Shown here: positions 1-32,747 of the stretch, piece by piece
Numbering within the stretch: the stretch's first letter is position 1
Layout of the letters: the number at the start of each line of letters is the position of its first letter
From: a virus
Taxonomy: Duplodnaviria > Heunggongvirae > Uroviricota > Caudoviricetes
IMG/VR virus record: IMGVR_UViG_2636415906_000003
Coordinates: 1 to 32,747 of that record
Length of the DNA: 32,747 nucleotides
Direction: 5' to 3' (one strand)
Position numbers and translations under genes: made by a program
The notes under the pieces: generated by a model
Seen by the model: only the letters and a program-made list of their open reading frames with translations
What the model was told of the DNA's origin: nothing
Databases searched by the model: none

Positions 1-870
1 TTGCTTGACAGCTTCACCGAAAAAATGGCGCGAAATTTTCATTTCGAATATGGAACAGCGCGCGCCTGGGGATCTTTTGGCTATGCTATTGGCGCGTTCT
101 TTGCCGGCATATTTTTTAGTATCAGTCCCCATATCAACTTCTGGTTGGTCTCGCTATTTGGCGCTGTATTTATGATGATCAACATGTGTTTTAAAGATAA
201 GGATCACCAGTGCGTAGCGGCGGATGCGGGAGGGGTAAAAAAAGAGGATTTTATCGCAGTTTTCAAGGATCGAAACTTCTGGGTTTTCGTCATATTTATT
301 GTGGGGACGTGGTCTTTCTATAACATTTTTGATCAACAACTTTTTCCTGTCTTTTATGCAGGTTTATTCGAATCACACGATGTAGGAACGCGCCTGTATG
401 GTTATCTCAACTCATTCCAGGTGGTACTCGAAGCGCTATGCATGGCGATTATTCCTTTCTTTGTGAATCGGGTAGGGCCAAAAAATGCATTACTTATCGG
501 TGTTGTGATTATGGCGTTGCGTATCCTTTCCTGCGCGCTGTTCGTTAACCCCTGGATTATTTCATTAGTGAAGCTGTTACATGCTATTGAGGTTCCACTT
601 TGTGTCATATCCGTCTTCAAATACAGCGTGGCAAATTTTGATAAGCGCCTGTCGTCGACGATCTTTCTGATTGGTTTTCAAATTGCCAGTTCGCTTGGGA
701 TTGTGCTGCTTTCAACGCCGACTGGGATACTCTTTGACCACGCAGGCTACCAGACAGTTTTCTTCGCAATTTCGGGTATTGTCTGCCTGATGTTGCTATT
801 TGGCATTTTCTTCTTGAGTAAAAAACGCGAGCAAATAGTTATGGAAACGCCTGTACCTTCAGCAATATAG
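1..870 (+). CDS. cscB: LacY-family oligosaccharide:H+ symporter (MFS), probably sucrose permease CscB; 5' end cut by window edge (C-terminal 289 aa present)
   Basis: Long hydrophobic ORF running to a stop at 868-870; the translation matches my memory of the CscB/LacY-family C-terminal half. Being 5'-partial, its first codon is not a true start. Confidence 0.6.
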   Translation: MLDSFTEKMARNFHFEYGTARAWGSFGYAIGAFFAGIFFSISPHINFWLVSLFGAVFMMINMCFKDKDHQCVAADAGGVKKEDFIAVFKDRNFWVFVIFIVGTWSFYNIFDQQLFPVFYAGLFESHDVGTRLYGYLNSFQVVLEALCMAIIPFFVNRVGPKNALLIGVVIMALRILSCALFVNPWIISLVKLLHAIEVPLCVISVFKYSVANFDKRLSSTIFLIGFQIASSLGIVLLSTPTGILFDHAGYQTVFFAISGIVCLMLLFGIFFLSKKREQIVMETPVPSAI

Positions 871-891
871 ACGTAAACTTTTTCCGGTTGT

Positions 892-921
892 TGTCGATAG
901 CTCTATATCCCTCAACCGGAA
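892..921 (+). terminator. Inverted repeat downstream of the permease gene (9-bp arms ttccggttg / caaccggaa, 12-nt loop); possible terminator
   Basis: Seen directly about 20 bp after the cscB stop; followed by an A-rich rather than T-rich tract, so a weak call. Confidence 0.25.
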
Positions 922-1311
922 AATAATAATAGTAAAATGCTTAGCCCTGCTAATAATCGCCTAATCCAAACGCCTCATTCATGTTCTGGTACAGTCGCTC
1001 AAATGTACTTCAGATGCGCGGTTCGCTGATTTCCAGGACATTGTCGTCATTCAGTGACCTGTCCCGTGTATCACGGTCCTGCGAATTCATCAAGGAATGC
1101 ATTGCGGAGTGAAGTATCGAGTCACGCCATATTTCGCTATCAGGATTCTGTGTGATGGTTACATCGCCCGGCCCAGGGCTGTTTAGTCATCAGCGCTTTC
1201 TGACAGTGCTGAGATTTCAACCTGTTGCAGTAAAAATGAGTAGATATAAGGCAAGTGTGCTGCCAAACCCATCTTTTACGGGGTGAAGGTAGATTTCGTT
1301 TGAAGGGTATC

Positions 1312-1326
1312 TGGTGTCCCCTGCAG
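1312..1326. repeat. Prophage att core copy (attL-type): 15-bp exact direct repeat of the 3' end of tRNA-Arg argW
   Basis: tggtgtcccctgcag at 1312..1326 is identical to 31665..31679, the 3' terminal 15 nt of the tRNA on the minus strand. Flanking bases differ on both sides, so the repeat is exactly 15 bp. Confidence 0.75.
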
Positions 1327-1399
1327 ACATCTACTTGAAGCGGCAGGGGATTGATTGGAATGGTGTTTTTTAGATGTGAGAAATATTTTACCCGCTATT

Positions 1400-1600
1400 T
1401 TACCCATTGGCGCGGCTTAAGAGCTTATTTTTGAATTCACAATGGTCACGATATAACCATCTTGCTCGCCCGTGGATAACTTTGGCTTTAGGCAGGTCGC
1501 CGGACTTAATCCGGTCATAGATGAAGGTCTTACCGAAGCCAGTATCAGCCATGATGAATTTCAAATCAACCAGTGAATCAGGCTGTAGTTCGTGTTGCAT
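1400..1600 (-). CDS. torI: Prophage excisionase / recombination directionality factor, TorI/AlpA-like
   Basis: 66-aa ORF at the prophage end opposite the integrase. The translation (MQHELQPDSLVDLKFIMADTGFGKTFIYDRIKSGDLPKAKVIHGRARWLYRDHCEFKNKLLSRANG) matches my memory of E. coli TorI, the KplE1 excisionase. Confidence 0.7.
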   Translation of the reverse strand: MQHELQPDSLVDLKFIMADTGFGKTFIYDRIKSGDLPKAKVIHGRARWLYRDHCEFKNKLLSRANG

Positions 1601-1619
1601 GAGTGCTATCTCCGAATAG

Positions 1620-1635
1620 GGAATCGAACCTGCAA
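1620..1635. repeat. Second tRNA-derived segment: 16-bp exact copy of the argW T-arm region (equals 31679..31694)
   Basis: ggaatcgaacctgcaa is identical to the tRNA segment that directly follows the 15-bp core in argW. The flanking sequence does not fold as a tRNA. Confidence 0.6.
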
Positions 1636-1645
1636 ATCAGGCAAT

Positions 1646-1666
1646 AAAAAAACCGCATTGATGCGG
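1646..1666 (-). terminator. Rho-independent terminator on the minus strand, between ORF 1726..2070 and torI
   Basis: Hairpin ccgcattgatgcgg (1653..1666) directly followed on the minus-strand transcript by a run of 7 U (plus-strand A run 1646..1652). Confidence 0.4.
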
Positions 1667-1725
1667 CGATGGTAGGTCTGGATATCTTGATAAATGAAAA
1701 TGCCTCATCGAGTGTGAGGCTGTGG

Positions 1726-2070
1726 TTAGTCCTTGCGTAACTCGCTAATTCTTCTGTAAGTCTCTGGTGCTTTGTTTCCGTGTATCTTCATTTCAGACTT
1801 CAACAGAGCAACGAGGGAATCCCATTCGGTGAGGATGCCTTTGAATGCCGGAACGCGCTTTGCAACCTTGTCGAATGAATCTCTGATTTCTGGAATCTGC
1901 TCAACAAGTGCAACGCATCGTCTGAAATCGGCTGCGTCATGTGGAGCACCGAAGCTATGACCATAGATATTCTTTTTCAGTCCACATGCGATTGAGGCAA
2001 GAGTTGCGCTACTGATGCCAACATCGCCAGTAGATTGCCATTTCAAAACCTTCATAGCCAAATCTGACAT
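1726..2070 (-). CDS. Hypothetical prophage protein (114 aa)
   Basis: ORF with an upstream GGAGA Shine-Dalgarno (tggagacaagaaATG); no recognisable motif. Confidence 0.55.
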   Translation of the reverse strand: MSDLAMKVLKWQSTGDVGISSATLASIACGLKKNIYGHSFGAPHDAADFRRCVALVEQIPEIRDSFDKVAKRVPAFKGILTEWDSLVALLKSEMKIHGNKAPETYRRISELRKD

Positions 2071-2418
2071 TTCTTGTCTCCATAAAACAAAACTCGCCGT
2101 AGCGAGTTCAGATAAAAGAAAACCCGCACTCGGCGGGTTCGCATTCGTTCAAATTGCGTTTACTTCTTGGCGTTCTGTTCATCCATATCGATATACCATG
2201 GGTTGCTTCCCTTGGGCATGTTTAACGACTGCTCGCGATAGTATCTGATGCGCTCCATGAAATACTCGCGTGAGTGCTCAGGTTGCTCTCATGATACCTG
2301 CTCAGTGATAACAGGTATGTTAAGGCGCTCTCTGTACTCCATGCCTGATGCTGCAAGATCAACGTTTACCTTGTTCTGTTTTTCTTTCGATTTCTCGGCG
2401 ATATTATGCCTGACATTG

Positions 2419-2661
2419 TCAACCCGCCTCCTTCTGAACATAACGGTTATAAATCAGTCCCTGAGGGCCATAAGGAAGCGGGATGTGCAACTCCTCTGGT
2501 TCAGAAACTATCCATTCCCCGGCCATCTCCGCTGGAGAGGTAATGATAAGTTGTTTGCTAATAAAATGACCACTCCTCTCAACAACAAGCTTACCATCTT
2601 CATTAATAAAAGCGTGGATGTCAGGTGTGCTTCCACACTTGGTGATGCAGCGTTTGAACAT
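2419..2661 (-). CDS. Hypothetical prophage protein (about 80 aa; start taken at the internal ATG with SD)
   Basis: ORF 2419..2703; the ATG at 2661 is preceded by a GGGGAGA ribosome-binding site, the upstream ATG is not. Confidence 0.45.
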   Translation of the reverse strand: MFKRCITKCGSTPDIHAFINEDGKLVVERSGHFISKQLIITSPAEMAGEWIVSEPEELHIPLPYGPQGLIYNRYVQKEAG

Positions 2662-2787
2662 TTTGTGTCTCCCCATTTTATGGACGGGGTAATTATAACA
2701 CATTGAAATATAGTAATATTTGACGTAGATTTCTTTTGATCTATAAGCGATTTTTTAATGCTTTTAAGTTATAAATACTTGTTTTCA

Positions 2788-3459
2788 TCACCCATCTTGC
2801 TGCGGTGCTACTATTGAAAAGTGCTCACACCCTTTAGCCCAAATAGTTTTGATAGTTGTCCAACTGACTGGAACCTTGATTTCGATTCTCCCGCTACAGT
2901 CACAAGTTTCGCAATCATCATCACCAAAGCATTCCGGGCAGCTTATAAACGTAGTTTCTGAAAATTCACCGAATAGCACACCCTTAGCGCCGTTCTCGGC
3001 TGTTAGTCTCTTCGGCACCATGACCCAACCATCCGGAATTACCGGAGAGTTGCCGGGTTCTTTAATGTGCAAGCGAGGCTCACCATCTTTTGGCTCAGGC
3101 CACTGGCGCTCCATGTTGATCTTCAATTTATCTTCCATAGCAGCGGTAATTTCAGCATCGCTGATGCCAGCACGGCGCTGTGAATCCCACAACAGAAACT
3201 GCATATCAGCCCACTCGCTAAGATCGTCTGGTTCGGCTGCGGCTTCCAGTGCCTCTTTTGAGAGGTGTTTCAGTGGACCAATGGGGCCAACGCAGCCAAA
3301 TGTGGAGTCAGACCATTTGGCATGCTCGTGGCGAATCTGTTCGCGTTCCAGTGATGCCAGTGCAATCCGTGCCAGTTCCATTTGTTCGCCACGGGTAAGT
3401 CCGTTTTCAAGCGGATTTTTAATGAACAATTCAATACGTTCTTTGGTAATAGTGGTCAT
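2788..3459 (-). CDS. Conserved prophage protein, possibly DUF550/DUF551-type (sometimes annotated dATP/dGTP pyrophosphohydrolase); Cys-rich C-terminus
   Basis: 223-aa ORF with AAGGAG SD. The N-terminal MTTITKERIELFIKNP... resembles a domain I recall from E. coli prophage early regions; C-terminal CPECFGDDDCETCDC cysteine cluster. Confidence 0.55.
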   Translation of the reverse strand: MTTITKERIELFIKNPLENGLTRGEQMELARIALASLEREQIRHEHAKWSDSTFGCVGPIGPLKHLSKEALEAAAEPDDLSEWADMQFLLWDSQRRAGISDAEITAAMEDKLKINMERQWPEPKDGEPRLHIKEPGNSPVIPDGWVMVPKRLTAENGAKGVLFGEFSETTFISCPECFGDDDCETCDCSGRIEIKVPVSWTTIKTIWAKGCEHFSIVAPQQDG

Positions 3460-3514
3460 GTGTTACTCCTTAACCCGCAGTGCTTTCACTGCCTCCTCAC
3501 GCAGTGCCTGATAG

Positions 3515-3832
3515 TCAATCTCGCTCACTGGCTGCCTCCTTTGCTGGGCTTTCTAACTTCTGAGTGGTTGTATCAAACTCAAACAACTTAACCACGTCAT
3601 CAAACAGGACATAATCGCCATCAGAATCTTCAGTCATGTCAGCGCCACAATCCTGACCGAACGAGTCACAACCATCCATATCAAGCTCGTATCGCTTGAG
3701 TTTTGCGATATTTGATAAATTCAGCGCCAGTACAGCAAGGTCATAAACCTCGTCAGCGGTATACCCGGCACCATGCCCATACATTTCAATGCGGGATATG
3801 ATTTCTTCTACACGTTGTTTTGTGATCGTCAT
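3515..3832 (-). CDS. Hypothetical acidic prophage protein (105 aa)
   Basis: ORF whose start overlaps the upstream gene stop (ATGA coupling at 3829..3832). Confidence 0.5.
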   Translation of the reverse strand: MTITKQRVEEIISRIEMYGHGAGYTADEVYDLAVLALNLSNIAKLKRYELDMDGCDSFGQDCGADMTEDSDGDYVLFDDVVKLFEFDTTTQKLESPAKEAASERD

Positions 3833-4290
3833 TTTTGCTCACCTTCCTGTTCTTCCAGAAAAATACGCATAGCCTCAAGCATCTCTTCGGTGTCATACGG
3901 AGACAGATTGTCACGCAGGATGTGTTCAATGCTGTTAATGAACTTGCGGATTGCTTTGCGTTCAATTTCAGCCAGGAAAGCATCGGTGGCTGGGGTGTCT
4001 GATTGCAGAGACTTTGCGCGATAGTCATTCCACCCTCTTGCATACATGGGATTAACTTGCACTCCATCTTTTACGCAATATGCCTGCCCTCCACGGTTGA
4101 TAACCTTGATTTCGCCCATAGCGCCAGACTTCAGCCCCGCATTCTCCGCTGCCAGCGCCGCGCACTTGGCCTCCGCTTCAGCAAATTTACGCACCAGATA
4201 TTCAGCGTTTGTTTCGTTAACCTTTAAATCACTTGGGATGCATTTACCTTTCAGAAATCCATCCATCTCAATTAGTGACATTTGTTTCAT
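3829..4290 (-). CDS. Hypothetical prophage early protein with predicted coiled-coil (153 aa; ead/Ea22-like by position)
   Basis: ORF coupled by ATGA overlap to the neighbours on both sides; Ala/Glu-rich heptad-like segment [18 protein letters not shown]. Confidence 0.5.
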
Positions 4291-4469
4291 TTCTTCCCAC
4301 TCCGCAACATCGCATTCAGATATTTGTTTTGATTCACTGATGGAAAAGAATTTCTCTTAAGCAATTCCTCTCTCGATGGCATTGGCTTTACGCGTTGGCG
4401 AATAATCATTTCTGCCGGAAGAATGCCGGGATTGTATGCAAGTCCTCTCATGGTAAATTCCTCAGTCAT
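4287..4469 (-). CDS. Small hypothetical protein (about 60 aa)
   Basis: Short ORF filling the gap between 4462..4758 and 3829..4290, with its stop overlapping the downstream start; below the size where coding is certain. Confidence 0.3.
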
Positions 4470-4758
4470 TACTGATAGCGCCATAGCGTGAGCGGTAATT
4501 ACGCAGGCGCGGGTCGATATATTCAGGGAAGTGGGTATATGTGGCTTTGCGGAATGGTCGGATTGATGTCTGGTAAATTCGCTCGCGTTCTTCTTTCTCT
4601 GCAAGCCATATACAATGGCGAAATTCCTTTTCCTCTTTCGTTTCCTGCGGTAGCGACATTATCCGATCGTAGTTTTTTCTGAATTTATCCAGCACCTCCG
4701 ATACGGAATTGCCGGAACAGCGGCGCGCGTCGTCCGCACCATACAGAGGCGCTGGCAT
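4462..4758 (-). CDS. Hypothetical prophage protein (98 aa)
   Basis: ORF preceded by an AGGAGA SD (tttaatcaggagaaaatATG). Confidence 0.5.
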
Positions 4759-4771
4759 GATTTTCTCCTGA

Positions 4772-5251
4772 TTAAATTGCGTGAATAGCGTGACGAGGGA
4801 AGGGGAGAGTTACTGGTTCCTCGTCTGGGTAGATAGGTTTGTTATGTTTGTGCCACTCGACATGACATGACTTGCAGAGCCACATCACATCGGTTGGTTT
4901 GCTGTAGTCGCAGTGGTGCGCCTGTGGTTTACATTCTGATCCGCAGCACTCACATTGTGGTGGTCGGATTAGCTTACCGTCGCGCAAAAAATTACCCACA
5001 ATGATGTGGGCTTTTCTTTTCCATGGGTTGCTCTGAATGAACCGCTTTTTGGCTGCGTTACACCGTTCTCTTCCGCGTTCCGATGATTGATATTCTCTCC
5101 TTGCTGATACTCGATGTGGCAATCCAGCGCGTTCTTTGTCGTATTCAGCCAGGCAAGCCCGGCAAGCGGCAGTTAATCCATCTCTGGATGCTCTTCTGAT
5201 TTGAAAGTCCCTTTCTTCCTTCTGTTGATGGCATCTTGAGCAGATTTTCAT
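4772..5251 (-). CDS. HNH-family endonuclease-like protein (Cys-rich zinc-binding)
   Basis: 159-aa ORF with AGGAG SD; paired CxxC motifs and a C-terminal HNH-type signature (AHHCDYSKPTDVMWLCKSCHVEWHK). Confidence 0.6.
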   Translation of the reverse strand: MKICSRCHQQKEERDFQIRRASRDGLTAACRACLAEYDKERAGLPHRVSARREYQSSERGRERCNAAKKRFIQSNPWKRKAHIIVGNFLRDGKLIRPPQCECCGSECKPQAHHCDYSKPTDVMWLCKSCHVEWHKHNKPIYPDEEPVTLPFPRHAIHAI

Positions 5252-5260
5252 ATTCAGCTC

Positions 5261-5734
5261 CTAGAACGGAATATCCGAATCGTCGAAGTTCATAGGTGGT
5301 TCGCTGTGATTCCCTTGCTGCTGAGGTTGCTGTCTTTGTTGCTGACCGTTATTTCGCTGAGGTGAAGACTGTTCATTGCCTCCTTGCTTGCCACCAATCA
5401 TTTGCATAGTTCCACCAACGCCCACGATGACTTCAGTAGTGAACCGATCCTGTCCGCTTTGATCCTGCCATTTTCTTGTCCGCAATTTGCCTTCAAGATA
5501 AACCTCAGAGCCTTTTCGCAGATATTCGCTGGCAATTTCTGCCAGTTTCCCGCTCATTACCACGCGGTGCCACTCCGTCTGCTCCTTTTGCTCTCCAGTT
5601 TGCTTATCACGCCATTGTTCTGACGTAGCAACTGTAAGGTTTGCAAATGCCGTTCCTGATGGTGAATATCTGATTTCTGGATCATGCCCAAGGCGACCAA
5701 TAATGATCACCTTATTTACGCCTCTGCTTGCCAT
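5261..5734 (-). CDS. ssb: Single-stranded DNA-binding protein (SSB)
   Basis: 157-aa ORF with an SSB-type OB-fold N-terminus ([23 protein letters not shown]...), Gly/Gln-rich linker and the acidic C-terminal tail DDSDIPF. Confidence 0.9.
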
Positions 5735-6442
5735 TTATGCCGCCTGTTTTAGCTCGTTAACTCTGATGTTCATTACCTGAACGCATTTAGCCTGCGCCTC
5801 CTCGTTTCCAGCCATTAATTGCCAGTCACGCTGATAACGCTCGATGAGTTTTTTCTTATCAGTTTCTTTCGATGCATAATCGCTGAAGTCTTTCAGGATT
5901 TGTTCGCAGTCAACCGATGGAGATTTCTGGTTGGTATTTTCTGGTGATGGTTTGTTATCTGATGCTGGGATTGCCCAGCCGGGCAGCGTTGGAGGGAGCC
6001 AGTAAAACCCTGTTCCATCCTTCAGTTTTGCCCTGTGCCACCCCTGCTTTTTATCGAGAGATGTTTGTGCGAAACCTTCCTCAAGGTTATACAGATACCG
6101 ACCGATTCCCCATTGAACGGCAGCGCGCTTCATTGCACCGGAACGACCACCTTTGACGGCTTCTACTTGCGTGTTTTCAGCAGCATCCCATTTGGTTACC
6201 CATTCGGAATCAATCTTGATTGATATGCCGCATTCAACTCCGCCGTTGTTGGGAATATCGCGGTATTCATTGCGCCATCCTGCTTTGCCGCAAACATCGT
6301 CCAGGCGTTTCATGATTGCCCGGTTCGTGACATAAGCCAGCACCATAGCCCACACCTTTCCATCGCGTGTTTTACCGCTTTGCTGTATTCGCCATTCGAT
6401 ATCTTCAGGGCTGAATGGCTCATCGAATTTATTCAAATCCAT
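5735..6442 (-). CDS. Single-strand annealing recombinase, Rad52/Sak-like (occupies the bet/erf position)
   Basis: 235-aa ORF directly upstream of ssb in the leftward early operon; the GAMKRAAVQWGIGRYLY segment resembles the Rad52-family motif. Family assignment is from memory and position. Confidence 0.55.
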   Translation of the reverse strand: MDLNKFDEPFSPEDIEWRIQQSGKTRDGKVWAMVLAYVTNRAIMKRLDDVCGKAGWRNEYRDIPNNGGVECGISIKIDSEWVTKWDAAENTQVEAVKGGRSGAMKRAAVQWGIGRYLYNLEEGFAQTSLDKKQGWHRAKLKDGTGFYWLPPTLPGWAIPASDNKPSPENTNQKSPSVDCEQILKDFSDYASKETDKKKLIERYQRDWQLMAGNEEAQAKCVQVMNIRVNELKQAA

Positions 6443-6450
6443 AATTCACC

Positions 6451-6621
6451 TCAGAATGGACATGGCACAAGGAAATAACGCTGATTTAATACTTCGACTC
6501 TGGACAAATTAAGGCATACCCGCATTCCTTCGCGGTCACCATTATGGCGATACCAGAGAGCTTTCTGCGTGTACATGCGTCTCTGTAACTTGCTCTCCTT
6601 CACTGTGGTTGCAAGTGACAT
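6451..6621 (-). CDS. Small hypothetical protein (56 aa)
   Basis: ORF with a strong SD (gaaggagatattcATG); overlaps 6542..6700 in another frame, so only one of the two may be real. Confidence 0.3.
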   Translation of the reverse strand: MSLATTVKESKLQRRMYTQKALWYRHNGDREGMRVCLNLSRVEVLNQRYFLVPCPF

Positions 6622-6700
6622 GAATATCTCCTTCGTTACCGATTAATTCTTTCATCTGACGAATGAATTCTTCGTCTGACCAGTTATCTGTAAAACTCAT
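6542..6700 (-). CDS. Small hypothetical protein (52 aa), coupled to kil
   Basis: Its ATG overlaps the kil stop (ATGA) and is preceded by AGGA; overlaps 6451..6621 out of frame. Confidence 0.3.
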   Translation of the reverse strand: MSFTDNWSDEEFIRQMKELIGNEGDIHVTCNHSEGEQVTETHVHAESSLVSP

Positions 6701-6849
6701 TTCCTGCGATACCACGGAAGGTTGATAGCTGATTTCATCGCTTTATTTGCTTCAAGCCACATTTTGGAATCACCAATAAATCTGGCTATTACTGCTTTGT
6801 TTTGTGCTGCACGAAGCATCTGGTGATTGATGGCTATTTCATTGCGCAT
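6697..6849 (-). CDS. kil: Kil-like host-killing protein (FtsZ inhibitor family)
   Basis: 50-aa ORF in which ARFIGDSKMWLEA aligns with lambda Kil ATFIGDEKMFREA; located directly downstream of cIII as in lambda. Confidence 0.6.
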   Translation of the reverse strand: MRNEIAINHQMLRAAQNKAVIARFIGDSKMWLEANKAMKSAINLPWYRRK

Positions 6850-6968
6850 AACGCCTCCAGTTGTTTCTTTGCTGCTCTGATTAATTGTTTAACTCGGCGT
6901 GATAATTCAGATTCGTGCGGGTAGAAAGCGGACATGACGCCGCTACCCGCGAGCTGAAAGTGCATCAT
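6834..6968 (-). CDS. cIII: CIII-like protein (FtsH/HflB inhibitor, lysogeny promoting)
   Basis: 44-aa ORF with AAGGAG SD; MMHFQLAGSGVMSAFYPHESELSRRVKQLIRAA aligns with lambda CIII MQYAIAGWPVAGCPSESLLERITRKLRDGWKRLIDIL. Confidence 0.65.
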   Translation of the reverse strand: MMHFQLAGSGVMSAFYPHESELSRRVKQLIRAAKKQLEALCAMK

Positions 6969-7034
6969 GGGTAACTCCTTATATTTGATTGCATAACGAA
7001 AACGCCTCGAGTGAAGCGTTATTGGTATGCATAT

Positions 7035-7058
7035 AAAAAAGCCCTCACACTGGAGGGC
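7035..7058 (-). terminator. Rho-independent terminator on the minus strand between N and cIII (tL1-like)
   Basis: Perfect 6-bp stem gccctc/gagggc with 6-nt loop (7041..7058), followed on the minus-strand transcript by six U (plus-strand A run 7035..7040). Confidence 0.55.
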
Positions 7059-7275
7059 AAAGAAGATTTCCAATAATCAGAACAAGTCGGCTCCTGTTTA
7101 GTTACGAGCGACATTGCTCCGTGTATTCACTCGTTGGAATGAATACACAGTGCAGTGTTTATTCTGTTGTTTATGCCAAAAATAAAGGCCACCATCAGGC
7201 AGCCTTGTAGTTCTGTTTACCAAGTTCTCTGGCAATCATTGTCGTCGTTCGTATTGTCCACACCATTGATTCTTA

Positions 7276-7362
7276 TCAATAGTCGTAGTCATAAGGATAG
7301 TCCTGGTATTGTTCCATCACATCCTGAGGATGCTCTTCGAACTCTTCAAATTCTTCTTCCAT
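7276..7362 (-). CDS. Very small acidic ORF (28 aa, MEEEFEEFEEHPQDVMEQYQDYPYDYDY)
   Basis: Preceded by a GAGGTG SD and lying 9 bp downstream of the N stop; too short to be sure it is coding. Confidence 0.25.
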   Translation of the reverse strand: MEEEFEEFEEHPQDVMEQYQDYPYDYDY

Positions 7363-7370
7363 ATATCACC

Positions 7371-7670
7371 TCAAATAAGTGGTTTGCTGCCTAATTTCAT
7401 TTTCTGGCGACCAACACAAGTCACACCCATTTCACTGCGTGGCTTGCGGTAGTAAATACGGTTCTGTTTACGCTCGACTTCTTCTGCCTTCTTGCAGCGA
7501 AGGCTGCCAAGTGATGCTGCTTTGTCTGCTCTGACGCAACCAGAGAGCTTTAGCGCAATCTTCCGCGCCAGTCGCTGTTCTTTCATTGCCTGTTCACGTT
7601 GAGCCTGTCTGCGTGCTCTGCGGCGATTTCTGGCGTTATCGTCAGCCAGATATGTAATGACTACTGTCAT
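7371..7670 (-). CDS. N: Antitermination protein N
   Basis: Arginine-rich motif near the N-terminus (NARNRRRARRQAQREQ) and a C-terminus (YYRKPRSEMGVTCVGRQKMKLGSKPLI) that aligns with lambda N (WYSKPGERGITCSGRQKIKGKSIPLI). Start taken at the ATG with a GGAGG SD. Confidence 0.8.
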   Translation of the reverse strand: MTVVITYLADDNARNRRRARRQAQREQAMKEQRLARKIALKLSGCVRADKAASLGSLRCKKAEEVERKQNRIYYRKPRSEMGVTCVGRQKMKLGSKPLI

Positions 7671-7683
7671 GTTGACCTCCGAT

Positions 7684-7744
7684 GAAACAACTTTGGAATT
7701 GATAGTGATTGCAAAGTTGTTTCTGGCCCCTCGAATTGAGGGGC
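7684..7744 (-). promoter_or_regulatory. Two tandem stem-loops in the N leader next to the N ribosome-binding site
   Basis: 12-bp inverted repeat gaaacaactttg / caaagttgtttc (7684..7695 and 7712..7723) ending 3 nt from the N SD, plus hairpin gcccctcgaattgaggggc (7726..7744). Confidence 0.4.
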
Positions 7745-8068
7745 AGAAAGAGCATCTCGCCACCTAATAGGTCGATGCTCGGATCGAGAGATTTAATTAA
7801 CCTCGGTTTTGAAGTTATGCATTCACATAAATCCTCCTGTTGCATGTGCAGCATTGGCTGTGTTTGGCGGCTGCATTTCGCCCATGGAATTGACTTTGGC
7901 GATTGGATGGCCGGTGCTGAACTCCGGCTTACTGGTTAGAGCGCCCGCACTACCAGTGACGCTGTCTTGAGGCGCAGATTGGTTACTGCTTGCCATGAGC
8001 GCTGTTTATACATTGGTCGAGCATCAGCCTGCTCATTCATCCAATCCCAAAGCCAACTACTCTTTGGT

Positions 8069-8109
8069 TCCCGCATTTCGGCGGGACAATCCCATCAATG
8101 TTAAAGAGC
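8069..8109 (-). promoter_or_regulatory. nutL: boxA plus boxB hairpin in the leftward early transcript
   Basis: On the minus strand boxA reads GCTCTTTAACA (plus 8099..8109) and is followed by the hairpin ttcccgc-cgaaat-gcggga (plus 8069..8086); the same boxA and boxB occur at nutR. Confidence 0.6.
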
Positions 8110-8156
8110 CTGCCAATCTGTTCCGTTTGGCTTCCAGCGTCCTGCTGATGGCTTAA

Positions 8157-8240
8157 ATTTAAGATCTCTTTAATTAATGGTCAAGAGTATTTTTGAAGAA
8201 AACTTAAATTTTCTTTCGTAACTTAAGTTTGGCTTTGATT
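8157..8240. promoter_or_regulatory. OL/pL region with P22-type operator-like sites
   Basis: atttaagatctctttaat (8157..8174) has the same TTAAG..CTTTAA half-site structure as the operators at OR, and two weaker similar sites follow up to about 8240. Confidence 0.45.
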
Positions 8241-8252
8241 TTTAAAGGAAAT

Positions 8253-8275
8253 AAAAAAAAGGGGCGAATGCCCCC
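8253..8275 (-). terminator. Rho-independent terminator directly after the repressor gene stop
   Basis: Hairpin ggggcgaatgccccc (8261..8275) followed on the minus-strand transcript by eight U (plus-strand A run 8253..8260). Confidence 0.5.
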
Positions 8276-8926
8276 TTATGGAAGGTTTGCTAGTTTTGCA
8301 TCGACAACTACGCCGATGATTTTGCAGTTTCCGTTGATCTCGATCATCGGATATTGTGGGTTAAGTGGTTTTAGAAACTTCCTGCCTGCATCAATAACTA
8401 ACTTCTTGAAAGTTGCCTCGTTTTCTCCTTCGAGCTTTGCAACTACCAGTTTCCCGTTACGCGGCTCTACTTCAGGATCGACGAGTATTATCATTCCTTC
8501 AGGGATACTGAGACCGGCCGGAGCCGTCATTGAGTCTCCCTTCACGTCCAACCAAAACGAATCTTCTGAACAGTCTACGGTTGTATCGTACCAGTTATCT
8601 ATTGCACGCTTATGATATGGTTCTACAGCTTCCATCCAGCATCCTGCGCTCACCCAGCTAATCAGAGGGTATGACCCTCTTGGATCATGCCTACTGTGAT
8701 AGGCAATGTTTGAAAGACTTTCCTCTCCTTTCATCAGATAGTCAGGGGAACACTTCAACGCATTAGCCAGGGCGAGAAGATTCTCTCCATTTGGCTCTGT
8801 CTCAGAGCGTTCCCACTGAGATATGGCAACATTAGACACGCCGACCATCTTTCCAAGTGCGGCCTGCCTGATCTTGAGTTCTTTTCTCCGAGCGCGAATG
8901 CGCTCTCCCATCAATTGAGTTTTCAT
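8276..8926 (-). CDS. cI: Prophage repressor, P22 C2-type (HTH plus S24 LexA-like autopeptidase domain)
   Basis: 216-aa ORF that is near-identical to my memory of P22 c2 (MKTQLMGERIRARRKELKIRQAALGKMVGVSNVAISQWERSETEPNGENLLAL...); divergent from cro. Confidence 0.9.
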   Translation of the reverse strand: MKTQLMGERIRARRKELKIRQAALGKMVGVSNVAISQWERSETEPNGENLLALANALKCSPDYLMKGEESLSNIAYHSRHDPRGSYPLISWVSAGCWMEAVEPYHKRAIDNWYDTTVDCSEDSFWLDVKGDSMTAPAGLSIPEGMIILVDPEVEPRNGKLVVAKLEGENEATFKKLVIDAGRKFLKPLNPQYPMIEINGNCKIIGVVVDAKLANLP

Positions 8927-8992
8927 AGTTAAGACATCTTAAATAAACTTGACTTAAGATTCCTTTAGTGGATAATTTAAGTGTTCTTTAAT
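8927..8992. promoter_or_regulatory. OR operator region (pRM/pR) with three P22-type operator sites
   Basis: agttaagacatcttaaat (8927..8944), cttaagattcctttag (8953..8968) and atttaagtgttctttaat (8975..8992) share TTAAG-N4-CTTAA symmetry, in the 80-bp gap between the divergent repressor and cro starts. Confidence 0.6.
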
Positions 8993-9006
8993 TTCGGAGC
9001 GAGTCT

Positions 9007-9192
9007 ATGTACAAGAAAGATGTTATCGACCACTTCGGAACCCAGCGTGCTGTAGCTAAAGCGTTAGGCATTAGCGACGCAGCAGTCTCTCAGTGGAAGG
9101 AAGTCATCCCAGAGAAAGACGCCTATCGACTGGAAGTCGTTACAGCTGGCGCCCTGAAGTATCAAGAAAGCGCTTACCGCAAAGCGGCATAA
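9007..9192 (+). CDS. cro: Cro repressor
   Basis: 61-aa ORF with GGAG SD; sequence matches my memory of P22 Cro (MYKKDVIDHFGTQRAVAKALGISDAAVSQWKEVIPEKDAYRLE...). Confidence 0.85.
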   Translation: MYKKDVIDHFGTQRAVAKALGISDAAVSQWKEVIPEKDAYRLEVVTAGALKYQESAYRKAA

Positions 9193-9199
9193 GCAAATT

Positions 9200-9243
9200 G
9201 CTCTTTAACAGTCATGGTCCTCATTCCCGCCGAAATGCGGGAA
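9200..9243 (+). promoter_or_regulatory. nutR: boxA plus boxB hairpin between cro and cII
   Basis: boxA gctctttaaca (9200..9210) and hairpin ttcccgc-cgaaat-gcgggaa (9224..9243); this is the reverse complement of the nutL elements, so both sit in the same orientation in their transcripts. Confidence 0.6.
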
Positions 9244-9300
9244 TACAACGCGCATAAGTTGATGCGCATAACTTCTTATTTGTTAAGGAAATACTTACAT

Positions 9301-9579
9301 ATGGAACTTACAAGTACTCGCAAGAAAGCGAATGCAATTACAAGCAACATCCTGAATCGAATTGCTGTACGTGGTCAGCGAAAGGTTGCCGACGCGTTAG
9401 GGATTAATGAATCGCAAATTTCGCGATGGAAAGACAGCTTCATCCCAAAAATGGGAATGCTTCTGGCTGTTCTTGAATGGGGTGTTGAAGACGAGGAGTT
9501 GGCGGAACTGGCTAAGAAAGTAGCCAGAATGCTGACAAAAGAAAAAGCCCCGAAGAACGGCGAATTCTTCGAGGCCTGA
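9301..9579 (+). CDS. cII: CII-like transcriptional activator (P22 C1 equivalent)
   Basis: Aligns with lambda CII ([25 protein letters not shown] conserved). Start taken at ATG 9301, because the longer ORF from 9214 would run across nutR. Confidence 0.8.
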
Positions 9580-9613
9580 TGTAGAAAGACTGGATCAATC
9601 CACAGGAGTCATT

Positions 9614-9760
9614 ATGACAAAACAACTCAGTCCTTACCAGGACAAAATTCACAAACACATACTACGTGATCGCTTCCTGTCCAGCTTCAAGCAGCCTGGT
9701 CGATTCCGGGCTGAGTTGGAAAAAGTGAAGCTGATGCAGAAGGAGAAAGGTCATGAGTAA
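9614..9760 (+). CDS. Small hypothetical protein (48 aa) between cII and the replication genes
   Basis: ORF with an AGGAG-like SD, its stop overlapping the O-like gene start; positionally like the small ORF between c1 and gene 18 in P22. Confidence 0.4.
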
Positions 9761-10652
9761 CATATCTAATCTAGCCGAAGCCAGAGAGGCCAGAAGGCTA
9801 CAACAACCGCATCAAAGCAGCGGTAAGGGGTATGCCTTGCTGCACCGTAAAATTATGGATGTGCCGTTTTACAAGGACGCAGAAGCTGCGCATCTGTGGG
9901 TTCACTTAATCCTCAAAGCAAAGCATACGCCTGAGTATGTAATGACTGACGCAGGAGAAATTCTGGTAGGCAGAGGGAAGCTACTTGGCGGTAGAAACTC
10001 TCTGGCGTTTGAAACAGGACTCAAACCAGATCGCGTTCAGTACCTGCTTAGAAAGTTCAAAAAACTCGGCATGATTGACTGGGTTTCACACGGTAAATTC
10101 TCAGTTTTCTCGGTAGAGAAATATGACGATTATCAGTCAAATTTTGTACCAGCAGATTACCAGCAAATTACCACCTCAAAGCCAGCAATACCAATGCCTG
10201 CAAGCAATACTGTACCAGCAGATTACCAGCAAATTACCACAGATAAAGAATATAATAATATTATCTCTAATACTGACGTATTAGAGAGTACCGCAGCAGA
10301 CAAAAAGTCTGACAAGAAAAAACCTTCCGTTAGCTGTCAGGATGTTGTCGATGCTTACCACGAAATCCTTCCTGAAGCGCCAAGAATCCGCGCACTGAAT
10401 GACAAGCGTAAAAACCAGATCCGAACGTTCTGGCGCAAAGCCGGAGTGATAACCCGCCAGCTTGACGGGCATGGGTTCACGATGCAGGACTGGAGAAATT
10501 ATTTGAGCTACGTAGGCGAAAATTGCCGATGGATGTTCGAAGAGCGTCCAAACCATCAACGCGGAACCGTCTGGCACAAAAAGGGATTTGATTTCCTGCT
10601 TAACGATAATACCTACCTGAAAGTTCGTGAGGGTGAACACGATGACCGATAA
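9753..10652 (+). CDS. Replication initiator protein (lambda O / P22 gp18-like), containing the origin iterons
   Basis: 299-aa ORF directly upstream of the helicase gene; it contains tandem DNA iterons that encode a repeated [10 protein letters not shown] peptide, followed by an AT-rich tract. Confidence 0.65.
10145..10240. repeat. Origin-of-replication iterons inside the initiator gene
   Basis: Two exact 30-bp direct repeats tgtaccagcagattaccagcaaattaccac (10145..10174 and 10211..10240), each containing TACCAGCA sub-repeats at 11-bp spacing, followed by an AT-rich region to about 10300. Confidence 0.6.
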
Positions 10653-12078
10653 CTTTTATGCGCCGCCCCATAGCATCGAGGCAGAGCAGGCGGTGATTGG
10701 TGGATTGCTTCTGGATGATGACAGCAGTGAGCGCGTCCGGAAAGTTCTGGCGATGCTGAAGCCTGATTCATTTTACAGCCGACCACACAAAATCCTTTTC
10801 GAAGAAATAACCAGAATGCACCGGGAGCAAAAGCCAGTAGATGGCCTGACGCTTTTCGATGAACTGGAGCGTAAATCGTTAACGGCGTCTGTTGGCGGTT
10901 TTGCTTATATCGCTGAGATCGCAAAGAACACGCCGAGCGCCGCAAACATCGTTGCCTATGCAATGCAGGTTCGTGAAACCGCAATGGAACGCTACGCCAT
11001 CAACCGCATGACTGAAGCGACGGAATTGCTCTATTCCCGCAACGGAATGACTGCAACGCAGAAGTACGAAGCTATTCAGGCGATTTTCACGCAACTGACA
11101 GACCATGCAAAAACCGGATCGCGTCGAGGCCTTCGCTCATTTGGTGAGGTCATGGAAGACTGGGTTAGCGACCTTGAGAAGCGATTTGACCCGTCAGGCG
11201 AACAACGAGGAATGAGCACAGGGATCCCATCGCTGGACAGGATGCTGTCACCGAAAGGTCTGGTGAAAGGCTCTCTGTTCGTCATTGGCGCTCGCCCTAA
11301 GATGGGGAAAACGACGCTATACAGCCAGATGGCAATCAACTGCGCAGTGCATGAGAAAAAGCCCGCTCTGATGTTCAGTCTTGAAATGCCAGGCGACCAG
11401 ATACTGGAAAAGCTGGTAGGACAGAAGTCAGGTGTTAACCCGAATATTTTTTACCTTCCGGCGACAAATGACGCTGATGACGGCTATCAGGGTGATTACG
11501 ATGGTGACTTCAACAGGGCGATAGAAACAGCAAATCGCTTGAGTGAAATCGACATGCTTTACATCGACGACACGCCGGGATTATCTCTGGCTCAAATCGT
11601 CAGCGAAAGCCGTCGAATCAAGCGAGAAAAAGGATGTGTTGGCATGATTCTGGTCGATTACCTGACACTAATGACCGCTGAGAAGGCCGATCGCAACGAC
11701 CTTGCTTACGGCATGATCACCAAAGGACTGAAGAACCTTGCCAAAGAGCTTGATTGCGTTGTTGTGCTTCTGACGCAGCTTAACCGCGCACTGGAAAGCC
11801 GAACCAATAAACGCCCATTACCAAGTGACTCACGAGATACAGGGCAGATTGAACAGGATTGCGATTATTGGGTGGGGATCCATCGTGAAGGTGCTTTTGA
11901 TGACAGTGTTCCACCTGGTGAAACCGAACTAATCCTTCGTCTTAATCGTCATGGCAATACCGGCACGGTGTATTGCATTCAGGCAAATGGCGCTATTTAT
12001 GACACAGACCAACAGTCTGCTGAAATGCGCCGCCGTGAACGCGAGGAACCGCAATCCAAGAAGAAAGGAGGATTCTGA
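10642..12078 (+). CDS. Replicative DNA helicase, DnaB family (P22 gp12-like)
   Basis: DnaB N-terminal domain signature (HSIEAEQAVIGGLLLD), Walker A GARPKMGKT, and a DnaB-type C-terminal domain. Start taken at ATG 10642 after a GAGGG SD. Confidence 0.85.
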   Translation: MTDNFYAPPHSIEAEQAVIGGLLLDDDSSERVRKVLAMLKPDSFYSRPHKILFEEITRMHREQKPVDGLTLFDELERKSLTASVGGFAYIAEIAKNTPSAANIVAYAMQVRETAMERYAINRMTEATELLYSRNGMTATQKYEAIQAIFTQLTDHAKTGSRRGLRSFGEVMEDWVSDLEKRFDPSGEQRGMSTGIPSLDRMLSPKGLVKGSLFVIGARPKMGKTTLYSQMAINCAVHEKKPALMFSLEMPGDQILEKLVGQKSGVNPNIFYLPATNDADDGYQGDYDGDFNRAIETANRLSEIDMLYIDDTPGLSLAQIVSESRRIKREKGCVGMILVDYLTLMTAEKADRNDLAYGMITKGLKNLAKELDCVVVLLTQLNRALESRTNKRPLPSDSRDTGQIEQDCDYWVGIHREGAFDDSVPPGETELILRLNRHGNTGTVYCIQANGAIYDTDQQSAEMRRREREEPQSKKKGGF

Positions 12079-12166
12079 TGACCATCTACATCACTGAGCT
12101 AATAACAGGCCTGCTGGTAATCGCAGGCCTTTTTATTTGGGGGAGAGTAATTGGAGGCTTTGAGAA

Positions 12167-12394
12167 ATGAGTACGATAGCTGAACTTGTCAGGGCTAATT
12201 TTCGTGAAGAGTTGGTGCGTTGGTATCGGTATCGTTCATCGTCCAGTTTGCCGCTTGATGAGTTGTATGAGCATTCACCTGCCGCACGACGCTATCCGCG
12301 TGACCGCGTTCTTCGCCGGTTGGTTAAAATCGATAATGATTTTCAGTGTGACAAAATTATCCAGCAATTAGATTTGATGGCTGATGATGAATGA
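12167..12394 (+). CDS. Hypothetical nin-region protein (75 aa)
   Basis: ORF with a GGAGG SD. A 29-codon hydrophobic micro-ORF (12078..12167) lies just upstream and is not listed separately. Confidence 0.45.
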   Translation: MSTIAELVRANFREELVRWYRYRSSSSLPLDELYEHSPAARRYPRDRVLRRLVKIDNDFQCDKIIQQLDLMADDE

Positions 12395-12809
12395 TTTCAT
12401 TCTGCACGAAACCAATAAATCACAATTCTGGTTAGTTCTGAAACAAATCCTCTCTACCGGCAAACGCTGGCGAATCAAAATATCTGAGTACCGTGAGAAG
12501 CGTACATTGTCACAAAACAATCTGCTGTGGATGTGGAATGCAGAAATAGCCGCACAGTTATCTGCTGCTTCTGCTGAAAACTTCACGCCTGAAGAGGTTC
12601 ATGAGTGGCTGAAAGATATATTTTGTCCGGCTAAAAGGGTGACGATTTTTAATATTACACGATGCGTTAAATCAACACGTCAGCTTGATATTGGAGATAT
12701 GCACAAATATCTGACCGATATTGACCAGTGGGCGCATCAGAAGGGATTACGACTAACCATTCCTGATAATTGCGAGTACCGGGATCTAAAGGAGAGGCAA
12801 GTAGAGTGA
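12384..12809 (+). CDS. ninB: NinB-like recombination protein
   Basis: 141-aa ORF with the conserved S-Q-N-x-x-x-W segment (TLSQNNLLWMW) as in lambda NinB; sits after the replication genes. Confidence 0.65.
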   Translation: MMNDFILHETNKSQFWLVLKQILSTGKRWRIKISEYREKRTLSQNNLLWMWNAEIAAQLSAASAENFTPEEVHEWLKDIFCPAKRVTIFNITRCVKSTRQLDIGDMHKYLTDIDQWAHQKGLRLTIPDNCEYRDLKERQVE

Positions 12810-13333
12810 CTATCAAATCAAATACGCCAGCACACGACAAGGACTGCTGGCAAACGCCGCTTTGGCTTTTTGATGCACTGGATATTGAGTTTGGATTCTG
12901 GCTGGATTCGGCAGCGAGCGACAAAAATGCTCTGTGTGCTCACTGGCTAACTGAGGCCGACGACGCGCTCAATTCTGAGTGGGTAAGCCACGGTGCAATC
13001 TGGAATAACCCACCGTACAGCAATATCAGGCCGTGGGTGGAAAAAGCCGCTGAGCAGTGCATACAACAGCGACAGACGGTAGTTATGCTTGTGCCAGAGG
13101 ATATGTCAGTCGGATGGTTCAGCAAGGCTCTGGAGAGTGTCGACGAAGTTCGCATTATCACTGATGGACGGATTAATTTTATCGAACCATCGACAGGGCT
13201 GGAGAAGAAGGGAAACAGCAAAGGCTCCATGCTGCTGATTTGGCGACCGTTCATCAGTCCTCGACGGATGTTTACTACCGTATCCAAAGCGGCATTGATG
13301 GCGATCGGGCAGGGCGTCAGGAGGGCAGAATGA
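12806..13333 (+). CDS. Phage DNA N6-adenine methyltransferase (Dam-like)
   Basis: Catalytic NPPY motif (WNNPPYSN). The ORF has no ATG; start taken at GTG 12806, 8 nt after a GGAGAGG SD (the ORF track starts at TTG 12770). Confidence 0.75.
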
Positions 13334-13512
13334 GACGACAGCGACGAAGTTTCACCGACATCATCTGCGAAAACTGCAAATACCTTCCAACGAAACGCTC
13401 CAGAAATAAACGCAAGCCAATCCCAAAAGAATCTGACGTAAAAACCTTCAATTACACGGCTCACCTGTGGGATATCCGGTGGCTTAGAGAACGTGCGAGG
13501 AAAACAAGGTGA
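13330..13512 (+). CDS. ninE: NinE-like protein
   Basis: 60-aa ORF ([34 protein letters not shown]...) matching my memory of lambda NinE; its start overlaps the methylase stop. Confidence 0.7.
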
Positions 13513-13679
13513 TTGACCCAAATCGAAGTTACGAACAAGAAAGCGTCGAGCGAGCTTTAACGTGCGCTAACTGCGGTCAGAAGCTGCATGTGCTGGAAGT
13601 TCACGTGTGTGAGCACTGCTGCGCAGAACTGATGAGCGATCCGAATAGCTCAATGTACGAGGAAGAAGACGATGAGTGA
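13509..13679 (+). CDS. ninF: NinF-like protein
   Basis: 56-aa Cys-rich ORF (...[25 protein letters not shown]...) matching my memory of lambda NinF; GTG start overlapping the ninE stop. Confidence 0.65.
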
Positions 13680-13776
13680 GTTAATAAATGGCAATGCCAT
13701 CAAAATGACAAGCATTGAAATCGCTGAGTTGGTGGGAAGTCGTCATCCCGGTTTATGGAAAACGCTGGTTCATTGA
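13672..13776 (+). pseudogene. 5' stub of a gene (34 codons) ending at the deletion junction
   Basis: [25 protein letters not shown]... looks like the start of a phage DNA-binding or regulatory protein, then hits a stop where the frame changes into portal-homologous sequence. Confidence 0.35.
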
Positions 13777-14947
13777 TGACATTGAGCGTGTCGAAGGGCA
13801 CATTGCAAAAGCAATGGATCCACAGCGTTTGTACAACCTTCAGGTTTCAATGCTGGCTGATACTGCAGCACAAGACCCCGGTCAGATCCCTATAGTTGGC
13901 ATGGAGCAAATTCGTGGACTTGAGAAGCACTGGGAGGCTCGCAACAAGAAACGCCCAGCGTTCTTGCCGTTGCGCGAAGTGAGAGATAAATCTGGCAACA
14001 TTATCGCTGGAGCTACCCCGGCAGGATATACACAGCCTGCGGTTATGAATCAGGCATTGGCTGCATTACTACAGCAAACCAGTGCTGATATTCAGGAGGT
14101 TACAGGCGGCAGTCAGGCCATGCAGCAGATGCCAAGTAATATTGCTCAGGAAACGGTTAACAACTTGATGAACAGAGCAGATATGGCTTCGTTTATCTAT
14201 CTGGACAATATGGCGAAAAGTCTTAAACGCGCTGGTGAAGTATGGCTGTCAATGGCGCGTGAAGTGTACGGTTCAGAACGTGAAGTGCGCATCGTTAACG
14301 AAGATGGAAGTGATGATATCGCTGTCCTGAGCGCACAGGTTGTTGACAGGCAAACAGGGGCTGTTGTTGCGTTAAATGACCTTTCTGTCGGTCGATACGA
14401 TGTGACGGTTGATGTTGGACCAAGCTACACAGCACGACGTGATGCAACGGTTTCTGTACTGACAAATGTCCTTAGCTCTATGCTTCCAACAGACCCAATG
14501 CGCCCGGCAATTCAGGGTATTATTCTGGACAATATCGATGGCGAAGGCCTTGATGACTTCAAAGAGTACAACCGAAACCAACTGCTGATATCTGGTATTG
14601 CAAAACCACGCAATGAGAAAGAGCAGCAGATTGTTCAACAGGCGCAAATGGCAGCACAAAGCCAGCCAAATCCTGAAATGGTTCTCGCTCAGGCGCAAAT
14701 GGTAGCAGCGCAGGCAGAAGCGCAAAAAGCAACTAACGAAACTGCTCAAACTCAAATCAAAGCATTTACTGCCCAGCAGGATGCGATGGAGAGTCAGGCA
14801 AACACTGTCTATAAACTGGCTCAAGCCAGAAACATCGATGACAAAGCAGTGATGGAGGCAATACGCCTTCTGAAAGATGTCGCCGAGTCACAACAACAGC
14901 AATTCCAGTCACCACCACAGTCACCGGCAGACTTAATGCCGAGTTAA
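13715..14947 (+). pseudogene. Portal protein (P22 gp1-like), C-terminal ~400 codons only; N-terminal part deleted
   Basis: From about 13742 (VIPVYGKRWF...) the translation aligns with the middle and C-terminal regions of the P22-type portal, which is more than 700 aa. The reading frame is open only from 13715 and no intact portal N-terminus or terminase gene is upstream. Confidence 0.7.
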
Positions 14948-14960
14948 CCAGGAGTAATCA

Positions 14961-15845
14961 ATGGAAAACGAACTGATCATCGACGGTCAGGTTATTGACC
15001 TGTCTGAAACACAGGAAAATGCAGAAGAAACCATCATCCAAACAGAGTCACAGCCTGAGAATGAAAGCCAGGATGACAACGGTAAAGAGGTGGAAACTGA
15101 GCCTGAAAAAACCGAAGAGACACCAGAAGATTACGCCTTGCGTATTGGTGATGAAGAAATTCAGCTTAACGCTGACGATGATGATCACATTGACGGGCAA
15201 CCTGCACCGCAATGGGTGAAAGATCTTCGCAAAGGCTTCAAAGAAACACAGAAAGAAAACCGTGAGTTGCGCCGCCAGCTTGAGGAAGCATTAGCCAAGC
15301 CAGCGGAACATCAGCAACCACAACCAGACGCTATTCCACCAAAACCGACTCTTGAGTCGTGTGATTATGACGAACAGGCGTTTGAACAGGCATTGACTGA
15401 TTGGCATGAGAAAAAAGGCCGTGTCGAACAGCAGCAGCAACAAAAACTACGTCAGCAACAGGAATACCAACAGCGTTTCCAGCAAAGGGTAGAAGCGCAT
15501 AAACAACGGGCAGCCAAACTTCCTGTGAAAGATTATCAGGAAATGGAAGCCATTGTTCTTAGTGAGCTACCACCAATTCAGCAGGAAATCATCATTCACT
15601 GTGCAGACGAAGGCTCTGAACTACTCGCCTATGGCTTAGGTAAGAGCCAGCAATTACGCCAGCGTGTAGCCGCTGAGACAGATCCAATTCGCGCAGCATT
15701 CCTCTTGGGGCAGATTAGCAAACAGGTAAGCCTTGCTCCAAAACCAAAGAAAGCCATCAAGCCAGAGCCGGAAGTACGTGGTGGCGGTGCTGATGCGAAA
15801 CAAGACGAATTCAACAAATTATGCCCCGGCGCAAAAATCGAATAA
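14961..15845 (+). CDS. Scaffolding protein (P22 gp8-like)
   Basis: 294-aa acidic, Gln-rich, helical ORF between portal and coat; LPVKDYQEMEAIVLSELPP aligns with P22 gp8 LNIPDYQEKEDAFMQLVPP. Confidence 0.75.
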   Translation: MENELIIDGQVIDLSETQENAEETIIQTESQPENESQDDNGKEVETEPEKTEETPEDYALRIGDEEIQLNADDDDHIDGQPAPQWVKDLRKGFKETQKENRELRRQLEEALAKPAEHQQPQPDAIPPKPTLESCDYDEQAFEQALTDWHEKKGRVEQQQQQKLRQQQEYQQRFQQRVEAHKQRAAKLPVKDYQEMEAIVLSELPPIQQEIIIHCADEGSELLAYGLGKSQQLRQRVAAETDPIRAAFLLGQISKQVSLAPKPKKAIKPEPEVRGGGADAKQDEFNKLCPGAKIE

Positions 15846-15856
15846 GGAAAAGATAA

Positions 15857-17128
15857 ATGCCTAACAATCTCGACAGTAACGTCAGTCAAATCGTTCTGAA
15901 AAAATTCCTTCCGGGTTTTATGTCAGATTTAGTTCTGGCAAAAACCGTATACCGTCAGTTGCTGGCAGGTGAAATCAACTCCAGCACTGGCGATAGCGTT
16001 AGCTTTAAACGTCCGCATCAATTCTCATCCCTCCGTACTCCCACTGGTGATATTTCAGGGAAAAATAAAAACAACCTGATCTCAGGTAAAGCTACGGGGC
16101 GTGTAGGTAACTACATCACTGTTGCTGTTGAATATCAGCAACTGGAGGAAGCGATCAAGCTTAACCAGCTGGAAGAAATTCTCGCGCCGGTTCGCCAGCG
16201 AATCGTTACCGACCTTGAAACAGAGCTTGCTCACTTCATGATGAATAACGGTGCGTTGTCACTTGGTAGCCCCAATACTCCAATCACCAAATGGTCTGAT
16301 GTTGCGCAGACGGCATCTTTCCTGAAAGACCTCGGCGTTAATGAAGGTGAAAACTATGCTGTAATGGATCCATGGTCTGCACAGCGACTTGCTGATGCGC
16401 AGACTGGTTTGCATGCTTCAGATCAATTGGTTCGTACTGCATGGGAGAACGCACAGATCCCAACCAATTTTGGCGGCATTCGCGCACTGATGTCTAATGG
16501 GCTTGCCTCTCGTACGCAGGGGGCATTTGGCGGAACACTGACAGTCAAAACACAGCCAACTGTTACCTATAACGCAGTTAAAGACTCATACCAGTTCACT
16601 GTAACATTGACCGGAGCGACAGCCAGCGTTACAGGTTTTCTGAAAGCTGGTGATCAGGTCAAATTCACCAATACCTACTGGCTGCAACAGCAGACCAAAC
16701 AGGCGTTGTATAACGGAGCCACACCAATTAGCTTCACTGCAACGGTTACTGCTGATGCTAATTCAGACAGCAGTGGCGATGTGACGGTTACGCTTTCTGG
16801 TGTTCCGATTTATGACACTACAAACCCGCAGTACAACTCTGTAAGTCGTCAGGTAGAGGCAGGCGATGCCGTATCTGTAGTAGGCACTGCTAGCCAGACA
16901 ATGAAGCCAAACCTGTTCTATAACAAGTTCTTCTGTGGACTTGGCTCTATCCCACTGCCGAAACTGCACAGTATTGATTCTGCTGTTGCAACATATGAAG
17001 GTTTCTCCATCCGCGTACATAAATACGCAGATGGCGATGCCAACGTGCAAAAAATGCGCTTCGACTTACTGCCTGCATATGTGTGCTTTAACCCTCACAT
17101 GGGCGGTCAGTTCTTCGGTAATCCGTAA
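15857..17128 (+). CDS. Major capsid (coat) protein (P22 gp5-like)
   Basis: 423-aa ORF after the scaffold gene with a strong SD and a terminator after it; alignable with P22 coat. Confidence 0.8.
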   Translation: MPNNLDSNVSQIVLKKFLPGFMSDLVLAKTVYRQLLAGEINSSTGDSVSFKRPHQFSSLRTPTGDISGKNKNNLISGKATGRVGNYITVAVEYQQLEEAIKLNQLEEILAPVRQRIVTDLETELAHFMMNNGALSLGSPNTPITKWSDVAQTASFLKDLGVNEGENYAVMDPWSAQRLADAQTGLHASDQLVRTAWENAQIPTNFGGIRALMSNGLASRTQGAFGGTLTVKTQPTVTYNAVKDSYQFTVTLTGATASVTGFLKAGDQVKFTNTYWLQQQTKQALYNGATPISFTATVTADANSDSSGDVTVTLSGVPIYDTTNPQYNSVSRQVEAGDAVSVVGTASQTMKPNLFYNKFFCGLGSIPLPKLHSIDSAVATYEGFSIRVHKYADGDANVQKMRFDLLPAYVCFNPHMGGQFFGNP

Positions 17129-17132
17129 TAAC

Positions 17133-17159
17133 AAGGGGCTTACGCCCCTTTTATGTTTT
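17133..17159 (+). terminator. Rho-independent terminator after the coat gene
   Basis: Hairpin aaggggc-ttac-gcccctt (17133..17150) followed by a T-rich run. Confidence 0.6.
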
Positions 17160-17170
17160 AAGGAAACAAT

Positions 17171-17356
17171 ATGGATCGGATGAGTGTATTCCTTGCCGCA
17201 GATAACGAATCCGGGCATGTACAGGCCGTTATCGCAGAAAAAGACTTCCAGTTTTTCGAAAGGTTGGGCTTTGTTGCCTCAGTTGATGAATTGAAACCGA
17301 CCAGTAAGCGAGGTCGCAAGGCGGCGGACAATGGCAACAGTACTGACAAAGGGTGA
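17171..17356 (+). CDS. Small hypothetical protein between coat and gp4 (61 aa)
   Basis: ORF with an AAGGAAA SD directly after the coat terminator. Confidence 0.45.
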   Translation: MDRMSVFLAADNESGHVQAVIAEKDFQFFERLGFVASVDELKPTSKRGRKAADNGNSTDKG

Positions 17357-17813
17357 GATCGTCCTTTTTGCGCTTCGTAAGTTTGCTATTGCTTCTAATG
17401 CATCGCTTACTGATGTTGAGCCGCAATCAATTGAAGATGGTGTAAATGATCTGGAAGATATGATGTCCGAGTGGATGATTAACCCCGGCGACATTGGTTA
17501 CGCTTTCGCAACTGGAGATGAGCAGCCATTACCAGATGATGAGTCAGGTCTTCCAAGAAAATACAAACACGCAGTAGGCTATCAGTTATTGCTGAGAATG
17601 CTATCTGATTACAGCCTTGAACCAACTCCGCAAGTTCTCAGTAACGCCCAACGCTCATATGATGCCTTGATGACCGACACTCTGGTTGTTCCTTCAATGC
17701 GACGACGTGGAGATTTTCCTGTAGGGCAGGGTAATAAATATGACGTGTTCACATCTGACCGATATTATCCAGGCGATCTCCCTCTGATTGATGGCGATAT
17801 CCCAAACGCATAG
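17331..17813 (+). CDS. Head completion / tail adaptor protein (P22 gp4-like)
   Basis: 160-aa ORF; [23 protein letters not shown] aligns with P22 gp4 [23 protein letters not shown]. Confidence 0.7.
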   Translation: [160 protein letters not shown]

Positions 17814-17821
17814 GTGAATAA

Positions 17822-19240
17822 ATGCCTATTCAGCAACTTCCGCTTATGAAAGGTGTCGGCAAAGACTTCCGAAACGCCGACTATATCGACTATCTGCCAG
17901 TGAATATGTTGGCTACACCCAAAGAAATCCTGAACAGCAGCGGATATCTTCGCTCATTCCCGGGCATTGCCAAACGTTCTGATGTGAACGGTGTATCGCG
18001 CGGAGTCGAGTACAACATGGCGCAGAATGCTGTTTATCGTGTCTGTGGTGGCAAGCTCTACAAAGGCGAAAGCGAAGTCGGTGACGTCGCCGGAAGTGGT
18101 CGCGTATCAATGGCACATGGTCGGACATCTCAGGCTGTAGGCGTTAATGGTCAACTGGTCGAGTATCGCTATGATGGCACGGTTAAAACCGTCTCAAACT
18201 GGCCTGCAGACAGCGGATTTACGCAGTATGAGTTAGGTTCAGTCCGCGACATTACACGCTTACGTGGGCGTTATGCGTGGTCAAAAGACGGCACGGATTC
18301 ATGGTTTATCACTGACCTTGAAGACGAATCGCATCCTGACCGTTACAGCGCACAATATCGTGCCGAGTCGCAGCCGGACGGCATCATCGGCATCGGAACA
18401 TGGCGAGACTTCATCGTCTGCTTTGGTTCATCGACGATTGAATATTTTTCCCTGACAGGTGCAACCACCGTTGGTGCCGCGTTGTATGTCGCACAGCCAT
18501 CACTGATGGTGCAGAAAGGAATTGCCGGGACTTACTGTAAAACGCCGTTTGCTGATTCGTATGCGTTTATCAGCAATCCGGCAACAGGTGCGCCGTCTGT
18601 ATACATCATCGGCTCCGGTCAGGTGTCACCAATTGCCAGTGCGAGCATTGAGAAAATCCTCCGCTCCTACACTGCTGATGAACTGGCTAATGGTGTGATG
18701 GAATCGCTGAGATTTGATGCTCATGAGTTGCTGATTATCCACCTTCCGCGCCATGTTCTCGTGTACGACGCATCTTCAAGCGCCAATGGTCCGCAATGGT
18801 GCGTACTGAAAACAGGACTGTATGACGATGTATACCGCGCTATCGACTTCATTTACGAAGGCAATCAGATAACGTGCGGCGATAAGCTGGAATCGGTGAC
18901 CGGGAAATTGCAGTTCGATATCAGCAGTCAGTATGGGCTTCAACAGGAACACCTGCTGTTTACTCCACTGTTCAAAGCGGATAACGCCAGATGCTTCGAT
19001 CTGGAGGTGGAATCATCCACTGGCGTAGCTCAGTATGCCGACCGCCTGTTCCTCTCTGCAACCACTGACGGCATCAATTACGGGCGTGAGCAGATGATTG
19101 AGCAGAATGAACCGTTCGTTTACGACAAACGCGTTTTGTGGAAGCGTGTCGGGCGAATAAGGAAAAATGTCGGCTTCAAATTGCGCGTTATCACTAAGTC
19201 ACCTGTCACCCTGTCTGGCTGCTCTATTAGGCTGGAGTAA
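17822..19240 (+). CDS. Tail accessory protein (P22 gp10-like)
   Basis: 472-aa ORF matching my memory of P22 gp10 along its full length (MPIQQLPLMKGVGKDFRNADYIDYLPVNMLATPKEILNSSGYLRSFPGI...). Confidence 0.85.
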   Translation: MPIQQLPLMKGVGKDFRNADYIDYLPVNMLATPKEILNSSGYLRSFPGIAKRSDVNGVSRGVEYNMAQNAVYRVCGGKLYKGESEVGDVAGSGRVSMAHGRTSQAVGVNGQLVEYRYDGTVKTVSNWPADSGFTQYELGSVRDITRLRGRYAWSKDGTDSWFITDLEDESHPDRYSAQYRAESQPDGIIGIGTWRDFIVCFGSSTIEYFSLTGATTVGAALYVAQPSLMVQKGIAGTYCKTPFADSYAFISNPATGAPSVYIIGSGQVSPIASASIEKILRSYTADELANGVMESLRFDAHELLIIHLPRHVLVYDASSSANGPQWCVLKTGLYDDVYRAIDFIYEGNQITCGDKLESVTGKLQFDISSQYGLQQEHLLFTPLFKADNARCFDLEVESSTGVAQYADRLFLSATTDGINYGREQMIEQNEPFVYDKRVLWKRVGRIRKNVGFKLRVITKSPVTLSGCSIRLE

Positions 19241-19242
19241 TA

Positions 19243-19737
19243 ATGATTTCACATGAAGAGTTGAAGCGTCATTTATCATATGACCCAGAAACCGGGGTTT
19301 TTACCCGAAAAATATCAAATACAGCGAGCGTCACCGTTGGTGATGAAGCGGGAACCATGTGCACTGGTTATTTAAGGATAATGGTCTGTGGTAAGAGATA
19401 CTTAGCGCATAGGCTTGCTTGGTTTTATATGACAGGAAAACCTGCAAATTGCTTAATAGATCATATTAACGGAGACAGAACGGATAACAGATTTTCAAAT
19501 TTAAGATTGGCAAATAGATCCCAGAATGGGATGAACAGGAATATTCAAAGAAATAATAAGTCAGGATATCCGGGTGTCTGTTGGCACAAAAATCTCTGCA
19601 AGTGGACTGTTTCTTTCAAGAAAAATAAAAAACAGGTTCACGTTGGATGCTTCGATGACCTGGACGAAGCTATCTCAGCATCAATGATGGCAAGAGCAGA
19701 AAATTTTGGAGAGTTTGCAAGGCAGAGGATCGAGTAA
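19243..19737 (+). CDS. HNH homing-type endonuclease with AP2-like DNA-binding domain
   Basis: HNH motif ([25 protein letters not shown]) plus an AP2-like segment ([31 protein letters not shown]); the gene is visibly more AT-rich than its neighbours. Confidence 0.8.
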
Positions 19738-20438
19738 TGGTTGATTCATCACTGAATGATCCTGTCGTGGTTCAGGCTACGCGCCTTGATGCTTCAATTT
19801 TGCCACGCAATATATTCAGCCAGTCTTACCTGCTGTATGTCATAAATCAGGGTGCTGATGTCGGTGCGATTGCTGGGAAGGCAAATCAGGCTGGTCAGGG
19901 CGCTTATGATGCTCAAGTGAAAAACGATGAACAGGACGTCGAACTGGCAGATCACGATGCAAGAATCACCGCAAACACAAAAGCGATAAATCTCCTTGAG
20001 GTCAGGTTAACAACTGCCGAAGGGAAGATAGTCGTACTGCGTAGCGATGTTGATTACTTGCTGGATGAGGTTATCGATATTCAGGCGCATCTGGTCACTG
20101 TTGACCAAAGACTGGATGGCGTAGAAAGCGATGTATCTGACATTAAGAGTGATTACGTATCGAAAACCGTAACCGAATCGCAGTCTCTTGCGTCACCGCT
20201 GGATGTAAAAACATCATATTCAGTTGATGGAATTCAGGTTGTTGGAGCAAGAAATACCGGATGGACTGCAGCCACAGGTACACCTCTTCTTGGCTCATTC
20301 AACGCTAACCAGTCATACACGGTCGGCACTACGTACACACAATCCGAAGTCGCGGCTCTCGCTACAGGTTTGCAGCAGGCGCGGCAGCGTATTCTGGCGC
20401 TTGAAACAGCACTTAGATTACATGGGCTGATTGACTGA
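19737..20438 (+). CDS. Tail needle protein (P22 gp26-like)
   Basis: 233-aa ORF matching P22 gp26 at the N-terminus ([17 protein letters not shown]) and C-terminus ([20 protein letters not shown]...LRLHGLID). Confidence 0.85.
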
Positions 20439-20893
20439 TGATTACATTCAAACCAACGCGAAACATCGACTTGATCGAAGCAGTCGGAAATCACCCTGAC
20501 ATTATTGCCGGGAGCAACAACGGTGATGGATACGACTACAAGCCTGAATGCCGTTACTTCGAGGTGAACGTGCACGGGCAGTTTGGCGGCATTGTTTACT
20601 ATCAGGAGATTCAGCCGCTTACATTCGATTGCCACGCCATGTACCTGCCAGAGGTTCGTGGATTCAGCAAGGAAATCGGTCTGGCGTTCTGGCGATACAT
20701 TCTGACTAACACCACTGTTCAGTGCGTCACATCGTTCGCTGCACGCAAATTCCGCCATGGTCAGATGTACTGCGCAATGATTGGCCTTAAGCGTGTAGGA
20801 ACCATCAAGAAATACTTCAAAGGCGTGGATGACGTGACGTTTTACAGCGCCACACGCGAAGAACTAATCGACTTCCTGAATCACGGGAGATAG
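20438..20893 (+). CDS. Virion assembly protein at the gp14 position (P22 gp14-like)
   Basis: 151-aa ORF between the gp26 and gp7 homologues, its start overlapping the gp26 stop; assigned by position. Confidence 0.55.
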   Translation: MITFKPTRNIDLIEAVGNHPDIIAGSNNGDGYDYKPECRYFEVNVHGQFGGIVYYQEIQPLTFDCHAMYLPEVRGFSKEIGLAFWRYILTNTTVQCVTSFAARKFRHGQMYCAMIGLKRVGTIKKYFKGVDDVTFYSATREELIDFLNHGR

Positions 20894-20895
20894 CC

Positions 20896-21591
20896 ATGTT
20901 ATATGCATTTAAGCTGGGCAGAAAACTGCGCGGCGAGGAACCTTATTGCCCTGAAAAAGGCGGGAAAGGTGGCAGTTCTGATAAAAGTGCAAAGTATGCC
21001 GCAGAAGCTCAGAAGTATGCCGCAGACCTGCAAAATCAGCAGTTCAACACCATCATGAACAACCTGAAGCCGTTTACTCCTCTGGCTGGGAAGTATGTCG
21101 GCAGCCTTGAGAACTTATCGTCTCTGGAAGGGCAAGGTCAGGCACTTAACCAGTATTACAACTCTCAGCAGTACAAAGATCTTGCTGGTCAGGCTCGCTA
21201 TCAGAGTCTGGCGGCAGCGGAAGCAACAGGTGGATTAGGTTCCACCGCAACCAGTAATCAGTTAGCAACAATCGCACCAACGCTTGGTCAGCAATGGCTA
21301 TCTGGTCAGATGAACAACTACCAGAATCTGGCAAATATTGGTCTTGGCGCACTGCAAGGTCAGGCAAACGCCGGGCAGACATATGCCAACAACATGAGTC
21401 AGATTTCGCAGCAAAGTGCGGCTCTTGCAGCGGCAAATGCCAACAGACCATCAGCAATGCAATCTGCTATTGGCGGGGGTGCGTCTGGTGCTATTGCTGG
21501 GGCTGGACTTGCGAAATTAATTGGTTCATCAACTCCGTGGGGTGCTGGTATCGGTGCTGGTATCGGTCTGCTTAGTTCACTGCTTTATTAA
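20896..21591 (+). CDS. Ejection (DNA transfer) protein (P22 gp7-like)
   Basis: 231-aa Gln/Ala/Gly-rich ORF with a hydrophobic Gly-rich C-terminus, in the gp7 position. Confidence 0.75.
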   Translation: MLYAFKLGRKLRGEEPYCPEKGGKGGSSDKSAKYAAEAQKYAADLQNQQFNTIMNNLKPFTPLAGKYVGSLENLSSLEGQGQALNQYYNSQQYKDLAGQARYQSLAAAEATGGLGSTATSNQLATIAPTLGQQWLSGQMNNYQNLANIGLGALQGQANAGQTYANNMSQISQQSAALAAANANRPSAMQSAIGGGASGAIAGAGLAKLIGSSTPWGAGIGAGIGLLSSLLY

Positions 21592-21601
21592 GGGGTAATC
21601 A

Positions 21602-23017
21602 ATGGCTACGTGGCAACAGGGTATTAATTCTGGTGGTTTTCTGGCTGGCATCGGTACGCAAAATGAGAATGCGCCAAAGGCAAGCGACATTAACGCAACG
21701 CTTGGTCTGATCCGCGAAAACAATGAACTGGCTCGCTCAGGTGCAAATAACGTTGGTCTGACCGCGTTACGTGGTCTGGCTGGAGTTGCTGATATTTACA
21801 ATCAGGAACAGCAACAGAAAGCGATTAGTGCGTTCAATAAGGTTCATGCTGATGCATGGGCTTCTGGTGATCCATCTGGACTATTTAAGTTTGCCCAGGA
21901 AAATCCAGCGTTTGTTGCACAGGCACAACAGGCGTTTTCCGGTCTTAATGAGCAGCAACGCAACGATATGGGCGATTTAGCCATGAGGGCTAACGTCGCT
22001 CTTTCTCAGGGACCGGAAGCCTACAGTAAATTCATTACTGACAACAAGGACAGGTTAAATCGCGTGGGGGCGAATGCTGACTGGATGATTCAGACAGGTA
22101 TCCAGAATCCAGAGCAGCTATCACACATGCTGACTACTATGTCTCTCGGTGCGCTTGGACCAGAAAAGGCGTTTGCTGTTCAGGATAAGATGGCTGGTCG
22201 TGAAATTGACCGAGGCAGGCTGGCAGAGACAATCCGCAGCAATCAGGCTGGTGAAGCACTTCAGGCGAGAGGGCAAAACCTTTCCTATCAGTCAGCAATG
22301 ACTGGGCACAATATCGCAGCACAACGCTTGGCTCTGGATCAGCAAGAGTTCGGGTTTAAGATGCAGCAAGCGCAGGAAAAGGCTCAGCAGTTGATTAGTG
22401 AAGCACCTAAGCTGTCAGTAAACATGGAAAAAGGCATCGAGACGGCTGTAAACAATGCCACAGCATCATCAAACTCAGCCAATTCTATGAGTGCGCTTGC
22501 TCAACAGTTCAGAGCAGAAAAACCAACGACAGGTTTGTTCGGTAACGCACAGAACATGTTCGCAAAACTTACCGGAAGCGATACAACATTGCGTGATTTG
22601 CGCATTCGCCAAAATGCCCTTGTTAACAGTCAGGTTCTTAAATTCCTACCTCCCGGCCCAGCAACGGATAAAGACGTTGAGATCGTTCGACAGGGTGCGC
22701 CAACTGACATGGATAACCCTGAGACGGTCGCAAGATGGCTTGATGCAATGGCAAACCTTGAGCGACGAAACGCGCAGTTTAATGAGTTTAAAGCCGAGTG
22801 GATGAGCGCGAATGGCAACCCTGGACAATCGCGTAATGGCGGTCAGATATTGGGGTTGGATGTTAAAAAAGGTGAATCATTGGGGAGTGCCGTTAAGCGG
22901 TATATGTCAATGAATACTGACGCAGCGCCAGCACAAGATTCGACACCTTCAGGAGAACCACGGAATCAGGTTGGATCATATACCTCAAAATCAGGCATTC
23001 AATTTACGGTGGAATGA
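21602..23017 (+). CDS. Ejection protein (P22 gp20-like)
   Basis: 471-aa ORF in the gp20 position, the same length as P22 gp20. Confidence 0.8.
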
Positions 23018-24846
23018 TGAAAGTAACTGCAAACGGTAAGACATTTACCTTTCCTGATGGTACGAGCACCGAAGATATTGGCACCGCCATTGATGAGTAT
23101 TTTGCTGGTCAGGCTGTTCAGCAACAAACAGTTAATCAGGCCAATAATGCACCAACACGGGAAGAACCATCATTGATGCAACAAGCTGGCGATTGGCTCA
23201 CTGGTGGTCAAAGTGCAGGGCAAATTGCAGAACAGGCTGGCCGTGGTCTGGTAAACATACCATTTGACGTATTGCAGGGTGGTGCAAGTCTGATTAATGC
23301 AATCAGTCAGGGGCTTGGTGGGCCAAAAGTATTGGATGATGTTTATCGTCCAGTAGACAGACCGACAGACCCCTACGCGCAAGCCGGTGAAACAATTGGT
23401 GGGTATTTAGTTCCAGGAGTTGGAACGGCAGGAAGCATGGCTATTGGATCACTGGCAGAGGCCGCAAATCAGAAAGGCGATTTCGCACAAAATGCAACTA
23501 AAAATGCCGGAGTTAACCTTGCCGCTCAGGGGGTTCTTTCCGCAGCAGCAAAGGGAATAGGGCGTGGAATTACTGCTGTTCGTGGCGAAATATCACCAGC
23601 AGATCAGCAATTGCTCAAGCGTGCCGCTGCGGCAGATGTACCAGTTATGACATCGGATGTAGTTCCTCCAAAAACAAAACTTGGCAATCAACTGCAGGGT
23701 TACTCAGAAGGAGTCATAGCTGGGACTGGACCAATGAGAGCCGCACAGCAGGATGCTAGAACCAAGCTTGTTAATCGCTTCACCGAAAAATACGGCGACT
23801 ACGATCCATCTGTAGTCGTTGATAGTCTAAAGTCAGGCGTTGCAAGGGAAAAATCGTTAGCCAAGTCAAAACTAAACAACCTGTCAGGAAGAATGGTTGG
23901 AAAGCCAGTTGATACAAGTGGCGCCATAAGAGCTATCGACGGAGCAGTAAACGAACTTGGGAAACTTAAAGGTGTTTCTGACACCCAGACCATTTCTGCG
24001 CTTAATGATTATAAGAATGCCATTCAGGAGATAACAAATGGAGATGATGCCTTTGAGTTACTTGATAAGCTGAGAACTCAGTTCCGCATTGACGTAAAAG
24101 GCGATCGTACAGTTCTGCCATCAATGTCGCAAACAATGGTCGACAGGGTCTACAACTCGCTAACCAATAGCCTTAGTAAATCTATAGCGAAAGGACTTAG
24201 CCCAAAAGATGCTTCAGCATGGAGAGCGGGAAAAGCTGATTATGCAAAAATGGCAACACATGCAACTCAAACGCGCCTTAAAAACGTTCTAAACAAAGGA
24301 GATTTAACTCCCGAGGCTGTAAATACCATTGTGTATGGACAATATGGGTCAGATATAGCTCGATTGTACGGGAAACTCGATCAAAAAGGTAAAGACATGC
24401 TAAGGGCGGCATATATCAGCAAAATAGCTGACAAGGTAGGTGACAGCCCTCAGAAAATGATGACCGAGCTTGGCAAGCTGCAAAAACAAGCAAATGGTCA
24501 GGTGTTTAAAACTGTATTTGGTGGGAAGAACGGAAAAGAGATAGAGGGGATGTTATCTATTCTCGATGCTACCAAAAGAGCATCTGAGGCTAATGTTGTG
24601 ACGAAGACTGGCATGACACTCGCGCCTTTGGTAAGGGTTATTGGTAACCTAAAAACCGGAGGCGCGCTATTGGCTGGGGAAACAGGGATTGGCCTTATGT
24701 CGAGGGTTTATGAAAGCCCTATGGCTAGGAATGCGCTCTTACGTCTGGCAAACACTAAAGCTGGAACGCCAGCTTATGAAAGAGCGCTGAATAACGCCGC
24801 AAATGCCATCAGACCAATACTTGCCAATGATGCAACTGATCGCTAA
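23014..24846 (+). CDS. Ejection protein (P22 gp16-like)
   Basis: 610-aa ORF in the gp16 position, its start overlapping the gp20 stop. Confidence 0.8.
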
Positions 24847-24867
24847 GGGTTGATGTCATGGATGTTG

Positions 24868-25507
24868 TTAATTGCGAATGGAATCGCGGAACTCTTTGCT
24901 TGATAGAAAAGGATCTGTTCTCCTTAACTCATCATAGTTTTTATTAAACTTTCTTGCTTCACCTGGGTATCTGTTGAACAAAACATTGCAGAAAAAAGAG
25001 AGCAATAACTCACATATGAATGCTAATACCCTGAAAAATAAAGGTATAAAAAGAAGGGAAGGTTCATTGAAGTCTCTATTCCAAACAAAATAGACAATCA
25101 TCCCGACATACCAAATTGATATCCCTATACTGATGATTGTTCCAACAGAGGTAACTACGATCCCGATTAAGTCGGACAGTCTGTTTGCCAGTAACTCATT
25201 TGAGTATCTTGCAATCATATACCGCCAACATTTTGCAATATCATCCTGATCTGTAGAGTCTTCTGGAATAGCTAGGCTTCTACATATTGAAGTAGCTCTT
25301 TTTTTCTCAACTCTTTTTGAGAGCCATCCATTAAAGAGATACATCAACACCTGCGTTGCTATTCCTGCACCAAGTGATATCAAAGACATCCCCAAAAATC
25401 GCCATCCTGGAGATAGTGACTGGTACTGCCAAAACAAAAAAAATTAAAAAACCCAATGAGCCTATGACATAGGCTGATGTATCGCTATATATATCTATTT
25501 TTTTCAT
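24868..25507 (-). CDS. Polytopic membrane protein at the sieA position (candidate superinfection exclusion protein); possibly frameshifted
   Basis: An ATG-initiated 58-codon frame (25507 down to 25331) encodes one predicted TM helix; a second frame (reaching 25437 down to 24868) encodes three more. The frames overlap around T5/G4 runs near 25385..25400. AT-rich. Confidence 0.45.
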
Positions 25508-25557
25508 TGAGTAGCCACTCCTTAGTTTTGAGCAGAACACCGGATGATAATGTTTTG

Positions 25558-25809
25558 TTATGTGTCTTTTGGGATTCTATCCAGTAACTCGTTGGAAATT
25601 TTATCAAGTAAAGATTTTATTTGTTTAAGATCTAATGATTTGTCTACTGATGAGACGTCATATGATAACGCATCCTCAAGAATTTGAACTATCTCTGAGT
25701 TCATAGATCGACCGTTTCGTTTAGCCCTTTCCGCAATAGCACTACGCATGCCGTCAGGCATTCTAACCGTAAATCTTTCTATGAAATTTGATTCGTCTTT
25801 TTCTGACAT
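25558..25809 (-). CDS. mnt: Mnt-like ribbon-helix-helix repressor
   Basis: RHH N-terminus aligning with P22 Mnt (FTVRMPDGMRSAIAERAKRNGRSMNSEIVQILEDALS against FNFRMPMEVREKLKFRAEANGRSMNSELLQIVQDALS); divergent from the arc-like gene. Confidence 0.65.
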   Translation of the reverse strand: MSEKDESNFIERFTVRMPDGMRSAIAERAKRNGRSMNSEIVQILEDALSYDVSSVDKSLDLKQIKSLLDKISNELLDRIPKDT

Positions 25810-25892
25810 TTTCTTATTCGCAAGGCATATGAGCAATAAAAAACACAGTAGCATCATATTGACATTATGAGCAATGGCATCATAATGGTGTC

Positions 25893-25913
25893 ATGACATC
25901 ATGGTGATGTCAT
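25893..25913. promoter_or_regulatory. Operator-like perfect palindrome between the divergent mnt-like and arc-like genes
   Basis: atgacatca-tgg-tgatgtcat is a 21-bp palindrome, with further catcat / gtcatgac repeats in 25860..25925. Confidence 0.5.
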
Positions 25914-25929
25914 TATGACGGAGATATTG

Positions 25930-26106
25930 ATGATGAGCGATGTTCTTTACAGTGGTCGTAAAAGTCAGAGTTTCCAGCTTCGTTTGCCAGCGCGAATGAA
26001 GGAGGAGATCAGACGCGTAGCTGAAATGGATGGAATTTCTATCAACTCTGCGATTGTGCAGCGACTGGCTAAAAGCCTGAGAGAGGAAAGAGCTAATGCC
26101 CAGTAA
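25930..26106 (+). CDS. arc: Arc-like ribbon-helix-helix repressor
   Basis: 58-aa ORF with GGAG SD; SFQLRLPARMKEEIRRVAEMDGISINSAIVQRL aligns with P22 Arc (PQFNLRWPREVLDLVRKVAEENGRSVNSEIYQRV). Confidence 0.7.
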   Translation: MMSDVLYSGRKSQSFQLRLPARMKEEIRRVAEMDGISINSAIVQRLAKSLREERANAQ

Positions 26107-26179
26107 AAATAGTGAAGCCCGGCAGTGCGCGAACACAAACCGGGCCTCTATGTCAGTAACCGTATGCAAGGAAACTAAC

Positions 26180-26806
26180 ATGAATATTGTAGCAAAATCA
26201 GATTACAACTTCCACGGAGTTGAGTTGGTGCCCACCCGTGATATGCATGGTGTTTGGTTTACATCATCTAATATTGCATCTGCACTTAAATACGCAAATA
26301 GTCGTGCAGTAACAATGATTTATAACAAGTATAGCGATGAGTTTAGCGCCGGAATGACTCAGGTACTCGAAGTGAGTACCTCAGGAAATTATCGCAAAAA
26401 AGTGCGAGTTTTCTCACTACGCGGTGCCCACCTAATCGCGATGTTTGCTCGCACTCCGGTAGCCAAAGGGTTCCGCCGCTGGGTGCTGGATATTTTGGAT
26501 CGGCAGGCAGAATGCTCACCGATTGCAAAACAGTTTACTGACGAAGAACTGGTTAATCTCTGCTACTTACAATTGTGGATGGAGAAGAGTCAACAAATGT
26601 GCAAACACATCTACCCAGGAATGAAGCAAATTGGTTCTGAGCTTTCAGGAAGGATTTACGATATTGCATATGAGACTCGCTACATGTCAGAAGAAACCAA
26701 GAAATCGCTTCTTCGTGAAATGAAGAATCTTGGTACCAACAATTTTGTCGTAAAGAACGCTCAGCCAATGCTGGCAAAACTTCGCGGCGAGGAATGGATT
26801 CATTGA
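26180..26806 (+). CDS. ant: Antirepressor, AntA/Bro-N-type N-terminal domain protein
   Basis: Lies downstream of arc; PVAKGFRRWVLDILDRQAE aligns with the P22 Ant motif PEAKPFRRWVTSEVLPSIRQ. Start taken at ATG 26180 after an AAGGAAA SD. Confidence 0.65.
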   Translation: MNIVAKSDYNFHGVELVPTRDMHGVWFTSSNIASALKYANSRAVTMIYNKYSDEFSAGMTQVLEVSTSGNYRKKVRVFSLRGAHLIAMFARTPVAKGFRRWVLDILDRQAECSPIAKQFTDEELVNLCYLQLWMEKSQQMCKHIYPGMKQIGSELSGRIYDIAYETRYMSEETKKSLLREMKNLGTNNFVVKNAQPMLAKLRGEEWIH

Positions 26807-26893
26807 TTGGTGCACAGGACGGCGCAAAAGAAAACCGCCAGTGTGCTGCTGGCGGCCTATGTCACACCCTTACTACCACATAAGGAATGCCTA

Positions 26894-27622
26894 ATGACTT
26901 TTAAGAATGTAGCAAACATCGGATCCGTTGTCACGGATAAAACCATTGACAGCCAGCGCCTGCTTGAGATGGTAAATCAGGCTCGTAGACAGTGCGGTGA
27001 GCCGGAGGTTCGTAATAACAAATTCATCGAGAAAATTGAAGATGAATTGGATGGAGAGCACTACACAAAAAGTGTAGTGCAAAAAGCGAACAAAACTTCG
27101 ATGGTTATCATTGAGATGTCAATCAAGCAAGCATTGCGAGTTGCCGCTCGCGAGTCAAAAGCCGTTCGCCGCTCACTGGTAGACCAACTTGAAAGTATGC
27201 AAGAAGCGCACATTAAAAGCGGTAAATCAGCGAGTGGACTTGTTGAGTATCGTCAAGCGCGAACATTGAAAATGACGGTTGAAGCTGTTACCAATCTGTT
27301 CGATCTGATGCCAAATCTTGCGCCGGAGGCAAAGCAGACAGCGGCAGCAAGTATAATCAACCCGCTCGTTGGTTTTAATGCAATACCTCTTCCGGCAATA
27401 GAAGAGCATTACTACTCAGCAGGGGAGGTTGCAGAGCAGCTTGGAGTAACGGCCAACAAGATTGGTCGCATTGCTAACGCAAACAACCTCAAAACTGAGC
27501 AGTACGGGAAGTTCTTCTTGGATAAATCTGCGCATTCAAGCAAACAGGTGGAAGCATTCCGCTACAATGCGGAGGGTGTTAAAGCACTACAACACCTGAT
27601 TCATGGGAGCAATGTTGCATAA
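26894..27622 (+). CDS. Second antirepressor-like / phage regulatory domain protein
   Basis: 243-aa ORF from ATG 26894 (TAAGGAA SD), immediately after the first antirepressor gene. The domain assignment is tentative. Confidence 0.5.
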   Translation: MTFKNVANIGSVVTDKTIDSQRLLEMVNQARRQCGEPEVRNNKFIEKIEDELDGEHYTKSVVQKANKTSMVIIEMSIKQALRVAARESKAVRRSLVDQLESMQEAHIKSGKSASGLVEYRQARTLKMTVEAVTNLFDLMPNLAPEAKQTAAASIINPLVGFNAIPLPAIEEHYYSAGEVAEQLGVTANKIGRIANANNLKTEQYGKFFLDKSAHSSKQVEAFRYNAEGVKALQHLIHGSNVA

Positions 27623-27843
27623 TGGCAAAGAAAAGATATGGCATTATGCCGCCAAGAATCAAAGGAAGAGCCAGGGTAAAAGGAGATGCTGGAAGGTATC
27701 ACATTCTTGGAGTTCTGTGGCATGAGAGAGCTTTAATTTTAAGTAGACCTCATGGGTACATTGAAAAGGTATCTATAGATAGAGTAGAGATTCTTCCCCT
27801 TACACCTGAAGAAGAAGAAACTTACGGACTTTTTGATAACTAA
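27622..27843 (+). CDS. Small basic hypothetical protein (73 aa)
   Basis: ORF overlapping the upstream stop and followed by a terminator hairpin; AT-rich. Confidence 0.45.
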   Translation: MAKKRYGIMPPRIKGRARVKGDAGRYHILGVLWHERALILSRPHGYIEKVSIDRVEILPLTPEEEETYGLFDN

Positions 27844-27850
27844 CCAATTA

Positions 27851-27879
27851 AACCCGCTTAATCGCGGGTTTTTTCTTTT
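27851..27879 (+). terminator. Rho-independent terminator after the ant operon
   Basis: Hairpin aacccgc-ttaatc-gcgggtt (27851..27870) followed by ttttcttttc; it overlaps the 3' end of the convergent mnt-like gene. Confidence 0.55.
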
Positions 27880-28115
27880 CTAAGAATATCAGCCGCAACT
27901 TCTTTTACTCGTTCCGAGATTAATGAGGCAAGCCTCTCTTCTTCATCACGATACCCGCTTACAGGTGATGGTTTGGAGAGCGATTCTTCCATCGTAGCCA
28001 CAATTTCGGAATTGATAGACCTGTTATTCATTTTTGCACGTTGCTTAATCTTGGCGTGCAACTCGTGCGTAAGCCTCAAGTGGAACTGCGCCTCATCGTA
28101 TTTGCTGTACATCAT
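27858..28115 (-). CDS. Second Mnt-like ribbon-helix-helix repressor, divergent from the tailspike gene
   Basis: [17 protein letters not shown] matches P22 Mnt SKPSPVTGYRNDAERLA, with an RHH N-terminus ([10 protein letters not shown]). Start at ATG 28115 with a GGTGAGG SD. Confidence 0.7.
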
Positions 28116-28247
28116 CAATGCCTCACCAAATGGGTGGAATGGCATCGTAAAACCTACTGTACAAATCAACAATCGTACCGTTTCGGTATGCAACAAATAC
28201 CAACCGTAGCCATGCTGCGGCCATTCCTTGTATCTGGAGCAAATCAA

Positions 28248-30254
28248 ATGACAGATTCAATAAATGCCAATGTTGTAGTGAGTATGCCTTCGCAACTCTT
28301 CACTATGGCTCGTTCTTTTAAAGCTGTAGCCAATGGCAAAATTTATATCGGTAAAATTGACACTGACCCGGTAAATCCTGAAAACCAGATTCAGGTTTAT
28401 GTAGAGAATGAAGACGGCTCTCACGTTCCTGTTTCGCAACCAATCATCATTAACGCTGCCGGATATCCGGTATATAACGGGCAGATTGCCAAGTTCGTAA
28501 CTGTGCAAGGCCATTCTATGGCTGTTTATGATGCATACGGTGCGCAGCAGTTCTATTTTCCGAATGTGCTGAAGTATGATCCTGATCAGTTATCTATAAA
28601 ACTATCAAGTAATATTGGATACAAATACATTGGAATGGTAGAGAGCGCTAACTCCCTTAAAGATATACAAGGAATGTCGATATCTGATAAATTATATTTA
28701 AAATCATACGTATCCGGACTCGAACTTGGTGGTGGGTTTGTTGTAGCTGTAGACAAGTCAATTGCAGTTGATAACGTAATGGTTTTAGAAGGTAACGGTG
28801 TAAATTGGAAGAGAATAAACCCAAGCCTTGAGTTTTCTGTATATGACGCTGGTTACAGCGGCGCTGGGGATATTGCATTATTTATTAATAAAATAAACTC
28901 TCTAGGTTATGATTGCGTTGTTCCATGTAGTGGAGAATTCTCGTCTTTAATTGATATTGATTTCGCGAAGGGTGGGTTAAGAGGATCGAATAAATGCGTT
29001 TTAACTGAGATTAATGGGATATCAGGTGATTATGCAATTAGGTTAAGCAACTCTAATATTTCTTATGAAAATAGGGATGAAATAAATGCAACATCAATTT
29101 TAGATGGCATATCTTTTAAGATGCTAGGATCTAAAAAGATTTTACTTGGAGGTATTGGCACTGGTGAATTATCAGAGTTAAGAATAAGTAATTCTTCATT
29201 CATATCATCTGCTGGAATTGAGTTTCTTGATAATTCATATAGAATTTTATTTGACAAAGTAACAATATCAAGATGTCTAAACAACACAATTATATTTAAT
29301 TCTCCATCAAACTCAGGCGAGGTAATGACATTTAATAATTGTTGGGTTGTTGATAATGGAGGTCCATTGACAATTAGAAATGGTCAATTTATTTTTAACT
29401 GTTGCTCTATGCCATCAGGTAAGAAAGAAGGTTATTTTGATTCTACTGTTTTTATTGAAGATAACGCAACCGTTGTTTACTCAAGTGGAAATATTGAGTT
29501 TCAGCCAGGTCAAAGCTTTGTGGCGTTCTCTGCATCTGGAAGCACAAGAATAAGCATTAAAGATACAACGCTACTTACTCCCTCTGGATATAGTTCAGTT
29601 CCGTTTGTTGTAAATGATGATTCAGTACTTTCATTAACAAATTGCTCATTGCCTTTATTTGACCAAATGGATTTGGCGACAGGATCAGCAACTAGACAGG
29701 TAGTTGGAGGTAATAGTAAAAAAATAATGTCATATGGATGCTATCCACGATCTGGATTTATAACAACTCAGTGGGATAAAGGGAACATAGTTAGTCCATA
29801 CATAAATTCGCTATCAAATGGAAGTGGACAGTTTTTAAACTACTCTAACTGGAGCCTTCAACAAACTGGTTCAGGTGTTGTTACAGCAGGAACGGATTCT
29901 GATGTTCCAAATGATATTATGTTTTCCAGGTCTTTGTATGTAGCAATACCATCTATAGGAGCATCTGCAAAATTTTATCAGGAGTGCTCAGACTGCTCAC
30001 CAGGACGATATTTCCAGTTAGGTTTTTGGGCTAAGAATCAAGTGACAACAATCTCTGGTATTGAGTTTTTTGATAAAGAAGGGAACTCTGTTCAGGGAAA
30101 AGCAACATTTACAATTCCACTAGGCTCCACATGGAATTTCTACGCATTAATAGATATTGTTCCTCCTGGAGCAAGCAAAGTTAGGATTGATTTTGATGTT
30201 TCCGGTGAAGCAGGCTCTCTTCATTTGCATAATGTTATTTATGGGCTGATTTGA
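28248..30254 (+). CDS. Tailspike protein: P22 gp9-like N-terminal head-binding domain fused to a divergent beta-helix receptor-binding domain
   Basis: First ~115 aa closely match P22 gp9 ([48 protein letters not shown]...), with no recognisable P22 similarity beyond about residue 120. The remainder is AT-rich and Asn/Ser/Gly-rich. Start at ATG 28248 after a GGAG SD. Confidence 0.85.
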
Positions 30255-30345
30255 AGATTTCACATCTAATGTGACCAAACTTAGACAAAACAAAGCCTTG
30301 TCTGGATTGCAAAGCTTTGTACTATCCGATAGTGGTTAAGGTTGG

Positions 30346-31503
30346 TCACTCCACCTTTTCATCAATCCAATCCGCCCACCATTGCATCATTTCTCTGCGC
30401 TTTTCTAGATACTGAGCATGGTTGTAAATCCCACGCACAGATCCGCCGTTGGCATGTGCCAGTTGCACTTCAATAGCGTCAGCAGGCCATTCGTGCTCGT
30501 TCATAATTGTGCTGAATTCATGCCTGAATCCGTGACCGCTTTCCAGACCCTCATAGCCGATTTGTTTGATCACAAGCAGCACCGCGTTCTCGCAGATCGG
30601 CTTCTTCTTATCGTTGCGCCCGGCAAAAACAAACTCTGATACTGGTTTGGTGATTGAGCTTAGCGTAGTGAGAAGTTCAACCACCTGGTCTGACATCGGG
30701 ACCACATGAATCTTGCGGCCCTTCATCACACTGGCGTCGATAGTGATAATCCTGTTTTCAAAATCGACGTTCTTCCATTGCATGGAGCGAAGTTCTTTTG
30801 TTCTGAGGGCTGTGTAGCGTAAAACTTTGGTTGCAATGAGCGATACGATACTTCCTGAAAATGTTGCCAGTGCTTTGTTGAATGCCGGGATCTGGTCTGC
30901 AGGAAGAAACGGGAAGTTCTTCTTGCGGTATCCCTTCATGGCGTCAGCAAGGTCAGGTGCTGGGTTATATTTAGCCCTGCCGGTGACAATAGCGTAACGG
31001 AAAACCTCGCCGCATCTTCTACGTGCTTTGTTGGCTCGCTCCATTGCACCGCGATCTTCAAATCTGCGGATTACTTCCAGCAGTTGTATCGGCTCAATAT
31101 CCTGAATTTCAAGGCCGCCGATGATAGGTAAAATGTCGTCATCAAACATTTTTGCAAGTTCAGTTGCATATCCTACTGACCAGACTTGCTTCTTGTGCTC
31201 GTACCATTCCTTGTAAATGGCACTAAAGGAATTGTTGTTAGACGAAGCCTTTTTCGCTTTTACCGGATCGATGCCAACCGAGATGTCTTTCCTCGCAGTC
31301 CATGCTTTATCCCTTGCCTCCTGCAAAGTCATTAGCGGATATTTTCCTACGGTCAGGATTTTCTCCTTACCGTCAATCTTGTAGCGAAGCTGCCATACCT
31401 TTTTCCCTGACACAGGGACATAAAGGTACAGGCCATTACCATCGAGTAGGCGGTATGGTTTTTCTTTCGGCTTGGCTGCTTCAATCTGCTTAACGGTGAG
31501 CAT
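30346..31503 (-). CDS. intS: Tyrosine integrase, IntS/P4-family
   Basis: Adjacent to tRNA argW; the 385-aa product from ATG 31503 (MLTVKQIEAAKPKEKPYRLLDGNGLY...) matches my memory of E. coli IntS. An in-frame ATG at 31539 would add 12 codons. Confidence 0.85.
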   Translation of the reverse strand: MLTVKQIEAAKPKEKPYRLLDGNGLYLYVPVSGKKVWQLRYKIDGKEKILTVGKYPLMTLQEARDKAWTARKDISVGIDPVKAKKASSNNNSFSAIYKEWYEHKKQVWSVGYATELAKMFDDDILPIIGGLEIQDIEPIQLLEVIRRFEDRGAMERANKARRRCGEVFRYAIVTGRAKYNPAPDLADAMKGYRKKNFPFLPADQIPAFNKALATFSGSIVSLIATKVLRYTALRTKELRSMQWKNVDFENRIITIDASVMKGRKIHVVPMSDQVVELLTTLSSITKPVSEFVFAGRNDKKKPICENAVLLVIKQIGYEGLESGHGFRHEFSTIMNEHEWPADAIEVQLAHANGGSVRGIYNHAQYLEKRREMMQWWADWIDEKVE

Positions 31504-31664
31504 GGGTAAAAATCCGGTGGGTAAAATTATTTTATCCACTTTTTACCCGTCATGGAGTGCGGCTGTCAACGATCTGACGCGAACCATTACGAACTGTGAA
31601 TCTACGGAAGGCTTGATATTCAGTGGATTTTGCGGACTGGTACGGATGGGAGCGAACTGATAAA

Positions 31665-31739
31665 TGGTGTCCCCTGCAGGAATCGAACCTGCAATTAGCC
31701 CTTAGGAGGGGCTCGTTATATCCATTTAACTAAGAGGAC
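31665..31739 (-). tRNA. argW: tRNA-Arg (anticodon CCU)
   Basis: Read from the minus strand: acceptor stem, D-arm, anticodon loop CUCCUAA (anticodon CCU), T-arm GGTTCGATTCC and a 3' CCA; 75 nt. Confidence 0.9.
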
Positions 31740-31814
31740 AATGCGGCATGAGTATACCCGCTAATGGAGTGCGGGGTAAGTACGCTGCCGCTCGATTGCT
31801 TAAACCCTCGCCAT

Positions 31815-32747
31815 TTATGCCGGGTTTTTATCATTTTTCTTAATGTTTTCCGCACGTTCTGCTTTTTGGCGTGCTTCTGCTTTACGCTTGTTGCTCATGT
31901 CGTTACGAATCTGTGCATGACTCATTAACGCGAAGATAAAGGTGCCGCCGCAGATGTTCCCCGCTAAAGTAGGTAGTGCGAAGGGCCAGATGAAATCGCT
32001 CCAGTGCAGCGTACCGTTAAACACCAGATAGAGGATTTCAACAGAACCGACCACGATATGGGTGGTGTCACCCAGGGCAATAAGCCAGGTCATCAATATA
32101 ATCACCACAATCTTTGCCGCACCTGCTGCAGGAAACATCCATACCATAGTGGCGATCAGCCAGCCGGAAATGATCGCGTTGGCAAACATCTCGCTGGGGG
32201 TGTTCTTCATCACATCCATGCCGATTTTGACAAATGCATCGCGAGTTTCTTCATTGAAGATAGGCATATATTCAAATGCCCATGCAGCAATACCTGTCCC
32301 GAGAATATTACCCAGCAGCACGACGCCCCATAATCGCATAAGTAAGCCGACGTTGCTCATTGTCGGTTTTTGCATGACGGGTAGTACCGCAGTCACGGTG
32401 TTTTCGGTAAATAATTGCTGGCGGGCCATAATGACGATAATAAAACCAAAGGTATAACCGAGATTCTCCAGTAAGAAGCTGCCCGGCACACCTTCCAGTT
32501 CGACATGAAATATCCCTTTTGCCAGTAACGAAGCGCCCATCGACAGACCCGCCGCAATGGCTGACCACAGTAGCGCCATTGCGTCGCGTTCCAGCTCTTT
32601 TTCACCATCCTGGCGGATATGCTCATGAATTGCCATCGCCCGGGAGGGGAGTCGGTCTTCATCTATTTCTATTTTTTTGCCGCGCTCTTTTTCTTCGCTC
32701 TCAACTTCAATTTCGTCGCTGTGTTGATCAATTTTGTCGTTGTCCAT
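31815..32747 (-). CDS. yfdC: Inner membrane protein YfdC (formate/nitrite transporter family)
   Basis: 310-aa polytopic membrane ORF next to argW, matching my memory of E. coli YfdC. Its start codon is the last three bases of the window. Confidence 0.8.
   Translation of the reverse strand: MDNDKIDQHSDEIEVESEEKERGKKIEIDEDRLPSRAMAIHEHIRQDGEKELERDAMALLWSAIAAGLSMGASLLAKGIFHVELEGVPGSFLLENLGYTFGFIIVIMARQQLFTENTVTAVLPVMQKPTMSNVGLLMRLWGVVLLGNILGTGIAAWAFEYMPIFNEETRDAFVKIGMDVMKNTPSEMFANAIISGWLIATMVWMFPAAGAAKIVVIILMTWLIALGDTTHIVVGSVEILYLVFNGTLHWSDFIWPFALPTLAGNICGGTFIFALMSHAQIRNDMSNKRKAEARQKAERAENIKKNDKNPA

Follow-up and report, generated by a model that had tools for sequence, protein, structure and literature searches.

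The stretch of DNA analysed here (the window, 32.7 kb in length) carries phage DNA inserted at the tRNA gene argW, with cscB on one side and yfdC on the other (Table 1). The modules were identified by PHROG and Pfam scans, by per-gene comparison with P22, Sf6, HK620, 683R2 and K-12, and by pairwise checks. The genes int, torI, c2, cro, c1, N, O and P as well as every virion gene from the scaffold to the tailspike gene have intact reading frames.

Table 1. Features of the argW prophage and its flanks in window coordinates (a point in the strand column marks features given without orientation).
Feature	Position	Strand	Basis
Bacterial flank: cscB 3′ part (sucrose/oligosaccharide MFS permease), csc island	1–870	+	97.8% to cscB flank in ON470594.1
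att core, torI side (duplicate of argW 3′ end)	1312–1326	.	repeat search; empty-site test; Sf6/HK620 attP cores
torI (excisionase/recombination directionality factor), 66 aa	1400–1600	-	protein comparison; structure match
16-nt copy of argW segment directly following the core, just upstream of torI	1620–1635	.	repeat search
ea-type early-left accessory genes	1726–4451	-	PHROG matches of unknown function; PGAP annotation of 100%-identical XB2 copy
holE-like theta pseudogene, within accessory genes	about 2160–2441	-	PGAP annotation of XB2 copy
abc2 (anti-RecBCD)	4462–4758	-	phrog_656; 97% to Sf6 and HK620, 92% to P22
Homolog of Sf6 gene 26, 159 aa	4772–5251	-	100% to Sf6 protein; phrog_2340
Phage SSB	5261–5734	-	Pfam SSB 131 bits; 98% to Sf6 gp27
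Rad52-like single-strand annealing protein with Erf-type C-terminal tail	5735–6442	-	Pfam; 99% to Sf6 gp28
kil and cIII	6697–6968	-	
ral pseudogene (frameshifted)	7195–7292	-	PGAP annotation of identical XB2 sequence; Pfam Ral on 23-aa call
N-type antiterminator, 99 aa	7371–7670	-	phrog_271; 97% to HK620 N over 65% of length
c2 prophage repressor (HTH + S24 autocleavage domain), P22 immunity type	8276–8926	-	PHROG, Pfam, pairwise alignment
OR/PR/PRM region	8927–9006	.	97% identical to P22 OR
PR-like promoter (predicted)	8949–8976		
cro	9007–9192	+	Cro 95% to P22
c1/cII	9301–9579	+	
O replication gene; origin-like iterons at 10140–10240	region 9753–12078	+	
P, DnaB-type helicase	10642–12078	+	Pfam
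tR2-like site (predicted terminator)	12107–12130	+	
nin region: ninB, Dam methyltransferase (12806–13333), ninE, ninF	12384–13679	+	
roi 5′ remnant, 25 codons, out-of-frame fusion to portal gene	13672–13746	+	first 75 nt shared with HK620 roi
Deletion junction, 4-bp microhomology TCAT, 8,248 bp missing	13743–13746	.	alignment to undeleted copy L012
Portal gene 3′ remnant, from codon 308 of 708	13743–14947	+	PHROG and Pfam portal profiles
Scaffold, Sf6 type	14961–15845	+	PHROG head scaffolding; pairwise comparison
Coat, Sf6 type	15857–17128	+	Pfam P22_CoatProtein 470 bits
Coat terminator (predicted)	17133–17150	+	
gp4 and gp10 homologs (head-tail adaptor, head closure proteins)	17331–19240	+	
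HNH endonuclease gene, between gp10 and gp26 homologs	19243–19737	+	Pfam HNH_3, AP2 below cut-off; phrog_99
Tail needle gp26, gp14, ejection proteins gp7, gp20, gp16	19737–24846	+	
sieA-like superinfection-exclusion gene, frameshifted	24868–25507	-	sibling copies: 212 aa, Pfam SIEA
immI-like region: three Arc/Mnt-domain genes, two antirepressor(-like) genes, 73-aa ORF	25558–28145	.	
Bro-N/P22_AR_C antirepressor, immI-like region	26180–26806		
Second antirepressor-like gene, immI-like region	26894–27622		
Tailspike: P22-type head-binding domain + receptor domain like CBA120 TSP4	28248–30254	+	
intS tyrosine integrase, 385 aa	30346–31503	-	Pfam Arm-DNA-bind_3, Phage_int_M, Phage_integrase
argW tRNA-Arg(CCT); its 3′ 15 nt (31665–31679) are the second core copy	31665–31739	-	
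Bacterial flank: yfdC	31815–32747	-	empty-site genomes; K-12 comparison

An exact 15-bp direct repeat (tggtgtcccctgcag) brackets the phage DNA, its two copies starting 30,353 bp apart. Taken alone, a repeat of this length could occur by chance in 32.7 kb, and unrelated exact direct repeats of 14–17 nt are also present in the window; the pair is significant because of its context, namely the empty site, the attP cores of related phages and the placement of intS and torI. When positions 1–1326 of the window are joined in silico to positions 31680–32747, the resulting empty site is matched in one piece over 1400 of 1400 nt (100%) in many complete E. coli genomes, in which the annotated gene order is oligosaccharide MFS transporter (cscB), tRNA-Arg, yfdC. 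Furthermore, the two alignments of the window to Sf6 meet at Sf6 position 18100–18114, within the annotated attP core (18099–18114), and the alignments to HK620 meet likewise at its annotated attP core (1368–1383). The earlier note had proposed that the repeats are the recombination junctions of about 30.4 kb of phage DNA at argW and had named an isogenic empty argW site as the comparison to make; both the uninterrupted match and the coinciding attP cores bear this out. The att core of K-12 comprises 16 nt, CTGCAGGGGACACCAT (PMC2951348), of which 15 are duplicated in the window. At the 16th position the two copies disagree, with C at 1311 and A at 31664, since the bacterial DNA next to the element belongs to the csc island and not to dsdC. 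The repeat search found only this one pair of cores in the window and no third core. The additional 16-nt copy of an argW segment close to torI is conserved in CPS-53 of K-12, HK620, Sf6 and 683R2.

The integrase gene adjoins the att site on the argW side and torI lies at the opposite end of the prophage, which is the arrangement of KplE1, HK620 and Sf6, as had already been recognized. IntS is 99% identical to IntS of K-12, and TorI is 100% identical to TorI of K-12, gp18 of Sf6 and HkaC of HK620 and matches the structure of the 'Tor inhibition protein' (PDB 1z4h, E 6.6e-43). In addition, the att arm regions are 94–97% identical to K-12 (94% on the torI side and 97% on the int side of KplE1). 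For the insertion, IntS would have recombined the attP core with the 3′ end of argW in a site-specific manner, and the tRNA gene would have stayed whole through the duplication of the 15 nt. Excision of the prophage is probably still possible, by analogy with KplE1, a remnant of 10 kb with the same IntS/TorI module that excises in vivo (PMC2951348).

The immC genes are of the P22 type, as the earlier note had stated: repressor, Cro and operators match those of P22, and C2 shares 199 of 216 residues with its P22 counterpart (92%) and differs little in the N-terminal (HTH) part. We infer that the prophage is silenced by this repressor; replication after SOS-induced cleavage of C2 is probably still possible. 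The P protein contains a DnaB N-terminal domain (107 bits) and a DnaB_C domain (204 bits) and is indeed a helicase of the DnaB type. The recombination genes had been described as a Rad52-like protein plus SSB rather than Erf. This description holds for the N-terminal part of the annealing protein, where Pfam Rad52_Rad22 matches residues 4–136 with 91.9 bits (cut-off 20.3) whereas Pfam ERF gives no match in the protein at E ≤ 0.01, and the SSB gene adjoins. It does not hold for the C-terminal ∼80 residues, which are like the C-terminus of Erf: in a BLASTP comparison with P22 Erf only residues 157–235 align, to Erf residues 134–205, with 62% identity. Given this Erf-type tail on a Rad52-like protein, databases label the protein either way; its PHROG family is labelled 'Erf-like'.

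Coat, scaffold and the C-terminal part of the portal protein belong to the P22 family and are encoded in the canonical order, colinear with Sf6, HK620 and P22. The short-tail machine is present (gp4, gp10, the gp26 needle, gp7, gp20, gp16 and a tailspike with a head-binding domain), as in Lederbergvirus. The former description of the virion genes as P22-type is correct at the level of the family, but for portal, scaffold, coat and gp4 the prophage has the variant of Sf6, with 99–100% identity to Sf6 and 21–37% to P22. In the tailspike, Pfam Head_binding covers residues 4–114 (219 bits), and residues 114–668 match PDB 5w6h (E 3e-213). The HNH endonuclease gene is absent from Sf6, HK620 and P22 in the per-gene comparison. 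An additional A within a stretch of eight A, reported as a difference at position 25431, causes the frameshift in the sieA-like gene.

An internal deletion of 8,248 bp has fused roi at codon 25 with the portal gene at codon 308. The synteny shared with Sf6 and 683R2 is interrupted between ninF and nucleotide 923 of the portal gene, and the alignments of HK620 to window positions 13315–13746 and 13743–19241 overlap by 4 nt. The undeleted copy L012 (GCA_029447735.1), which covers reference positions 2806–23333, is 100% identical to window positions 2806–13746 and 13743–15085. Between these blocks L012 has 8,248 bp coding, all in open frames, for roi, YbcO, RusA, NinH, Q, holin, endolysin, Rz, a Tad2-like protein, terS, terL and the N-terminus of the portal protein. 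Thus ybcO, rusA, ninH, Q, holin, endolysin, spanin and both terminase subunits are lost from the window prophage together with the late promoter region. The portal protein is devoid of its N-terminal 307 residues; the remnant covers positions 296–671 of 681 of the PHROG portal profile and positions 276–594 of 594 of Pfam P22_portal. The reading frame of the roi–portal fusion runs to 13776 and specifies a peptide of 34 aa. In the first reading of the sequence this defect had been missed.

The title of that reading implied a P22-like prophage that is intact and inducible. In favour of this, both att cores are there, and int, torI, immC, replication and most virion genes have open frames. Against it, Q, holin, endolysin, spanin, terS and terL as well as the late promoter region are absent from the prophage and the portal gene is truncated. 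In addition, the element measures 30.35 kb, some 8 kb less than the genomes of Sf6 (39.0 kb) and HK620 (38.3 kb) and than its own undeleted sibling, for which reconstruction gives 38.6 kb, so that an intact prophage is very improbable. Judged by its gene content, the element is a defective derivative unable to make virus particles and not a functional phage, as the terminase, the whole portal, the lysis genes and the late activator of a complete virion genome lie in the missing 8,248 bp.

It could be argued that the gap is an artefact of assembly and that the real prophage is complete, since a set of 5,426 complete E. coli genomes did not contain the roi–portal junction, nor did any contig of the metagenome or species-representative genome collections, and since the homopolymer difference at 25431 hints at sequencing noise in the window assembly. 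However, the 4 bp shared at the junction are far too short for an assembler to collapse 8 kb. The same junction is carried at 100% identity by a 243-kb NCBI contig (GCA_030177795.1) and by a separate Logan assembly of the raw reads SRR35492383 (14,299-bp contig, 100% identical to window 7333–21631), both of which may share their isolate with the window and thus confirm the assembly rather than represent an independent strain. Moreover, the complete-genome siblings XB2 and NC22 show that such deletions are real in the same prophage, and we regard an artefact as improbable.

Two unrelated adjacent elements, or a hybrid formed by deletion between two tandem argW prophages, might be suspected from the matches in complete E. 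coli genomes, which reach 100% for the right arm but at best ≤69% of the length for the left arm. The weak matches of the left arm are explained by XB2 and NC22, which have deleted most of it. On the contrary, except at the one deletion the genes follow the order of Sf6 and HK620 over the whole element, there is a single pair of att cores, and undeleted L012 matches the sequence to either side of the junction with 100% identity, which places both arms in one phage genome. A composite origin is thus hardly credible. The empty site, the attP cores, the colinearity and L012 together exclude both that the repeats are not the junctions and that two elements lie side by side.

We consider it highly probable that the window contains one P22-like podovirus prophage (Lederbergvirus, Sf6/HK620 subgroup) which integrated at argW and then lost 8,248 bp at the TCAT microhomology. 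The loss would have occurred after integration by a single illegitimate recombination at these 4 bp, from roi codon 25 to portal codon 308. With this gene set the prophage is predicted to be incapable of cell lysis, DNA packaging and the assembly of infectious particles. Between the tR2-like site and the coat terminator no terminator is predicted on the plus strand, and N-antiterminated transcription from PR may therefore extend into the head genes that remain; such read-through may lead at most to portal-less procapsids.

Siblings of the prophage at the same cscB/argW site have at most seven mismatches per aligned block, yet they carry different deletions: 12,581 bp in XB2 (NZ_CP162303.1), 9,458 bp and 8,004 bp in NC22 (NZ_CP109953.1), 16,287 bp in GCA_051839365.1 and GCA_035819455.1, 10,737 bp in GCA_020417645.1, and 3,897 bp plus three small deletions in GCA_006237375.1. 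All junctions show microhomology of 1–4 nt. Besides the pattern of the window there are at least five others, and Q and holin are gone in every large deletion. The interval missing in all six patterns (13747–16901 in coordinates of the reconstructed intact sequence) runs from roi through Q and holin to about two thirds of the endolysin gene. Because these independent deletions overlap on Q and holin, they suggest selection for hosts that survive induction. Where their sequence is present, XB2 and NC22 match the window with 100% identity, with two exceptions: a homopolymer indel at 25431 and a SNP at 28433, the latter in NC22. Unlike the window, XB2 lacks the region from the N-proximal PL through the N-terminus of terL but has kept the whole portal gene, and NC22 has two deletions; among the three only the window copy retains the immC, replication and nin genes. 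We see an ordinary prophage of a known E. coli kind during deletional decay.

The comparisons with Sf6, HK620, P22 and K-12 agree with the earlier view of a P22-like lambdoid prophage of mosaic ancestry. As far as sequence relationships tell, it is a mosaic of KplE1-type IntS/TorI, P22-type immC, HK620-type O and P, Sf6-type Rad52-like protein and SSB, and Sf6-type head genes. Shigella phage Sf6 (AF547987) has the same attP core for argW, and is close in IntS (99%), TorI/gp18 (100%), the recombination cluster of abc2, gp26, SSB and the Rad52-like gp28 (97–100%), the P helicase (99%) and portal, scaffold, coat, gp4 and gp10 (99–100%). It differs in its immunity region (C2 69% over 36% of the length), its O protein (66%), its own tailspike receptor domain, the oac conversion gene, a knobbed needle and the lack of the HNH gene, and it is complete, whereas the window copy is without 8.2 kb. 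Coliphage HK620 (AF335538) shares the recombination module of the KplE1/HK620/Sf6 kind, O (98%), P (100%), gp26 (93%), gp7 (97%), Sf6-type head genes and the position of roi after ninF, the first 75 nt of which survive in the window. On the contrary, its repressor (42%), recombination genes and tailspike are different, it has an O-antigen modification gene and it is complete. Salmonella phage P22 (NC_002371) resembles the prophage in overall gene order, in immC, in gp10, gp14 and gp7 (93–94%), in the head-binding domain of the tailspike and in an immI-like region with Arc/Mnt-type regulators and antirepressor. However, P22 has another integrase and att site with adjacent int and xis, Erf in place of a Rad52-like N-terminal domain, distant coat (21%), portal (33%), scaffold (32%) and gp4 (37%), the gtrABC conversion genes and a different terminase. 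KplE1 (CPS-53) of E. coli K-12 occupies the same argW site, has IntS and TorI at opposite ends of the element and is likewise defective (PMC2951348, PMC3509656). But KplE1 is a 10.2-kb remnant without repressor, replication or virion genes and is flanked by dsdC, whereas the prophage described here has kept 30.4 kb, in which immC, the genes for replication and most of the virion genes are retained, and lies next to the csc sucrose island.

By comparing the prophage with related phages we could show that its colinearity with Sf6 and vB_EcoP-683R2 breaks off where ninF ends (13679) and resumes only at nucleotide 923 of the portal gene (13743). The 63 nt between ninF and the portal gene represent the beginning of roi, which in HK620 follows ninF. 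HK620 aligns to 13315–13746 and to 13743–19241, the two alignments overlapping in the tetranucleotide TCAT. The portal reading frame covers only positions 296–671 of 681 of its PHROG profile and 276–594 of 594 of Pfam P22_portal. Exact-protein look-ups yielded the parent form: contig DAOCTU010000002.1 of assembly GCA_029447735.1 (L012 in the following) is 100% identical to 2806–13746 and 13743–15085 of the window and carries 8,248 bp between them. This segment has open frames for Roi (240 aa), YbcO, RusA, NinH, Q (207 aa), holin, endolysin, Rz, a 50-aa ORF, a Tad2-like protein, a gp49_66 protein, a DUF2560 protein, the small terminase (Sf6_terminase) and the large terminase (470 aa), and ends with the first 307 portal codons. 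The deletion is of exactly this length, two copies of TCAT flank the deleted segment in the parent, and the intact prophage, as reconstructed, has an ordinary length for this group, 38,601 bp. The prophage is a defective deletion derivative. The earlier note, right in most particulars, had implied an intact prophage and missed the deletion.

The junction recurs in two other assemblies, namely NCBI GCA_030177795.1, where a 243-kb contig agrees with 100% identity over 20.5 kb, and the Logan assembly made from run SRR35492383. A junction-spanning sequence was not found in 5,426 complete E. coli genomes (query window 13300–14200), and exact searches for the 39-nt junction found no match in the collections of metagenomes and of species-representative genomes. 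Since the left arm is without a full match in complete genomes, we also considered a hybrid of two tandem prophages. This is ruled out, as the E. coli strains XB2 and NC22, which carry sibling prophages, had deleted the left arm and L012 spans both sides of the junction.

The deletion derivative retains intact int, torI, both att cores, c2, cro, c1, N, O and P as well as all virion genes from scaffold to tailspike. C2, which has an S24 domain, would hold the element silent and confer P22-type immunity, and SOS-induced autocleavage of C2 through this domain would de-repress PL and PR and thereby allow excision by TorI/IntS and replication by O/P. Lysis, packaging and infectious progeny would not be expected, because Q, the lysis genes, the terminase and a whole portal protein are missing. 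As a simple scan predicts plus-strand terminators at only two places (see table), PR may now drive expression of scaffold and coat. The correct annotation is a cryptic prophage unable to make phage, not an inducible prophage.

The right arm (13743–31664) is 100% identical to the prophage of XB2 (NZ_CP162303.1, chicken), and from 16854 onward likewise to that of NC22 (NZ_CP109953.1, duck); both occupy the same cscB/argW site. XB2 matches window 1–7930 and 13743–32747, NC22 matches 1–7445 and 16854–32747. XB2 retains the C-terminus of terL and the whole portal gene, both missing from the window, whereas the window retains the immC, replication and nin genes missing from XB2. Therefore the two arose by independent deletions from one more complete ancestor. 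Further siblings were collected by N-protein look-up, and their patterns (see table) were mapped on the reconstructed reference. The N protein occurs in about 105 index blocks. Siblings made up 20 of the 24 contigs read, and about 16 of these 20 carry a large deletion, as judged by neighbour-gene grouping. Three are undeleted over the stretch seen, namely L012 (reference 2806–23333), GCA_017787085.1 and one ENA metagenome scaffold (both 1–17670). The sequence common to the siblings shows at most seven mismatches per aligned block.

Reference 13747–16901 is missing from all six large-deletion patterns. This interval runs from roi to Q and further takes in the late promoter region, the holin gene and roughly two thirds of the endolysin gene. 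Within the endolysin gene of L012, the right junctions of the first NC22 deletion and of the 3.9-kb deletion of GCA_006237375.1 lie 1 nt apart (reference 16904 and 16905). This near-coincidence could mark a site-specific break, as at a possible break hotspot, or else is due to chance. Chi sites, sought as a cause of the clustered endpoints, are absent from the 41-kb reconstructed reference. We infer microhomology-mediated illegitimate recombination as the deletion mechanism, with survival of induction as the likely selective force.

Features of the window and deletions in the sibling prophages (window coordinates unless stated otherwise)
Feature	Position or size	Strand	Remark
att core, left	1312–1326
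att core, right	31665–31679
tRNA-Arg(CCT) (argW)	31665–31739	minus	only tRNA found by ARAGORN and Rfam
16-nt argW sequence	31679–31694
16-nt argW sequence, copy	1620–1635		293 bp into the prophage, close upstream of torI
holE-like DNA polymerase III theta pseudogene	2160–2441	minus	internal stop; RefSeq annotation of identical XB2 sequence
ral pseudogene	7195–7292	minus	frameshifted; RefSeq annotation of identical XB2 sequence
Annealing protein	5735–6442	minus
Predicted terminator	12107–12130	plus	tR2-like
Predicted terminator	17133–17150	plus	after coat gene
Tad2-like gene	L012 14917–15396		Pfam PF11195, anti-Thoeris family; between lysis and terminase genes; lost from window copy
HNH endonuclease gene	19243–19737	plus	between gp10 and gp26
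sieA-like gene	24868–25507	minus
Tailspike	28248–30254	plus
ORFs without PHROG match	2015–2248, 2248–2706 (inside leftward operon), 8229–8615	plus	treated as non-coding or unassigned
ORFs without PHROG match	7642–7854, 7823–7996, 25891–26181	minus	treated as non-coding or unassigned
Deletion, window type	8,248 bp		microhomology TCAT
Deletion, XB2	12,581 bp		microhomology TT
Deletion, NC22 first	9,458 bp		microhomology TT
Deletion, NC22 second	8,004 bp		microhomology TA
Deletion, GCA_051839365.1 and GCA_035819455.1	16,287 bp		microhomology TT
Deletion, GCA_020417645.1	10,737 bp		microhomology AA
Deletions, GCA_006237375.1	3,897 bp and three of 123–170 bp		microhomology 1–3 nt

The 15-mer tggtgtcccctgcag occurs in two exact copies with a spacing of 30,353 bp. 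Within 32.7 kb an exact repeat of this length is nothing unusual; unrelated ones of 14–17 nt occur in the window too. Three independent tests bear out the proposal of the earlier note that this repeat is the recombination junction. When window 1–1326 was joined in silico to 31680–32747 and searched in complete E. coli genomes, the resulting empty site was found uninterrupted and with 100% identity in many of them, in the order cscB (oligosaccharide MFS transporter), tRNA-Arg, yfdC, and 1,411 genomes matched at least 80% of the query. Moreover, the alignments of the two prophage ends meet at Sf6 18100–18114, within the annotated attP core 18099–18114, and those with HK620 behave alike (annotated core 1368–1383). 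Finally, the gene of the integrase IntS adjoins argW and the TorI gene lies at the opposite end. The prophage boundaries are thus confirmed. The flank at 1–1311 belongs to the csc sucrose-utilisation island, where K-12 has dsdC; in XB2 and NC22 cscB is marked as a pseudogene (internal stop) by RefSeq and dsdX is truncated.

Directly after the att core, 16 nt of argW, GGAATCGAACCTGCAA, recur exactly near torI. The same layout is found in K-12 CPS-53, HK620, Sf6 and vB_EcoP-683R2, and in HK620 and Sf6 the copy falls within the region annotated as pI promoter/cII site. Without the 293-bp torI segment the phage match to the 3′ end of the tRNA would be continuous over 30–31 nt, and the copy may be a relic of the origin of the unusual int–attP–torI order.

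In megablast searches of phage records only P22-like podoviruses and lambdoid phages gave matches, all mosaic and partial (among them IME10, N7, Sf6, mEp235, HK620, CUS-3 and vB_EcoP-683R2), and no phage record covers 80% of either window half. The gene map is based on PHROG and Pfam scans of 50 ORFs and on a per-gene comparison with P22, Sf6, HK620, vB_EcoP-683R2 and K-12. For the tailspike (TTG 28041), the integrase (GTG 31539), P, N, cII and cIII, the start given by mechanical ORF calling was exchanged for one based on profile coverage and on how identical sibling sequences are annotated. In a scan of the whole window the tRNA was the sole Rfam match; sar, oop and all other phage RNA families stayed below the gathering score.

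The torI product is 100% identical to K-12 TorI, Sf6 gp18 and HK620 HkaC and matches PDB 1z4h, and the intS product is 99% identical to K-12 IntS. The recombination module is known to be common to KplE1, HK620, Sf6 and CUS-3, and TorI to share 100% identity with both HkaC and Sf6 P18 (PMC2951348, PMC3509656). Identity to Sf6 is 97–100% for Abc2, the gp26 homolog, SSB and the annealing protein. The early left operon contains kil, cIII and an HK620-like N, and the two small pseudogenes (holE-like and ral) sit in this operon. The immC region is of P22 type, as had been proposed: C2 is identical to that of P22 in 199 of 216 residues, Cro in 95%, and the OR region in 97%. O and P are 98–100% identical to HK620, and the DnaB and DnaB_C domains of P bear out the proposed DnaB-type helicase. 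The nin region holds ninB, dam, ninE and ninF. The head genes (portal, scaffold, coat and gp4) are 99–100% identical to Sf6 but only 21–37% to P22, the tail and ejection genes are 54–94% identical to P22, and an immI-like region encodes three Arc/Mnt-domain proteins and a Bro-N/P22_AR_C antirepressor.

The annealing protein had been described as Rad52-like, accompanied by SSB, and not Erf. This is correct insofar as Pfam Rad52_Rad22 matches with 91.9 bits and ERF does not match, but the protein ends in ~80 residues that share 62% identity with the C-terminal part of P22 Erf. The protein is a domain chimera with a Rad52_Rad22 N-terminal part and an Erf-type C-terminal part, which explains the conflicting names in Sf6, PHROG and RefSeq (“Erf-like” versus “Rad52/Rad22”). 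The HNH endonuclease gene (Pfam HNH_3 above, AP2 below the cut-off) is missing in Sf6, HK620 and P22 but 100% identical in vB_EcoP-683R2, where it is labelled “endolysin”, apparently wrongly. Compared with XB2, NC22 and two other siblings, the sieA-like gene has one extra A at 25431, in a run of eight A, which breaks a 212-aa SieA-family superinfection-exclusion gene; either the frameshift is real, or the additional A stems from homopolymer slippage or from an error in sequencing.

In the tailspike, a head-binding domain of P22 type is joined to a different receptor domain, residues 114–668 matching the catalytic domain of TSP4 of phage CBA120 (PDB 5w6h, E 3e-213). The O-antigen cleaved by TSP4 is that of E. 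coli O78 (PMC8825819). Given this tailspike, the sibling prophages from chicken and duck isolates and the identical empty site in an APEC O78 genome, the original host range of the prophage was probably O78.

With an undeleted parent and several independently deleted siblings at essentially zero divergence, the series is a clean natural example of microhomology-mediated prophage decay, a useful yet unsurprising illustration which could serve for estimating deletion rates and for asking whether prophage domestication is driven by selection for survival of induction. That at least six patterns all remove Q and holin might mean that this lineage is unusually prone, or unusually strongly selected, to lose the late region, which we regard as rather unlikely. 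If true, the siblings would be a natural series for the speed and mechanism of disarming a lethal prophage, a disarming which would spare the immunity, exclusion and excision functions. Our reading of deletion and selection fits the general picture of prophage domestication that Bobay, Touchon and Rocha reportedly drew in 2014, and the element itself is a further example of the thoroughly characterised P22-like argW prophages.

Follow-up and report, generated by a model that had tools for sequence, protein, structure and literature searches.

Why should the leader of a prophage excisionase gene repeat a piece of the tRNA gene in which that prophage sits? The question is raised by IMG/VR record IMGVR_UViG_2636415906_000003, of which positions 1 to 32,747 were analysed (the window, 32,747 nucleotides in all). 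The window contains a P22-like prophage in argW. The integrase gene intS adjoins argW, and the excisionase gene torI lies at the opposite end of the prophage and is transcribed towards att. The features of the recombination module are as follows.

31665-31739, minus strand: argW, tRNA-Arg(CCT), located with ARAGORN and by exact pattern matches of the core and the T-arm block.
30346-31503, minus strand: intS, heterobivalent tyrosine integrase (Pfam Arm-DNA-bind_3, Phage_int_M and Phage_integrase).
1400-1600, minus strand: torI, excisionase (recombination directionality factor) of 66 aa, an ORF annotated as torI in E. coli genomes.
1312-1326: att core at the torI-side junction (attR), a 15-nt identity with the 3' end of argW, with an exact duplicate at 31665-31679.
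1385-1393 and 1397-1405: two direct ATTTTACCC repeats, presumed arm-type sites of IntS, overlapping the torI stop codon.
31570-31657: five TorI sites in the int-side arm, whose sequence fits the published description; their plus-strand cores are CGATC 31570-31574, CGAAC 31580-31584, CGAAC 31590-31594, CGGAC 31633-31637 and CGAAC 31653-31657.

This module is that of KplE1, HK620 and Sf6. The same core, TGGTGTCCCCTGCAG, stands at both prophage ends and occurs exactly twice in the window; with up to two mismatches allowed, shuffled sequences gave a mean of 0.01 matches and none reached two. TorI lies opposite the integrase, and the integrase lies next to the tRNA with TorI and arm-type sites between the two. 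The core, the excisionase (100%), the integrase architecture, the five GTTCG-type TorI sites and the arm-type repeats are all the same as in the known module, from which this one shows no difference. The TorI product (1400-1600, minus strand) is 100% identical to PDB 1Z4H, the 'Tor inhibition protein', and the Pfam domains of IntS are arm-binding, core-binding and catalytic. Published TorI sites have the cores GTTCG, GATCG and GTCCG, three of them 2 nt apart and two 12 nt apart (PMC2951348), and the same spacing is found at 31570-31657. Arm-type sites contain the motif TAAA (PMC2951348); the arm repeats are kept as GGGTAAAAT, in two copies 3' of torI, in all TorI-clade loci, and the HK620 record annotates an attP repeat at the equivalent of 1385-1405. 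By the naming used for KplE1, attL is the junction on the tRNA/int side and attR the one on the torI side (PMC2951348), so that the left end of the window, labelled attL in the first-pass annotation, is attR.

Many E. coli genomes have an uninterrupted argW site with the same left flank. Positions 1200-1760 are matched at 100% by E. coli ACN001, and the right flank of the prophage matches yfdC in E. coli records. The left chromosomal flank (1-870) appears, by its sequence, to be a LacY-family-like permease ORF, versus dsdC in K-12, and because of this difference the core identity is 15 nt here and 16 nt as published. A 43-aa ORF on the minus strand (1276-1407), the counterpart of HK620 hkaB and Sf6 gene 17, spans the att core, so its C-terminal part switches between attP and attR forms; it has no Pfam match.

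The core is not the only part of argW that recurs at the torI end.

1620-1635, minus strand: 16-mer TTGCAGGTTCGATTCC (torI sense), comprising the T-stem 5' strand, the T loop and 2 nt of the 3' strand of argW.

The block, GGAATCGAACCTGCAA, occurs exactly twice in the window (1620-1635 and 31679-31694), and 100 shuffles gave 0 matches. The 15-mer and the 16-mer adjoin in argW, where they share one base, and lie 293 bp apart at the torI end with the whole of torI between them. The first-pass annotation had described this arrangement and judged the 16-bp match unlikely by chance, and it was right on both counts. It had also proposed a comparison with the known phages of the family: HK620, Sf6 and KplE1 all carry the identical 16-mer, and positions 1312-1667 are 97% identical to the HK620/Sf6 attP-hkaB-hkaC regions and about 95% identical to K-12 KplE1. 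Since the 16-mer is in the same place in all three, it arrived with the attP-torI module and did not arise locally. The refuting case named in the first-pass annotation, known attP sequences of the family without the block, fails accordingly. The leader T-arm copy is thus present in known sequences too, and PMC2951348, PMC3509656 and PMC8787464 do not mention it.

Is the block half of a split attachment site, or a second copy of tRNA sequence? A survey of 301 loci with TorI relatives was drawn from GTDB genomes, IMG/VR and GenBank phages, and gave 142 distinct upstream sequences and 42 excisionase-gene clusters (less than 10% nucleotide divergence), with hosts that include Escherichia, Salmonella, Serratia, Citrobacter, Pantoea, Erwinia, Edwardsiella, Tatumella and Rouxiella. 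Wherever the downstream end of a relative could be read and placed, its core is TGCAGGGGAC(A/G)CCA or differs little from that (TGTAGGG in L018, TGCAGGGAAC in the Edwardsiella clade), and these relatives therefore form one argW-targeting family.

In many of them the phage sequence beside the core reads TTCGATGTA-TGCAGGGGACACCA, where the tRNA reads TTCGATTCC-TGCAGGGGACACCA. The relatives thus keep a T-loop-like TTCGAT beside the core and a copy in the leader as well, and in two loci (L013 and L016) the leader copy continues into CCTG, overlapping the start of the core sequence. The likeness to the T loop in both places means two copies, and the earlier description of tRNA homology "split in two" around torI does not hold; the E. 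coli clade only seems split because its core-adjacent copy has drifted to GTAGATGTC. The insertion of torI into a contiguous 30-nt tRNA block was rejected on the same observations. The six consensus bases 5' of the conserved part of the block, TTCCAG, match the tRNA's TTGCAG at 5 of 6 positions, an agreement to be expected if the block descends from the T-arm and only its 3' part is constrained. The block is very probably a tRNA-derived second copy and not a part of a split site.

Which part of the tRNA was copied becomes clearer from the anatomy of the core.

1313-1331, plus strand, presumed anatomy: half-site GGTGTC 1313-1318, 7-bp overlap CCCTGCA 1319-1325, phage-side half-site GACATC 1326-1331.

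In relatives, the T of TGCAGGG is the first base of the identity with the tRNA, and several clades show a perfect inverted repeat here, GGTGTC-TGCAGGG-GACACC, in which 6-bp half-sites enclose 7 bp. Inverted half-sites around a 7-bp overlap are the standard core anatomy of tyrosine recombinases such as the lambda-type integrases. From this we infer that TGCAGGG (tRNA sense; CCCTGCA on the plus strand) is the overlap segment. The tRNA sequence GTTCGATTCC, which directly precedes TGCAGGG in argW, would therefore be the left (B) half-site of attB, the position of the overlap being taken from the family comparison.

A second element at the core had also been pointed out, as an inverted repeat flanking it.

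1317-1324 and 1343-1350: 8-bp inverted repeat, TCCCCTGC and GCAGGGGA, with an 18-nt loop; one arm overlaps the core overlap segment.

The repeat is there as described, but it does not flank the core: one arm is inside it and the other lies 18 nt into phage DNA. It is kept across the family, the loop measuring 18 nt for the TorI clade and 24 nt for the g341c clade, and compensatory changes in the arms (L018, GTAGGGGA/CCCCCTAC; L120, GCAGGGAA/TTCCCTGC) show that it covaries with the core. One of its arms repeats the putative overlap segment in inverted orientation. The repeat is a real element, which could form a hairpin, as DNA or as RNA, 3' of torI.

The copy in the leader stands among several signals just upstream of torI.

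1608-1613, minus strand: torI ribosome-binding site GGAGAT, conserved at 7-8 nt ahead of the ATG in almost every leader.
1619-1629, minus strand: conserved leader motif GTTCGATTCCC (torI sense), whose first 10 nt are the tRNA sequence immediately 5' of the presumed overlap.
1645-1667, minus strand: intrinsic-terminator-like hairpin (1652-1667) with a T run, found by terminator scan, which ends the upstream ORF114 module.

In torI sense the order is the hairpin 1667-1652 with its T run, then ATTGCCTGATTTGC, AGGTTCGATTCC, CTATTC, the GGAGAT at 1613-1608, 7 nt and the ATG, which places the block between the upstream terminator and the ribosome-binding site.

The survey shows that the 3' part of the block is strongly conserved. 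Among 22 lineage consensus sequences, GTTCGATTyCC reaches 2.0 bits at 10 of 11 positions (1.06 at y), and in the same consensuses the neighbouring bases on its 5' side, like the spacer that leads to the ribosome-binding site, reach 0.2-1.0 bits. The sequence GTTCGATT(T)CC stands upstream of the gene in 24 of the 42 xis clusters, usually starting 29 nt before the ATG; it is kept in about 22 lineages and at least six host genera, and it is still there in lineages with other arm-type repeats and in those whose Xis shares just 37-52% identity with TorI. The pattern GTTCGATTCCC-N5-GGAGAT occurs in at least 119 places in IMG/VR, and a TorI-family gene follows in 117 of the 119 listed, the other two being a real tRNA and a coding sequence. 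The motif is usually 5-7 nt 5' of the ribosome-binding site; in four clades the spacing is 5, 8 or 14 nt and not 7. In two clades the distance from motif to core is 304 bp and 324 bp, which is uninformative about helical phasing.

The motif is dispensable, being absent from 18 of the 42 lineages that use the same core. In L015 and L262-L274 it is missing by an apparent clean deletion, and other lineages without it have non-homologous leaders. Most lineages have a single copy; tandem copies were seen in the clade of Erwinia phage Midgardsormr38 (L003, about 2790-2840, period 16 nt) and in L130 (period 13 nt). Near-identical 75-nt leaders (L273 and L291; L247 and L292) are found on xis genes that are 39-47% identical to TorI in one case and 80-82% in the other. 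Because such leaders join very different xis genes, there is a mosaic junction at or near the start codon, and the conservation of the motif could partly reflect recent exchange, with leaders recombining between divergent xis genes.

Altogether the motif is real, inherited and strongly conserved among the surveyed argW phages, and for that reason it is probably a control site and not half of an att site. That it is a functional cis element we regard as highly probable. It would be an apparently undescribed conserved element in the excisionase leader of a well-studied module.

What might act through it? The motif contains the TorI pentamer GTTCG (1625-1629; CGAAC on the plus strand), which leads us to consider autoregulation: the excisionase would control torI by binding the leader of its own gene, on the model of intS, which it represses through sites I4 and I5. 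The pentamer is a perfect match to the core of the published site, and TorI is a proven repressor (PMC2951348). In some clades the leader reads CAGTTCG, which is the consensus of the att sites, and the tandem copies of the Erwinia phages would suit a TorI operator as well. TorI binds cooperative arrays, however, and the leader has one site only; the GTTCG core of the 8-bp site class is there, and phased arrays are not. Nothing in the five att sites corresponds to the invariant ATTCC. Moreover, the motif does not track the specificity of Xis. In four IMG/VR loci (L257, L260, L264 and L266) the int-side arm past the core has (C)ATTACC in place of the KplE1 GTTCG-type sites, which implies that the DNA specificity of the excisionase switched within a family whose tRNA target is unchanged, yet these loci have GTTCGATTCCC in two distinct leader types. 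Because a clade with ATTACC sites keeps the motif, TorI binding is not the general explanation, and a TorI operator seems unlikely to us.

By the same token the ligand would be one that stays constant across clades. A factor of this kind fits best, and the integrase must in any case recognise the sequence on the tRNA gene; these two points make IntS the leading candidate. The proposal would run as follows. Only the 3' part of the block, GTTCGATTCC(C), would be kept by selection. This sequence abuts the inferred overlap in attB and would thus be the half-site that the core-binding and catalytic part of IntS has to contact on the tRNA gene, so that the leader motif would be an isolated copy of the left half-site of attB with no crossover segment. 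IntS, constitutively present at a low level in lysogens, would sit on this lone half-site in the leader of torI, perhaps handed over from the arm-type sites that lie immediately 3' of the gene. Once bound, the integrase would hold down the excisionase expression that comes from read-through, up to the point where strong early-left transcription prevails.

Tentatively, then, the leader motif may be a site bound by the core-binding domain of IntS that gates torI expression, a reading of the sequence which we hold plausible and short of probable. The literature offers some ground for it. IntS is made constitutively at a low level and both IntS and TorI are repressors, and what controls excision is the expression of the excisionase gene, itself still unexplained (PMC2951348). 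TTCG changes to TTAG only rarely in the leader (4 of 93 distinct leaders), in parallel with a common TTCG/TTAG alternation at the phage core half-site. The T-arm of the host tRNA-Arg, too, is unchanged between E. coli and the Edwardsiella clade.

Several observations count against IntS. A lone half-site is normally a weak target for an integrase. The leader strictly keeps a tRNA-like TCC end and never has the GT(A/C) end of the phage half-site, and simple integrase binding does not predict this. The loss of the motif in the 18 same-core lineages and the share of its conservation that could come from leader exchange weigh on the same side. In the sole published test of a core site, a mutation of the attL core left IntS repression of intS unchanged (PMC2951348).

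The motif also lacks the rest of a core. The leader block holds the left half-site only, and the next 7 nt, CTATTCG, share 1 of 7 positions with TGCAGGG. A full pseudo-attB made of the motif, 7 nt and GAGATA was considered and rejected, because its right side is no more than the ribosome-binding site and because four clades have a spacing of 5, 8 or 14 nt; since the spacing between motif and ribosome-binding site varies in this way, there is no conserved full pseudo-core.

Sites of this kind have partial precedents. Like the B half-site among the lambda Int core half-sites (C, C', B and B'), the leader motif is the tRNA sequence that abuts the presumed overlap, but it stands alone, without an overlap or a conserved inverted partner, 293 bp from the core and in a gene leader. 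Int of phage P2 reportedly autoregulates by binding its own transcript at an att-like sequence (Yu, Barreiro and Haggard-Ljungquist, 1994). That case likewise has an att-like sequence outside att used by the recombinase for control, with the differences that the phage and the integrase are others, the target gene is int and not the excisionase gene, and the sequence bound is RNA and not DNA. In the argW module itself, TorI and IntS as repressors of intS show that sites for recombination proteins overlap control regions (PMC2951348). These published cases concern the integrase promoter, and control of the excisionase through an att-like site is our proposal here. The further step, that the integrase reads a copy of its own chromosomal target half-site in the excisionase leader and that its occupancy directly gates the directionality factor, is suggested by the sequence but rather doubtful.

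The motif might instead act in the torI mRNA, where GUUCGAUUCC would serve translation or stability as an anti-Shine-Dalgarno sequence (UUCC:GGAG) or as a mimic of a T-loop. Its fixed position, 5-7 nt 5' of the ribosome-binding site in most clades, speaks for this, as does the UUCC:GGAG pairing that RNAalifold finds in 17 of 17 sequences; GATTTCC variants could make 6 pairs with GGAGAU, and the motif fits the T-loop consensus. The same RNAalifold consensus has only 4 pairs and -1.2 kcal/mol and shows no compensatory changes, however, and the leader of the window folds with z = -1.8. The T-stem 5' strand varies (CAGG, CAAG, CCTG, TCAG), which leaves no T-arm hairpin, and an anti-Shine-Dalgarno role leaves the invariant GUUCG unexplained. 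A T-arm RNA hairpin or a TruB/TrmA-type substrate was rejected, the stem bases being unconserved and showing no covariation. As a tRNA-like RNA the leader does not qualify: ARAGORN finds argW only, Rfam gives no match, and the stem bases vary without compensation. Whether the motif follows variation in the host T-loop is a comparison without power, because in the Edwardsiella clade (core TGCAGGGAACGCCA; attL junction read on IMG/VR contig L439) the tRNA-Arg differs from that of E. coli in its acceptor stem but has the same T-arm. All in all, we think an RNA element improbable.

It is also conceivable, at low probability, that the motif is a neutral relic, a 'boundary sequence' of an old rearrangement near a tRNA-like att that is carried along at a mosaic junction. 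The block does lie at the edge of the torI module. Right of about 1632 (1632-1790) another mosaic module begins, a terminator with ORF114 that is common to HK022, HK97 and phage 434 and annotated as a terminator in them. The HK022-type module ends at about 1632, and bsq2 of Sf6, a "boundary sequence" in that record, ends at the equivalent of 1643. The near-identical leaders attached to xis genes 47% and 82% identical to TorI (L273 and L291) fit such a relic too. Neutrality does not sit well with a motif far better conserved than the adjacent spacer and the bases 5' of it, or with its retention across about 22 lineages and at least six host genera. The lambdoid boundary sequences (Sf6 bsq) are likewise conserved islands at mosaic junctions, and bsq2 covers torI and its leader; bsq2 is 241 bp long and defined by phage-phage similarity, whereas the motif of 10-11 nt is a sharper island inside it. 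HK022 (L301, 700-860), HK97 and phage 434 have the terminator-ORF114 module and use lambda-type integrases with non-tRNA sites.

The block overlaps an annotated promoter, and the first-pass annotation had placed the second tRNA piece in the presumptive promoter region of torI.

1632-1644, minus strand: TTGC-N5-TTGC box, the cII site of a predicted 'integration' promoter in the HK620 annotation.

The location upstream of torI stands, and the block is within the promoter predicted in HK620 and Sf6; the promoter, though, is a prediction only, no sigma-70 consensus promoter was found in 1250-2150, and two terminator-like hairpins (the one above and a second at 1702-1720, also from the terminator scan) lie just upstream. 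A sigma-70 promoter at the block was rejected on this ground. On the HK620 and Sf6 annotation, a promoter activated by cII or C1 would have its spacer and -10 region in the block. Over the equivalent of 1607-1645, HK620 is annotated with a "cII protein" site and a predicted "phage integration" promoter; Sf6 too has a promoter predicted in that stretch, and at the matching position HK022 carries a TTGC-N6-TTGC box of the lambda type. In HK022 this box directly abuts the xis ribosome-binding site, and here about 18 nt that include the motif part the TTGC-N5-TTGC box from it. The spacing of the box here is N5, against the N6 that straddles -35 in cII-dependent promoters of the lambda pI/pRE type. 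Its promoter-proximal TTGC is also the first 4 nt of the 16-mer. The other TTGC, the first, is TTAC in K-12 and in many relatives, which leaves the annotated cII site with poor support. With no -10 or sigma-70 consensus, with clades outside E. coli that lack the box yet have the motif, and with a promoter there that would transcribe torI too, there is little to recommend the cII promoter as the reason for the motif.

Scarcely credible is a secondary recombination site at which exchange between the 16-mer and the tRNA yields an excision product that leaves torI behind, as the first-pass annotation had wondered, for although the two share 16 bp of exact identity in direct orientation, the block is without the overlap segment TGCAGGG, the predicted chromosomal junction is present in 0 of 5,426 complete E. 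coli genomes, and a torI-less attP was not found in 50,697 phage records.

One prophage has lost the region by deletion. In E. coli F404 (L302, NZ_OY754364.1), positions 2497-2525 correspond to 1312-1635 of the window with 294 bp deleted, core base 8 being joined to the leader. The junction is TGGTGTCC|GAATAGGGAATCGAACC, apparently formed through TCC microhomology. The deletion takes out torI, the arm repeats and half of the core, and this prophage should be locked in and incapable of excision.

In the argW family there is always some integrase, at a low level, so that excision hinges on the timing of the excisionase, and control of this gene is the missing piece (PMC2951348). Should the motif prove inert, the idea of a split att site is corrected all the same, and no alternative route of excision is in use in the E. 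coli genomes screened. If the leading reading is right, a conserved leader element of 10-11 nt that is the integrase's target half-site would give a handle on excisionase control that can be tested by mutation. It would be a new feedback link between integrase and excisionase, bearing on how xis is controlled where int and xis are transcriptionally uncoupled.

Follow-up and report, generated by a model that had tools for sequence, protein, structure and literature searches.

Putative HK620-type nut sites and N protein, with P22-type operators, in the early control region of a P22-like Escherichia coli prophage

The early control region described here lies within a window of 32,747 nucleotides (the whole stretch of DNA that was analysed), and is of an ordinary type for a P22-like (Sf6/HK620/N7-like) E. 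coli prophage; the entire region is found in 142 of 5,426 complete E. coli genomes. At its left end, on the minus strand, is the N antitermination gene (7371-7670, stop codon included), an open reading frame of 99 amino acids that is preceded by a Shine-Dalgarno sequence (GGAGG) and assigned to PHROG 271. The nutL site (8069-8109) is situated between this gene and the pL promoter (8156-8184). Further to the right, the minus strand carries a repressor gene of P22 C2 type (8276-8926; 216 amino acids), the product of which is 92% identical to P22 C2 and matches Pfam HTH_3 and Peptidase_S24, and a terminator scan called an intrinsic terminator after this gene (8258-8277). On the plus strand, a P22-type cro (9007-9192; Pfam P22_Cro, E 8.7e-28), which aligns with cro of P22 and phage 21, is followed by nutR (9200-9244) and then by a gene for a cII/C1-type activator (9301-9579; Pfam Phage_CII, E 1.2e-42), the first gene downstream of nutR. 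A 57-amino-acid reading frame in the N leader (7823-7996, minus strand) had no match in Pfam or PHROG and is therefore not treated as a gene.

The repressor gene is flanked by six P22-type operators, three on each side. When the window was searched for TTAAG-N4-CTTAA with at most one mismatch, six matches were obtained against 0.85 expected, a number reached in none of 100 shuffles, and five of the six correspond to OL1, OL2, OR3, OR2 and OR1. On the left, OL1 (ATTTAAGATCTCTTTAAT, 8157-8174) and OL2 (TTTGAAGAAAACTTAAAT, 8192-8209) were identified both by this pattern and by homology to the annotated OL1 and OL2 of phage 21; the degenerate OL3 (ACTTAAGTTTGGCTTTGA, 8221-8238) has no match to the symmetric pattern within one mismatch and was placed only by homology to the annotated phage 21 OL3. 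On the right, OR3 (8927-8944), OR2 (8952-8969) and OR1 (8975-8992) were located by alignment with P22 and phage 21, the records of which both annotate these operators. OR1 is the same as P22 OR1, and OR2 and OR3 are each one base away from their P22 counterparts. The pL promoter, on the minus strand, has a -35 element TTGACC (8184-8179) and a -10 element TAAATT (8161-8156) and shares homology with phage 21 and P22 in the pL region, while pR (8949-8976) has TTGACT (8949-8954) and GATAAT (8971-8976) at the corresponding positions. The operators, together with the identity of the repressor and the match to P22_Cro, bear out the proposal of the initial annotation that P22-type operators surround the repressor gene. 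Judged by sequence, the immunity cassette is of the P22/phage 21 type (immC), with predicted 18-bp operators of the form ATTTAAG-N4-CTTAAAT.

Similarly, the matching boxA and boxB elements that had been reported for the leftward and rightward transcripts are present. An exact inverted repeat of 18-19 nt (8068-8086 and 9225-9243) gives the same hairpin in both early transcripts, and the two boxA elements are identical. A repeat search returned the hairpin arms as a 19-nt inverted repeat with 100% complementarity, and a second inverted repeat of 18 nt (89%) that covers boxA; boxA itself (GCTCTTTAACA) occurs exactly, about 12-13 nt 5' of each hairpin, on the strands transcribed from pL and pR. 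In nutL (minus strand), boxA (GCUCUUUAACA, 8099-8109) aligns with the phage 21 boxA-L and P22 nutL annotations and is separated by a 12-nt spacer (8087-8098) from the boxB hairpin (8069-8086), which has a 6-bp stem (UCCCGC/GCGGGA) and the loop CGAAAU (8080-8075) and is the same as the annotated nutL of HK620. In nutR (plus strand), boxA (GCUCUUUAACA, 9200-9210) aligns with phage 21 boxA-R and with the P22 and HK620 nutR annotations; the spacer is again 12 nt (9211-9222), and the boxB hairpin (9223-9244), with an 8-bp stem (AUUCCCGC/GCGGGAAU) and the loop CGAAAU (9231-9236), is the same as the annotated HK620 nutR.

With the pL start inferred at about 8148 (the pL start is annotated in the phage 21 and P22 records), nutL lies some 40 nt further downstream and is 396 nt ahead of the first codon of N. 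The nutR site starts 8 nt past the stop codon of cro and, at its other end, is 57 nt ahead of the cII ATG. These are the positions of the annotated nut sites in phage 21 and P22, and the assignment of the two elements as nutL and nutR, correctly placed relative to N and to cro/cII, is upheld. The leader from the inferred pL start to boxA-L (8110-8148, minus strand) is conserved and common to P22, phage 21, CUS-3 and HK620, and, going by its sequence, looks like a homology linker permitting module exchange. It has been kept in HK620 despite the unrelated operators of that phage, and in the CUS-3 record it carries the label 'bsq5; boundary sequence'.

How specific are these elements? The boxB 18-mer TCCCGCCGAAATGCGGGA occurs at two places only in the 32.7 kb, even when two mismatches are allowed, and none of 100 shuffles gave any match. 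On its own, boxA is weaker evidence, with two exact sites in the window and two or more one-mismatch matches in 18 of 100 shuffles. Both hairpins are predicted to be stable and fold far better than shuffled sequence, at -12.5 kcal/mol for nutR (z -4.5; none of 200 shuffles was equally good) and -10.5 kcal/mol for nutL (z -2.6). An Rfam scan of positions 7000-10000 (E of 1 or less) gave no match, and Rfam holds neither a nut nor a boxB family. In a covariation count over six distinct nut variants, the loop and the upper four stem pairs were invariant, and the two compensatory pairs, both in one relative (L197), were no better than shuffles. With within-type covariation negligible, support for the hairpins comes from thermodynamics, position, analogy across phages and co-occurrence with the N-terminus of N. 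A degenerate scan for lower-stem variants (DCCGCCGAAATGCGGH) was discarded; chance 14-mer matches in environmental contigs swamped the signal, and just two matches lay near a boxA-like word, both apparently unrelated.

Might the repeated hairpins be something other than targets of N, such as pieces left over from recombination 'boundary sequences', or hairpins acting in termination or RNA stability that flank the immunity region by chance? The CUS-3 label is the sole annotation of the region to the left of its repressor gene ('cI'), the surroundings of nutL are a recombination junction, and covariation within the HK620 type is not significant. However, no U-run comes after either hairpin, which means that neither is an intrinsic terminator, and the terminator scan called nothing at the boxB of nutL or nutR. 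Furthermore, in each of the two divergent operons the hairpin is on the strand that is transcribed, with a fixed 12 nt between it and a consensus boxA; phage 21, P22 and a Pantoea prophage have the same arrangement at the corresponding positions, with hairpins of other sequence; and the hairpin sequence follows the N-terminus of N, not the adjoining immunity genes. We therefore regard this explanation as extremely unlikely and take the hairpins to be the boxB elements of nut sites.

The N protein itself matches PHROG 271, 'anti-termination protein N-like', with an E-value of 1.8e-36, and over its C-terminus an alignment was obtained with the lambda N of an antitermination complex (PDB 6GOV; E 3e-4); against Pfam N_peptide the protein scores 19.9 bits, below the 27.9-bit cutoff. 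Alongside this N homologue, the locus has the hallmarks of a lambdoid N/nut system: a boxA upstream of a hairpin with a short stem (5-8 bp in this class) and a purine-rich loop (5-6 nt), in two copies. Alignment resolves N into a three-part mosaic, in which residues 1-33 (7572-7670, minus strand) form an arginine-rich RNA-binding motif of HK620 type (DDNARNRRRARRQAQREQ), residues 34-64 are a segment common to phage 21 and HK620, and residues 65-99 are a C-terminus of phage 21/lambda type. Over all 99 residues, N is 98% identical to CUS-3 N; with HK620 N it shares 97% identity over residues 1-64. When the 37-amino-acid N-terminus alone was used in tblastn it found no match, whereas the full N protein succeeded; the miss is probably due to the BLAST low-complexity filter masking the arginine-rich stretch. 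A derivation of this N type from H-19B N was considered and rejected, as the H-19B motif is RSRRRER (PMC3526286).

The closest known relatives of these elements are found in HK620 (NC_002730/AF335538), where the boxA, spacer and boxB of nutL and nutR are identical to those in the window base for base, as is the stretch between nutR and the start of cII. HK620 differs in having an unrelated immunity cassette, with a cI annotated as similar to those of phages 434 and L, other operators and another cro; in having an N with a P22-type C-terminus (...CLPNVAIYAAGYRKSKQLTAR); and in a leader of 107 nt from nutL to N, compared with 396 nt here. The HK620 record labels its own nut sites 'putative'. The combination seen in the window, with P22-type repressor, operators and cro and HK620-type nut sites, is present in CUS-3 (CP000711) and also in IME10, Gally and N7. 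The nut sites are unchanged in CUS-3, the record of which has no nut site annotation, but the nutL-N leader differs (about 74% identity over the last 231 nt) and the cII region diverges past the start codon. The nut elements are thus conserved in related phages, and the nut sites, operators and N type of this prophage are already known; none is new. The initial annotation was unaware of the existing records of precisely this nut/N type, in HK620, CUS-3 and many prophages.

Comparison with the better-studied lambdoid phages clarifies what is particular to this type. Lambda shares the layout of boxA, spacer and boxB in both early transcripts, and its N has an RNA polymerase-binding end homologous to the C-terminal end of N in the window. 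In lambda, boxB is a pentaloop hairpin (GAAAA or GAAGA), boxA is CGCUCUUA, and the N motif includes Trp18; in the alignment, this residue has no aromatic counterpart in N of the window. P22 has in common with the window the 92% identical repressor, operators that are identical or one base off, a P22-type cro and a consensus-type boxA. It differs in its boxB, which when folded for comparison has a pentaloop core GACAA, with a closing U-A pair at nutL and with C...C on either side at nutR, and in the arginine-rich motif of its gene 24 (GNAKTRRHERRRKLAIER). At both sites in the window the predicted loop has 6 nt and is neither GAAAA/GAAGA nor GACAA, so the initial annotation was right in calling it unlike the loops of lambda and P22; a six-nucleotide loop is not in itself unusual among lambdoid phages, however, as phage 21 has the hexaloop CUAACC.

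Phage 21 (OL657228) shares with the window the leader from pL to boxA, the operators, the stretch from cro to boxA-R and N residues 34-99 (about 97% identical). Replacement is confined to the boxB hairpins of both nut sites and to N residues 1-33, of which 6 of 33 are identical. As in the window, the phage 21 boxB has a 6-7 bp stem with a hexaloop, and the arginine-rich region of its N is of equal length and colinear. The loop here has the C-N4-pyrimidine form of phage 21-type boxB; it is CGAAAU where phage 21 has CUAACC, the loop that its own N motif (TAKSRYKARRAELIAERR) recognises; the two loops differ at three of six positions, and the stems are unrelated. This boxB is phage 21-like in architecture and outside the phage 21 specificity. 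The phage 21 N peptide-boxB pair has a structure (PDB 1NYB), in which the hexaloop is described as a GNRA-like fold closed by a C-C pair (PMC12550061).

The initial annotation had suggested a distinct N specificity, and the distribution of the two partners argues for it. At least 120 IMG/VR contigs contain the same boxB 18-mer, in most cases as a divergent pair, and about 150 public loci combine this boxB with the HK620-type arginine-rich motif; these loci span several immunity cassettes and both types of N C-terminus. Nearly all loci picked by boxB alone encode MxVVITYLADDNARNRRRARRQAQREQ downstream of nutL, the N-terminus that the window also has, next to a CCCGC-CGAAAU-GCGGG core at both of its nut sites. 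In these loci this N-terminus is joined to a C-terminus of either phage 21 type or P22/HK620 type, and the nutL-nutR spacing varies (about 1155, 1231, 1696, 1740 and 2009-2990 bp), which implies different immunity cassettes between the sites. Conversely, among loci picked by N alone, 72 of 80 have this boxB on both sides, and in the single locus where the N-terminus is that of phage 21, so is the boxB. A scan of contigs with N residues 1-64 relied on back-translated patterns that proved too unspecific, with two loci confirmed, including one in Pantoea (L126); the Pantoea relative combines a phage 21-like motif (AKSRYRARR) with phage 21-like hexaloops. Because the motif-boxB pair stays constant while immunity cassettes and N C-termini differ, these comparisons support, at the level of sequence, a separate N specificity.

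Could these nonetheless be true nut sites whose N and boxB are interchangeable with those of phage 21 or lambda? Besides the colinear arginine-rich region, window and phage 21 N share A13, R16 and A19-R20-R21, and their hexaloops share an initial C and AA at positions 3-4; the lambda loop GAAAA also contains GAAA and, from the account in PMC12550061, both it and the GAAA core here are GNRA-like. Against this, the sharp drop to 6 of 33 N-terminal matches, beside about 97% over the next 66 residues, is the hallmark of a specificity module that has been swapped, the loops and stems differ from those of phage 21 as described above, and in the roughly 150 loci this N-terminus was never seen paired with a different boxB, although their flanks recombine freely. 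We consider interchangeability improbable, and favour a distinct specificity.

Overall, we put the probability at roughly 90% that this is a standard lambdoid N/nut antitermination system assembled from exchangeable modules. Under this reading, the leftward transcript from pL (start about 8148) and the rightward transcript from pR (start about 8983) would each present boxA followed by the boxB hairpin. The sequence, positions, predicted folds, homologies and co-occurrence are shown directly; binding of N to boxB, antitermination and its dependence on Nus factors are what we infer: boxA would recruit the host NusB/NusE pair and, with NusA and NusG, RNA polymerase would be made resistant to terminators downstream of nutL and nutR, leading to delayed-early gene expression. 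In specificity, the pair of boxB and arginine-rich motif is of HK620 type; in immunity, the repressor, cro and operators are of P22/phage 21 type; and the C-terminal, polymerase-binding end of N is of phage 21/lambda type.

By analogy with C[UAAC]C of phage 21, a C.U mismatch probably closes the loop C[GAAA]U, so that its four inner bases are presented as a GNRA tetraloop. It is possible, and we suggest it tentatively, that the HK620-type pair constitutes a fourth mode of N-boxB recognition, structurally distinct from and fully orthogonal to those of lambda, P22 and phage 21, in which a C.U-closed GAAA tetraloop is read by an arginine-rich helix without an aromatic stacking residue. In the searchable literature, neither a binding or antitermination experiment nor any other biochemical or structural study of this widespread HK620-type boxB/N pair was found.

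In summary, the significance of this locus outside correct annotation is slight: the window is a prophage that joins three known modules in its early control region. It is nevertheless a clean textbook case of lambdoid mosaicism, as, relative to phage 21, both boxB hairpins and codons 1-33 of N have been exchanged, all together and with nothing else, within conserved flanks. If the HK620-type pair does represent a fourth mode of recognition, it would provide a peptide-RNA tethering tag that is both new and orthogonal, and a natural setting in which to study how arginine-rich motifs and RNA loops change together.

The interval 7300-9700 of the window is a lambdoid early-control region, as judged from its ORFs and their Pfam and PHROG matches. 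Its minus strand encodes a 99-aa N protein (7371-7670; PHROG 271 'anti-termination protein N-like', E 1.8e-36) and a LexA-like repressor (8276-8926; Pfam HTH_3 and Peptidase_S24), and its plus strand encodes cro (9007-9192; Pfam P22_Cro, E 8.7e-28) and a cII-type activator (9301-9579; Pfam Phage_CII, E 1.2e-42). The nearest phage records to the window are CUS-3, IME10, Gally and N7, and, taken as a whole, the window is a Lederbergvirus of Sf6/HK620/N7-like type. The region is common, with at least 80% of 7300-9320 present in 142 of 5,426 complete E. coli genomes.

The nutL and nutR elements proposed in the initial annotation are present exactly as claimed. A repeat search of the window returned a 19-nt inverted repeat of 100% complementarity (8068-8086/9225-9243) and a second of 18 nt (89%; 8092-8109/9200-9217) that covers boxA. 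The 18-mer TCCCGCCGAAATGCGGGA occurs at only two sites in the window, namely the two boxB copies, one per strand, and none of 100 shuffles contained a match with up to two mismatches. Both copies are predicted to fold with the loop CGAAAU, on an 8-bp stem at nutR (-12.5 kcal/mol, z -4.5) and a 6-bp stem at nutL (-10.5 kcal/mol, z -2.6). The boxA sequence GCTCTTTAACA lies 12 nt 5' of both hairpins, on the transcribed strand each time. By itself it is statistically unremarkable (at least two one-mismatch matches in 18/100 shuffles), unlike the combined boxA and hairpin unit.

Two further structures were seen around nutR on the plus strand. In the minimum-energy fold, boxA-R (9202-9211, UCUUUAACAG) pairs with the cII Shine-Dalgarno region (9280-9289, UUGUUAAGGA) over 10 bp, including two G.U pairs. 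This is probably a by-product of the likeness of boxA to an anti-Shine-Dalgarno sequence; HK620 and CUS-3 have the same sequence there and so offer no variation from which covariation could be judged. Directly 3' of nutR lies the hairpin GCGCAU-AAGUUG-AUGCGC (9250-9267). P22 has an identical stem with another loop, whereas phage 21 has a different stem (GCGGCA/UGCCGC) in the same place, and the structure is thus conserved with compensatory changes. It probably belongs to the tR1 region, and the HK620 record annotates tR1 just upstream of it.

The description of the operators as 'P22-type' is also correct. The motif TTAAG-N4-CTTAA, allowing one mismatch, has six matches in the 32.7 kb, compared with 0.85 expected, and five of these fall inside the two operator clusters. 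By homology to the operators annotated in phage 21, OL1, OL2 and OL3 were placed at 8157-8174, 8192-8209 and 8221-8238, and OR3, OR2 and OR1 at 8927-8944, 8952-8969 and 8975-8992. OR1 is identical to that of P22, a single base distinguishes each of OR2 and OR3 from its P22 counterpart, and the repressor shares 92% identity with P22 C2. A consensus promoter scan located pR (-35-type TTGACT, 8949-8954; GATAAT, 8971-8976) and pL (TTGACC, 8184-8179; TAAATT, 8161-8156). When the phage 21 and P22 annotations are transferred by an alignment of the pL/nutL side with P22, phage 21, CUS-3 and HK620, the pL start falls at about 8148, approximately 40 nt upstream of boxA-L and hence upstream of nutL. On homology, the case that the initial annotation named as contrary to its reading, a pL start downstream of nutL, therefore does not arise.

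These nut sites are already on record. The HK620 RefSeq entry annotates 'nutL; putative N-utilization leftward' and 'nutR; putative N-utilization rightward', and in both of them boxA, spacer and boxB are identical to the window at every base. The immunity cassette that lies between the two sites in HK620 is completely unlike that of the window. The nutL and nutR sequences of CUS-3 are also the same as in the window. Furthermore, the six-nucleotide boxB loop, which the initial annotation had regarded as unlike that of lambda or P22, has a precedent in the phage 21 hexaloop CUAACC. The finding is a known one. The observation is confirmed and its interpretation supported, subject to two amendments: phage 21 provides a precedent for the hexaloop, and the HK620 record already has the exact sites annotated. 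In the phage 21 N peptide-boxB complex (1NYB), the UAAC core adopts a GNRA-like fold with a flanking C-C pair (PMC12550061), and the phage 21 N-terminus is equal in length to, and colinear with, that of the window. By this analogy, the C[GAAA]U of the window would most likely form a true GNRA tetraloop, with a C.U mismatch closing it; in P22 nutR, pyrimidines (C...C) likewise flank the GACAA core.

Phage 21 and the window have in common the pL-to-boxA-L leader, the operators, cro and the sequence up to boxA-R. In the compared parts only three differences were found: the nutL hairpin (CUCUCAAC-CUAACC-GUUGAGA in phage 21), the nutR hairpin (UCACCU-CUAACC-GGGUGA in phage 21) and N residues 1-33, of which 6/33 are identical, against approximately 97% identity over residues 34-99. 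Judged from these alignments, N is a three-part mosaic of an HK620-type arginine-rich N-terminus (residues 1-33), a middle segment common to phage 21 and HK620 (34-64) and a phage 21/lambda-type C-terminus (65-99). The last of these can be aligned to the terminal part of lambda N seen in 6GOV, an antitermination complex. The C-terminal end of HK620 N, unlike that of the window, resembles the P22 gene 24 protein.

Does the N-terminus track the hairpin? At least 120 IMG/VR contigs contain the boxB 18-mer. In 91 two-copy sequences, comprising the window and fetched loci, the two copies diverge, with spacings of approximately 1155, 1231, 1696, 1740 and 2009-2990 bp, and these several classes imply several different immunity cassettes between them. 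In these boxB-chosen loci the sequence upstream of boxA varies with the cassette while the boxA-to-boxB stretch is constant, and MxVVITYLADDNARNRRRARRQAQREQ is encoded downstream of the nutL-type copy in nearly every one, with both C-terminus types. Conversely, 72 of 80 loci chosen by N only carry the HK620-type boxB (loop CGAAAU) on both sides; the rest comprise truncated contigs, rearranged remnants, one divergent relative and one locus with a phage 21-type N (L185), which has phage 21 boxB at both sites. No mixed N-terminus/boxB pair was seen among boxB-chosen and N-chosen loci, as would be expected of a specificity module, and this comparison of loci supports the distinct N specificity suggested initially.

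Within the HK620 type, the loop and four stem pairs are invariant, and covariation is negligible (two compensatory pairs, both in the same sequence, which does not exceed the level in shuffles). In the divergent relative, L197, the loop and upper stem are retained, and two lower stem pairs of its nutR are changed compensatorily. A prophage in the Pantoea sp. FN060301 chromosome (L126, 2650-4270) has an intermediate N motif, starting MTVVITYLA as in the window and continuing AKSRYRARR as in phage 21, and its nutL and nutR hexaloops differ (CUGACA and CUAAUC). The two rearranged IMG/VR contigs seem to be defective relatives: L196 has a nutR boxB interrupted after CATTCCCGCCG and has lost the N reading frame, and L149 has an intact N coding sequence with unrelated upstream sequence joined right at the ribosome-binding site, without nutL.

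The leader from nutL to the N start codon (7671-8066, minus strand) is 396 nt long, compared with 107 nt in HK620 and 62 to more than 1000 nt among relatives. It is itself mosaic, with matches to IME10, Gally and Stx2c phages over the first 178 nt and to HK140 over the last 231 nt. None of the phage records reaches 80% coverage of this leader, and its 57-aa ORF (7823-7996) has no match in Pfam or PHROG. Immediately 5' of the N Shine-Dalgarno lie two strong hairpins (7684-7745, minus strand), one GCCCCUC...GAGGGGC and the other a 16-nt, 94% complementary inverted repeat (7684-7699/7708-7723). The 106-nt fold (-32.7 kcal/mol, z -3.0) was equalled by 0/200 shuffles, and the hairpins may be the equivalent of the stem that RNase III processes in the lambda N leader.

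The mechanism that we propose follows the lambda paradigm (cf. PMC3526286). N, from the pL transcript, would bind boxB in both nascent transcripts via its arginine-rich helix, the consensus-type boxA would bind NusB/NusE and, with NusA and NusG, RNA polymerase would become termination-resistant; we infer boxB binding, antitermination and Nus-factor dependence by this analogy. No experiment on the HK620-type N/boxB pair was found in the searchable literature. In P22 and phage L, C-terminal parts of N are exchangeable without a change in nut specificity (PMC8022706), and in phage epsilon34 a new N-terminus was taken as a new boxB specificity (PMC2629481). Finally, P22, phage 21, CUS-3 and HK620 have near-identical sequence between the pL start and boxA-L (8110-8148, GCCATCAGCAGGACGCTGGAAGCCAAACGGAAC...), even though the operators immediately upstream are unrelated in HK620, and the CUS-3 record annotates a 'boundary sequence' at the counterpart of this segment. 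The conserved segment looks like a linker that would permit the recombination of immunity cassettes and N/nut modules.

Follow-up and report, generated by a model that had tools for sequence, protein, structure and literature searches.

The window, by which we mean the whole stretch of 32,747 nucleotides analysed here, contains a single prophage that runs from att site to att site (1312–31679) and is whole except for one internal deletion. Its left end is marked by the attL core TGGTGTCCCCTGCAG at 1312..1326, a 15-nt exact repeat of 31665–31679. The right-hand copy, the attR core, is the 3′ end of argW, a tRNA-Arg(CCT) gene placed by ARAGORN on the minus strand at 31665..31739. The core matches that of HK620 attP, and it also matches the core sequence of KplE1 (PMC2951348). 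Just inside the left end lies a torI-type excisionase (RDF) gene (1400..1600, minus strand), whose product is 100% identical to HK620 HkaC/TorI over 66 of 66 residues; the identical sequence in the prophage of strain XB2 bears the torI annotation. At the opposite end an intact IntS-type integrase gene (30346..31503, minus strand) encodes a protein 98.2% identical to HK620 Int over 385 of 385 residues.

IntS and TorI at opposite prophage ends, with a 15/16-nt core overlapping the 3′ end of the tRNA-Arg(CCT) gene, form a layout that agrees with the HK620 record and with KplE1 (PMC2951348). In HK620 and KplE1, attP lies between int and torI. The position of the integrase gene next to the tailspike gene was considered as a sign of a circular or non-prophage gene order, or of a second element, and was rejected as such, this being the normal HK620/KplE1 arrangement. 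A 410-residue open reading frame in the middle of the window, discussed below, corresponds exactly to AKP85149.1 from the 4,936,576-bp chromosome of E. coli ACN001, a strain that also carries six plasmids. Judged by its sequence, the element is an HK620/Sf6-type prophage (P22-like, Lederbergvirus) integrated in argW of the published avian pathogenic E. coli (APEC) strain ACN001.

The early genes are well preserved. The immunity genes cI, cro and cII are kept, together with the replication genes O and P and the integration set of IntS, TorI and both att cores. The cI-type repressor is an apparently intact 216-residue frame on the minus strand (8276..8926), and the identical gene in a Logan assembly carries the Pfam HTH_3 and Peptidase_S24 domains expected of a helix-turn-helix repressor with an S24 peptidase; the Logan gene identical to cro (9007..9192, plus strand) matches P22_Cro. 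The remaining early features are all on the plus strand. The product of gene O (9753–10652) is 98.0% identical to HK620 O over 299 of 299 residues, and that of gene P (10642–12078), a DnaB-like helicase, is 99.8% identical over 478 of 478. A consensus scan finds a tR2-like intrinsic terminator before the nin region at 12107..12130, with an 8-bp stem containing six G–C pairs and a T run, at the map position of tR2 in HK620. The last intact early genes are ninE (13330–13512) and ninF (13509–13679), both full-length and 98.3% and 98.2% identical to HK620 NinE and NinF, respectively.

Rightward of these genes the virion genes from scaffold through tailspike are all present, on the plus strand and in the order typical of P22-type morphogenesis: portal, scaffold, coat, gp4, gp10, gp26, gp14, gp7, gp20, gp16 and tailspike, with only the portal truncated. 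The scaffold (14961–15845) and coat (15857–17128) genes are intact and full-length, at 99.3% and 99.1% identity to HK620 gp8 and gp5. The head-completion, needle and ejection genes occupy 17171..24846, as seen from tblastn with HK620 proteins and from the XB2 annotation; this segment holds hkbT, gp4, gp10, an extra HNH gene, gp26, gp14, gp7, gp20 and gp16. Full-length matches to HK620 were obtained for hkbT, gp4, gp10, gp26, gp14 and gp7, and partial matches, at 48–89% identity, for gp20, gp16 and the tailspike. The tailspike gene (28248..30254) combines a conserved head-binding N-terminus, matching HK620 residues 1–132 at 88.6%, with a different receptor-binding part, and is annotated in XB2 as a “phage head-binding domain-containing protein.” The initial annotation had proposed that immunity, replication, integration and most virion genes survive, and the tblastn matches, the domains of the Logan genes and the att repeats agree with it.

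Between these two well-preserved arms lies the junction. The initial annotation described an anonymous 34-codon stub after ninF. The frame is real (13672..13776, plus strand) and was also predicted by an independent gene caller, but it is not anonymous: it consists of the first 25 codons of roi (13672–13746) followed by nine out-of-frame portal codons and a TGA stop. Positions 13690–13746 match, at 100%, roi (KilAC antirepressor) alleles found in many E. coli genomes, and alignments to the roi genes of HK140, M172-1 and EC1515 agree on this identity. Since this frame begins as roi, the deletion starts inside that gene and not directly 3′ of ninF. Three mismatches to the roi of HK140 and M172-1 immediately before the joint (GGGAAGTCG versus GGGTAAGCG) were considered as junction mutagenesis or filler, and this was rejected because many genomes carry exactly the same roi allele.

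The joint itself is placed at 13743..13746 by a three-way alignment with the intact EC1515 prophage, and falls within a 4-bp microhomology, TCAT, that is common to both parents. The left parent reads ...AAGTCGTCAT|GACAAGG and the right parent ...CCCCCTCAT|CCCGGTT; comparison with XB2 and HK620 gives the same breakpoint. The earlier placement at 13735..13745 overlaps this site and is narrowed by the EC1515 alignment. No insertion sequence, inverted repeat end, filler DNA or extra base is found at the joint, where the parental sequences abut with the TCAT overlap, and the interval 13700–13800 is wholly explained by roi plus portal. The fusion is out of frame, passing from roi codon 25 to portal codon 308. 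The left flank (12807–13746) is 96–98% identical to dam-ninE-ninF-roi of HK140, HK97 and others. The right flank shares 99.6% identity with Sf6 and 99.2% with HK620 from mid-portal to coat (13743–15900), and 99.4% with EC1515 across portal, scaffold and coat, again starting at 13743.

What remains of the portal gene is a 3′ fragment on the plus strand (13742..14947) that, by comparison with the HK620 portal, comprises codons 308–708 and the stop and lacks a start of its own. The mechanical 410-codon frame extends from 13715 to 14947, and its first nine codons derive from roi, read in a frame other than that of the gene. The initial annotation held that its translation matches only the C-terminal ~400 residues of a portal, and every comparison bears this out: HK620 residues 308–708 are matched at 99.3% (tblastn), the Pfam P22_portal profile (PF16510) only at positions 276–594 of 594 (E 3.5e-91), and, among solved portal structures, that of Sf6 (7SFS) over residues 309–708 of 708 and that of P22 (3LJ5) over residues 300–682 of 725. 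A whole portal spans about 708–725 residues; no alignment of the frame to a functional portal was full-length, the C-terminal part alone being covered. An intact portal gene would have its own start and ribosome-binding site immediately 3′ of terL, and here the upstream DNA is roi. No in-frame start of the fragment has a well-placed Shine–Dalgarno sequence, the first in-frame ATG, at 13814, having only AAGG about 15 nt upstream and the other starts no such motif at all, and no sigma-70-like promoter was found on the plus strand at 12000–16200, nor any between nin and coat. A 410-residue “portal, partial” protein of the same cluster, P0012, was examined as a possible second case of the junction and rejected as a contig-end truncation, because it begins with ordinary portal sequence (RRIPGEHIPLIPVYG...).

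Since the near-identical prophage of XB2 carries a portal gene of 708 codons, the short frame is a truncation and not a family variant. A naturally short, functional portal or a different gene order, with a prophage that is not defective, is hardly conceivable: the 410-codon frame is open and GenBank names AKP85149.1 “portal protein,” but the gap in portal coverage, the roi-derived first codons, the lack of a usable start and the 708-codon gene of the 100%-identical XB2 prophage all stand against it, as does the fact that terminase, Q and lysis genes occur at no position in the window.

The extent of the loss can be judged from intact relatives. In E. coli EC1515, which has the same roi allele, the two flanks lie 7,361 bp apart and TCAT occurs at both breakpoints; the corresponding missing interval in HK620 is 9,025 bp (13416–22440). 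The EC1515 interval reads roi′-DUF1364-rusA-ninH-Q-holin-endolysin-Rz-terS-terL-′portal. The lost block also holds Rz1, the late promoter PR′/qut and the 5′ 922 nt of the portal gene, that is, its first 307 codons. In P22-type phages the pac site lies within the small terminase gene, and it should also be gone, because that gene is lost.

Searches of the window with tblastn, using HK620 and M172-1 proteins, gave no match to the remainder of Roi or to HkbD/DUF1364, RusA, NinH or Q, and none anywhere in the window to S, R, Rz, TerS or TerL. Its unassigned frames are at most 271 residues long and contain no terminase or lysis domain. The block of Q, PR′/qut, holin, endolysin, Rz, TerS and TerL that lies between nin and portal in the HK620/Sf6 type is therefore missing, and its absence marks the element as a deleted member of that type, not as a non-member. 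The domain search, the tblastn results and the EC1515 alignment together uphold three proposals of the initial annotation: that ninH, Q, the lysis genes and terminase are absent between ninF and scaffold, that no unassigned frame elsewhere in the window is a terminase, and that a deletion, here a single collinear one relative to HK620 and EC1515, joins the nin region to the middle of the portal gene.

No intact ancestor at ~100% identity is present among 5,426 complete RefSeq E. coli genomes. In that search the segment from immunity to nin reaches 98.6–99.0% at best, with mosaic coverage, and the XB2 segment from terL′ to the 5′ part of portal reaches 99.1% outside XB2. We infer the deleted content from relatives and from fragments in XB2 and NC22 because no identical intact ancestor is found in the complete-genome set.

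Both flanks are collinear with a single intact relative, EC1515, and nothing foreign lies at the joint, as expected of an internal deletion. It is very likely that one such deletion, made by illegitimate recombination in an HK620/Sf6-type argW prophage, produced the present structure and left it incapable of yielding progeny. Illegitimate recombination across TCAT would join roi codon 25 to portal codon 308.

A false join of two phage-related contigs during assembly, with an intact prophage in the true chromosome, deserves consideration. The ACN001 genome was determined from pyrosequencing (454) reads and finished by PCR, with 217 gap-closing PCRs (PMC4730748). A 1-bp difference from XB2 in an A run at 25434 resembles a 454 homopolymer error, and the junction recurs in none of 5,426 complete E. 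coli genomes from RefSeq. It is likewise absent from one-genome-per-species GTDB contigs and from JGI metagenome contigs, being present only in the ACN001 record and in the Logan contig(s). However, the Logan assembly of SRR35492383 contains a 14,299-bp contig that is identical to window positions 7333–21631, junction included. This contig is reported for two samples; the SRA run could be ACN001 re-sequenced or another isolate. An artefact is very unlikely because this separate assembly holds exactly the same junction. The joint is, moreover, seamless, with 4-bp microhomology, and XB2 and NC22 are also deleted here, so that an undeleted copy is not the norm for this lineage.

A chromosomal rearrangement between two prophages, joining an HK97/HK140-like lambdoid left arm to an Sf6-like podophage right arm, is highly improbable. 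It would explain why, among phages, the nin region is most similar to siphoviral lambdoids (HK140, HK97 and Stx phages) and the right arm to Sf6 and HK620. However, HK620 itself has the ninE-ninF-roi order at 98% protein identity, and in the intact P22-like prophages EC1515 and M172-1 this nin region precedes the same terminase-portal module. The ends of the element are a matched HK620-type pair, TorI/attL and IntS/attR, in argW, and in XB2 and NC22, too, both arms are present and are flanked by cscB on one side and argW-yfdC on the other.

Deletions of prophage DNA mediated by insertion sequences are common, and ACN001 has 39 insertion sequences (PMC4730748). Even so, there is scarcely any likelihood that an insertion sequence or transposon made this adjacent deletion, since the joint has only the TCAT overlap, with no insertion sequence, inverted repeat end or extra base, and the entire window aligns to phage or host sequence.

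The prophages of XB2 (NZ_CP162303.1) and NC22 (NZ_CP109953.1) occupy the same site and have arms 100% identical to those of the window element, with 0–1 substitutions over 15.9–19 kb; XB2 is identical across 19,005 bp save for a 1-bp indel. The two share pseudogenes with the window prophage. Each appears to have suffered different, independent deletions of the same prophage that also remove Q and terminase, a new observation that follows from their alignment. In XB2, window position 7930 (upstream of N) is fused to the 3′ third of terL; its portal gene is complete, but cI, cro, O, P, nin, Q, the lysis genes and terS are gone. NC22 has one joint between position 7445, inside N, and the middle of the endolysin gene, and a second between the first Rz codons, just past endolysin, and the end of the coat gene (window 16854). 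With HK620 as proxy parent, these breakpoints show about 2, 7 and 2 bp of microhomology. XB2 retains the 3′ end of terL and NC22 a fragment of endolysin, both missing from the window element; because such pieces survive and the arms are 100% shared, the common ancestor was intact. The lineage thus seems to be decaying repeatedly, since two sister strains show other independent deletions over the same module, as expected for prophages selected against lytic functions.

A more specific reading is improbable. Rather than neutral decay, the three independent and very recent losses of the Q-to-terminase region in one lineage of 100%-identical prophages could point to strong selection acting again and again in avian E. 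coli, for instance in favour of cells that escape a readily induced prophage. The ACN001 joint would place scaffold, coat and tail genes directly 3′ of the N-antiterminated PR operon, and SOS-induced portal-less capsids, free tailspikes or the portal fragment might benefit the host, for example by hindering assembly of superinfecting HK620/Sf6-like phages.

For the single internal deletion, the functional consequences follow from the gene content. The prophage should still be able to repress, and it can probably excise and replicate. Activation of the late genes by Q, cell lysis, formation of a portal-containing procapsid and DNA packaging should all be impossible, and no progeny would be expected. 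After derepression, the sole plausible transcription of the structural genes would be N-antiterminated read-through from PR; a terminator lies beyond coat at 17133–17150. A gene transfer agent or tailocin would combine a structural cluster with means of expression, packaging and release; terminase, an intact portal, Q/PR′ and lysis genes are all missing from the window. ACN001 is reported to have eight prophage-related regions (PMC4730748), and a compatible set of terminase, portal and lysis genes elsewhere in the genome might in principle complement the defect in trans.

The practical consequences are modest and current understanding is unchanged. The argW prophage of ACN001 should be annotated as defective, AKP85149.1 as a portal pseudogene fragment, and the 34-codon frame as a roi remnant. 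Prediction tools that score the many intact virion genes would overcall the region as an active phage. Three sisters with identical arms and four microhomology junctions provide a clean natural example of rapid, repeated loss of a lytic module, and the absence of late-control and packaging genes from all three strains may serve to test models of prophage decay on a small scale.

Among known systems the closest are the HK620/Sf6 argW prophages. Shared with these are the IntS/TorI module and the 16-nt att core in argW, the early-left, immunity, O/P and ninE-ninF-roi order, and the order of scaffold, coat, gp4, gp10, gp26, gp14, gp7, gp20, gp16 and tailspike. Most of the proteins concerned show 93–100% identity, with gp20, gp16 and the tailspike only partly matched to HK620. 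In contrast to HK620, the window lacks everything from roi codon 26 to portal codon 307, including Q, the lysis genes, hkbK-N, terS and terL. Its cI is of a different immunity type (42% identity), its recombination module is of the Rad52 type where HK620 has Sak4, and it has the extra HNH gene, located between gp10 and gp26, and another tailspike receptor domain.

KplE1 (CPS-53), a defective prophage in argW of E. coli K-12, has the same IntS/TorI module and core and excises though dead (PMC2951348). Whereas KplE1 has shrunk to a 10.2-kb remnant that lacks a repressor and structural genes, the window element measures 30.4 kb, has lost only one block, and retains cI, O and P along with almost every virion gene. 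The trend reported for incomplete prophages is a preferential loss of genes for lysis, packaging and release, with integrase and tail genes persisting (PMC7744054). The window element fits this general trend and shows nothing qualitatively different from it. Loss of the late-gene activator, lysis genes, terminase and the 5′ part of the portal gene by a prophage is an ordinary, already known kind of event, of which the ACN001 element is a very young example: it has undergone a single deletion, and its arms remain identical to those of its sister copies.

By megablast against 50,697 phage records, window 12700-15900 splits cleanly into two match blocks. The left block (12807-13746) is the lambdoid dam-ninE-ninF-roi segment, 98.4% identical to HK140 and 96.4% to HK97 and shared with many Stx phages; the right block (13743-15900) runs from mid-portal through scaffold into coat, with 99.6% identity to Sf6 and 99.2% to HK620. 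Neither those records nor 5,426 complete RefSeq E. coli genomes contain both halves in one piece. The joint was placed by three-way alignment with EC1515, an intact relative that carries the same roi allele and a portal-scaffold-coat block 99.4% identical. With a slash marking the break, the left parent reads ...GGGAAGTCGTCAT/GACAAGG and the right parent ...ATCCCCCTCAT/CCCGGTTT; the window reads ...GGGAAGTCG, TCAT, CCCGGTTT. The joint is thus the 4-bp microhomology TCAT at 13743-13746 (5 of 6 bases if CNTCAT is counted), and the alignment shows no filler DNA or IS end there. The initial annotation had proposed a deletion fusing the nin region to mid-portal within 13735..13745. The fusion is confirmed and its position, nearly right, is refined to TCAT; the interpretation as a deletion is supported, with a size of 7.4-9.0 kb depending on the comparator (7,361 bp by EC1515; 9,025 bp by HK620, whose endpoints are 13416-22440). 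By our own estimate, a 4-bp overlap would arise at a random joint with a probability of about 1-2%. RecA-independent, microhomology-mediated illegitimate recombination would fit the TCAT overlap.

A false join in the assembly is unlikely, since the same junction occurs in an independent Logan assembly. A 14,299-bp contig from SRA run SRR35492383, reported for 2 samples, encodes the 34-residue product of the ORF that crosses the joint and is 100% identical to window 7333-21631, junction included; the run is either ACN001 itself or another isolate. ACN001 is a phylogroup B1 avian pathogenic strain from chicken liver (China, 2010). Its genome was determined by 454 sequencing, with 217 PCRs to close gaps, and of prophages the paper says only that there are "8 prophage-related sequences" (PMC4730748). 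The event is of an ordinary and already known kind, in a genome that is published; this particular deletion seems to be undescribed but is not surprising.

In the ORF list and the raw sequence, ninF (13509-13679) is overlapped at its end by a 34-codon ORF (13672-13776), and a mechanical ORF of 410 codons (13715-14947) precedes scaffold (14961-15845) and coat (15857-17128). The short ORF had been described simply as a stub after ninF; it exists as such, but its sequence identifies it as the 5′ end of roi. In HK140, HK620, M172-1 and EC1515, roi encodes a 240-aa KilAC/Bro-type antirepressor directly after ninF and starts 8 nt ahead of the ninF stop, and the stub start is identically placed. The stub comprises 25 roi codons, then 9 out-of-frame codons from portal DNA and a TGA. 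Three bases immediately left of the joint differ from the roi of HK140 and M172-1. Many E. coli genomes, however, carry a roi 100% identical to window 13690-13746 (71-nt query), so the window has an ordinary roi allele, and roi homology extends to exactly 13746.

What remains of the portal gene is, as had been claimed, only the part for the C-terminal ~400 residues. HK620 portal residues 308-708 map to 13742-14944 with 99.3% identity (tblastn), the Pfam P22_portal profile is matched only at positions 276-594 of 594, and the structures of the Sf6 portal (7SFS, 708 residues) and the P22 portal (3LJ5, 725 residues) are matched at 309-708 and 300-682. The exact 410-aa product is deposited as AKP85149.1, "portal protein [Escherichia coli ACN001]", on a 4,936,576-bp contig. 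Its reading as a short portal is rejected because coverage of profile and structures is partial, with no full-length alignment to a known portal; because codons 1-9 are roi DNA in another frame; and because no properly spaced Shine-Dalgarno motif precedes any in-frame ATG, GTG or TTG in the first 450 nt of the portal ORF. The ORF is a 5′-truncated pseudogene. The protein cluster of AKP85149.1 also includes many NCBI drafts with a "portal protein, partial" of 388-602 aa at the ends of ~149 kb contigs, the longer contigs having the longer proteins. Since the two sizes vary together, assemblies of one clone break at differing points in the portal gene; these are contig-end artefacts rather than deletions like that of ACN001.

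According to the EC1515 annotation, the lost interval comprised the remainder of roi; DUF1364, rusA, ninH and Q; a pair of tRNA genes; lysis genes for a holin, a GH24 endolysin and Rz-type proteins; three small ORFs; and terS, terL and 922 nt from the 5′ end of portal. PR′, qut and tQ also fall there in the HK620 annotation. When 53 HK620 and 11 M172-1 late-region proteins were searched by tblastn, HkbD/DUF1364, RusA, NinH, Q, S, R, Rz, HkbK-N, TerS and TerL had no match anywhere in the window, which bears out the reported absence of NinH, Q, lysis and terminase genes between ninF and scaffold. Nor do the unassigned ORFs of 141-271 aa contain a terminase or lysis domain (Pfam); the initial annotation had likewise seen none large enough to be a terminase.

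The contribution beyond that annotation is a trio of independently deleted sister prophages. The same prophage occupies the same site in E. coli strains XB2 (from a chicken, Henan) and NC22 (from a duck, Nanchang). The left arm of XB2 equals window 1-7930 without differences, and its right arm equals 13743-32747 except for one 1-bp A-run indel; in NC22 the arms are 1-7445, again without differences, and 16854-32747, with the same indel and one substitution. In XB2, window 7930 (a position upstream of N) is fused to terL, of which the final 558 nt remain, and the portal gene is full (2,127 nt); this region is 9182-9242 and 9210-11896 of the XB2 locus. In NC22, a first joint leads from window 7445, inside N, to mid-endolysin, and a second from the first Rz codons, just past endolysin, into coat at window 16854, leaving its final 276 nt; an endolysin fragment of ~165-200 nt, with the Rz start, is stranded between them (19484-19760 of the NC22 locus). 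If HK620 is taken in place of the lost parents, microhomology at these three joints is ~2, 7 and 2 bp.

Q and terminase are removed in all three strains. Each keeps something that the other two lack: ACN001 the segment from cI through the roi remnant, XB2 the terL remnant and portal 5′ end, and NC22 the endolysin remnant. The deletions are therefore independent, from a more complete common ancestor, and none is derivable from another. The comparison proves that ACN001 had a full-length portal in the past and shows a prophage lineage decaying repeatedly, in agreement with a report that incomplete prophages preferentially lose genes for replication, packaging and release (PMC7744054). XB2 has lost cI and cro yet apparently keeps kil and a ral remnant on the N side of the early-left operon. 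In identical sequence of XB2 and NC22 (window 1-870, ~2160-2441, ~7190-7290 and ~25650-25810), RefSeq marks as pseudogenes host cscB and a phage-borne DNA polymerase III theta homologue (internal stops), ral (frameshift), DUF550 (fragment) and arc (truncated); being common to the strains, this minor decay is older than the big deletions. The sole difference from XB2 in 19 kb is the A-run at window 25434 (4 versus 3 in XB2 and NC22), near the 5′ end of a hypothetical gene (24868-25437, minus strand; a mechanical ORF of 189 aa versus 212 aa in XB2, WP_021575669.1). Either a genuine frameshift or a homopolymer error of the 454-based ACN001 assembly may account for it.

With cI, the operator region and cro all present, repression should work. 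SOS cleavage of cI should fire PL and PR, excision should follow through N, TorI and the autonomous intS promoter, and replication should be possible with O and P. A consensus scan of the plus strand from 12000 to 16200 gave no sigma-70-like site; a tR2-like terminator lies at 12107-12130 and a strong terminator after coat at 17133-17150. With Q, PR′ and qut gone, N-antiterminated read-through past the tR2-like terminator would be the only route into the truncated portal, scaffold and coat, and the last two, even if expressed, would form portal-less shells at best. The pac site of P22-type phages lies in terS. Because terminase, pac site and holin/endolysin/Rz are missing, neither packaging nor phage-mediated lysis should be possible, and induction may still hurt the cell through replication and Kil.

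The element is a single prophage, complete between its two att sites. The 15-nt core TGGTGTCCCCTGCAG is repeated exactly at 1312-1326 and 31665-31679, the right copy forming the 3′ end of tRNA-Arg(CCT), argW. Rearrangement between two prophages is excluded by the host flanks (cscB left, argW-yfdC right), which are the same in XB2 and NC22. The integrase gene (30346-31503, minus strand) adjoins tailspike at the right end; circular-phage gene order was rejected as the reason, since the HK620/KplE1 layout, with attP between int and torI and these genes at opposite prophage ends (HK620 record; PMC2951348), explains the placement. Immunity, replication, integration and most virion genes are retained, as initially proposed: full-length matches show IntS, TorI, Abc2, cII, O, P, NinE and NinF, and scaffold, coat, gp4, gp10, gp26, gp14 and gp7, to be intact, and cI (HTH and S24), cro, N, gp20, gp16 and tailspike are open ORFs with expected domains or partial matches. 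Between gp16 and tailspike, an immI-like region (24868-27843) with arc-family genes contains a Bro-N/P22AR-C antirepressor gene (26096-26806), so that roi, now truncated, is not the only antirepressor gene of the prophage. Two further ORFs of the region (26807-27622 and 27622-27843) are of unknown function.

Unlike HK620, this prophage has an extra gene between gp10 and gp26 (19243-19737) for a 164-aa HNH endonuclease (Pfam HNH_3 and a weak AP2 match), which resembles an insertion of the homing-endonuclease type into the head-completion operon. The tailspike (28248-30254) resembles HK620 gp9 only in the head-binding domain (residues 1-132, 88.6%); the receptor-binding part differs, and a different O-antigen specificity is implied. 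The prophage is 30.4 kb long, and with the lost 7.4-9.0 kb restored its size of 37.7-39.4 kb resembles those of HK620 (38.3 kb) and Sf6 (39.0 kb).

What the first reader, a model, noticed from the sequence alone, without database searches (positions are those of the whole stretch)
19243..19737. Free-standing HNH/AP2 endonuclease gene inserted between gp10 and gp26
P22 has no gene between gene 10 and gene 26. Here a 164-codon ORF with an HNH motif and an AP2-like DNA-binding segment is wedged in with start and stop codons abutting its neighbours, and it is visibly more AT-rich than the flanking virion genes. This looks like a homing endonuclease invasion.
Basis: partly seen in the sequence, partly recalled or inferred. 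Interest (0 to 1): 0.55.

Follow-up and report, generated by a model that had tools for sequence, protein, structure and literature searches.

The report
Selfish nuclease gene in P22-like prophage
A small mobile "homing endonuclease" gene of a well-known phage type has inserted itself between two tail-assembly genes of a P22-like prophage of E. coli; comparison with relatives shows it has spread recently into the same spot in many different phage backgrounds, which makes it a clear but ordinary example of a selfish gene.

Summary
A 164-codon ORF (19243-19737, +) lies between gp10 (17822-19240) and the tail-needle gene gp26 (19737-20438). It has 40% GC against 51% and 48% for its neighbours. 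It encodes an I-HmuI-like HNH ("HNN") nuclease domain followed by an AP2 DNA-binding domain.

P22, HK620, Sf6 and at least 120 IMG/VR contigs have the empty site. This insert is in only 15 of 5426 complete E. coli genomes, while about 917 carry this gp10.

Across 19 occupied loci the insert is almost invariant (2-5 variable sites). The flanks differ by 4-18%, and each flank is closer to some empty-site phage than to most other occupied loci. Two diverged alleles (75-78% aa) sit at the same junction in more distant P22-like phages, under purifying selection (dN/dS about 0.08).

The element entered inside the last codons of gp10. It carries a recoded replacement tail for gp10, and its own ORF ends in the displaced gp10 tail, which keeps the ribosome-binding site and the stop/start overlap for gp26.

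An unrelated NUMOD4-HNH gene occupies the same junction in other phages. The homing-endonuclease reading is supported. This is a new member of a known kind. Cleavage activity and target site are untested. The host prophage in this window is defective.

The parts
17822..19240 (+). gp10 (head closure / packaged-DNA stabilisation protein), the upstream host gene
   Evidence: Pfam Phage_stabilise E 3e-300; PHROG 578 head closure Hc3
19217..19740 (+). Near-invariant block shared by all occupied loci. This is the mobile element plus the few bases it shares with the empty site.
   Evidence: In the 9-locus alignment the last variable site on the left is 19216 and the first on the right is 19741, with 2 variable sites inside. 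In the 19-locus alignment there is one extra left-edge variant at 19219, and the only variable sites within the ORF are 19298, 19407, 19572, 19620 and 19731
19223..19240 (+). Recoded replacement tail of gp10 (TCT ATT AGG CTG GAG TAA, encoding SIRLE*), carried by the insert in place of the native CAG ATA AGG ATT GAG TAA (QIRIE*)
   Evidence: Junction comparison with HK620, Bas106 and Sf6. The same CS(I/V)R(L/V)E* tail is present in the two diverged alleles L017 and L021
19234..19237 (+). GGAG Shine-Dalgarno sequence for the HEG, 5 nt upstream of its ATG, inside the recoded gp10 tail
   Evidence: Read directly from the sequence
19243..19737 (+). Free-standing HNH(HNN)-AP2 homing endonuclease gene, 164 aa, identical to RefSeq WP_021529423.1
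19399..19533 (+). HNH_3 nuclease core (residues 53-97). Motif codons: D73/H74 at 19459-19464, N86 at 19498-19500, N95 at 19525-19527, and N98 at 19534-19536 just past the Pfam envelope.
   Evidence: Pfam HNH_3 E 4e-16. D73, H74, N86 and N98 are invariant and N95 is present in 61 of 64 homologs. The region aligns to I-HmuI residues 49-100. I-HmuI is the top fold match
19561..19701 (+). AP2-type DNA-binding domain (residues 107-153): a three-stranded sheet followed by a helix
   Evidence: Pfam AP2 E 8e-5, below the gathering score. PDB 3igm AP2 E 0.004. The model has pLDDT 92, with strands 112-115, 120-127 and 130-137 and helix 140-158. Foldseek matches TEM1 AP2 (rmsd 2.1 A over 56 columns) and AtERF1 (TM 0.68)
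19723..19739 (+). Displaced native gp10 tail, now the last codons and stop of the HEG (CAG AGG ATC GAG TAA, encoding QRIE*; native CAG ATA AGG ATT GAG TAA minus ATA). It contains the GAGGA Shine-Dalgarno sequence (19725-19729) and the TAATG stop/start overlap for gp26.
   Evidence: Only the 3 junction alleles out of 64 family members end in RIE; the family's native end is GEFAR plus 0-3 residues in most members
19737..20438 (+). gp26 tail needle, the downstream host gene
   Evidence: PHROG 1219 tail needle protein, E 6e-113

Best explanation
The ORF is a free-standing homing endonuclease gene of the HNN-AP2 class: an I-HmuI-like His-Me-finger nuclease fused to an AP2 DNA-binding domain. This lineage is specialised on the gp10|gp26 junction of P22-like phages.

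Shown: it is a 497-bp net insertion (500 bp gained, 3 bp lost) inside the last five codons of gp10. The cassette supplies a recoded gp10 tail and stop, its own ribosome-binding site, and an ORF that reads into the displaced original gp10 tail. This preserves the Shine-Dalgarno sequence and the overlapping stop/start that couple gp26 translation. One allele is nearly identical in at least 19 loci whose flanks are diverse and interleave with the flanks of empty-site phages.

Inferred: during late transcription of an intact phage the enzyme is made together with the virion proteins. It recognises the uninterrupted junction (about GGCTGC|CAGATAAGGATTGAGTAATGG) in a co-infecting or resident HEG-less P22-like genome. 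It nicks or cuts near that site, and recombinational repair from the HEG-bearing genome copies the cassette in, with very short co-conversion tracts. P22-like phages carry their own Erf/Rad52-type recombinase. Occupied genomes would be immune because the site is split and its left half recoded. In this particular window the host prophage is defective (truncated portal; no terminase, lysis or late-activator genes), so the gene is probably silent here and can only act as a donor.
For: Identity: HNH_3 E 4e-16, AP2 E 8e-5, PHROG 99 'HNH endonuclease' E 4e-70. The AlphaFold model has pLDDT 92. The top PDB fold match is I-HmuI 1u3e (probability 1.00), and AP2/ERF domains match the C-terminal part. 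The catalytic D73-H74...N86...N95/N98 are conserved in 61-64 of 64 homologs. The family is described as free-standing phage HEGs (PMC2248197; PMC5714182 group 2; PMC10448857 citing Magnani 2004).

Presence/absence: the site is empty in P22, HK620, Sf6, Bas106 and others and in at least 120 IMG/VR contigs. The HEG is in 15 of 5426 E. coli genomes, against about 917 with this gp10.

Mobility: diversity is 0.000-0.005 per 100 bp inside the HEG, 0.04-0.10 on the left and 0.10-0.18 on the right. There are 11 left and 11 right flank haplotypes in 17 occupied loci. Each flank is closer to an empty-site contig (0.96-1.00) than to the median occupied locus (0.89-0.92). The window's right flank is 100% identical to empty contig L080.

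Site specificity over time: alleles 75-78% identical lie at the same junction with the same geometry in phages whose gp10 is 71-77% and gp26 45% identical. HEG dN/dS is 0.078, and the HEG's synonymous divergence (0.63) is lower than that of gp10 (0.84).

Decay typical of the HEG life cycle: IS2-interrupted copies in 3 genomes and a frameshifted copy in L031.

A second, unrelated HNH HEG is found at the same junction.
Against: No enzymatic evidence exists: cleavage, target site, nick versus double-strand cut, and immunity are all inferred. P22-like phages are highly mosaic, so ordinary homologous recombination at gene boundaries could have moved a passive insert between backgrounds. No promoter-like site precedes the gene, and this window's prophage lacks the late-gene activator region, so expression here is doubtful. 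The low frequency (about 1.6% of prophages with this gp10) shows no ongoing sweep. The AP2 Pfam score is below the curated threshold. Foldseek E-values are modest (3.8e-3 at best), because each hit covers only one domain.
Confidence: 0.8

Rival explanations
1. The gene is a passive passenger. It inserted once by illegitimate recombination and has since been shuffled between P22-like backgrounds by the ordinary high-frequency homologous recombination of these mosaic phages, without any nuclease-driven drive. The nuclease may be inactive or act elsewhere.
For: P22-like virion clusters are mosaic: gp4, gp26 and gp20 flanks differ by 13-31% among closely related loci. The insert's frequency is low. 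Decayed copies exist. All alleles share one ancestral junction architecture, which is consistent with a single original insertion.
Against: Polymorphism resumes within about 7 bp on the left and 4 bp on the right of the invariant block, across 11 haplotypes on each side. Random crossovers in kilobase-long homology would be expected to leave longer shared flanks. Crossovers into gp26 types that differ by 15-40% right after the ATG would have to fall within about 18 nt. The catalytic residues are intact, and the protein is under strong purifying selection (dN/dS 0.078), which a passive non-functional gene would not show.
Confidence: 0.12
2. The gene is a domesticated accessory gene that benefits the phage or the lysogen, rather than a selfish element. 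It could be an exclusion or competition nuclease that damages superinfecting HEG-less P22-like phages, or an AP2-type DNA-binding regulator.
For: HEG-derived domains have been co-opted in phage-satellite conflicts (PMC10448857). Free-standing HEGs in T-even phages are known to cause marker exclusion of relatives (background knowledge). The ORF stays intact in three differently deleted copies of the same defective prophage.
Against: The gene lies inside the late virion operon with no promoter-like site of its own, so it should be silent in a lysogen. It is absent from about 98% of related prophages. It is disrupted by IS2 or a frameshift in several. Its intactness in the defective prophages is explained by their near-identity (100% over the region), meaning recent common descent. 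The catalytic residues argue against a pure regulator.
Confidence: 0.05
3. The gene is a packaging-associated HNH nuclease of the kind that assists terminase in some cos phages (HK97 gp74 type).
For: It is an HNH protein encoded within a structural/packaging gene cluster.
Against: It belongs to HNH_3/I-HmuI group 2, not the PF01844 group that contains the packaging HNH proteins (PMC5714182). It is not adjacent to terminase. It is absent from P22, HK620 and Sf6, which package normally. It has a sequence-specific AP2 domain.
Confidence: 0.01

Closest known systems
HNN-AP2 free-standing homing endonucleases of phages (Xanthomonas phages Xp10/OP1/Xop411 group I; T5, T1, Rtp, Felix O1, RB49 and Jerseyvirus 'HNH homing endonucleases'; PHROG 99)
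   Same: The architecture and size are the same: an N-terminal HNN nuclease with the boxes HRLAW, D-H, DNR, NLR and xN, no CX2C zinc dyads, and a C-terminal AP2 domain. Both are free-standing, AT-rich and variably present. PHROG 99 E 4e-70; 2967 phage records have relatives (PMC2248197).
   Different: The closest member outside this junction is at most about 54% identical. This lineage is tied to one specific junction in P22-like temperate phages, and its C-terminal codons come from the host gene. The Xoo-phage copies were described as scattered without conserved flanks (PMC2248197).
I-HmuI (Bacillus phage SPO1 intron-encoded HNH homing endonuclease, PDB 1u3e)
   Same: It is the best structural match for the N-terminal two-thirds (Foldseek probability 1.00, 104 columns). 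The motif aligns residue for residue: D73-H74 to D74-H75, and N95 to N96. Both belong to His-Me finger group 2 (PMC5714182). I-HmuI is a strand-specific nickase (background knowledge), so nicking is the default expectation here.
   Different: I-HmuI is intron-encoded and uses a C-terminal helix-turn-helix domain instead of AP2. Sequence identity is only about 23%, and the phmmer E-value of 0.19 is not significant on its own.
NUMOD4-HNH_3-HTH gene at the same gp10|gp26 junction (phage HZ41, E. coli SBF22 and at least 15 other genomes)
   Same: It has the same insertion junction, the same orientation, a diverged replacement 3' end for gp10, and an ORF that runs into the gp26 start while keeping a Shine-Dalgarno sequence.
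   Different: The protein is unrelated apart from the HNH_3 core (BLASTP E 0.025 over 56 residues), with different DNA-binding modules. It has a 21-nt spacer with its own RBS, and it comes with a much longer diverged gp10 3' segment of about 90 codons.
T4-type free-standing HEGs (seg and mob genes) and 'intronless homing'
   Same: These are also free-standing genes between conserved phage genes that spread by cleavage of the HEG-less allele and recombinational repair with co-conversion of flanks (background knowledge; PMC10448857).
   Different: They belong to different nuclease families (GIY-YIG; the HNH PF01844 group for Mob proteins, PMC5714182). T4 HEGs usually cut at a distance from their insertion site and give long co-conversion tracts. 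Here the shared tract is only a few bases.

Membership tests
His-Me finger / HNH_3 (I-HmuI-like, group 2) nucleases | Significant match to the HNH_3 profile above the curated threshold | tested here: met
   PF13392, 58.7 bits against a cut-off of 24.8, E 4e-16, residues 53-97
His-Me finger / HNH_3 (I-HmuI-like, group 2) nucleases | Catalytic D-H general base and the two Asn of the HNN motif are present | tested here: met
   D73, H74, N86 and N98 are invariant and N95 is present in 61 of 64 homologs. They align to I-HmuI D74/H75/N96
His-Me finger / HNH_3 (I-HmuI-like, group 2) nucleases | Beta-beta-alpha-metal fold | tested here: met
   The model (pLDDT 92) has strands 71-74 and 87-90 followed by helix 92-96. 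The top PDB fold hit is 1u3e, probability 1.00, E 3.8e-3. This rests on a predicted structure only.
His-Me finger / HNH_3 (I-HmuI-like, group 2) nucleases | Metal-dependent DNA nicking or cleavage activity | not testable with these tools
   Needs biochemistry
AP2 DNA-binding domain | Match to Pfam AP2 above the gathering score | tested here: not met
   23.3 bits against a cut-off of 33.3 (E 8e-5). Many close homologs do carry a precomputed PF00847 hit.
AP2 DNA-binding domain | Three-stranded antiparallel sheet packed on a C-terminal helix | tested here: met
   Strands 112-115, 120-127 and 130-137 and helix 140-158. Foldseek matches 7et5 TEM1 AP2 (rmsd 2.1 A over 56 columns, probability 1.00) and 1gcc AtERF1 (TM 0.68 normalised to the target). 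phmmer hit to Plasmodium AP2 3igm, E 0.004.
Homing endonuclease gene (functional definition) | Presence/absence polymorphism at a precise site in otherwise homologous genomes | tested here: met
   A 497-bp insertion relative to HK620/Bas106/Sf6/P22. 15 occupied against about 900 other E. coli genomes with this gp10. At least 120 exact empty sites in IMG/VR.
Homing endonuclease gene (functional definition) | Evidence of lateral spread into the same site in different backgrounds | tested here: met
   Insert diversity is at most 0.005 against 0.04-0.18 in the flanks. The flanks interleave with those of empty-site loci, with 11 haplotypes on each side.
Homing endonuclease gene (functional definition) | The enzyme cleaves the HEG-less allele and inheritance is biased | not testable with these tools
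   Needs cleavage assays and phage crosses
Packaging-associated HNH (HK97 gp74 type) | PF01844-type HNH adjacent to terminase in a cos phage | tested here: not met
   There is no PF01844 hit. The gene lies between gp10 and gp26.

The most novel reading that the evidence does not exclude
The gp10|gp26 boundary of P22-like phages may be a contested landing pad for which at least two unrelated HNH homing endonucleases (AP2-type and NUMOD4-type) compete. On this reading, the AP2-type element uses an unusual 'tail-swap' strategy. It cuts inside the 3' end of an essential virion gene and inserts there without an intron or intein. It brings a recoded copy of the gene's last codons, which restores gp10 and destroys the recognition site. 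It also uses the displaced original codons, stop, Shine-Dalgarno sequence and stop/start overlap as its own 3' end, so that expression of the downstream essential gene is unchanged. If the recognition site really spans these codons, this would be a compact natural example of how a free-standing HEG can target coding sequence in temperate phages. It would also be a tractable system (HK620, Sf6, P22 against vB_EcoP-683R2 and HZ41) for studying competition between HEGs.
Probability: 0.3. Interest if true: 0.5.

Novelty: new member of a known kind. Interest (0 to 1): 0.33.

Why it matters
It adds a well-documented case of homing-endonuclease dynamics in temperate, P22-like phages and their prophages. 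Most knowledge of free-standing HEGs comes from virulent T-even, T5 and ICP1 phages. The data capture invasion, persistence under purifying selection, decay (IS2 insertion, frameshift) and competition with a second HEG at one precisely defined junction. The predicted 27-bp target makes the enzyme easy to test, and it could serve as a sequence-specific nickase. Practically, it also flags annotation errors: the same gene is called 'endolysin' in ON470594, and a homolog is called 'class I holin' in phage S4lw. It does not change any general concept.

Tried and rejected
(1) I looked for a footprint of precise HEG loss, meaning the recoded SIRLE tail directly abutting gp26 (pattern TGCTCTATTAGGCTGGAGTAATGG), in IMG/VR. 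There were 0 hits, so there is no evidence for loss by deletion between the 12-nt imperfect direct repeats.

(2) I scanned one genome per GTDB species with the three junction alleles. No close relative turned up (best about 50% identity), so the hosts of the diverged alleles L017 and L021 remain unknown (metagenomic contigs only).

(3) The literature search for a prior description of a gp10/gp26 HEG in P22-like phages found nothing. The two most relevant Casjens reviews, and Magnani 2004, are not held in the library, so a prior mention cannot be excluded.

(4) The promoter/terminator scan found nothing specific to the gene, and counts were at or below the shuffled expectation.

(5) I considered that Sf6-type phages natively have the recoded gp10 tail, because BLAST matches ran to the gp10 stop. 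I rejected this after reading the Sf6 sequence, which has the ordinary CAGATAAGGATTGAG tail.

(6) I considered the packaging-HNH and regulator readings and rejected them (see the rival explanations).

Full report
THE OBSERVATION

The window holds an ATG-initiated ORF of 164 codons at 19243..19737 on the + strand. Upstream is gp10 (17822..19240; Pfam Phage_stabilise, E 3e-300; PHROG 'head closure Hc3'). Downstream is gp26 (19737..20438; PHROG 'tail needle protein', E 6e-113), followed by gp14, gp7 and gp20 in the usual P22 order.

The gp10 stop is at 19238-19240. Two bases follow, then the ORF's ATG. The ORF's TAA (19735-19737) shares its last A with the gp26 ATG.

The ORF has GC 0.40 and GC3 0.39, against 0.51/0.54 for gp10 and 0.48/0.43 for gp26. 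The 300-nt GC profile falls from about 0.50 to 0.387 across it.

P22 itself has gene 10 ending at 31681 and gene 26 starting at 31685. HK620, Sf6 and Bas106 have the two genes overlapping by one base.

WHAT THE PROTEIN IS

Pfam gives HNH_3 (E 4e-16, 58.7 bits, residues 53-97) and AP2 (E 8e-5, residues 107-153). The AP2 score of 23.3 bits is below the gathering score of 33.3. PHROGs gives family 99 'HNH endonuclease' at E 4e-70.

Because the AP2 call was sub-threshold, I built an alignment of 64 homologs and predicted the structure (mean pLDDT 92, pTM 0.80). A Foldseek search against the PDB gave three informative matches:
- The homing endonuclease I-HmuI (1u3e) is first, with probability 1.00 over 104 columns.
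- The Arabidopsis TEM1 AP2 domain matches the C-terminal sheet-plus-helix with rmsd 2.1 A over 56 columns.
- The AtERF1 GCC-box-binding domain matches the same region with a TM-score of 0.68 normalised to the target.

The E-values are modest (3.8e-3 at best) because each hit covers only one of the two domains.

In the alignment D73, H74, N86 and N98 are invariant, and N95 is present in 61 of 64 sequences. The phmmer alignment to I-HmuI places D73-H74 on I-HmuI D74-H75 and N95 on N96.

The conserved boxes HRLAW, DH, DNR, NLR and xN, together with the absence of CX2C dyads, match the 'HNN-AP2' class of free-standing phage endonucleases described for Xanthomonas phages (PMC2248197). This class falls in His-Me-finger group 2 along with I-HmuI (PMC5714182).

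The family is very large. 2967 phage records (4741 places) have a relative at E<=1e-8, often with several copies per genome. 4926 proteins match at E<=1e-10 in the metagenome-scale database. Outside the junction studied here, nothing exceeds about 54% identity.

ANATOMY OF THE INSERTION

Empty sites read ...CTGTCTGGCTGC CAG ATA AGG ATT GAG TAATGG... (HK620 and Bas106; Sf6 differs by two bases). In this sequence gp10 ends in CQIRIE* and gp26 starts in the TAATG.

The window reads ...GGCTGC TCT ATT AGG CTG GAG TAA TA ATG...[HEG]...GCA AGG CAG AGG ATC GAG TAATGG...

Relative to the empty site, 500 bp (19223-19722) are inserted after GGCTGC and 3 bp (ATA) are lost, for a net gain of 497 bp. Two consequences follow:
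- The cassette brings a recoded gp10 tail (SIRLE*) containing a GGAG Shine-Dalgarno sequence 5 nt before the HEG's ATG.
- The HEG's reading frame runs into the displaced native gp10 tail, so the protein ends in QRIE*. The GAGGA Shine-Dalgarno sequence and the stop/start overlap that serve gp26 are kept.

The last codons appear to be borrowed rather than native. Of the 64 family members aligned, only the three junction alleles end in (Q/K)RIE. Most of the others end at GEFAR plus 0-3 residues. The exact breakpoint is ambiguous by a few bases, because the two tails form an imperfect direct repeat (AGGCTGGAGTAA / AGGATCGAGTAA).

DISTRIBUTION AND EVIDENCE OF MOBILITY

Among sequenced phages only vB_EcoP-683R2 has the insert, where it is annotated 'endolysin'. 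A dozen other coliphages match in two pieces spanning 1104 instead of 1601 bp.

In 5426 complete E. coli genomes the HEG DNA occurs in 15, always at 99.5% identity or more. About 917 genomes carry this gp10.

All annotated occupied loci encode the identical protein WP_021529423.1. Their gp4, gp10 and gp26 proteins carry several different accessions, and one locus has a knob-type needle.

In an alignment of 19 occupied loci, mean pairwise difference per 100 bp is as follows:

| Region | Mean pairwise difference per 100 bp |
|---|---|
| Inside the HEG | 0.000-0.005 |
| gp10 | 0.04-0.10 |
| gp26 | 0.10-0.18 |

In the 9-locus set the last variable site on the left is 19216 and the first on the right is 19741.

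I compared 17 occupied loci with 112 empty-site contigs over the 300 nt on each side:
- Every occupied flank has a closer empty-site relative (0.96-1.00) than the median occupied locus (0.89-0.92).
- The window's right flank is 100% identical to the empty contig L080.
- There are 11 distinct haplotypes on each side.

So the element, and essentially only the element, is shared. That is the pattern expected from repeated copying into one site with very short co-conversion tracts.

AN OLDER ASSOCIATION WITH THE SITE

Two diverged alleles were found in metagenomic contigs: P0003 at 78% aa identity and P0004 at 75%. Both lie at the same junction with the same 2-nt spacer, the same stop/start overlap, the same CS(I/V)R(L/V)E* gp10 tail and the same (K)RIE* HEG end. 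In those phages gp10 is 71-77%, gp26 45% and gp4 40% identical to the window's. The HEG GC there is again 0.40, against 0.51 for gp10.

Between the window and L017 the HEG has dN/dS = 0.078. Its synonymous difference (0.63) and non-synonymous difference (0.10) are both smaller than those of gp10 (0.84 and 0.21). The protein has therefore been kept functional over a long period and is, if anything, younger than the divergence of its hosts.

Decay also occurs. Three genomes carry copies split by IS2, and L031 has a 1-nt deletion.

A HOTSPOT

Phage HZ41, E. coli SBF22 and at least 15 other E. coli genomes carry a different gene at the same junction: 181 aa with NUMOD4 + HNH_3 + HTH domains. It resembles the AP2-type protein only in the HNH core (E 0.025). 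It too comes with a diverged replacement 3' end for gp10, and it runs into the gp26 start.

Salmonella phage UPF_BP1 has a third, again unrelated, HNH gene at the gp4|gp10 junction.

MECHANISM

The following are shown: the identity of the domains, the intact motif, the precise insertion, the near-invariance in diverse flanks, and conservation of the site across diverged alleles.

The following are inferred:
- Expression is from the late operon. No promoter-like site precedes the gene.
- The enzyme recognises the uninterrupted junction.
- It nicks, as I-HmuI does (background knowledge), or cuts.
- Recombinational repair from the occupied genome copies the cassette in.
- Occupied alleles are immune because the site is split and its left half recoded.

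One speculative detail: AP2 domains are reported to favour GC-rich targets (PMC10448857, citing Magnani 2004). The GCTGCC at the empty site becomes GCTGCT in the occupied allele.

I put 0.8 on the element being an active or recently active homing endonuclease gene. The main rival, at 0.12, is a passive insert moved by the general mosaic recombination of these phages. The very short shared tracts and the purifying selection argue against it, but only an experiment can exclude it.

CONTEXT IN THIS WINDOW

The window is a P22-like prophage next to intS and the argW tRNA region. It is identical to the prophage of E. coli XB2 except for window 7931-13742.

The prophage is defective:
- The portal ORF (13715..14947) matches only profile positions 276-594.
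- No terminase, lysis or late-activator genes lie between the Dam methylase gene (12770..13333) and the portal fragment.
- XB2 and NC22 carry different deletions of the same prophage.

In this genome the HEG is therefore most likely a silent passenger. It could still serve as a donor to a superinfecting relative.

VERDICT

The gene is already labelled 'HNH endonuclease' in RefSeq, and the family and its behaviour are known, so this is a new member of a known kind.

The points of moderate interest are the tail-swap architecture that lets it sit inside the end of an essential gene, the clean population signature of spread, and the sharing of one junction by two unrelated HEGs. I found no paper describing this site, but the most relevant reviews were not available to me. 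Interest: 0.33.

Noticed in passing
window 7931-14947: The host prophage is defective. The portal ORF (13715..14947, 410 aa) matches only positions 276-594 of the P22_portal profile. Nothing resembling terminase, lysis genes or the late activator lies between the Dam methylase gene (12770..13333) and the portal fragment. E. coli XB2 and NC22 carry the same prophage at the same chromosomal site with different internal deletions, forming a decay series.
   Followed up: partly
L003 2063-2608 (phage HZ41); L007 (E. coli SBF22): A different homing-endonuclease-like gene (181 aa, NUMOD4 + HNH_3 + HTH) occupies the same gp10|gp26 junction. It is accompanied by a strongly diverged last ~90 codons of gp10. 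It is present at full length in at least 16 complete E. coli genomes, next to both knob and non-knob needle genes.
   Followed up: partly
L173 1969-2553 (Salmonella phage UPF_BP1): A third, unrelated HNH endonuclease gene (194 aa) lies between gp4 and gp10, overlapping the start of the gp10 homology. The P22-like connector/needle gene block seems to attract HEGs at several gene boundaries.
   Followed up: partly
L008 2761-4387 (E. coli FDAARGOS_1280; also strains 2779 and 5283): The HEG is interrupted by an IS2 element after about nt 108, leaving a truncated 'HNH endonuclease' CDS. This is probably the source of the 130-aa protein cluster P0005.
   Followed up: partly
L031 (IMGVR_UViG_2547132415_000014), position equivalent to window 19298: A one-base deletion frameshifts the HEG early in the ORF, making this a decaying copy.
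   Followed up: no
L001 2044-2538 (ON470594.1); phage S4lw and STP03 records: Misannotations: the identical gene is labelled 'endolysin' in vB_EcoP-683R2. Homologs at 46% identity are labelled 'putative class I holin' (S4lw) and 'endolysin' (STP03).
   Followed up: no
L016 (NZ_JBXRYH010000004.1, E. coli EC20 'plasmid p3', 176.6 kb): An occupied P22-like virion gene cluster lies on a record labelled as a 176-kb plasmid. It was not checked whether this is a real plasmid-borne prophage or an assembly/labelling artefact.
   Followed up: no
window 19737-20438 and loci L010-L016: The first ~60 nt of gp26 exist in two sharply different allelic forms ([10 protein letters not shown]... and SNLN(T/E)PVI(V/I)Q...). 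These recombine freely with the rest of the gene and with knob and non-knob C-termini. The boundary of this mosaicism coincides with the HEG insertion point.
   Followed up: partly

What the first reader, a model, noticed from the sequence alone, without database searches (positions are those of the whole stretch)
24868..25857. AT-rich module at the sieA position: membrane protein split over two frames, plus an RHH repressor
Between gp16 and the immI genes, on the opposite strand, lies a predicted four-helix membrane protein. Its first TM helix is in a 58-codon ATG-initiated frame (25507 down to 25331) and the rest is in a frame with no ATG upstream of the overlap (24868..25437, nominal start TTG). 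The frames overlap near T5/G4 homopolymer runs at about 25385..25400, so this may be a frameshifted or slippage-dependent gene, or a sequencing error. The position matches the P22 superinfection-exclusion gene sieA and a known hotspot for defence cargo.
Basis: partly seen in the sequence, partly recalled or inferred. Interest (0 to 1): 0.55.

Follow-up and report, generated by a model that had tools for sequence, protein, structure and literature searches.

The report
Frameshifted sieA phage-exclusion gene
The "split membrane protein" is a known superinfection-exclusion gene (type B sieA of P22-like prophages) broken by one extra T that no relative carries, sitting next to an ordinary Mnt-like repressor gene, so it is an ordinary, already-characterised gene in damaged (or mis-sequenced) form.

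Summary
The split is real. On the minus strand a 58-codon ATG frame (25507..25331) and a 189-codon frame (25437..24868) together encode one protein. It is one extra T in a short run (T8-G-T4 at 25443..25431; every relative has T8-G-T3). Removing one T gives a 212-aa protein identical to WP_021575669.1, which is found on 935 contigs. It differs by one residue from the SieA of E. coli HS prophage HS1, the "type B" SieA that Leavitt et al. 2024 showed to block DNA injection by P22-like phages. The P22 SieA match (28% identity, E 2e-24), PHROG 7745, Pfam PF26849, the FxRYPxEAxxFNK motif and the position between gene 16 and immI all agree. All 19 related loci read carry the intact gene, so this is not a programmed frameshift. 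The rest of the shared 23.3 kb differs from E. coli NC22 by one SNP. The prophage (at argW) is also defective. I favour a recent inactivating mutation (about 0.6) over a sequencing error (about 0.3). The RHH gene (25809..25558, 83 aa) is a Mnt homologue with divergent promoters and palindromic operators. This is already known and of low interest.

The parts
25435..25507 (-). sieA (type B), 5' part in the original frame: codons 1-24, which cover the short cytoplasmic N-terminus and most of TM1. The ATG is at 25507..25505 and the AAGGAG Shine-Dalgarno at 25523..25518.
   Evidence: anti-SD duplex -8.7 kcal/mol, spacing 7.
25431..25434 (-). Frameshift site: a T4 run (A4 on the + strand) where all relatives have T3. 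It lies immediately 3' of the T8 run (25443..25436) and G 25435.
   Evidence: Alignments A1 and A3. Run-length census of 19 loci. Base-by-base comparison with NC22. No exact match to the T4 allele in genome contigs or viral contigs.
25331..25430 (-). Out-of-frame tail of ORF1: 33 missense codons and a TAA stop at 25333..25331. This is not part of the native protein. It overlaps the true reading frame of the 3' part listed next.
24868..25430 (-). sieA 3' part in the shifted frame: codons 26-212 of the intact protein. It holds the conserved WQYxSLSPGWRFLG loop, TM2-TM4 and the cytoplasmic FNRYPGEARKFNK motif. An internal ATG (Met40) lies at 25389..25387.
   Evidence: Precomputed Pfam PF26849 SIEA on the 173-aa product.
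25558..25809 (-). mnt-like ribbon-helix-helix repressor gene, 83 aa.
   Evidence: Pfam Arc 1.6e-17. 55% identity to the P22 Mnt RHH domain, with the same total length. The exact 83-aa protein is on 297 contigs.
25853..25913 (.). Divergent promoter/operator region. Pant-like, + strand: TTGACA-16-CATAAT (25859..25886). Pmnt-like, - strand: ATGCCA-16-TATGAT (25880..25853). Palindromes: CATTATGA-N9-TCATAATG (25863..25887) and ATGACATCA-N3-TGATGTCAT (25893..25913).
   Evidence: consensus-level matches only. The layout matches the annotated P22 immI region.
25933..26106 (+). arc homologue.
   Evidence: Pfam Arc 1.1e-11. 42% identity to P22 Arc. The start follows the RefSeq annotation of the identical NC22 gene.
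26180..26806 (+). ant (antirepressor; Bro-N and P22_AR_C domains).
23014..24846 (+). Gene 16 homologue (ejection / DNA transfer protein). It is convergent with sieA and is the target class of SieA.
   Evidence: RefSeq 'DNA transfer protein'. PF26808 Phage_P22_gp16 on homologous neighbours. Gene 20 homologue at 21602..23017 (PF16928).

Best explanation
The locus is the type B sieA gene of a P22-like prophage integrated at argW in E. coli. Intact, it encodes a 212-aa inner-membrane protein. That protein has an extra N-terminal transmembrane helix followed by the three-helix core shared with P22 SieA. From the prophage it blocks DNA injection by incoming P22-like phages, apparently by interfering with the gp20/gp16 ejection-protein conduit. 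In this window one extra T (T3 to T4 at 25434..25431, codon 25/26, at the end of TM1) shifts the frame. Ribosomes starting at the native ATG then make a 58-aa peptide (TM1 plus 33 junk residues). The remaining 187 codons have no good start of their own. The shift is not programmed. It is private to this sequence, and I judge it most likely a recent, genuine inactivating mutation in an already defective prophage. The upstream 83-aa RHH gene is the Mnt-type maintenance repressor of the immI (arc-ant) module and is unaffected.

Shown: gene identity, the exact lesion, its absence from relatives, and the prophage defects. Taken from the literature: the exclusion mechanism. Inferred: loss of function, and mutation rather than error.
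For: Identity of the gene:
- Deleting one T gives a protein 100% identical to WP_021575669.1. The exact sequence is on 935 contigs.
- It differs by one residue (L62I) from the E. coli HS gene. HS1 SieA (EcHS_A0321) excluded P22, L, MG40, MG178, LP7 and ejection-protein hybrids (PMC10883804).
- BLASTP against P22 SieA gives 28% identity, E 2e-24, with residue 44 aligned to residue 14. That is the roughly 30-aa N-terminal extension described for type B.
- PHROG 7745 'SieA-like' matches at 1.6e-20, and PF26849 SIEA is recorded.
- The FxRYPxEAxxFNK motif is present.
- The gene lies between the gene 16 homologue and mnt-arc-ant-tailspike.

The lesion:
- T8-G-T4 in the window against T8-G-T3 in all 19 other loci read, 18 with the complete 212-codon ORF and one cut by a contig end.
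- All 20 E. coli complete-genome hits that include sieA are one base shorter than the query.
- The T4 allele has no exact match in GTDB species genomes or IMG/VR.

Not programmed:
- Full length (212-226 aa) is conserved down to 52% identity.
- The residues just after the shift site (W26, Y28, L31, W35, R36, F37, G39) are invariant among type B proteins.

Favouring a real mutation:
- The other 23,338 shared positions differ from strain NC22 by a single SNP, and all 26 homopolymers of 6 nt or more agree, including the adjacent T8. The assembly is therefore not generally indel-prone.
- A 3-to-4 gain is not, to my knowledge, the typical homopolymer error.
- The prophage is already decayed: the portal is cut to Pfam positions 276-594, and no Q, lysis or terminase genes were found between NinF and that portal fragment.
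- Other assemblies carry independent frameshifts in the same 62-nt segment.
Against: No reads are available, so a base-calling or assembly error cannot be excluded. A single indel in 23 kb is also what a well-polished long-read assembly would show.

Loss of function is inferred, not shown. The 173-codon frame from Met40 is colinear with the whole of P22 SieA, which works with three TM helices. The adjacent T8 run could also allow a low level of frame restoration by transcriptional slippage.

The equation of EcHS_A0321 with ECHS_RS01600 rests on indirect grounds. It is the same genome, the only match in it, it lies next to the gene 16 homologue, and it fits the percent identity and N-terminal extension given in the paper. 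It was not checked against a locus-tag table.
Confidence: 0.6

Rival explanations
1. Sequencing or assembly error. The strain really has T8-G-T3 and an intact, functional type B sieA identical to WP_021575669.1.
For: The extra base lies in a T-rich stretch (T6-AA-T8-G-T3), and sieA holds 5 of the 26 runs of 6 nt or more in the shared 23.3 kb. The allele is unique among all sequences read. Apart from it, the region is essentially identical to NC22.
Against: All 26 longer homopolymers, including the neighbouring T8, agree with NC22. The change is a gain in a 3-nt run, not the usual loss in a long run. Genuine independent frameshifts of this gene segment exist in several assemblies built from different sequencing runs.
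Confidence: 0.3
2. The split allele still works through a short form. Translation from Met40 (ATG 25389) would give a 173-aa, three-TM protein colinear with type A (P22) SieA, and this would retain exclusion activity.
For: P22 SieA (162/164 aa, three TM helices) aligns from type B residue 44 onward. The 173-aa frame keeps TM2-TM4 and the cytoplasmic motif. In the T8-to-T7 alleles of other assemblies the upstream frame stops at TGA only 5 nt past this ATG, an arrangement that would permit termination-reinitiation (sequence).
Against: Met40 is not conserved in type B (M/I/V). The Shine-Dalgarno match is weaker and 11 nt away (-6.5 against -8.7 kcal/mol). In this window ORF1 stops 54 nt downstream of that ATG, so coupling is unlikely. 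The invariant WxYxSLSPGWRFLG segment (residues 26-39) would be lost.
Confidence: 0.1
3. Slippage-dependent or phase-variable expression. RNA polymerase slippage on the T8 run, +1 ribosomal frameshifting, or reversible tract-length changes would switch SieA on and off.
For: A U8-to-U7 transcript would restore the frame, with only an FV-to-LF change in TM1 (derived from the sequence). At least five different indel alleles occur within codons 5-26 across assemblies: an (AT) 2-nt deletion, T8 to T7, a G-to-T change plus T7, a T6 expansion, and this T3 to T4.
Against: The shift is absent from all 19 relatives read, and the intact protein is on 935 contigs against 5-9 for the truncated call. That is about 1%, the level expected from ordinary decay. 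The mutated run is T3 to T4, not the long tract. No stop or rare codon and no upstream SD stimulator of the prfB type is present. The look-up that found the other alleles could only find N-terminal lesions, so enrichment there is not demonstrated.
Confidence: 0.05
4. Two separate genuine genes: a 58-aa single-pass peptide and a 173- to 189-aa membrane protein.
For: Both frames are open, and gene callers annotate the 173-aa product in a few genomes.
Against: The 58-aa product is not in a 15-billion-protein collection. Every relative read has one fused 212-codon ORF. The genomes with the 173-aa call each carry a different lesion upstream.
Confidence: 0.01

Closest known systems
Type B SieA of E. 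coli HS prophage HS1 (EcHS_A0321; Leavitt et al., mBio 2024, PMC10883804)
   Same: The nucleotide sequence is 99.6% identical over the gene plus 46 bp upstream. The repaired protein differs at one residue (L62I). The position next to the gene 16 homologue is the same. The 212-aa, four-helix architecture is the same.
   Different: The window copy carries one extra T that splits the ORF. The upstream neighbour is an Mnt-like RHH gene here, whereas HS1 has a 213-aa HTH repressor-like gene. Homology with HS starts only at window 25553.
P22 SieA (type A), the founding superinfection-exclusion protein
   Same: It is homologous (28% identity over 148 residues, E 2e-24). It shares the three-helix core, the FxRYPxEAxxFNK cytoplasmic motif, the position between gene 16 and mnt, and the opposite strand to the late operon.
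   Different: Type B has a roughly 30-aa N-terminal extension with an additional TM helix and a conserved WxYxSLSPGWRFLG loop, plus about 16 extra C-terminal residues. In P22, orf59a, a terminator and PsieA separate mnt from sieA. Here only 50 bp do.
P22 Mnt repressor (immI maintenance repressor)
   Same: It has an RHH N-terminal domain 55% identical to this one, identical total length (83 codons), and the same divergent arrangement to arc-ant with overlapping promoter-like sites and palindromes.
   Different: The C-terminal half has no detectable similarity to the Mnt tetramerisation domain (the alignment stops at residue 49). The operator sequences are different.

Membership tests
SieA superinfection-exclusion proteins (Pfam PF26849; PHROG 7745), type B | Significant sequence similarity to P22 SieA or to the family profiles | tested here: met
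   BLASTP E 2e-24. tblastn to P22 sieA E 3e-11. PHROG 7745 E 1.6e-20. PF26849 is recorded for the 173-aa product and for all homologues. The local Pfam copy lacks this model.
SieA superinfection-exclusion proteins (Pfam PF26849; PHROG 7745), type B | Conserved cytoplasmic motif FxRYPxEAxxFNK near the C-terminus | tested here: met
   FNRYPGEARKFNK at residues 177-189. The motif is invariant in alignment A2.
SieA superinfection-exclusion proteins (Pfam PF26849; PHROG 7745), type B | Location in a P22-like prophage between the homologues of genes 16 and 9 | tested here: met
   Gene 16 homologue at 23014..24846 and tailspike at 28041..30254 (Head_binding). P22 coat, portal and gp20 domains are also present.
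SieA superinfection-exclusion proteins (Pfam PF26849; PHROG 7745), type B | Type B architecture: a roughly 30-aa N-terminal extension with an extra TM helix ahead of the three-TM core | tested here: met
The alignment offset is 30 residues. There are four hydrophobic segments. The AlphaFold model has helices 6-25, 33-78, 105-143 and 149-177, with mean pLDDT 75.
SieA superinfection-exclusion proteins (Pfam PF26849; PHROG 7745), type B | A single uninterrupted ORF encoding the whole protein | tested here: not met
   The extra T at 25434..25431 splits the gene into frames of 58 and 189 codons. It is therefore a disrupted allele (a candidate pseudogene) of the family, not an intact member.
SieA superinfection-exclusion proteins (Pfam PF26849; PHROG 7745), type B | Blocks DNA injection by P22-like phages; inner-membrane localisation | not testable with these tools
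   Shown for P22 SieA and HS1 SieA in PMC10883804. Not shown for this allele.
Mnt/Arc ribbon-helix-helix repressors of immI | RHH DNA-binding domain | tested here: met
   Pfam PF03869 Arc E 1.6e-17. 55% identity to P22 Mnt residues 7-44.
Mnt/Arc ribbon-helix-helix repressors of immI | Divergent from arc-ant, with overlapping promoters and symmetric operators | tested here: inconclusive
   Promoter-like sites on both strands at 25853..25886, and two perfect palindromes. The number of promoter-like sites in the scanned region is not above the shuffle expectation (4 found, 4.7 expected). Binding was not tested.
Mnt/Arc ribbon-helix-helix repressors of immI | C-terminal tetramerisation domain of Mnt | tested here: inconclusive
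   No sequence similarity beyond residue 49. The length is identical. RefSeq flags the identical gene as 'missing C-terminus', although the 83-codon ORF is complete and widespread.
Programmed frameshift or slippage-dependent genes | The frame change is conserved among homologues | tested here: not met
   All 19 related loci read, and all 20 E. coli genome hits that include sieA, lack the extra base.
Phase-variable contingency loci | Tract-length polymorphism at a hypermutable repeat, common in populations | tested here: inconclusive
   Variants at the T8, T6 and (AT)4 tracts exist, but at about 1% of contigs. The window's change is in a 3-nt run.
Abi / PADLOC defence families | A match to a defence-system profile | tested here: not met
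   No PADLOC hit at E <= 0.01 for the intact protein or for either fragment. No NCBIfam hit for the intact protein.

The most novel reading that the evidence does not exclude
The TM1-coding segment of type B sieA (the (AT)4, T6, T8 and T3 tracts within codons 5-26) may be a mutational switch. Recurrent indels there would toggle the prophage between the four-helix protein and either no SieA or a type-A-like three-helix short form. The short form would be made from Met40, by reinitiation in the -1 alleles. That would make superinfection exclusion heritably variable within a lysogen population.
Probability: 0.07. Interest if true: 0.45.

Novelty: already known. Interest (0 to 1): 0.14.

Why it matters
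It matters little beyond annotation. The locus should be labelled 'sieA (type B), frameshifted', not two hypothetical proteins, and the neighbouring gene should be labelled mnt-like.

If the insertion is real, this lysogen has probably lost SieA-mediated protection against P22-like phages while keeping the immI module. That would be a small example of moron decay in a defective prophage.

The only point of wider interest is that several assemblies carry independent frameshifts in the same T-rich N-terminal segment. Each leaves a core colinear with P22 SieA. This offers a cheap natural test of whether the extra type B helix is needed for exclusion.

Tried and rejected
- Megablast of the module against 50,697 phage records found nothing. 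Only tblastn found the distant type A sieA genes.
- Searches for the T4 allele as an exact pattern in GTDB species genomes and IMG/VR gave no hits.
- A run-length-tolerant pattern found nothing in genome contigs. It found only wild-type T8-G-T3 in 13 IMG/VR and 3 metagenome contigs.
- The local Pfam-A copy gave only sub-threshold noise for the 212-aa protein. PADLOC gave nothing for it or its fragments, and NCBIfam gave nothing for it.
- The T5/G4 run as the slip site is rejected, because it is invariant in all alignments.
- The TTG at 25437 as a real start is rejected. Its upstream sequence is U-rich, with a -3.1 kcal/mol anti-SD match.
- The terminator-like hairpins inside the gene (25475..25459 and 25415..25387) are not above the shuffle expectation and were not pursued.
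- The source genome of the window could not be found. The 58-aa product is not in the protein collection, and no complete E. coli genome spans the NinF/portal junction.
- A literature search for sieA plus frameshift found nothing relevant to such alleles.

Full report
**1. What is in the sequence**

On the minus strand an ATG at 25507, preceded by AAGGAG at 25523..25518, opens a 58-codon frame that ends at TAA 25333..25331. A second frame is open from 25437 to 24868 (189 codons, nominal TTG start) and overlaps the first.

The module 24868..25857 has 36.5% G+C. The window as a whole has 46.0% and the adjacent gene 16 homologue has 46.4%.

**2. One gene, one extra base**

Megablast against 5,426 complete E. 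coli genomes found 20 genomes that carry this gene at 98.5-99.9% identity. In every one the matched stretch is exactly one base shorter than the query.

In three of them (NC22, UTAK-1, HS) RefSeq annotates a single 639-bp, 212-codon gene. The alignment places the difference precisely. Relatives read TTTTTTTT-G-TTT-GGCAG and the window reads TTTTTTTT-G-TTTT-GGCAG. The extra T lies in the run 25434..25431, at codon 25/26.

A run-length census of every related locus fetched (3 E. coli genomes, 13 IMG/VR contigs, 3 metagenome contigs) found T8-G-T3 in all 19. The complete 212-codon ORF was present in 18 of them, and one was cut by a contig end. Only the window has T8-G-T4.

The T4 allele has no exact match in one genome per GTDB species or in IMG/VR. 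Deleting one T from the window gives a protein identical to WP_021575669.1. That exact protein is on 935 contigs of the large collection, whereas the 58-aa product of the first frame is not in the collection at all.

**3. What the gene is**

- The intact protein matches PHROG 7745 'superinfection exclusion SieA-like' (E 1.6e-20).
- It matches P22 SieA directly (28% identity over 148 residues, E 2e-24; tblastn to annotated sieA genes of 41 Salmonella phages).
- Precomputed Pfam hits list PF26849 'SIEA' for it and for all its homologues. The local Pfam copy lacks that model.
- It carries FNRYPGEARKFNK, which is the FxRYPxEAxxFNK motif.

Leavitt et al. (mBio 2024, PMC10883804) divide SieA proteins into types A, B and C, which are about 25% identical to each other. 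Type B has a roughly 30-aa N-terminal extension that contains an additional predicted TM helix.

Their type B representative is the HS1 prophage gene of E. coli HS. Placed in single copy in Salmonella, it fully excluded P22, L, MG40, MG178 and LP7 and behaved like P22 SieA. [quoted passage not shown]

The only match to the window gene in the HS genome lies next to the gene 16 homologue. It differs from the repaired window protein at one residue. The 30-residue alignment offset and the percent identity fit the paper's description. I infer that it is EcHS_A0321. The old locus tag itself is not shown in the RefSeq table.

An AlphaFold model built from 11 type B sequences (mean pLDDT 75) has long helices at 6-25, 33-78, 105-143 and 149-177. 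These coincide with the four hydrophobic maxima.

**4. Context**

The window is E. coli chromosome. It holds yfdC, tRNA-Arg(CCT) at 31665..31739 and intS, followed by a P22-like prophage with:
- a tailspike carrying a Head_binding domain;
- the immI module;
- homologues of genes 16 and 20;
- P22 coat;
- a DnaB-type helicase.

Window 1..7445 is 100% identical to strain NC22, and 16854..32747 is 99.987% identical. The only two differences are the extra T in sieA and a T/C substitution at 28433.

The prophage is defective. After NinF (13509..13679) the sequence runs into a portal gene that matches only profile positions 276-594. No antiterminator, lysis or terminase genes were found in between. 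No complete E. coli genome spans this junction. NC22 has a different, larger deletion.

**5. The RHH gene**

The ORF at 25558..25857 contains an 83-codon gene that starts at ATG 25809. It has a Pfam Arc domain (1.6e-17) and is 55% identical to the RHH domain of P22 Mnt, which is also 83 codons. The exact protein is on 297 contigs.

Upstream lie several regulatory-looking elements:
- a Pant-like site on the + strand, TTGACA-16-CATAAT (25859..25886);
- a Pmnt-like site on the - strand (25880..25853);
- two perfect palindromes (25863..25887 and 25893..25913).

The arrangement mirrors the annotated P22 mnt/arc/ant control region. These are consensus matches only. Homologues of arc (25933..26106) and ant (26180..26806) follow.

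In this window mnt and sieA are only 50 bp apart, with no terminator-like site between them. sieA may therefore be read from Pmnt, from a promoter-like site inside mnt (25627..25598), or from both. In HS the upstream gene is different, and homology starts only at window 25553. So mnt and sieA are separate mosaic modules.

**6. Is the frameshift programmed?**

No. It is absent from every relative read. Type B proteins keep their full length (212-226 aa) down to 52% identity. The residues immediately after the shift site (W26, Y28, L31, W35, R36, F37, G39) are invariant among them. Met40, the only ATG in the second frame near its 5' end, is M, I or V in the family. It has a weaker and badly spaced Shine-Dalgarno match.

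**7. Mutation or error?**

This cannot be settled without reads. I lean towards a real mutation, about 0.6 against 0.3, for four reasons:
- All 26 homopolymers of 6 nt or more in the 23.3 kb shared with NC22 agree, including the adjacent T8.
- A gain in a 3-nt run is not, to my knowledge, the typical long-read error.
- The prophage is visibly decaying.
- Independent lesions of the same segment exist elsewhere.

On the last point, the exact 173-aa product (Met40 start) is called on 5-9 contigs. The upstream sequences of these contigs show T8 to T7 (three contigs), a G-to-T change plus T7, an expansion of the T6 run, a 2-nt deletion in the (AT)4 repeat, and two 5' rearrangements.

That look-up could only find N-terminal lesions. 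The frequency is about 1% of contigs. It is therefore evidence of ordinary decay at T-rich tracts, not of phase variation.

**8. Consequence (inferred)**

From the native start the window allele yields TM1 plus 33 missense residues. Full-length SieA could arise only by rare frame restoration. For example, a U8-to-U7 transcript would change only FV to LF in TM1.

A 173-aa product from Met40 would be colinear with the whole of type A SieA, but it would lack the invariant type B loop. I regard the allele as probably null or strongly hypomorphic.

**9. Verdict**

This is a known, experimentally characterised gene family, here as a privately frameshifted copy next to a standard Mnt-like repressor. 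Novelty: already known. Interest: low.

Noticed in passing
window 13509..14947 (junction near 13746): The prophage is defective. NinF is followed directly by a portal gene that matches only Pfam P22_portal positions 276-594. No antiterminator, lysis or terminase genes were found in between. No complete E. coli genome in the collection spans this junction.
   Followed up: partly
window 7446..16853 versus L029 30515..30708: The window is 100% identical to E. coli NC22 on both sides (apart from the two differences noted elsewhere), but it carries 9.4 kb where NC22 has only 194 bp with a lysozyme fragment. The 9.4 kb holds the immunity, replication and nin genes, the portal fragment, scaffold and most of coat. 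These are two different deletion derivatives of one prophage at argW.
   Followed up: partly
window 28433: This is the only substitution (T here, C in NC22) in the 23.3 kb shared with NC22. It lies in the N-terminal part of the tailspike gene.
   Followed up: no
L021-L028 (other assemblies), equivalent to window 25430..25495: At least four other independent lesions of the sieA TM1-coding segment occur in other assemblies: T8 to T7, a G-to-T change plus T7, a T6 expansion, and a 2-nt deletion in (AT)4. Two 5' rearrangements were also seen. In the T7 alleles the upstream frame stops at TGA 5 nt after the Met40 ATG, an arrangement that would permit reinitiation.
   Followed up: partly
L030 3411..3779 (E. 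coli AR_0058) and L003 2341..2982 (E. coli HS): The slot between gene 16 and immI holds other cargo in related prophages. One carries a 122-aa protein of unknown function (PHROG 2651) in place of sieA. HS1 has a 213-aa HTH repressor-like gene in place of mnt.
   Followed up: partly
window 25663..25809 (equivalent to L001 3092..3238): RefSeq marks the identical mnt-like gene as a pseudogene 'missing C-terminus' in NC22, UTAK-1 and AR_0058. However, the 83-codon ORF is complete and the exact protein occurs on 297 contigs. This is probably an annotation artefact caused by the divergent C-terminal half.
   Followed up: partly
window 26807..27622 and 27858..28145 (-): The immI region is enlarged relative to P22. 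It has a second antirepressor-like gene (PHROG 1726, E 8e-101) and a third Arc-family RHH gene on the minus strand just before the tailspike.
   Followed up: no
window 19243..19737: A 164-aa ORF is inserted in the late operon after the gp10 homologue. The identical NC22 gene is annotated as an HNH endonuclease.
   Followed up: no

Follow-up and report, generated by a model that had tools for sequence, protein, structure and literature searches.

Between the gp16 and tailspike genes of a P22-like prophage lie two genes for Mnt-like repressors, one gene for an Arc-like repressor and two genes of antirepressor type, which raises the question of whether they form one enlarged immI circuit or separate regulatory units. 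The region, located in a window comprising the whole 32.7-kb stretch of viral DNA that was analyzed, is on sequence grounds a variable secondary immunity region, or "ant moron", of a P22-like (Lederbergvirus) Escherichia coli prophage, because ant morons are defined by their location between the gp16 and tailspike genes (PMC2629481). The first-pass annotation had proposed a single enlarged circuit with two Mnt repressors. All of the genes that it listed are present at or near the coordinates it gave, and its three ribbon-helix-helix (RHH) repressors, mnt1, arc and mnt2, all match Pfam Arc PF03869. Its comparison with P22 immI was apt, as the annotated P22 region has an identical order and promoter/operator geometry. 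The single circuit itself was not upheld, since mnt2 and its palindrome belong to a separate cassette. The region thus appears to consist of two distinct regulatory modules, an immI-like module 1 and the mnt2 cassette as module 2 (Table 1). The best overall explanation, with a probability of about 0.62, is a two-module ant moron made up of mnt1/arc/ant1/ant2/orf73 and the mnt2 cassette, with predicted protein binding and predicted RNAs.

Table 1. Features of the region by position in the window.
Feature	Position	Strand	Basis or remark
SieA-like superinfection-exclusion gene	24868..25506	-	phrog_7745 'SieA-like' 1.2e-20; frameshifted in the window
Terminator-like hairpin 3' of mnt1	25459..25475	-	Consensus scan; P22 t_mnt in equivalent place
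Module 1	25558-27871		mnt1 (-) divergent from arc-ant1-ant2-orf73 operon (+)
mnt1, RHH repressor, 83 aa	25558..25809	-	Pfam Arc PF03869 E 1.6e-17
Candidate Pmnt1, ATGCCA-16-TATGAT	25853..25880	-	Scan 9/12
Pant-like promoter of arc-ant1-ant2-orf73, TTGACA-16-CATAAT	25859..25886	+	Scan 11/12
O2, degenerate second copy of the 21-bp site (also repeat I1)	25874..25894	.	Two mismatches to O1 pattern
O1, 9+3+9 palindrome, probable Mnt1 operator	25893..25913	.	ATGACATCA tgg TGATGTCAT
arc, Arc-like RHH repressor, 58 aa	25930..26106 (alternative ATG 25915)	+	Pfam Arc PF03869 E 1.1e-11
sar1, predicted antisense RNA over ant1 ribosome-binding site	26104..26179	-	Diverged homolog of P22 sar
ant1, antirepressor-type, Bro-N + P22_AR_C	26180..26806	+	Pfam; phrog_245 'anti-repressor Ant' 2.9e-51
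Candidate Psar1, TGGAAG-17-TGcTACAAT, extended -10, inside ant1 5' end	26186..26214	-	Read from sequence
sar2, predicted antisense RNA over ant2 start codon and RBS	26822..26899	-	From promoter and terminator
Intrinsic terminator of predicted sar2	26832..26858, core 26835-26855	-	10-pair stem, TCTTTTGC tail
ant2, two-domain Ant-like protein	26894..27622	+	phrog_1726 'anti-repressor', full length, 5e-101
Candidate Psar2, GTGACA-17-TGcTACATT, inside ant2 5' end	26906..26934	-	Scan 9/12 with TG extension
orf73, small accessory ORF	27622..27843	+	phrog_4977, family labelled function unknown
ant operon terminator, overlapping mnt2 3' end	27850..27871	+	8-pair stem with T-run
Module 2, mnt2 + Pmnt2 + operator	27858-28188		Bound to tailspike 5' boundary
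mnt2, full-length P22 Mnt homolog, 85 aa	27858..28115	-	Pfam Arc PF03869 E 4e-15
Candidate Pmnt2, TTGTTG-17-TACGAT	28144..28172	-	Read from sequence; weak, 7/12
Probable Mnt2 operator, TACCGTTTCGGTA (TACCG TTT CGGTA)	28176..28188	.	Covariation; unique in window
Conserved hairpin 5' of tailspike RBS, CCGTAGC-CAT-GCTGCGG	28204..28220	+	Pairing maintained through changes
Tailspike gene, right-hand boundary	28248..30254	+	Pfam Head_binding 1.3e-65

The arrangement is ordinary and widespread, and a few details are new; hypervariable ant morons, mnt-bearing phages without ant and the presence of two mnt genes in CUS-3 are on record (PMC2629481; PMC8022706). The same gene layout was found repeatedly across many E. 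coli prophages, and E. coli NC22 and XB2 carry the same DNA in their chromosomes at ~100% identity. Part of the region is matched in 472 of 5426 E. coli genomes and at least 80% of it in 13. The nearest phage is JEP4, a Lederbergvirus, which shares with the E. coli HS prophage 'HS-1' (PMC2629481) the ant1-ant2-orf73-mnt2-tailspike block at about 91-99% protein identity (JEP4 ant1 only 76%). Both differ in having, in place of mnt1, a gene of 190 aa with the annotation C2-like repressor and, in place of arc, an unrelated 57-aa RHH gene (11% identical when aligned with P22 Mnt).

The immI-like module

Like P22 immI (AF527608), the region is placed between gene 16 and gene 9 with sieA upstream, and contains a Mnt-type gene divergent from arc-ant and a terminator ahead of the tailspike gene. 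Relative to E. coli NC22, the SieA-like gene in the window has one extra A; the NC22 copy is annotated as an intact 212-aa CDS by PGAP, the annotation pipeline of NCBI. In a consensus scan, nine terminator-like sites were found in 24800-28500, against 2.9 +/- 1.6 expected. In contrast to P22, the Mnt on the Pant side, Mnt1, resembles P22 Mnt in the RHH domain only (55% identity, 38 aa), its N-terminal domain being Mnt-like and its C-terminal tail different. Full-length homologs of mnt1 (81-84 aa) were found in several genera. In NC22, mnt1 is marked as a pseudogene by PGAP, which counts against the reading of module 1. The arc product is 42% identical to P22 Arc. Its ATG at 25930 is preceded by GGAG 6 nt upstream, and in NC22 PGAP calls a 174-nt CDS, one codon shorter than 25930-26106.

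The Pant-like promoter is the top-scoring promoter in the region and takes the position of P22 Pant; the candidate Pmnt1 overlaps it face to face, as is the case for Pmnt and Pant in P22. O1 begins 6 bp past the Pant-like -10 hexamer, the same distance as for P22 Omnt. This site had been described as a perfect 21-bp palindrome; it is real and its 9-bp arms are perfect, but the 3-bp core is non-symmetric. Two matches to the O1 pattern with at most three mismatches were found where 0.02 were expected, and the second, O2, overlaps the Pant -10 and the Pmnt1 -35. The 21-bp length and the second copy set the site apart from P22, in which Omnt is 17 bp long.

O1 is probably the Mnt1 operator, as changes in the palindrome track those in the Mnt1 recognition strand, with Arc constant. 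In loci in which this strand reads DRFNIRLP (here ERFTVRMP) and the Arc strand SQSFQLRLP is identical, TTGGTTCTAGAACCAA stands in the place of O1, and in a locus that has the same strand (ERFTVRL), ATGACATCA..TGGTGTCA is retained. O1 or O2 may instead be bound by Arc, since O1 is 21 bp long like P22 Oarc, unlike the 17-bp Omnt, and O2 resembles O1. Three CATTATGA repeats considered as an Arc operator were not significant and are not kept in a related locus (L055).

The antirepressor-type genes and their predicted antisense RNAs

As had been noted, ant1 is of antirepressor type; it has Bro-N and P22_AR_C domains. Bro-N stands where P22 Ant has P22_AR_N, and the identity to P22 Ant (27%) is confined to the C-terminal 70 aa. 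The arc-ant1 spacer is alignable with the P22 arc-ant spacer and has the same sar-type two-hairpin fold (-33.3 kcal/mol, z -6.2), with the hairpin conserved through compensatory changes. The candidate Psar1 is homologous to the annotated P22 Psar, and its TAGCAAA is invariant among ant1 homologs down to 48% identity. The Rfam sar model RF00262, which scores 96 bits on P22, gave zero matches in the window and misses both predicted RNAs.

A stem-loop had also been reported between the two antirepressor genes. It is present, at 26835-26855, but as an antisense terminator and not as a sense-strand feature: the T-tail exists on the minus strand only (AGGCCGCCAGCAGCACACTGGCGGTTT TCTTTTGCGC), which makes it a minus-strand intrinsic terminator. 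Both genes flanking this strong terminator are on the plus strand, and the minus strand has no gene there for it to terminate. The terminator is kept in all 21 distinct ant2 upstream regions, and similarity to the differing upstream contexts stops at its tail. The candidate Psar2 lies 48 bp upstream on the minus strand, in the 5' end of ant2. From this combination of minus-strand terminator and minus-strand promoter, a sar-like antisense RNA, sar2, is therefore predicted, and the stem-loop probably marks such an RNA. The sar2 fold barely exceeds that of shuffled sequence (z -2.0), and no Rfam family matched it. The Psar2 hexamers are kept in ant2 homologs of 65-74% identity with a differing spacer; the conservation of the -35 may reflect the encoded conserved residues V-V-T.

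The second gene, ant2, gave no Pfam, NCBIfam or PDB sequence match, and none of its close relatives has a named or tested function. Its halves are found fused elsewhere, the C-terminal half with KilA-N, ORF6N, Rha, Bro-N or P22_AR_N and the N-terminal half with KilAC/ANT. In these fusions they fill the same N- and C-terminal slots as the domains of the shuffled Bro/KilA/Rha/Ant regulators (Pfam Bro-N, KilA-N, Phage_pRha, ORF6N, ANT, P22_AR_N/C), of which ant1 is a member, although no Pfam model covers either ant2 half. The description of ant2 as antirepressor-like thus stands on its fusion partners and predicted fold, while the domain search, which had been proposed as the means of refuting it, returned no Ant/KilAC Pfam domain. 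Foldseek matches of the predicted structure to predicted antirepressor, KilA and Rha proteins have E-values of 4e-10 to 1e-4 with low TM-scores (0.2-0.35).

The C-terminus of ant2 is modeled as a MerR-like winged helix, and because its best solved-structure matches are DNA-binding domains, ant2 may be a DNA-binding regulator of MerR/excisionase type, a passenger gene and not an antirepressor, with the hairpin stabilizing or processing the operon mRNA. This is rather doubtful: among the proteins checked, the only recombination partners of either half are classic antirepressor/Bro/KilA/Rha domains, the top viral Foldseek matches are annotated as antirepressors, and the T-tail of the hairpin is confined to the antisense strand. 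From its sequence and predicted structure, ant2 appears to be, with ant1, a second two-domain protein of this domain-shuffling network.

With its antisense element, ant2 is an addition relative to P22, as is orf73, which shares one base with the ant2 stop codon. It had been described as a small basic ORF; it is basic in its N-terminal half only (net charge about +3). The orf73 proteins form only eight clusters, all at least 79% identical. The gene is present in 29 ant2-bearing loci and absent in 22, and if absent, the same terminator follows ant2; P22 likewise has a terminator past ant. A natural mnt2::mnt1 hybrid is known in which arc-ant1-ant2-orf73 is deleted, and both mnt genes therefore behave as direct repeats around an excisable cassette.

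The mnt2 cassette and the tailspike boundary

By sequence, Mnt2 is the true P22 Mnt homolog (47% identity across 73 aa, with the C-terminal region included), and it differs from P22 Mnt in being placed at the far end of the region with its own operator. As noted in the first-pass annotation, mnt2 is convergent with the ant operon and divergent from the tailspike gene. That mnt2 is a separate cassette is concluded because, of 80 related viral contigs, 75 have it adjacent to the tailspike gene in divergent orientation and 27 have it without any ant or arc gene. In addition, Sf101 and phage L have the mnt-tailspike layout without an arc-ant operon. The ant morons of phage L / ST64T and Sf101 / IME10, which have mnt only, show a gap of similar length between mnt and the divergent tailspike gene and a palindrome at the equivalent position (phage L AAGACCACCGTGGTCTT; Sf101 TACCATTTCGGTA), whereas here a full immI-like module lies between gp16 and the cassette.

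The palindrome noted at 28176-28188 is real, though only 5+3+5, and taken alone it is not significant, as at least one match occurred in 21 of 100 shuffles. What makes it significant is its conservation and covariation across about 70 distinct related gaps. Among the roughly 65 distinct gaps that accompany the Mnt2 β-strand EAQFHLRL, nearly all retain TACC..GGTA, and where the strand reads DPQFNLRL, GACCACTGTGGTC replaces the palindrome. The first base of the Pmnt2 -35 lies 10 nt from the palindrome center, identical to the Omnt/Pmnt spacing in P22. Pmnt2 was not among the promoters reported by the scan; its hexamers are kept as TTGTGG / TATGAT in a diverged subfamily.

Another explanation is that Mnt2 controls the tailspike gene, with its operator over the start of a Pant-derived rightward promoter into gene 9 or acting as a block to read-through. 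Lysogens would then repress tailspike synthesis, and its timing would be set in the course of an infection. The gap has the Pant/Pmnt/Omnt layout of P22 with candidate face-to-face promoters (rightward ATGGCA-16-TGtACAAAT, read from sequence), mnt2 is almost never apart from the tailspike gene, and the P22 ant region is thought to affect tailspike levels via transcription termination (PMC2629481). However, the rightward promoter is degenerate (at most 8/12), has no register with both -11A and -7T and was not reported by the scan, and the homologous hexamers of phage L show down-type changes relative to P22 (TCGGCA, TATATC). HK620-type phages have the same tailspike leader from 28203 on without mnt2, and the tailspike gene is therefore not dependent on the mnt2 cassette. 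Control of the tailspike gene by Mnt2 is thus unlikely.

The one-circuit explanation, in which Mnt2 is a second maintenance repressor providing redundant or two-level control of Pant or ant2, would account for the convergence of mnt2 with the operon, the terminator in common and the finding that, in the 80 related loci, ant2 whenever present directly adjoins the mnt2 3' end. CUS-3 likewise has two mnt paralogs and one antirepressor gene beside its tailspike gene, with the differences that the mnt genes form a tandem pair to one side of ant and that an arc gene is not annotated. This explanation is nevertheless very unlikely. The recognition strands are unlike (Mnt2 EAQFHLRL vs Mnt1 ERFTVRM), and the window contains a single copy of the Mnt2 motif and each related locus at most one, always in the mnt2-tailspike gap, with no copy near the ant promoter or operon in the window and related loci searched. 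Scans of the ant1-ant2 spacer found neither a plus-strand promoter nor a palindrome, and mnt2 is also kept in the 27 loci without ant or arc. Least credible is that mnt2 is a decaying, functionless remnant of an older immI region, one of two possibilities proposed for phage L mnt (PMC8022706): its Pant partner promoter seems decayed, many mnt2 carriers are without ant and phage L is genetically immI-negative, but the ORF is intact in all 80 viral contigs (65-100% identity), the RBS, promoter hexamers and gap length (constant at about 132 bp) are conserved, and palindrome and recognition strand co-vary, the opposite of decay.

Proposed regulation

In the two-module reading, Mnt1 expressed in a lysogen from the overlapping divergent promoter would bind the 9+3+9 palindrome at +1 to +21 and silence the operon, and it probably would also occupy the weaker copy O2 over the -10. 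The strong Pant-like promoter would transcribe arc, ant1, ant2 and orf73, and Arc would curb the burst of expression following infection or derepression. A short antisense RNA for each ant gene would restrain it further; each RNA is predicted to start just within the ant coding sequence, cover the RBS and end at a strong terminator located in the spacer before the gene. Mnt2 would bind its own 13-bp palindrome, which lies shortly before the Pmnt2 -35, an arrangement also seen in P22, and the most likely roles of Mnt2 would be autoregulation and action in trans on incoming phages with a matching operator.

Location and layout of the region

The window represents a P22-like (Lederbergvirus) prophage whose nearest sequenced phage is Escherichia phage JEP4, and E. 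coli NC22 and XB2 carry essentially identical DNA in their chromosomes. Of 5426 complete E. coli genomes, 472 match parts of the region, and 13 of them match at least 80% of it; the arrangement is common in E. coli. The region is bounded by a gp16-type DNA-transfer gene and a tailspike gene (Head_binding, Pfam), which places it between the gene 16 and gene 9 homologues, inside the late operon. This stretch was named the ant moron by Villafane, Casjens and colleagues and is hypervariable, with ten types across sixteen genomes; the immI/ant moron region varies greatly among phages (PMC2629481).

All genes listed in the first-pass annotation are present in the window (table), and what it described is largely confirmed. 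Its reading of the region as an expanded immI is partly supported: an immI-type module with a second Ant-like gene is found, and the mnt2-operator cassette appears to be independent, with no visible wiring to the ant operon. The description that fits best is an immI-type module of canonical plan to which a second cassette, of a predicted antisense RNA and an Ant-like gene, has been added, with an independent, tailspike-linked Mnt-operator cassette alongside. To the left of mnt1, a SieA-like gene is frameshifted by one extra A: the window reads CCAAAAC, and E. coli NC22, which has an annotated intact 212-aa CDS, reads CCAAAC. The gene may be a pseudogene, or the extra base a sequencing error. 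PADLOC gave no meaningful result.

Features of the region and of related loci (labels beginning with L) compared with the window
Feature	Position	Strand	Remark
gp16-type DNA-transfer gene	23014-24846		left boundary
SieA-like gene	24868-25540	-	indel near 25431-25434
mnt1	25558-25809	-	RHH
Mnt1-associated palindrome	25893-25913		mnt1-arc gap
arc	25930-26106	+	RHH
sar1	26104-26179	-	predicted antisense RNA at ant1 start
ant1	26180-26806	+	antirepressor-type
sar2	26822-26899	-	predicted antisense RNA at ant2 start
sar2 terminator	26858-26832	-	stem-loop
sar2 candidate promoter	26934-26906	-	GTGACA-17-TGcTACATT
ant2	26894-27622	+	Ant-like
orf73	27622-27843	+	accessory ORF
mnt2	27858-28115	-	RHH
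mnt2 palindrome	28176-28188		mnt2-tailspike gap
Hairpin	28204-28220	+	CCGTAGC-CAT-GCTGCGG
Tailspike gene	28248-30254		right boundary
Hybrid mnt gene	L095 4001-4246		GCA_050033335.1; window 25518-25707 joined directly to 28000-28592
mnt1 of E. coli NC22	L091 3313-3459		window about 25662-25808
JEP4 mnt1/arc replacements	L001 3093-4007
180-aa ORF	L012 3316-3858		reverse-oriented
Long-tail cluster arrangement	L092-L094, about 1000-3250		Salmonella contigs

The mnt1-arc gap and its probable operators

The products of mnt1, arc and mnt2 each match Pfam Arc, and those of mnt1 and arc give BLAST matches to P22 Mnt and P22 Arc. A Mnt-type ribbon-helix-helix (RHH) gene is thus divergent from an Arc-type RHH gene that is followed by ant, which is the gene order of P22 immI. 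The Mnt-like and Arc-like labels given from the sequence alone held up in alignment to the P22 proteins, with mnt2 matching over its full length; the similarity of mnt1 to P22 Mnt ends after the RHH domain (residues 12-49), and the C-terminal region is not shared. The C-terminal tail of mnt1 is unlike that of P22 Mnt in sequence, yet it is conserved in homologues of 81-84 aa, which are found at full length in Salmonella, Citrobacter, Hafnia and Cronobacter. In E. coli NC22, mnt1 is annotated by RefSeq/PGAP as a pseudogene with a 'missing C-terminus'. Homologues of 81-84 aa whose tail is of this kind are widespread in several genera; they suggest an intact gene, and mnt1 is treated as such here.

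The mnt1-arc gap was compared with the annotated region and sequence of P22, and both follow the same plan. In P22, TTGACA is followed by 17 bp, TATATT, 6 bp and the operator Omnt; in the window, TTGACA is followed by 16 bp, CATAAT, 6 bp and the palindrome. A leftward promoter candidate, ATGCCA-16-TATGAT, overlaps the rightward candidate, which resembles the P22 promoter Pant, face to face. In a sequence scan, the candidate consensus promoters and the palindrome of this module occupy the P22 positions. The palindrome had been called a perfect one of 21 bp; it is a palindrome, but with perfect arms of 9 bp and a 3-bp core. A degenerate second copy of the 21-bp site lies 19 bp to the left of the first; the two matches, at up to 3 mismatches, compare with 0.02 expected.

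Among the related viral contigs compared, the Arc β-strand SQSFQLRLP is identical, and those with the Mnt1 strand DRFNIRLP, instead of ERFTVRMP, carry a perfect 16-bp palindrome, TTGGTTCTAGAACCAA, in the place of the palindrome. One related locus with the Mnt1 strand ERFTVRL retains arms of the ATGACATCA type. The palindrome would thus go with Mnt1 and not with Arc, because it changes with the Mnt1 strand under an identical Arc strand. An operator for Arc itself, which in P22 falls between the Pant -35 and -10, could not be placed in the window, candidate repeats being either non-significant or unconserved. Three CATTATGA repeats were dropped as an Arc operator: the motif was found 4 times versus 1.9 expected, which is not significant, and the repeats are not conserved in the related locus L055 despite the same Arc β-strand.

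Antirepressor-type genes and predicted antisense RNAs

A sar RNA is a two-hairpin antisense transcript of some 70 nt, which begins at the start codon of ant, spans its ribosome-binding site and stops at a terminator within the spacer upstream. At ant1, the prediction of an antisense RNA fits the layout of P22 sar in synteny, P22 alignment, fold and an extended -10 promoter. The arc-ant1 spacer can be aligned with the arc-ant spacer of P22, and on its minus strand the predicted fold has the two hairpins of P22 sar (-33.3 kcal/mol, z -6.2), with the pairing of the terminator hairpin preserved by compensatory changes. The first codons of ant1 carry TGcTACAAT on the minus strand, its TACAAT lying at 26186-26191; this is the counterpart of the annotated Psar, the sar promoter of P22.

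The stem-loop noted earlier between ant1 and ant2 is real, with its T-run on the minus strand: it forms a 10-pair terminator with the tail TCTTTTGC, and no minus-strand gene is placed so as to need it. A candidate promoter, with its TACATT at 26906-26911, lies on the same strand; from promoter and terminator, a transcript of about 78 nt is predicted over the start codon and ribosome-binding site of ant2. This sar2 element is retained in all 21 distinct ant2 upstream regions, in which the similarity to differing upstream contexts stops exactly at the terminator tail. The predicted sar2 fold is only marginally better than that of shuffled sequence, and the conservation of the promoter could be partly due to coding constraints. 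P22 sar scores 96 bits with the Rfam RF00262 covariance model; neither sar1 nor sar2 matched this model in a region scan and two 111-bp slices at E values up to 10, nor reached its gathering score. What the Rfam scans did give, on the minus strand, was weak similarity to SymR, ctRNA and generic terminators, which is not taken as family membership and is read as likeness to sRNA 3' ends. The window suggests that an additional gene of antirepressor type may come with a sar-like RNA of its own.

The product of ant1 has the Pfam domains P22_AR_C (5.1e-14) and Bro-N (1.7e-09). The first-pass annotation also regarded ant2 as antirepressor-like. Its product matches neither Pfam nor NCBIfam, including the Ant/KilAC families (ANT PF03374, P22_AR_N/C), and has no similarity to P22 Ant; it does match phrog_1726, 'anti-repressor', end to end. 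Over 2000 homologues exist, essentially all labelled 'hypothetical'. A search of cluster representatives found that the two halves of ant2 recombine independently: the C-terminal half (residues ~105-240) occurs after Phage_pRha, ORF6N, KilA-N, P22_AR_N or Bro-N domains, and the N-terminal half (residues ~14-110) ahead of KilAC/ANT domains. In addition, an AlphaFold model (pLDDT 77) has Foldseek matches to predicted viral antirepressor, KilA and Rha proteins (E 4e-10 to 1e-4, with low TM-scores). Fusion partners and structural matches thus tie ant2 indirectly to antirepressors and place it in the antirepressor domain network, although no Pfam model of that family hits it.

The downstream orf73 is an accessory ORF of narrow distribution: among prophages that are otherwise alike, some have it between ant2 and the shared terminator and others cleanly lack it. 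Its family is very small, with 8 protein clusters at identities of 79% or more, and the homologues are too few and too alike for a useful structure model. PDB sequence searches with ant2 and orf73 gave nothing useful.

The mnt2 cassette and variant loci

The C-terminal region of P22 Mnt is a tetramerisation coiled coil, and mnt2 covers it: its product is 47% identical to P22 Mnt over residues 7-79, including LSKPSPVxGYR..ERLA. A scan of genome contigs with Mnt2 returned only 3 loci, and the informative scan was that of IMG/VR, which returned 80 viral contigs. In 75 of these, mnt2 adjoins the tailspike gene divergently, the remainder being a truncated contig or contigs with insertions, and the mnt2-tailspike gap stays at about 132 bp. 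The flanking genes vary: 27 loci are without ant or arc, a layout also seen in Sf101 and phage L/ST64T, 24 have mnt1-arc-ant1-ant2 as in the window, and 22 have ant1-ant2 without an arc or mnt1 homologue. A larger gap in L012, L018 and L022 holds a reverse-oriented 180-aa ORF, which was ruled out as an operator-driven gene; it is inserted just past the first five tailspike codons, after which a new tailspike start codon is in use. By reading of its HNH-like motifs, this ORF is possibly a homing endonuclease.

The 13-bp palindrome in this gap is real, and it is weak when taken alone. Across about 70 distinct gaps, TACCnTTTnGGTA pairs with the Mnt2 β-strand EAQFHLRL and GACCACTGTGGTC with DPQFNLRL; phage L has the 17-bp AAGACCACCGTGGTCTT at this spot, close to AGGTCCACGGTGGACCT of P22. 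The centre of the palindrome and the first -35 base of a predicted mnt2 promoter, TTGTTG-17-TACGAT, are 10 nt apart, and P22 has this spacing too for Omnt and Pmnt (TTGAGA-17-TATCAT). Within the window the motif occurs once, with at most one copy per related locus, and no second Mnt2 operator copy was found in the window or 89 loci. From these sequence comparisons, Mnt2 most likely binds this palindrome and regulates itself, and it appears not to be wired to the ant operon. A minority rival is that Mnt2 controls the tailspike gene, which it adjoins. It is ranked so because the rightward, Pant-derived promoter toward the tailspike gene is vestigial by sequence; a search for a convincing promoter in that direction gave only degenerate candidates. 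Just 5' of the tailspike ribosome-binding site, a conserved hairpin shows pair-preserving changes across relatives, and HK620-type phages have sequence in common with the window from 28203 onward.

A broader and tentative reading, with a probability of roughly 0.3, is that the mnt2-operator cassette is an autonomous and selectively maintained regulator, fixed in many P22-like phages, antirepressor-less ones among them, to the 5' boundary of the tailspike gene, perhaps gating tailspike transcription or providing 'anti-antirepressor' immunity in trans to incoming phages whose operator matches, and that ant genes move as self-contained units of antisense RNA and ant. If true, the autonomous cassette would explain why the ant-less L and ST64T retain mnt. 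The window also suggests that an mnt gene lacking an ant partner is a functional cassette and not debris.

The two mnt genes also meet in a natural hybrid, protein P0285, in which the N-terminal half of Mnt2 is joined to the C-terminal half of Mnt1. In L095 the hybrid and tailspike genes diverge, and the arc-ant1-ant2-orf73 block is deleted. Hybrid and deletion are the product expected if two same-strand mnt paralogues recombined, and L095 shows such an apparent recombination, which would be one way for full morons to give rise to Mnt-only ones. Other loci differ from the window at the opposite end: in JEP4 and E. coli HS, a 190-aa gene annotated 'repressor protein C2' stands in place of mnt1 and an unrelated 57-aa RHH protein in place of arc, both upstream of the same ant1-ant2-orf73-mnt2 block. 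In L092-L094, a mnt-like gene and a 53-aa ORF (the latter also in L080) diverge; after the ORF come a Bro-N antirepressor-type gene and then another gene (with an ORF6N domain, or of 248 aa). This arrangement lies within a long-tail gene cluster (tape-measure, tail-terminator), so the layout of two genes after arc is not restricted to P22-like phages.

For repressor-operator recognition and for antisense control, P22 immI is a textbook system, and to our knowledge its P22 version is the only one studied. The general picture of how ant-moron regions work is unchanged by these results. They provide natural specificity swaps that are directly testable, namely two Mnt1 recognition strands with two palindromes under an identical Arc, and two Mnt2 recognition strands with two different palindromes, to which the natural Mnt2/Mnt1 hybrid protein adds. 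The main value lies in these swaps and in the question of the role of mnt genes without ant partners.

Follow-up and report, generated by a model that had tools for sequence, protein, structure and literature searches.

A P22-like prophage tailspike of Escherichia coli ACN001 with a Lederbergvirus-type anchor and a likely O78-type depolymerase body

The tailspike gene and its prophage

The window considered here, i.e., the whole analysed stretch of 32,747 nucleotides (IMG/VR record IMGVR_UViG_2636415906_000003), contains a defective temperate phage of the P22-like (Lederbergvirus) type, inserted at argW in Escherichia coli ACN001. This strain is the sole one among 5426 complete E. coli genomes to match window positions 1-25000 over 100% of the length at 100% identity. 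The 15-nt repeat TGGTGTCCCCTGCAG, representing the 3' end of argW, is found at 31665-31679 and again at 1312-1326, and the prophage spans approximately positions 1312-31679 of the window, that is, about 30 kb. The tailspike gene and its neighbors are as follows.

26096..26806, plus strand: antirepressor-like gene (Bro-N and P22AR C-terminal domain)
27858..28112, minus strand: Arc/Mnt-type repressor gene (immI-like region), divergent from the tailspike gene (PF03869 Arc, E 4e-15; RefSeq "Arc family DNA-binding protein")
28248..30254, plus strand: tailspike coding sequence, 668 amino acids plus stop (RefSeq WP_048943226.1 in ACN001)
30346..31539, minus strand: IntS-type tyrosine integrase gene, convergent with the tailspike gene and 91 bp away from it
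31665..31739, minus strand: tRNA-Arg(CCT) gene (argW), the prophage integration site

Together with the Arc/Mnt, antirepressor, and integrase genes, a truncated portal, a scaffold, the P22 major capsid protein, gp4, gp10, and DNA transfer proteins form a P22-like context. Of the 594 positions of the P22_portal profile, the portal ORF (13715-14947) matches 276-594 only, and the RefSeq annotation from ninF to the portal has no genes for a terminase, holin, endolysin, or late regulator.

The tailspike ORF is intact, running on the plus strand from ATG at 28248 to the stop codon ending at 30254 (668 codons), with GGAG located 8 nt upstream of the ATG, and the same CDS is present in ACN001, being labelled in RefSeq as "phage head-binding domain-containing protein." An alternative ORF of 737 amino acids from TTG 28041 was dropped in favor of ATG 28248, since the latter has a Shine–Dalgarno sequence, the N-termini of the P22 and Sf6 tailspikes align starting at residue 1, and the added stretch overlaps the divergent arc/mnt gene. 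The protein matches phrog_4217 ("tail protein") along its full length (E 1e-264), and the NCBIfam scan of the whole protein yields no family. The scan for promoters and terminators around the gene found a number of sites not above that in shuffled sequences, and no terminator was found by the same scan between the tailspike and int genes.

Anchor, junction, and body

The following parts are distinguished in the protein, all encoded on the plus strand.

28248..28589, plus strand: head-binding (virion anchor) domain, amino acids 1-114, with the conserved YDPDQ motif at its end (PF09008; identity to Sf6 and P22)
28590..28595, plus strand: module junction, where P22-like tailspike similarity ends and CBA120 TSP4/Dpo42 homology begins (DNA alignment, match ends, HMMER, BLASTP)
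28587..28646, plus strand: neck/linker, amino acids ~114-133, aligned to TSP4 ~483-502, before D3' (modelled with a low-confidence helix at 112-118)
28647..28811, plus strand: D3'-like insertion module, amino acids ~134-188, aligned to TSP4 503-557 (short helix and four strands)
28860..29747, plus strand: capping helix and right-handed parallel beta-helix (D3-like, presumed catalytic), amino acids ~205-500 (model, Foldseek)
29835..30251, plus strand: C-terminal beta-sandwich (D4-like), amino acids ~530-668 (ten strands within 535-661; aligned to the TSP4 C-terminus)

By its sequence, the N-terminal part is a member of the P22-family (Lederbergvirus-type) head-binding domains: the Pfam Head_binding profile (PF09008) matches amino acids 4-114 with 219 bits versus the cut-off of 24 (E 1e-65, profile positions 3-113 of 113). 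The initial annotation described the first ~115 residues as nearly identical to P22 gp9; the P22-type family assignment stands, whereas "nearly identical" does not, as the identity to P22 gp9 is 75% (85/113), and among the solved relatives, Sf6 gp14 is nearest with 92% (104/113). From the latter value, and given that the Sf6 gp14 N-domain is bound to the tail in 7sg7, we infer that the anchor would dock as a trimer onto the gp4/gp10 tail hub. The anchor was modelled poorly by AlphaFold2 (pLDDT below 50), and thus its fold is assigned from sequence homology only. A match to phrog_8280 ("colanic acid degradation") was rejected as evidence for the substrate, since it covers only amino acids 2-154 and reflects the shared anchor.

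The YDPDQ hinge occupies amino acids 109-113; there, P22, Sf6, and the E. coli relatives cease to be similar, and a variable body follows. In the DNA alignment with the P22-like tailspikes of P13-6 and UTME-3, near-perfect similarity extends to gene nucleotide 344 (window ~28592, directly 3' of the YDPDQL codons) and then collapses, and the anchor-only genome matches end at query nucleotides 342-353. Gene nucleotides 1-~345 are matched in 1149 of the 5426 complete E. coli genomes at 93-97% nucleotide identity, versus only 14 genomes for the full gene. At the protein level, the full-length P22 tailspike (2xc1) aligns to amino acids 5-151 only, and the initially described end of the similarity is confirmed. 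The HMMER alignment to the CBA120 TSP4 structure 5W6H begins at amino acid 114, and the BLASTP homology to Dpo42 of phage ECOO78 is genuine from amino acid 115; the Dpo42 alignment reaching back to amino acid 71, considered as a possible shared anchor, was discarded as a gap-filled, low-identity, non-homologous extension.

The composition also changes at the junction, with GC content falling from 42.7% in the head-binding part to 35.3% in 28590-30254 (GC3 23.8%), in line with the earlier remark that the DNA is AT-rich from about 28600. The rest of the window has 46.6%, and hence the body, at 35%, stands out from the remaining prophage as foreign in composition. Its description as Asn/Ser/Gly-rich holds for Ser (13.7%) and Gly (10.5%) but not for Asn (7.2%, compared with 8.0% in the N-terminal domain). 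This arrangement is best explained by a recombination event that brought in the body module directly downstream of the conserved codons for YDPDQ. The gene is an ordinary modular phage gene, in which a conserved virion-attachment domain is combined with an exchanged sugar-cutting domain.

In the PDB sequence search, amino acids 114-668 match 5W6H, the enzymatically active fragment of CBA120 TSP4 (TSP4dN), with E 3e-213; the alignment to chain positions 144-697 (TSP4 ~483-1036) is almost gap-free. The identity of the body is ~58% to CBA120 TSP4 and ~63-69% to ECOO78 Dpo42 (63% for the BLAST alignment as a whole and more from amino acid 115 on). Homologues of the body, 37 in all, have 52-94% identity. 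The family is well populated in databases, a 94%-identical cluster of 152 member sequences being one example, and Salmonella P22-like homologues are 85-86% identical. The Pfam scan of the tailspike found no model matching the body, and PF27114 is precomputed for several body homologues.

In the AlphaFold2 monomer model built on the 37 homologues, the body has pLDDT 80-95 and follows the order neck, D3', beta-helix, D4, as mapped from TSP4. The published TSP4 limits are 503-557 for D3', followed by the beta-helix D3 and the beta-sandwich D4, the latter being twisted, antiparallel, and resembling carbohydrate-binding proteins (PMC7506556). The D3' module is modelled with a helix at 135-139 and strands at 148-151, 163-169, and 185-189 (pLDDT 82-95), and the beta-helix, with a helix at 209-218 followed by about 30 short strands (pLDDT mostly 75-96). 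Foldseek comparison of the model with PDB retrieves 5W6H first (E 5e-59, TM 0.65); the hits that follow (Klebsiella K2 tailspikes, CBA120 TSP2, and Acinetobacter tailspikes) are, without exception, depolymerases with a parallel beta-helix. The beta-helix-like body and glycanase fold proposed initially are thus borne out by the 5W6H match over amino acids 114-668 and by the fold comparison; P22 tailspike aligns less than full-length, and a beta-helix is present in the predicted structure.

Acidic residues D208, D222, D238, E254, E310, E325, D336, E358, D369, E417, and D458 are invariant in the 37 homologues and, judging from this conservation, are candidates for the catalytic role. The body might instead modify the glycan, as a deacetylase or esterase, or act as a lyase rather than a hydrolase, given that some tailspikes of the same modular logic, such as G7C gp63.1, are esterases (PMC7506556) and that the catalytic residues here are candidates only; however, the fold match is of the beta-helix glycosidase type and not of the SGNH-esterase type, and TSP4 is reported as cleaving O78 (PMC8825819), making such an activity extremely improbable.

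The same body, at 53-69% amino acid identity, is found behind unrelated anchors in at least eight phage genera, including Kuttervirus, Jilinvirus, Gamaleyavirus, Kagunavirus, Justusliebigvirus, and those of other phages, which agrees well with the suggested horizontal exchange of the receptor module.

Probable substrate and carrier genomes

By homology to characterised enzymes, the body most likely acts on the O78 O-antigen of E. coli, binding it and cutting it endolytically. CBA120 TSP4 cleaves this O-antigen (PMC8825819; PMC10408124, Table S1), and amino acids 480-1036 of CBA120 TSP4, when substituted for the C-terminus of the TSP4 of another phage, transfer spotting on O78 E. coli (PMC9965104). 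The engineered boundary at 480 coincides with the natural junction here, as amino acid 114 aligns to TSP4 ~483. Purified Dpo42 (ECOO78 ORF42) is an active depolymerase of a phage isolated on E. coli O78-3, its substrate being given as capsular polysaccharide, not O-antigen (PMC5539073).

By tblastn against phage genomes, the body is found in many phages, with 53-63% identity and behind N-termini that are unrelated: ep3, ECOO78, CBA120, PhaxI, FEC14, PhAPEC5/7, Bp4, PD06, EC1-UPM, phiWAO78-1, AVIO78A, phiHAO78-1, and XT18/32/73. Many of the homologue phages were isolated on O78 hosts, e.g., all those listed from EC1-UPM on. For the O78 subtype, Pas et al. set minima of 30% identity and 60% coverage (PMC10408124); here, the match to TSP4 has ~58% identity over amino acids 114/124-668. 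The identity to experimentally characterised enzymes is 56-69%, and the specificity could have drifted.

The host of this prophage points in the same direction. The galF-gnd cluster of ACN001, an avian-pathogenic E. coli, carries O78-family wzx and wzy. The earlier proposal of a glycanase against a particular O-antigen or capsule can thus be made more specific, the target being most likely O78, by the TSP4 homology, the homologue phages isolated on O78, and the wzx/wzy genes of the host. Among the 5426 complete genomes, O78 wzy is found in 40, and body homologues (blastn, 11-nt words) in 18, nine of which are among these 40 (hypergeometric P = 1e-15, phylogeny ignored). The other nine carriers have O35, O145, or O100 clusters instead. 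Every allele group of the body includes O78 hosts, and the non-O78 carriers always share an allele of at least 99.5% identity with some O78 carrier. In H10407 (O78:H11), the module resides in a prophage of a different type.

Two of the non-O78 carriers, NC22 with the O145 cluster and XB2 with the O35 cluster, contain pieces of the ACN001 prophage at 100.0% identity, and in the 6.6-kb emrY-evgS chromosomal marker, compared with ACN001 and several labelled O78 APEC, NC22 is identical and XB2 has one mismatch. O-antigen replacement within the ACN001 lineage after lysogeny is hence plausible for both and is the simplest reading of these sequences. The O100 wzy gene is found in seven human isolates (Survcare253, isolateD, and five CM1513xx records). 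The tailspike allele of this O100 clone is also present in the O78 strain TW14425. The O-antigen locus of the clone is visibly mosaic: galF and the rfbBDAC set both occur twice, together with IS elements and a remnant of an O154 wzx gene. The reading as an O-switched ACN001 relative applies to NC22 and XB2, not to this clone.

The occurrence of nearly identical tailspikes in O35, O145, and O100 hosts, the report of Dpo42 acting on "capsular polysaccharides" (PMC5539073), and the identity to TSP4 of only ~58% would fit a depolymerase with a substrate other than O78, be it capsule (K80), another exopolysaccharide, or different or broader O-antigens. This is nevertheless unlikely, as the O78 specificity of TSP4 was established at the protein level and moves with the module (PMC8825819, PMC9965104), O78 hosts are the source of homologues from at least eight phage genera (PMC10408124), the carriers are strongly enriched in O78 genomes, and the non-O78 carriers share their alleles with O78 carriers, with NC22 and XB2 appearing O-switched.

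Since the ACN001 prophage is defective, its tailspike is probably a recent relic rather than a protein in current use. Three strains share the gene at 100% identity, and in others the identity is 98-99%; hence, the deletion seems recent, and inactivating changes are not suggested. That the protein is already inactive, being an intact-looking ORF decaying in a dead prophage, is very unlikely: the portal is indeed missing ~275 profile positions at its N-terminus, genes for terminase, holin, and endolysin are lacking in the annotation, and IS elements disrupt the copies in VTB97022v and H10407 (an IS66-family element splitting the gene in the latter), but the ORF here is full length, the residues invariant in the 37 homologues are kept (by construction of the alignment), and the above identity between strains is high. 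This alternative touches on the present use in ACN001, not on the identity of the protein.

We assign a similarly low probability to an O-antigen depolymerase retained by the host, with a role against O78 competitors, own surface glycans, or biofilm, or having a specificity broader than O78. It draws solely on the distribution, that is, an intact tailspike in a prophage without a virion and the copies in O35, O145, and O100 hosts. As the identical sequences imply that the deletions and O-switches are too recent, the retention is no sign of selection.

With good confidence, then, we interpret the protein as a two-module chimeric tailspike of a P22-like phage, with amino acids 1-114 forming the anchor and amino acids 114-668, an O78-type body likely cleaving the O78 O-antigen. 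By analogy with P22 and Sf6, a homotrimer would be anchored to the tail hub by amino acids 1-114, and, by analogy with TSP4 and Dpo42, the beta-helix body would bind O78 repeats and cut them endolytically. The cleavage would let the virion work its way down to the outer membrane prior to DNA ejection, and the D4 sandwich may contribute to carbohydrate binding, as proposed for D4 of TSP2 and TSP4 (PMC7506556). Given the defective state of the ACN001 prophage, this mechanism refers to the ancestral virion.

Comparison with known tailspikes

The protein is a clean example of tailspike modularity, with a conserved anchor, a junction at the hinge, and a body that recurs in at least eight phage genera. 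The O-serogroup of a lysogen, here O78, which is important in APEC and ETEC, can be predicted from the tailspike of its prophage, and the non-O78 carriers call for caution in predicting serotypes from receptor-binding proteins. Amino acids 114-668 represent one more natural allele of an O78-type depolymerase, assigned by homology, and the possible uses of such a body include serotyping reagents, engineered pyocins or phages, and anti-biofilm enzymes.

The body resembles TSP4 (ORF213, 5W6H) of the Kuttervirus CBA120 both in sequence (~58% identity) and in the neck-D3'-beta-helix-D4 order. CBA120 TSP4 has its own N-terminus of 480 amino acids (baseplate anchor, XD1-3, D1-D2 head) and belongs to a branched four-spike complex of a myovirus, whereas here this part is replaced by the 114-amino-acid P22-type head-binding domain of a podovirus, and the bodies have diverged by ~42%. 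The closest phage homologue of the body, Dpo42 of the Jilinvirus vB_EcoM_ECOO78 (and ep3), also has a different N-terminal anchor, of 187 amino acids, and comes from a myovirus.

The tailspikes of the lederbergviruses Sf6 (gp14) and P22 (gp9) share the anchor (92% and 75%, respectively), the YDPDQ junction, and the genomic position after the immI region, next to int/att; in contrast, their bodies have no sequence relation to the body described here. Both are endorhamnosidases, acting on Shigella flexneri Y and on Salmonella O:4/O:9/O:2 antigens, respectively. O-antigen-modifying genes are located near the tailspike gene in Sf6 (oac) and P22 (gtrABC), and genes of the oac/gtrABC type are absent near the tailspike gene here.

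Tailspike modularity in P22-like phages is classical, and the combination of a Lederbergvirus anchor with an O78-type body is already known biology rather than a new kind of system. The O78 subtype of receptor-binding proteins has been described across genera, including a Lederbergvirus prophage, by Pas et al. (2023, Virol J; PMC10408124). The receptor-binding protein of that prophage, RHB17-C10 (CP057690.1), shows the same published pairing of a Lederbergvirus anchor, delineated at amino acid 123, with a receptor-binding domain of the O78 subtype, assigned in silico by homology to TSP4 (PMC10408124, Table S1, Fig. 7).

Base composition and relatives of the tailspike body

The GC content of the tailspike body (window 28590-30254) equals that of the ACN001 O78 biosynthesis cluster (35.3 vs 35.0%; positions 14047-26527 of L001, the ACN001 O-antigen locus). 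The homologous bodies found elsewhere likewise have a GC content below that of their genomic context: it is 42% in the body of Dpo42, the ORF42 depolymerase of phage ECOO78, compared to 49% in the flanks, and 41% in the homologous body of H10407. The agreement between the ACN001 tailspike body and the O78 cluster may be a coincidence.

P22-like tailspikes of 667 aa, whose bodies are 77-86% identical to that of ACN001, are also present in Salmonella enterica, including subsp. diarizonae. Their presence may reflect either an O-antigen in Salmonella that is related to E. coli O78 or movement of the module between genera.

O78-type tailspikes and host serotypes

Survcare253, NC22, and XB2 carry identical or near-identical O78-type tailspikes despite their non-O78 clusters, namely, O100 in Survcare253 (in a locus that also contains an O154 remnant, IS elements, and two copies of galF), O145 in NC22, and O35 in XB2. 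This points to apparent O-antigen switching among these lysogens, and serves as a warning for serotype prediction via prophage tailspikes. In two O78 strains, O78-type tailspike genes are broken by IS elements: in ETEC H10407 (positions 5414-10418 of its locus L009), the gene is interrupted by the IS66-family ISCro1 and lies in a different prophage type, and in VTB97022v, a P22-like tailspike gene is interrupted by IS2.

Prophage boundaries and integrity

The 3′-terminal 30 nt of argW (window 31665-31694) are repeated at the opposite prophage end as two separated pieces:

1312-1326, argW repeat, 15-mer, probably the att core
1620-1635, argW repeat, 16-mer

These copies flank a torI-like excisionase gene (1400-1600). 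The window itself begins within a sucrose-utilisation locus (1-870), where the annotation lists the oligosaccharide MFS transporter gene (cscB-like) as a pseudogene carrying an internal stop.

The ACN001 prophage is defective. Two features mark the affected region:

13509-13679, ninF
13715-14947, portal fragment, with its match to the P22_portal profile confined to positions 276-594

Since the annotation contains no terminase, lysis, or late-regulator genes between them, approximately 8-10 kb appear to have been deleted near ninF and the portal gene (13509-14947). The virion-assembly block includes an annotated HNH endonuclease gene (19243-19737), which lies between the gp10-like gene and the tail genes downstream.

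Tailspike-adjacent locus

Only 91 bp (30255-30345) separate the tailspike stop codon from the convergent integrase gene, and this interval contains no O-antigen-modifying genes (gtrABC or oac); therefore, this P22-like phage apparently does not cause seroconversion of its host from the tailspike-adjacent locus. In this respect the ACN001 prophage differs from P22 and Sf6, where gtrABC or oac occupy the equivalent position.
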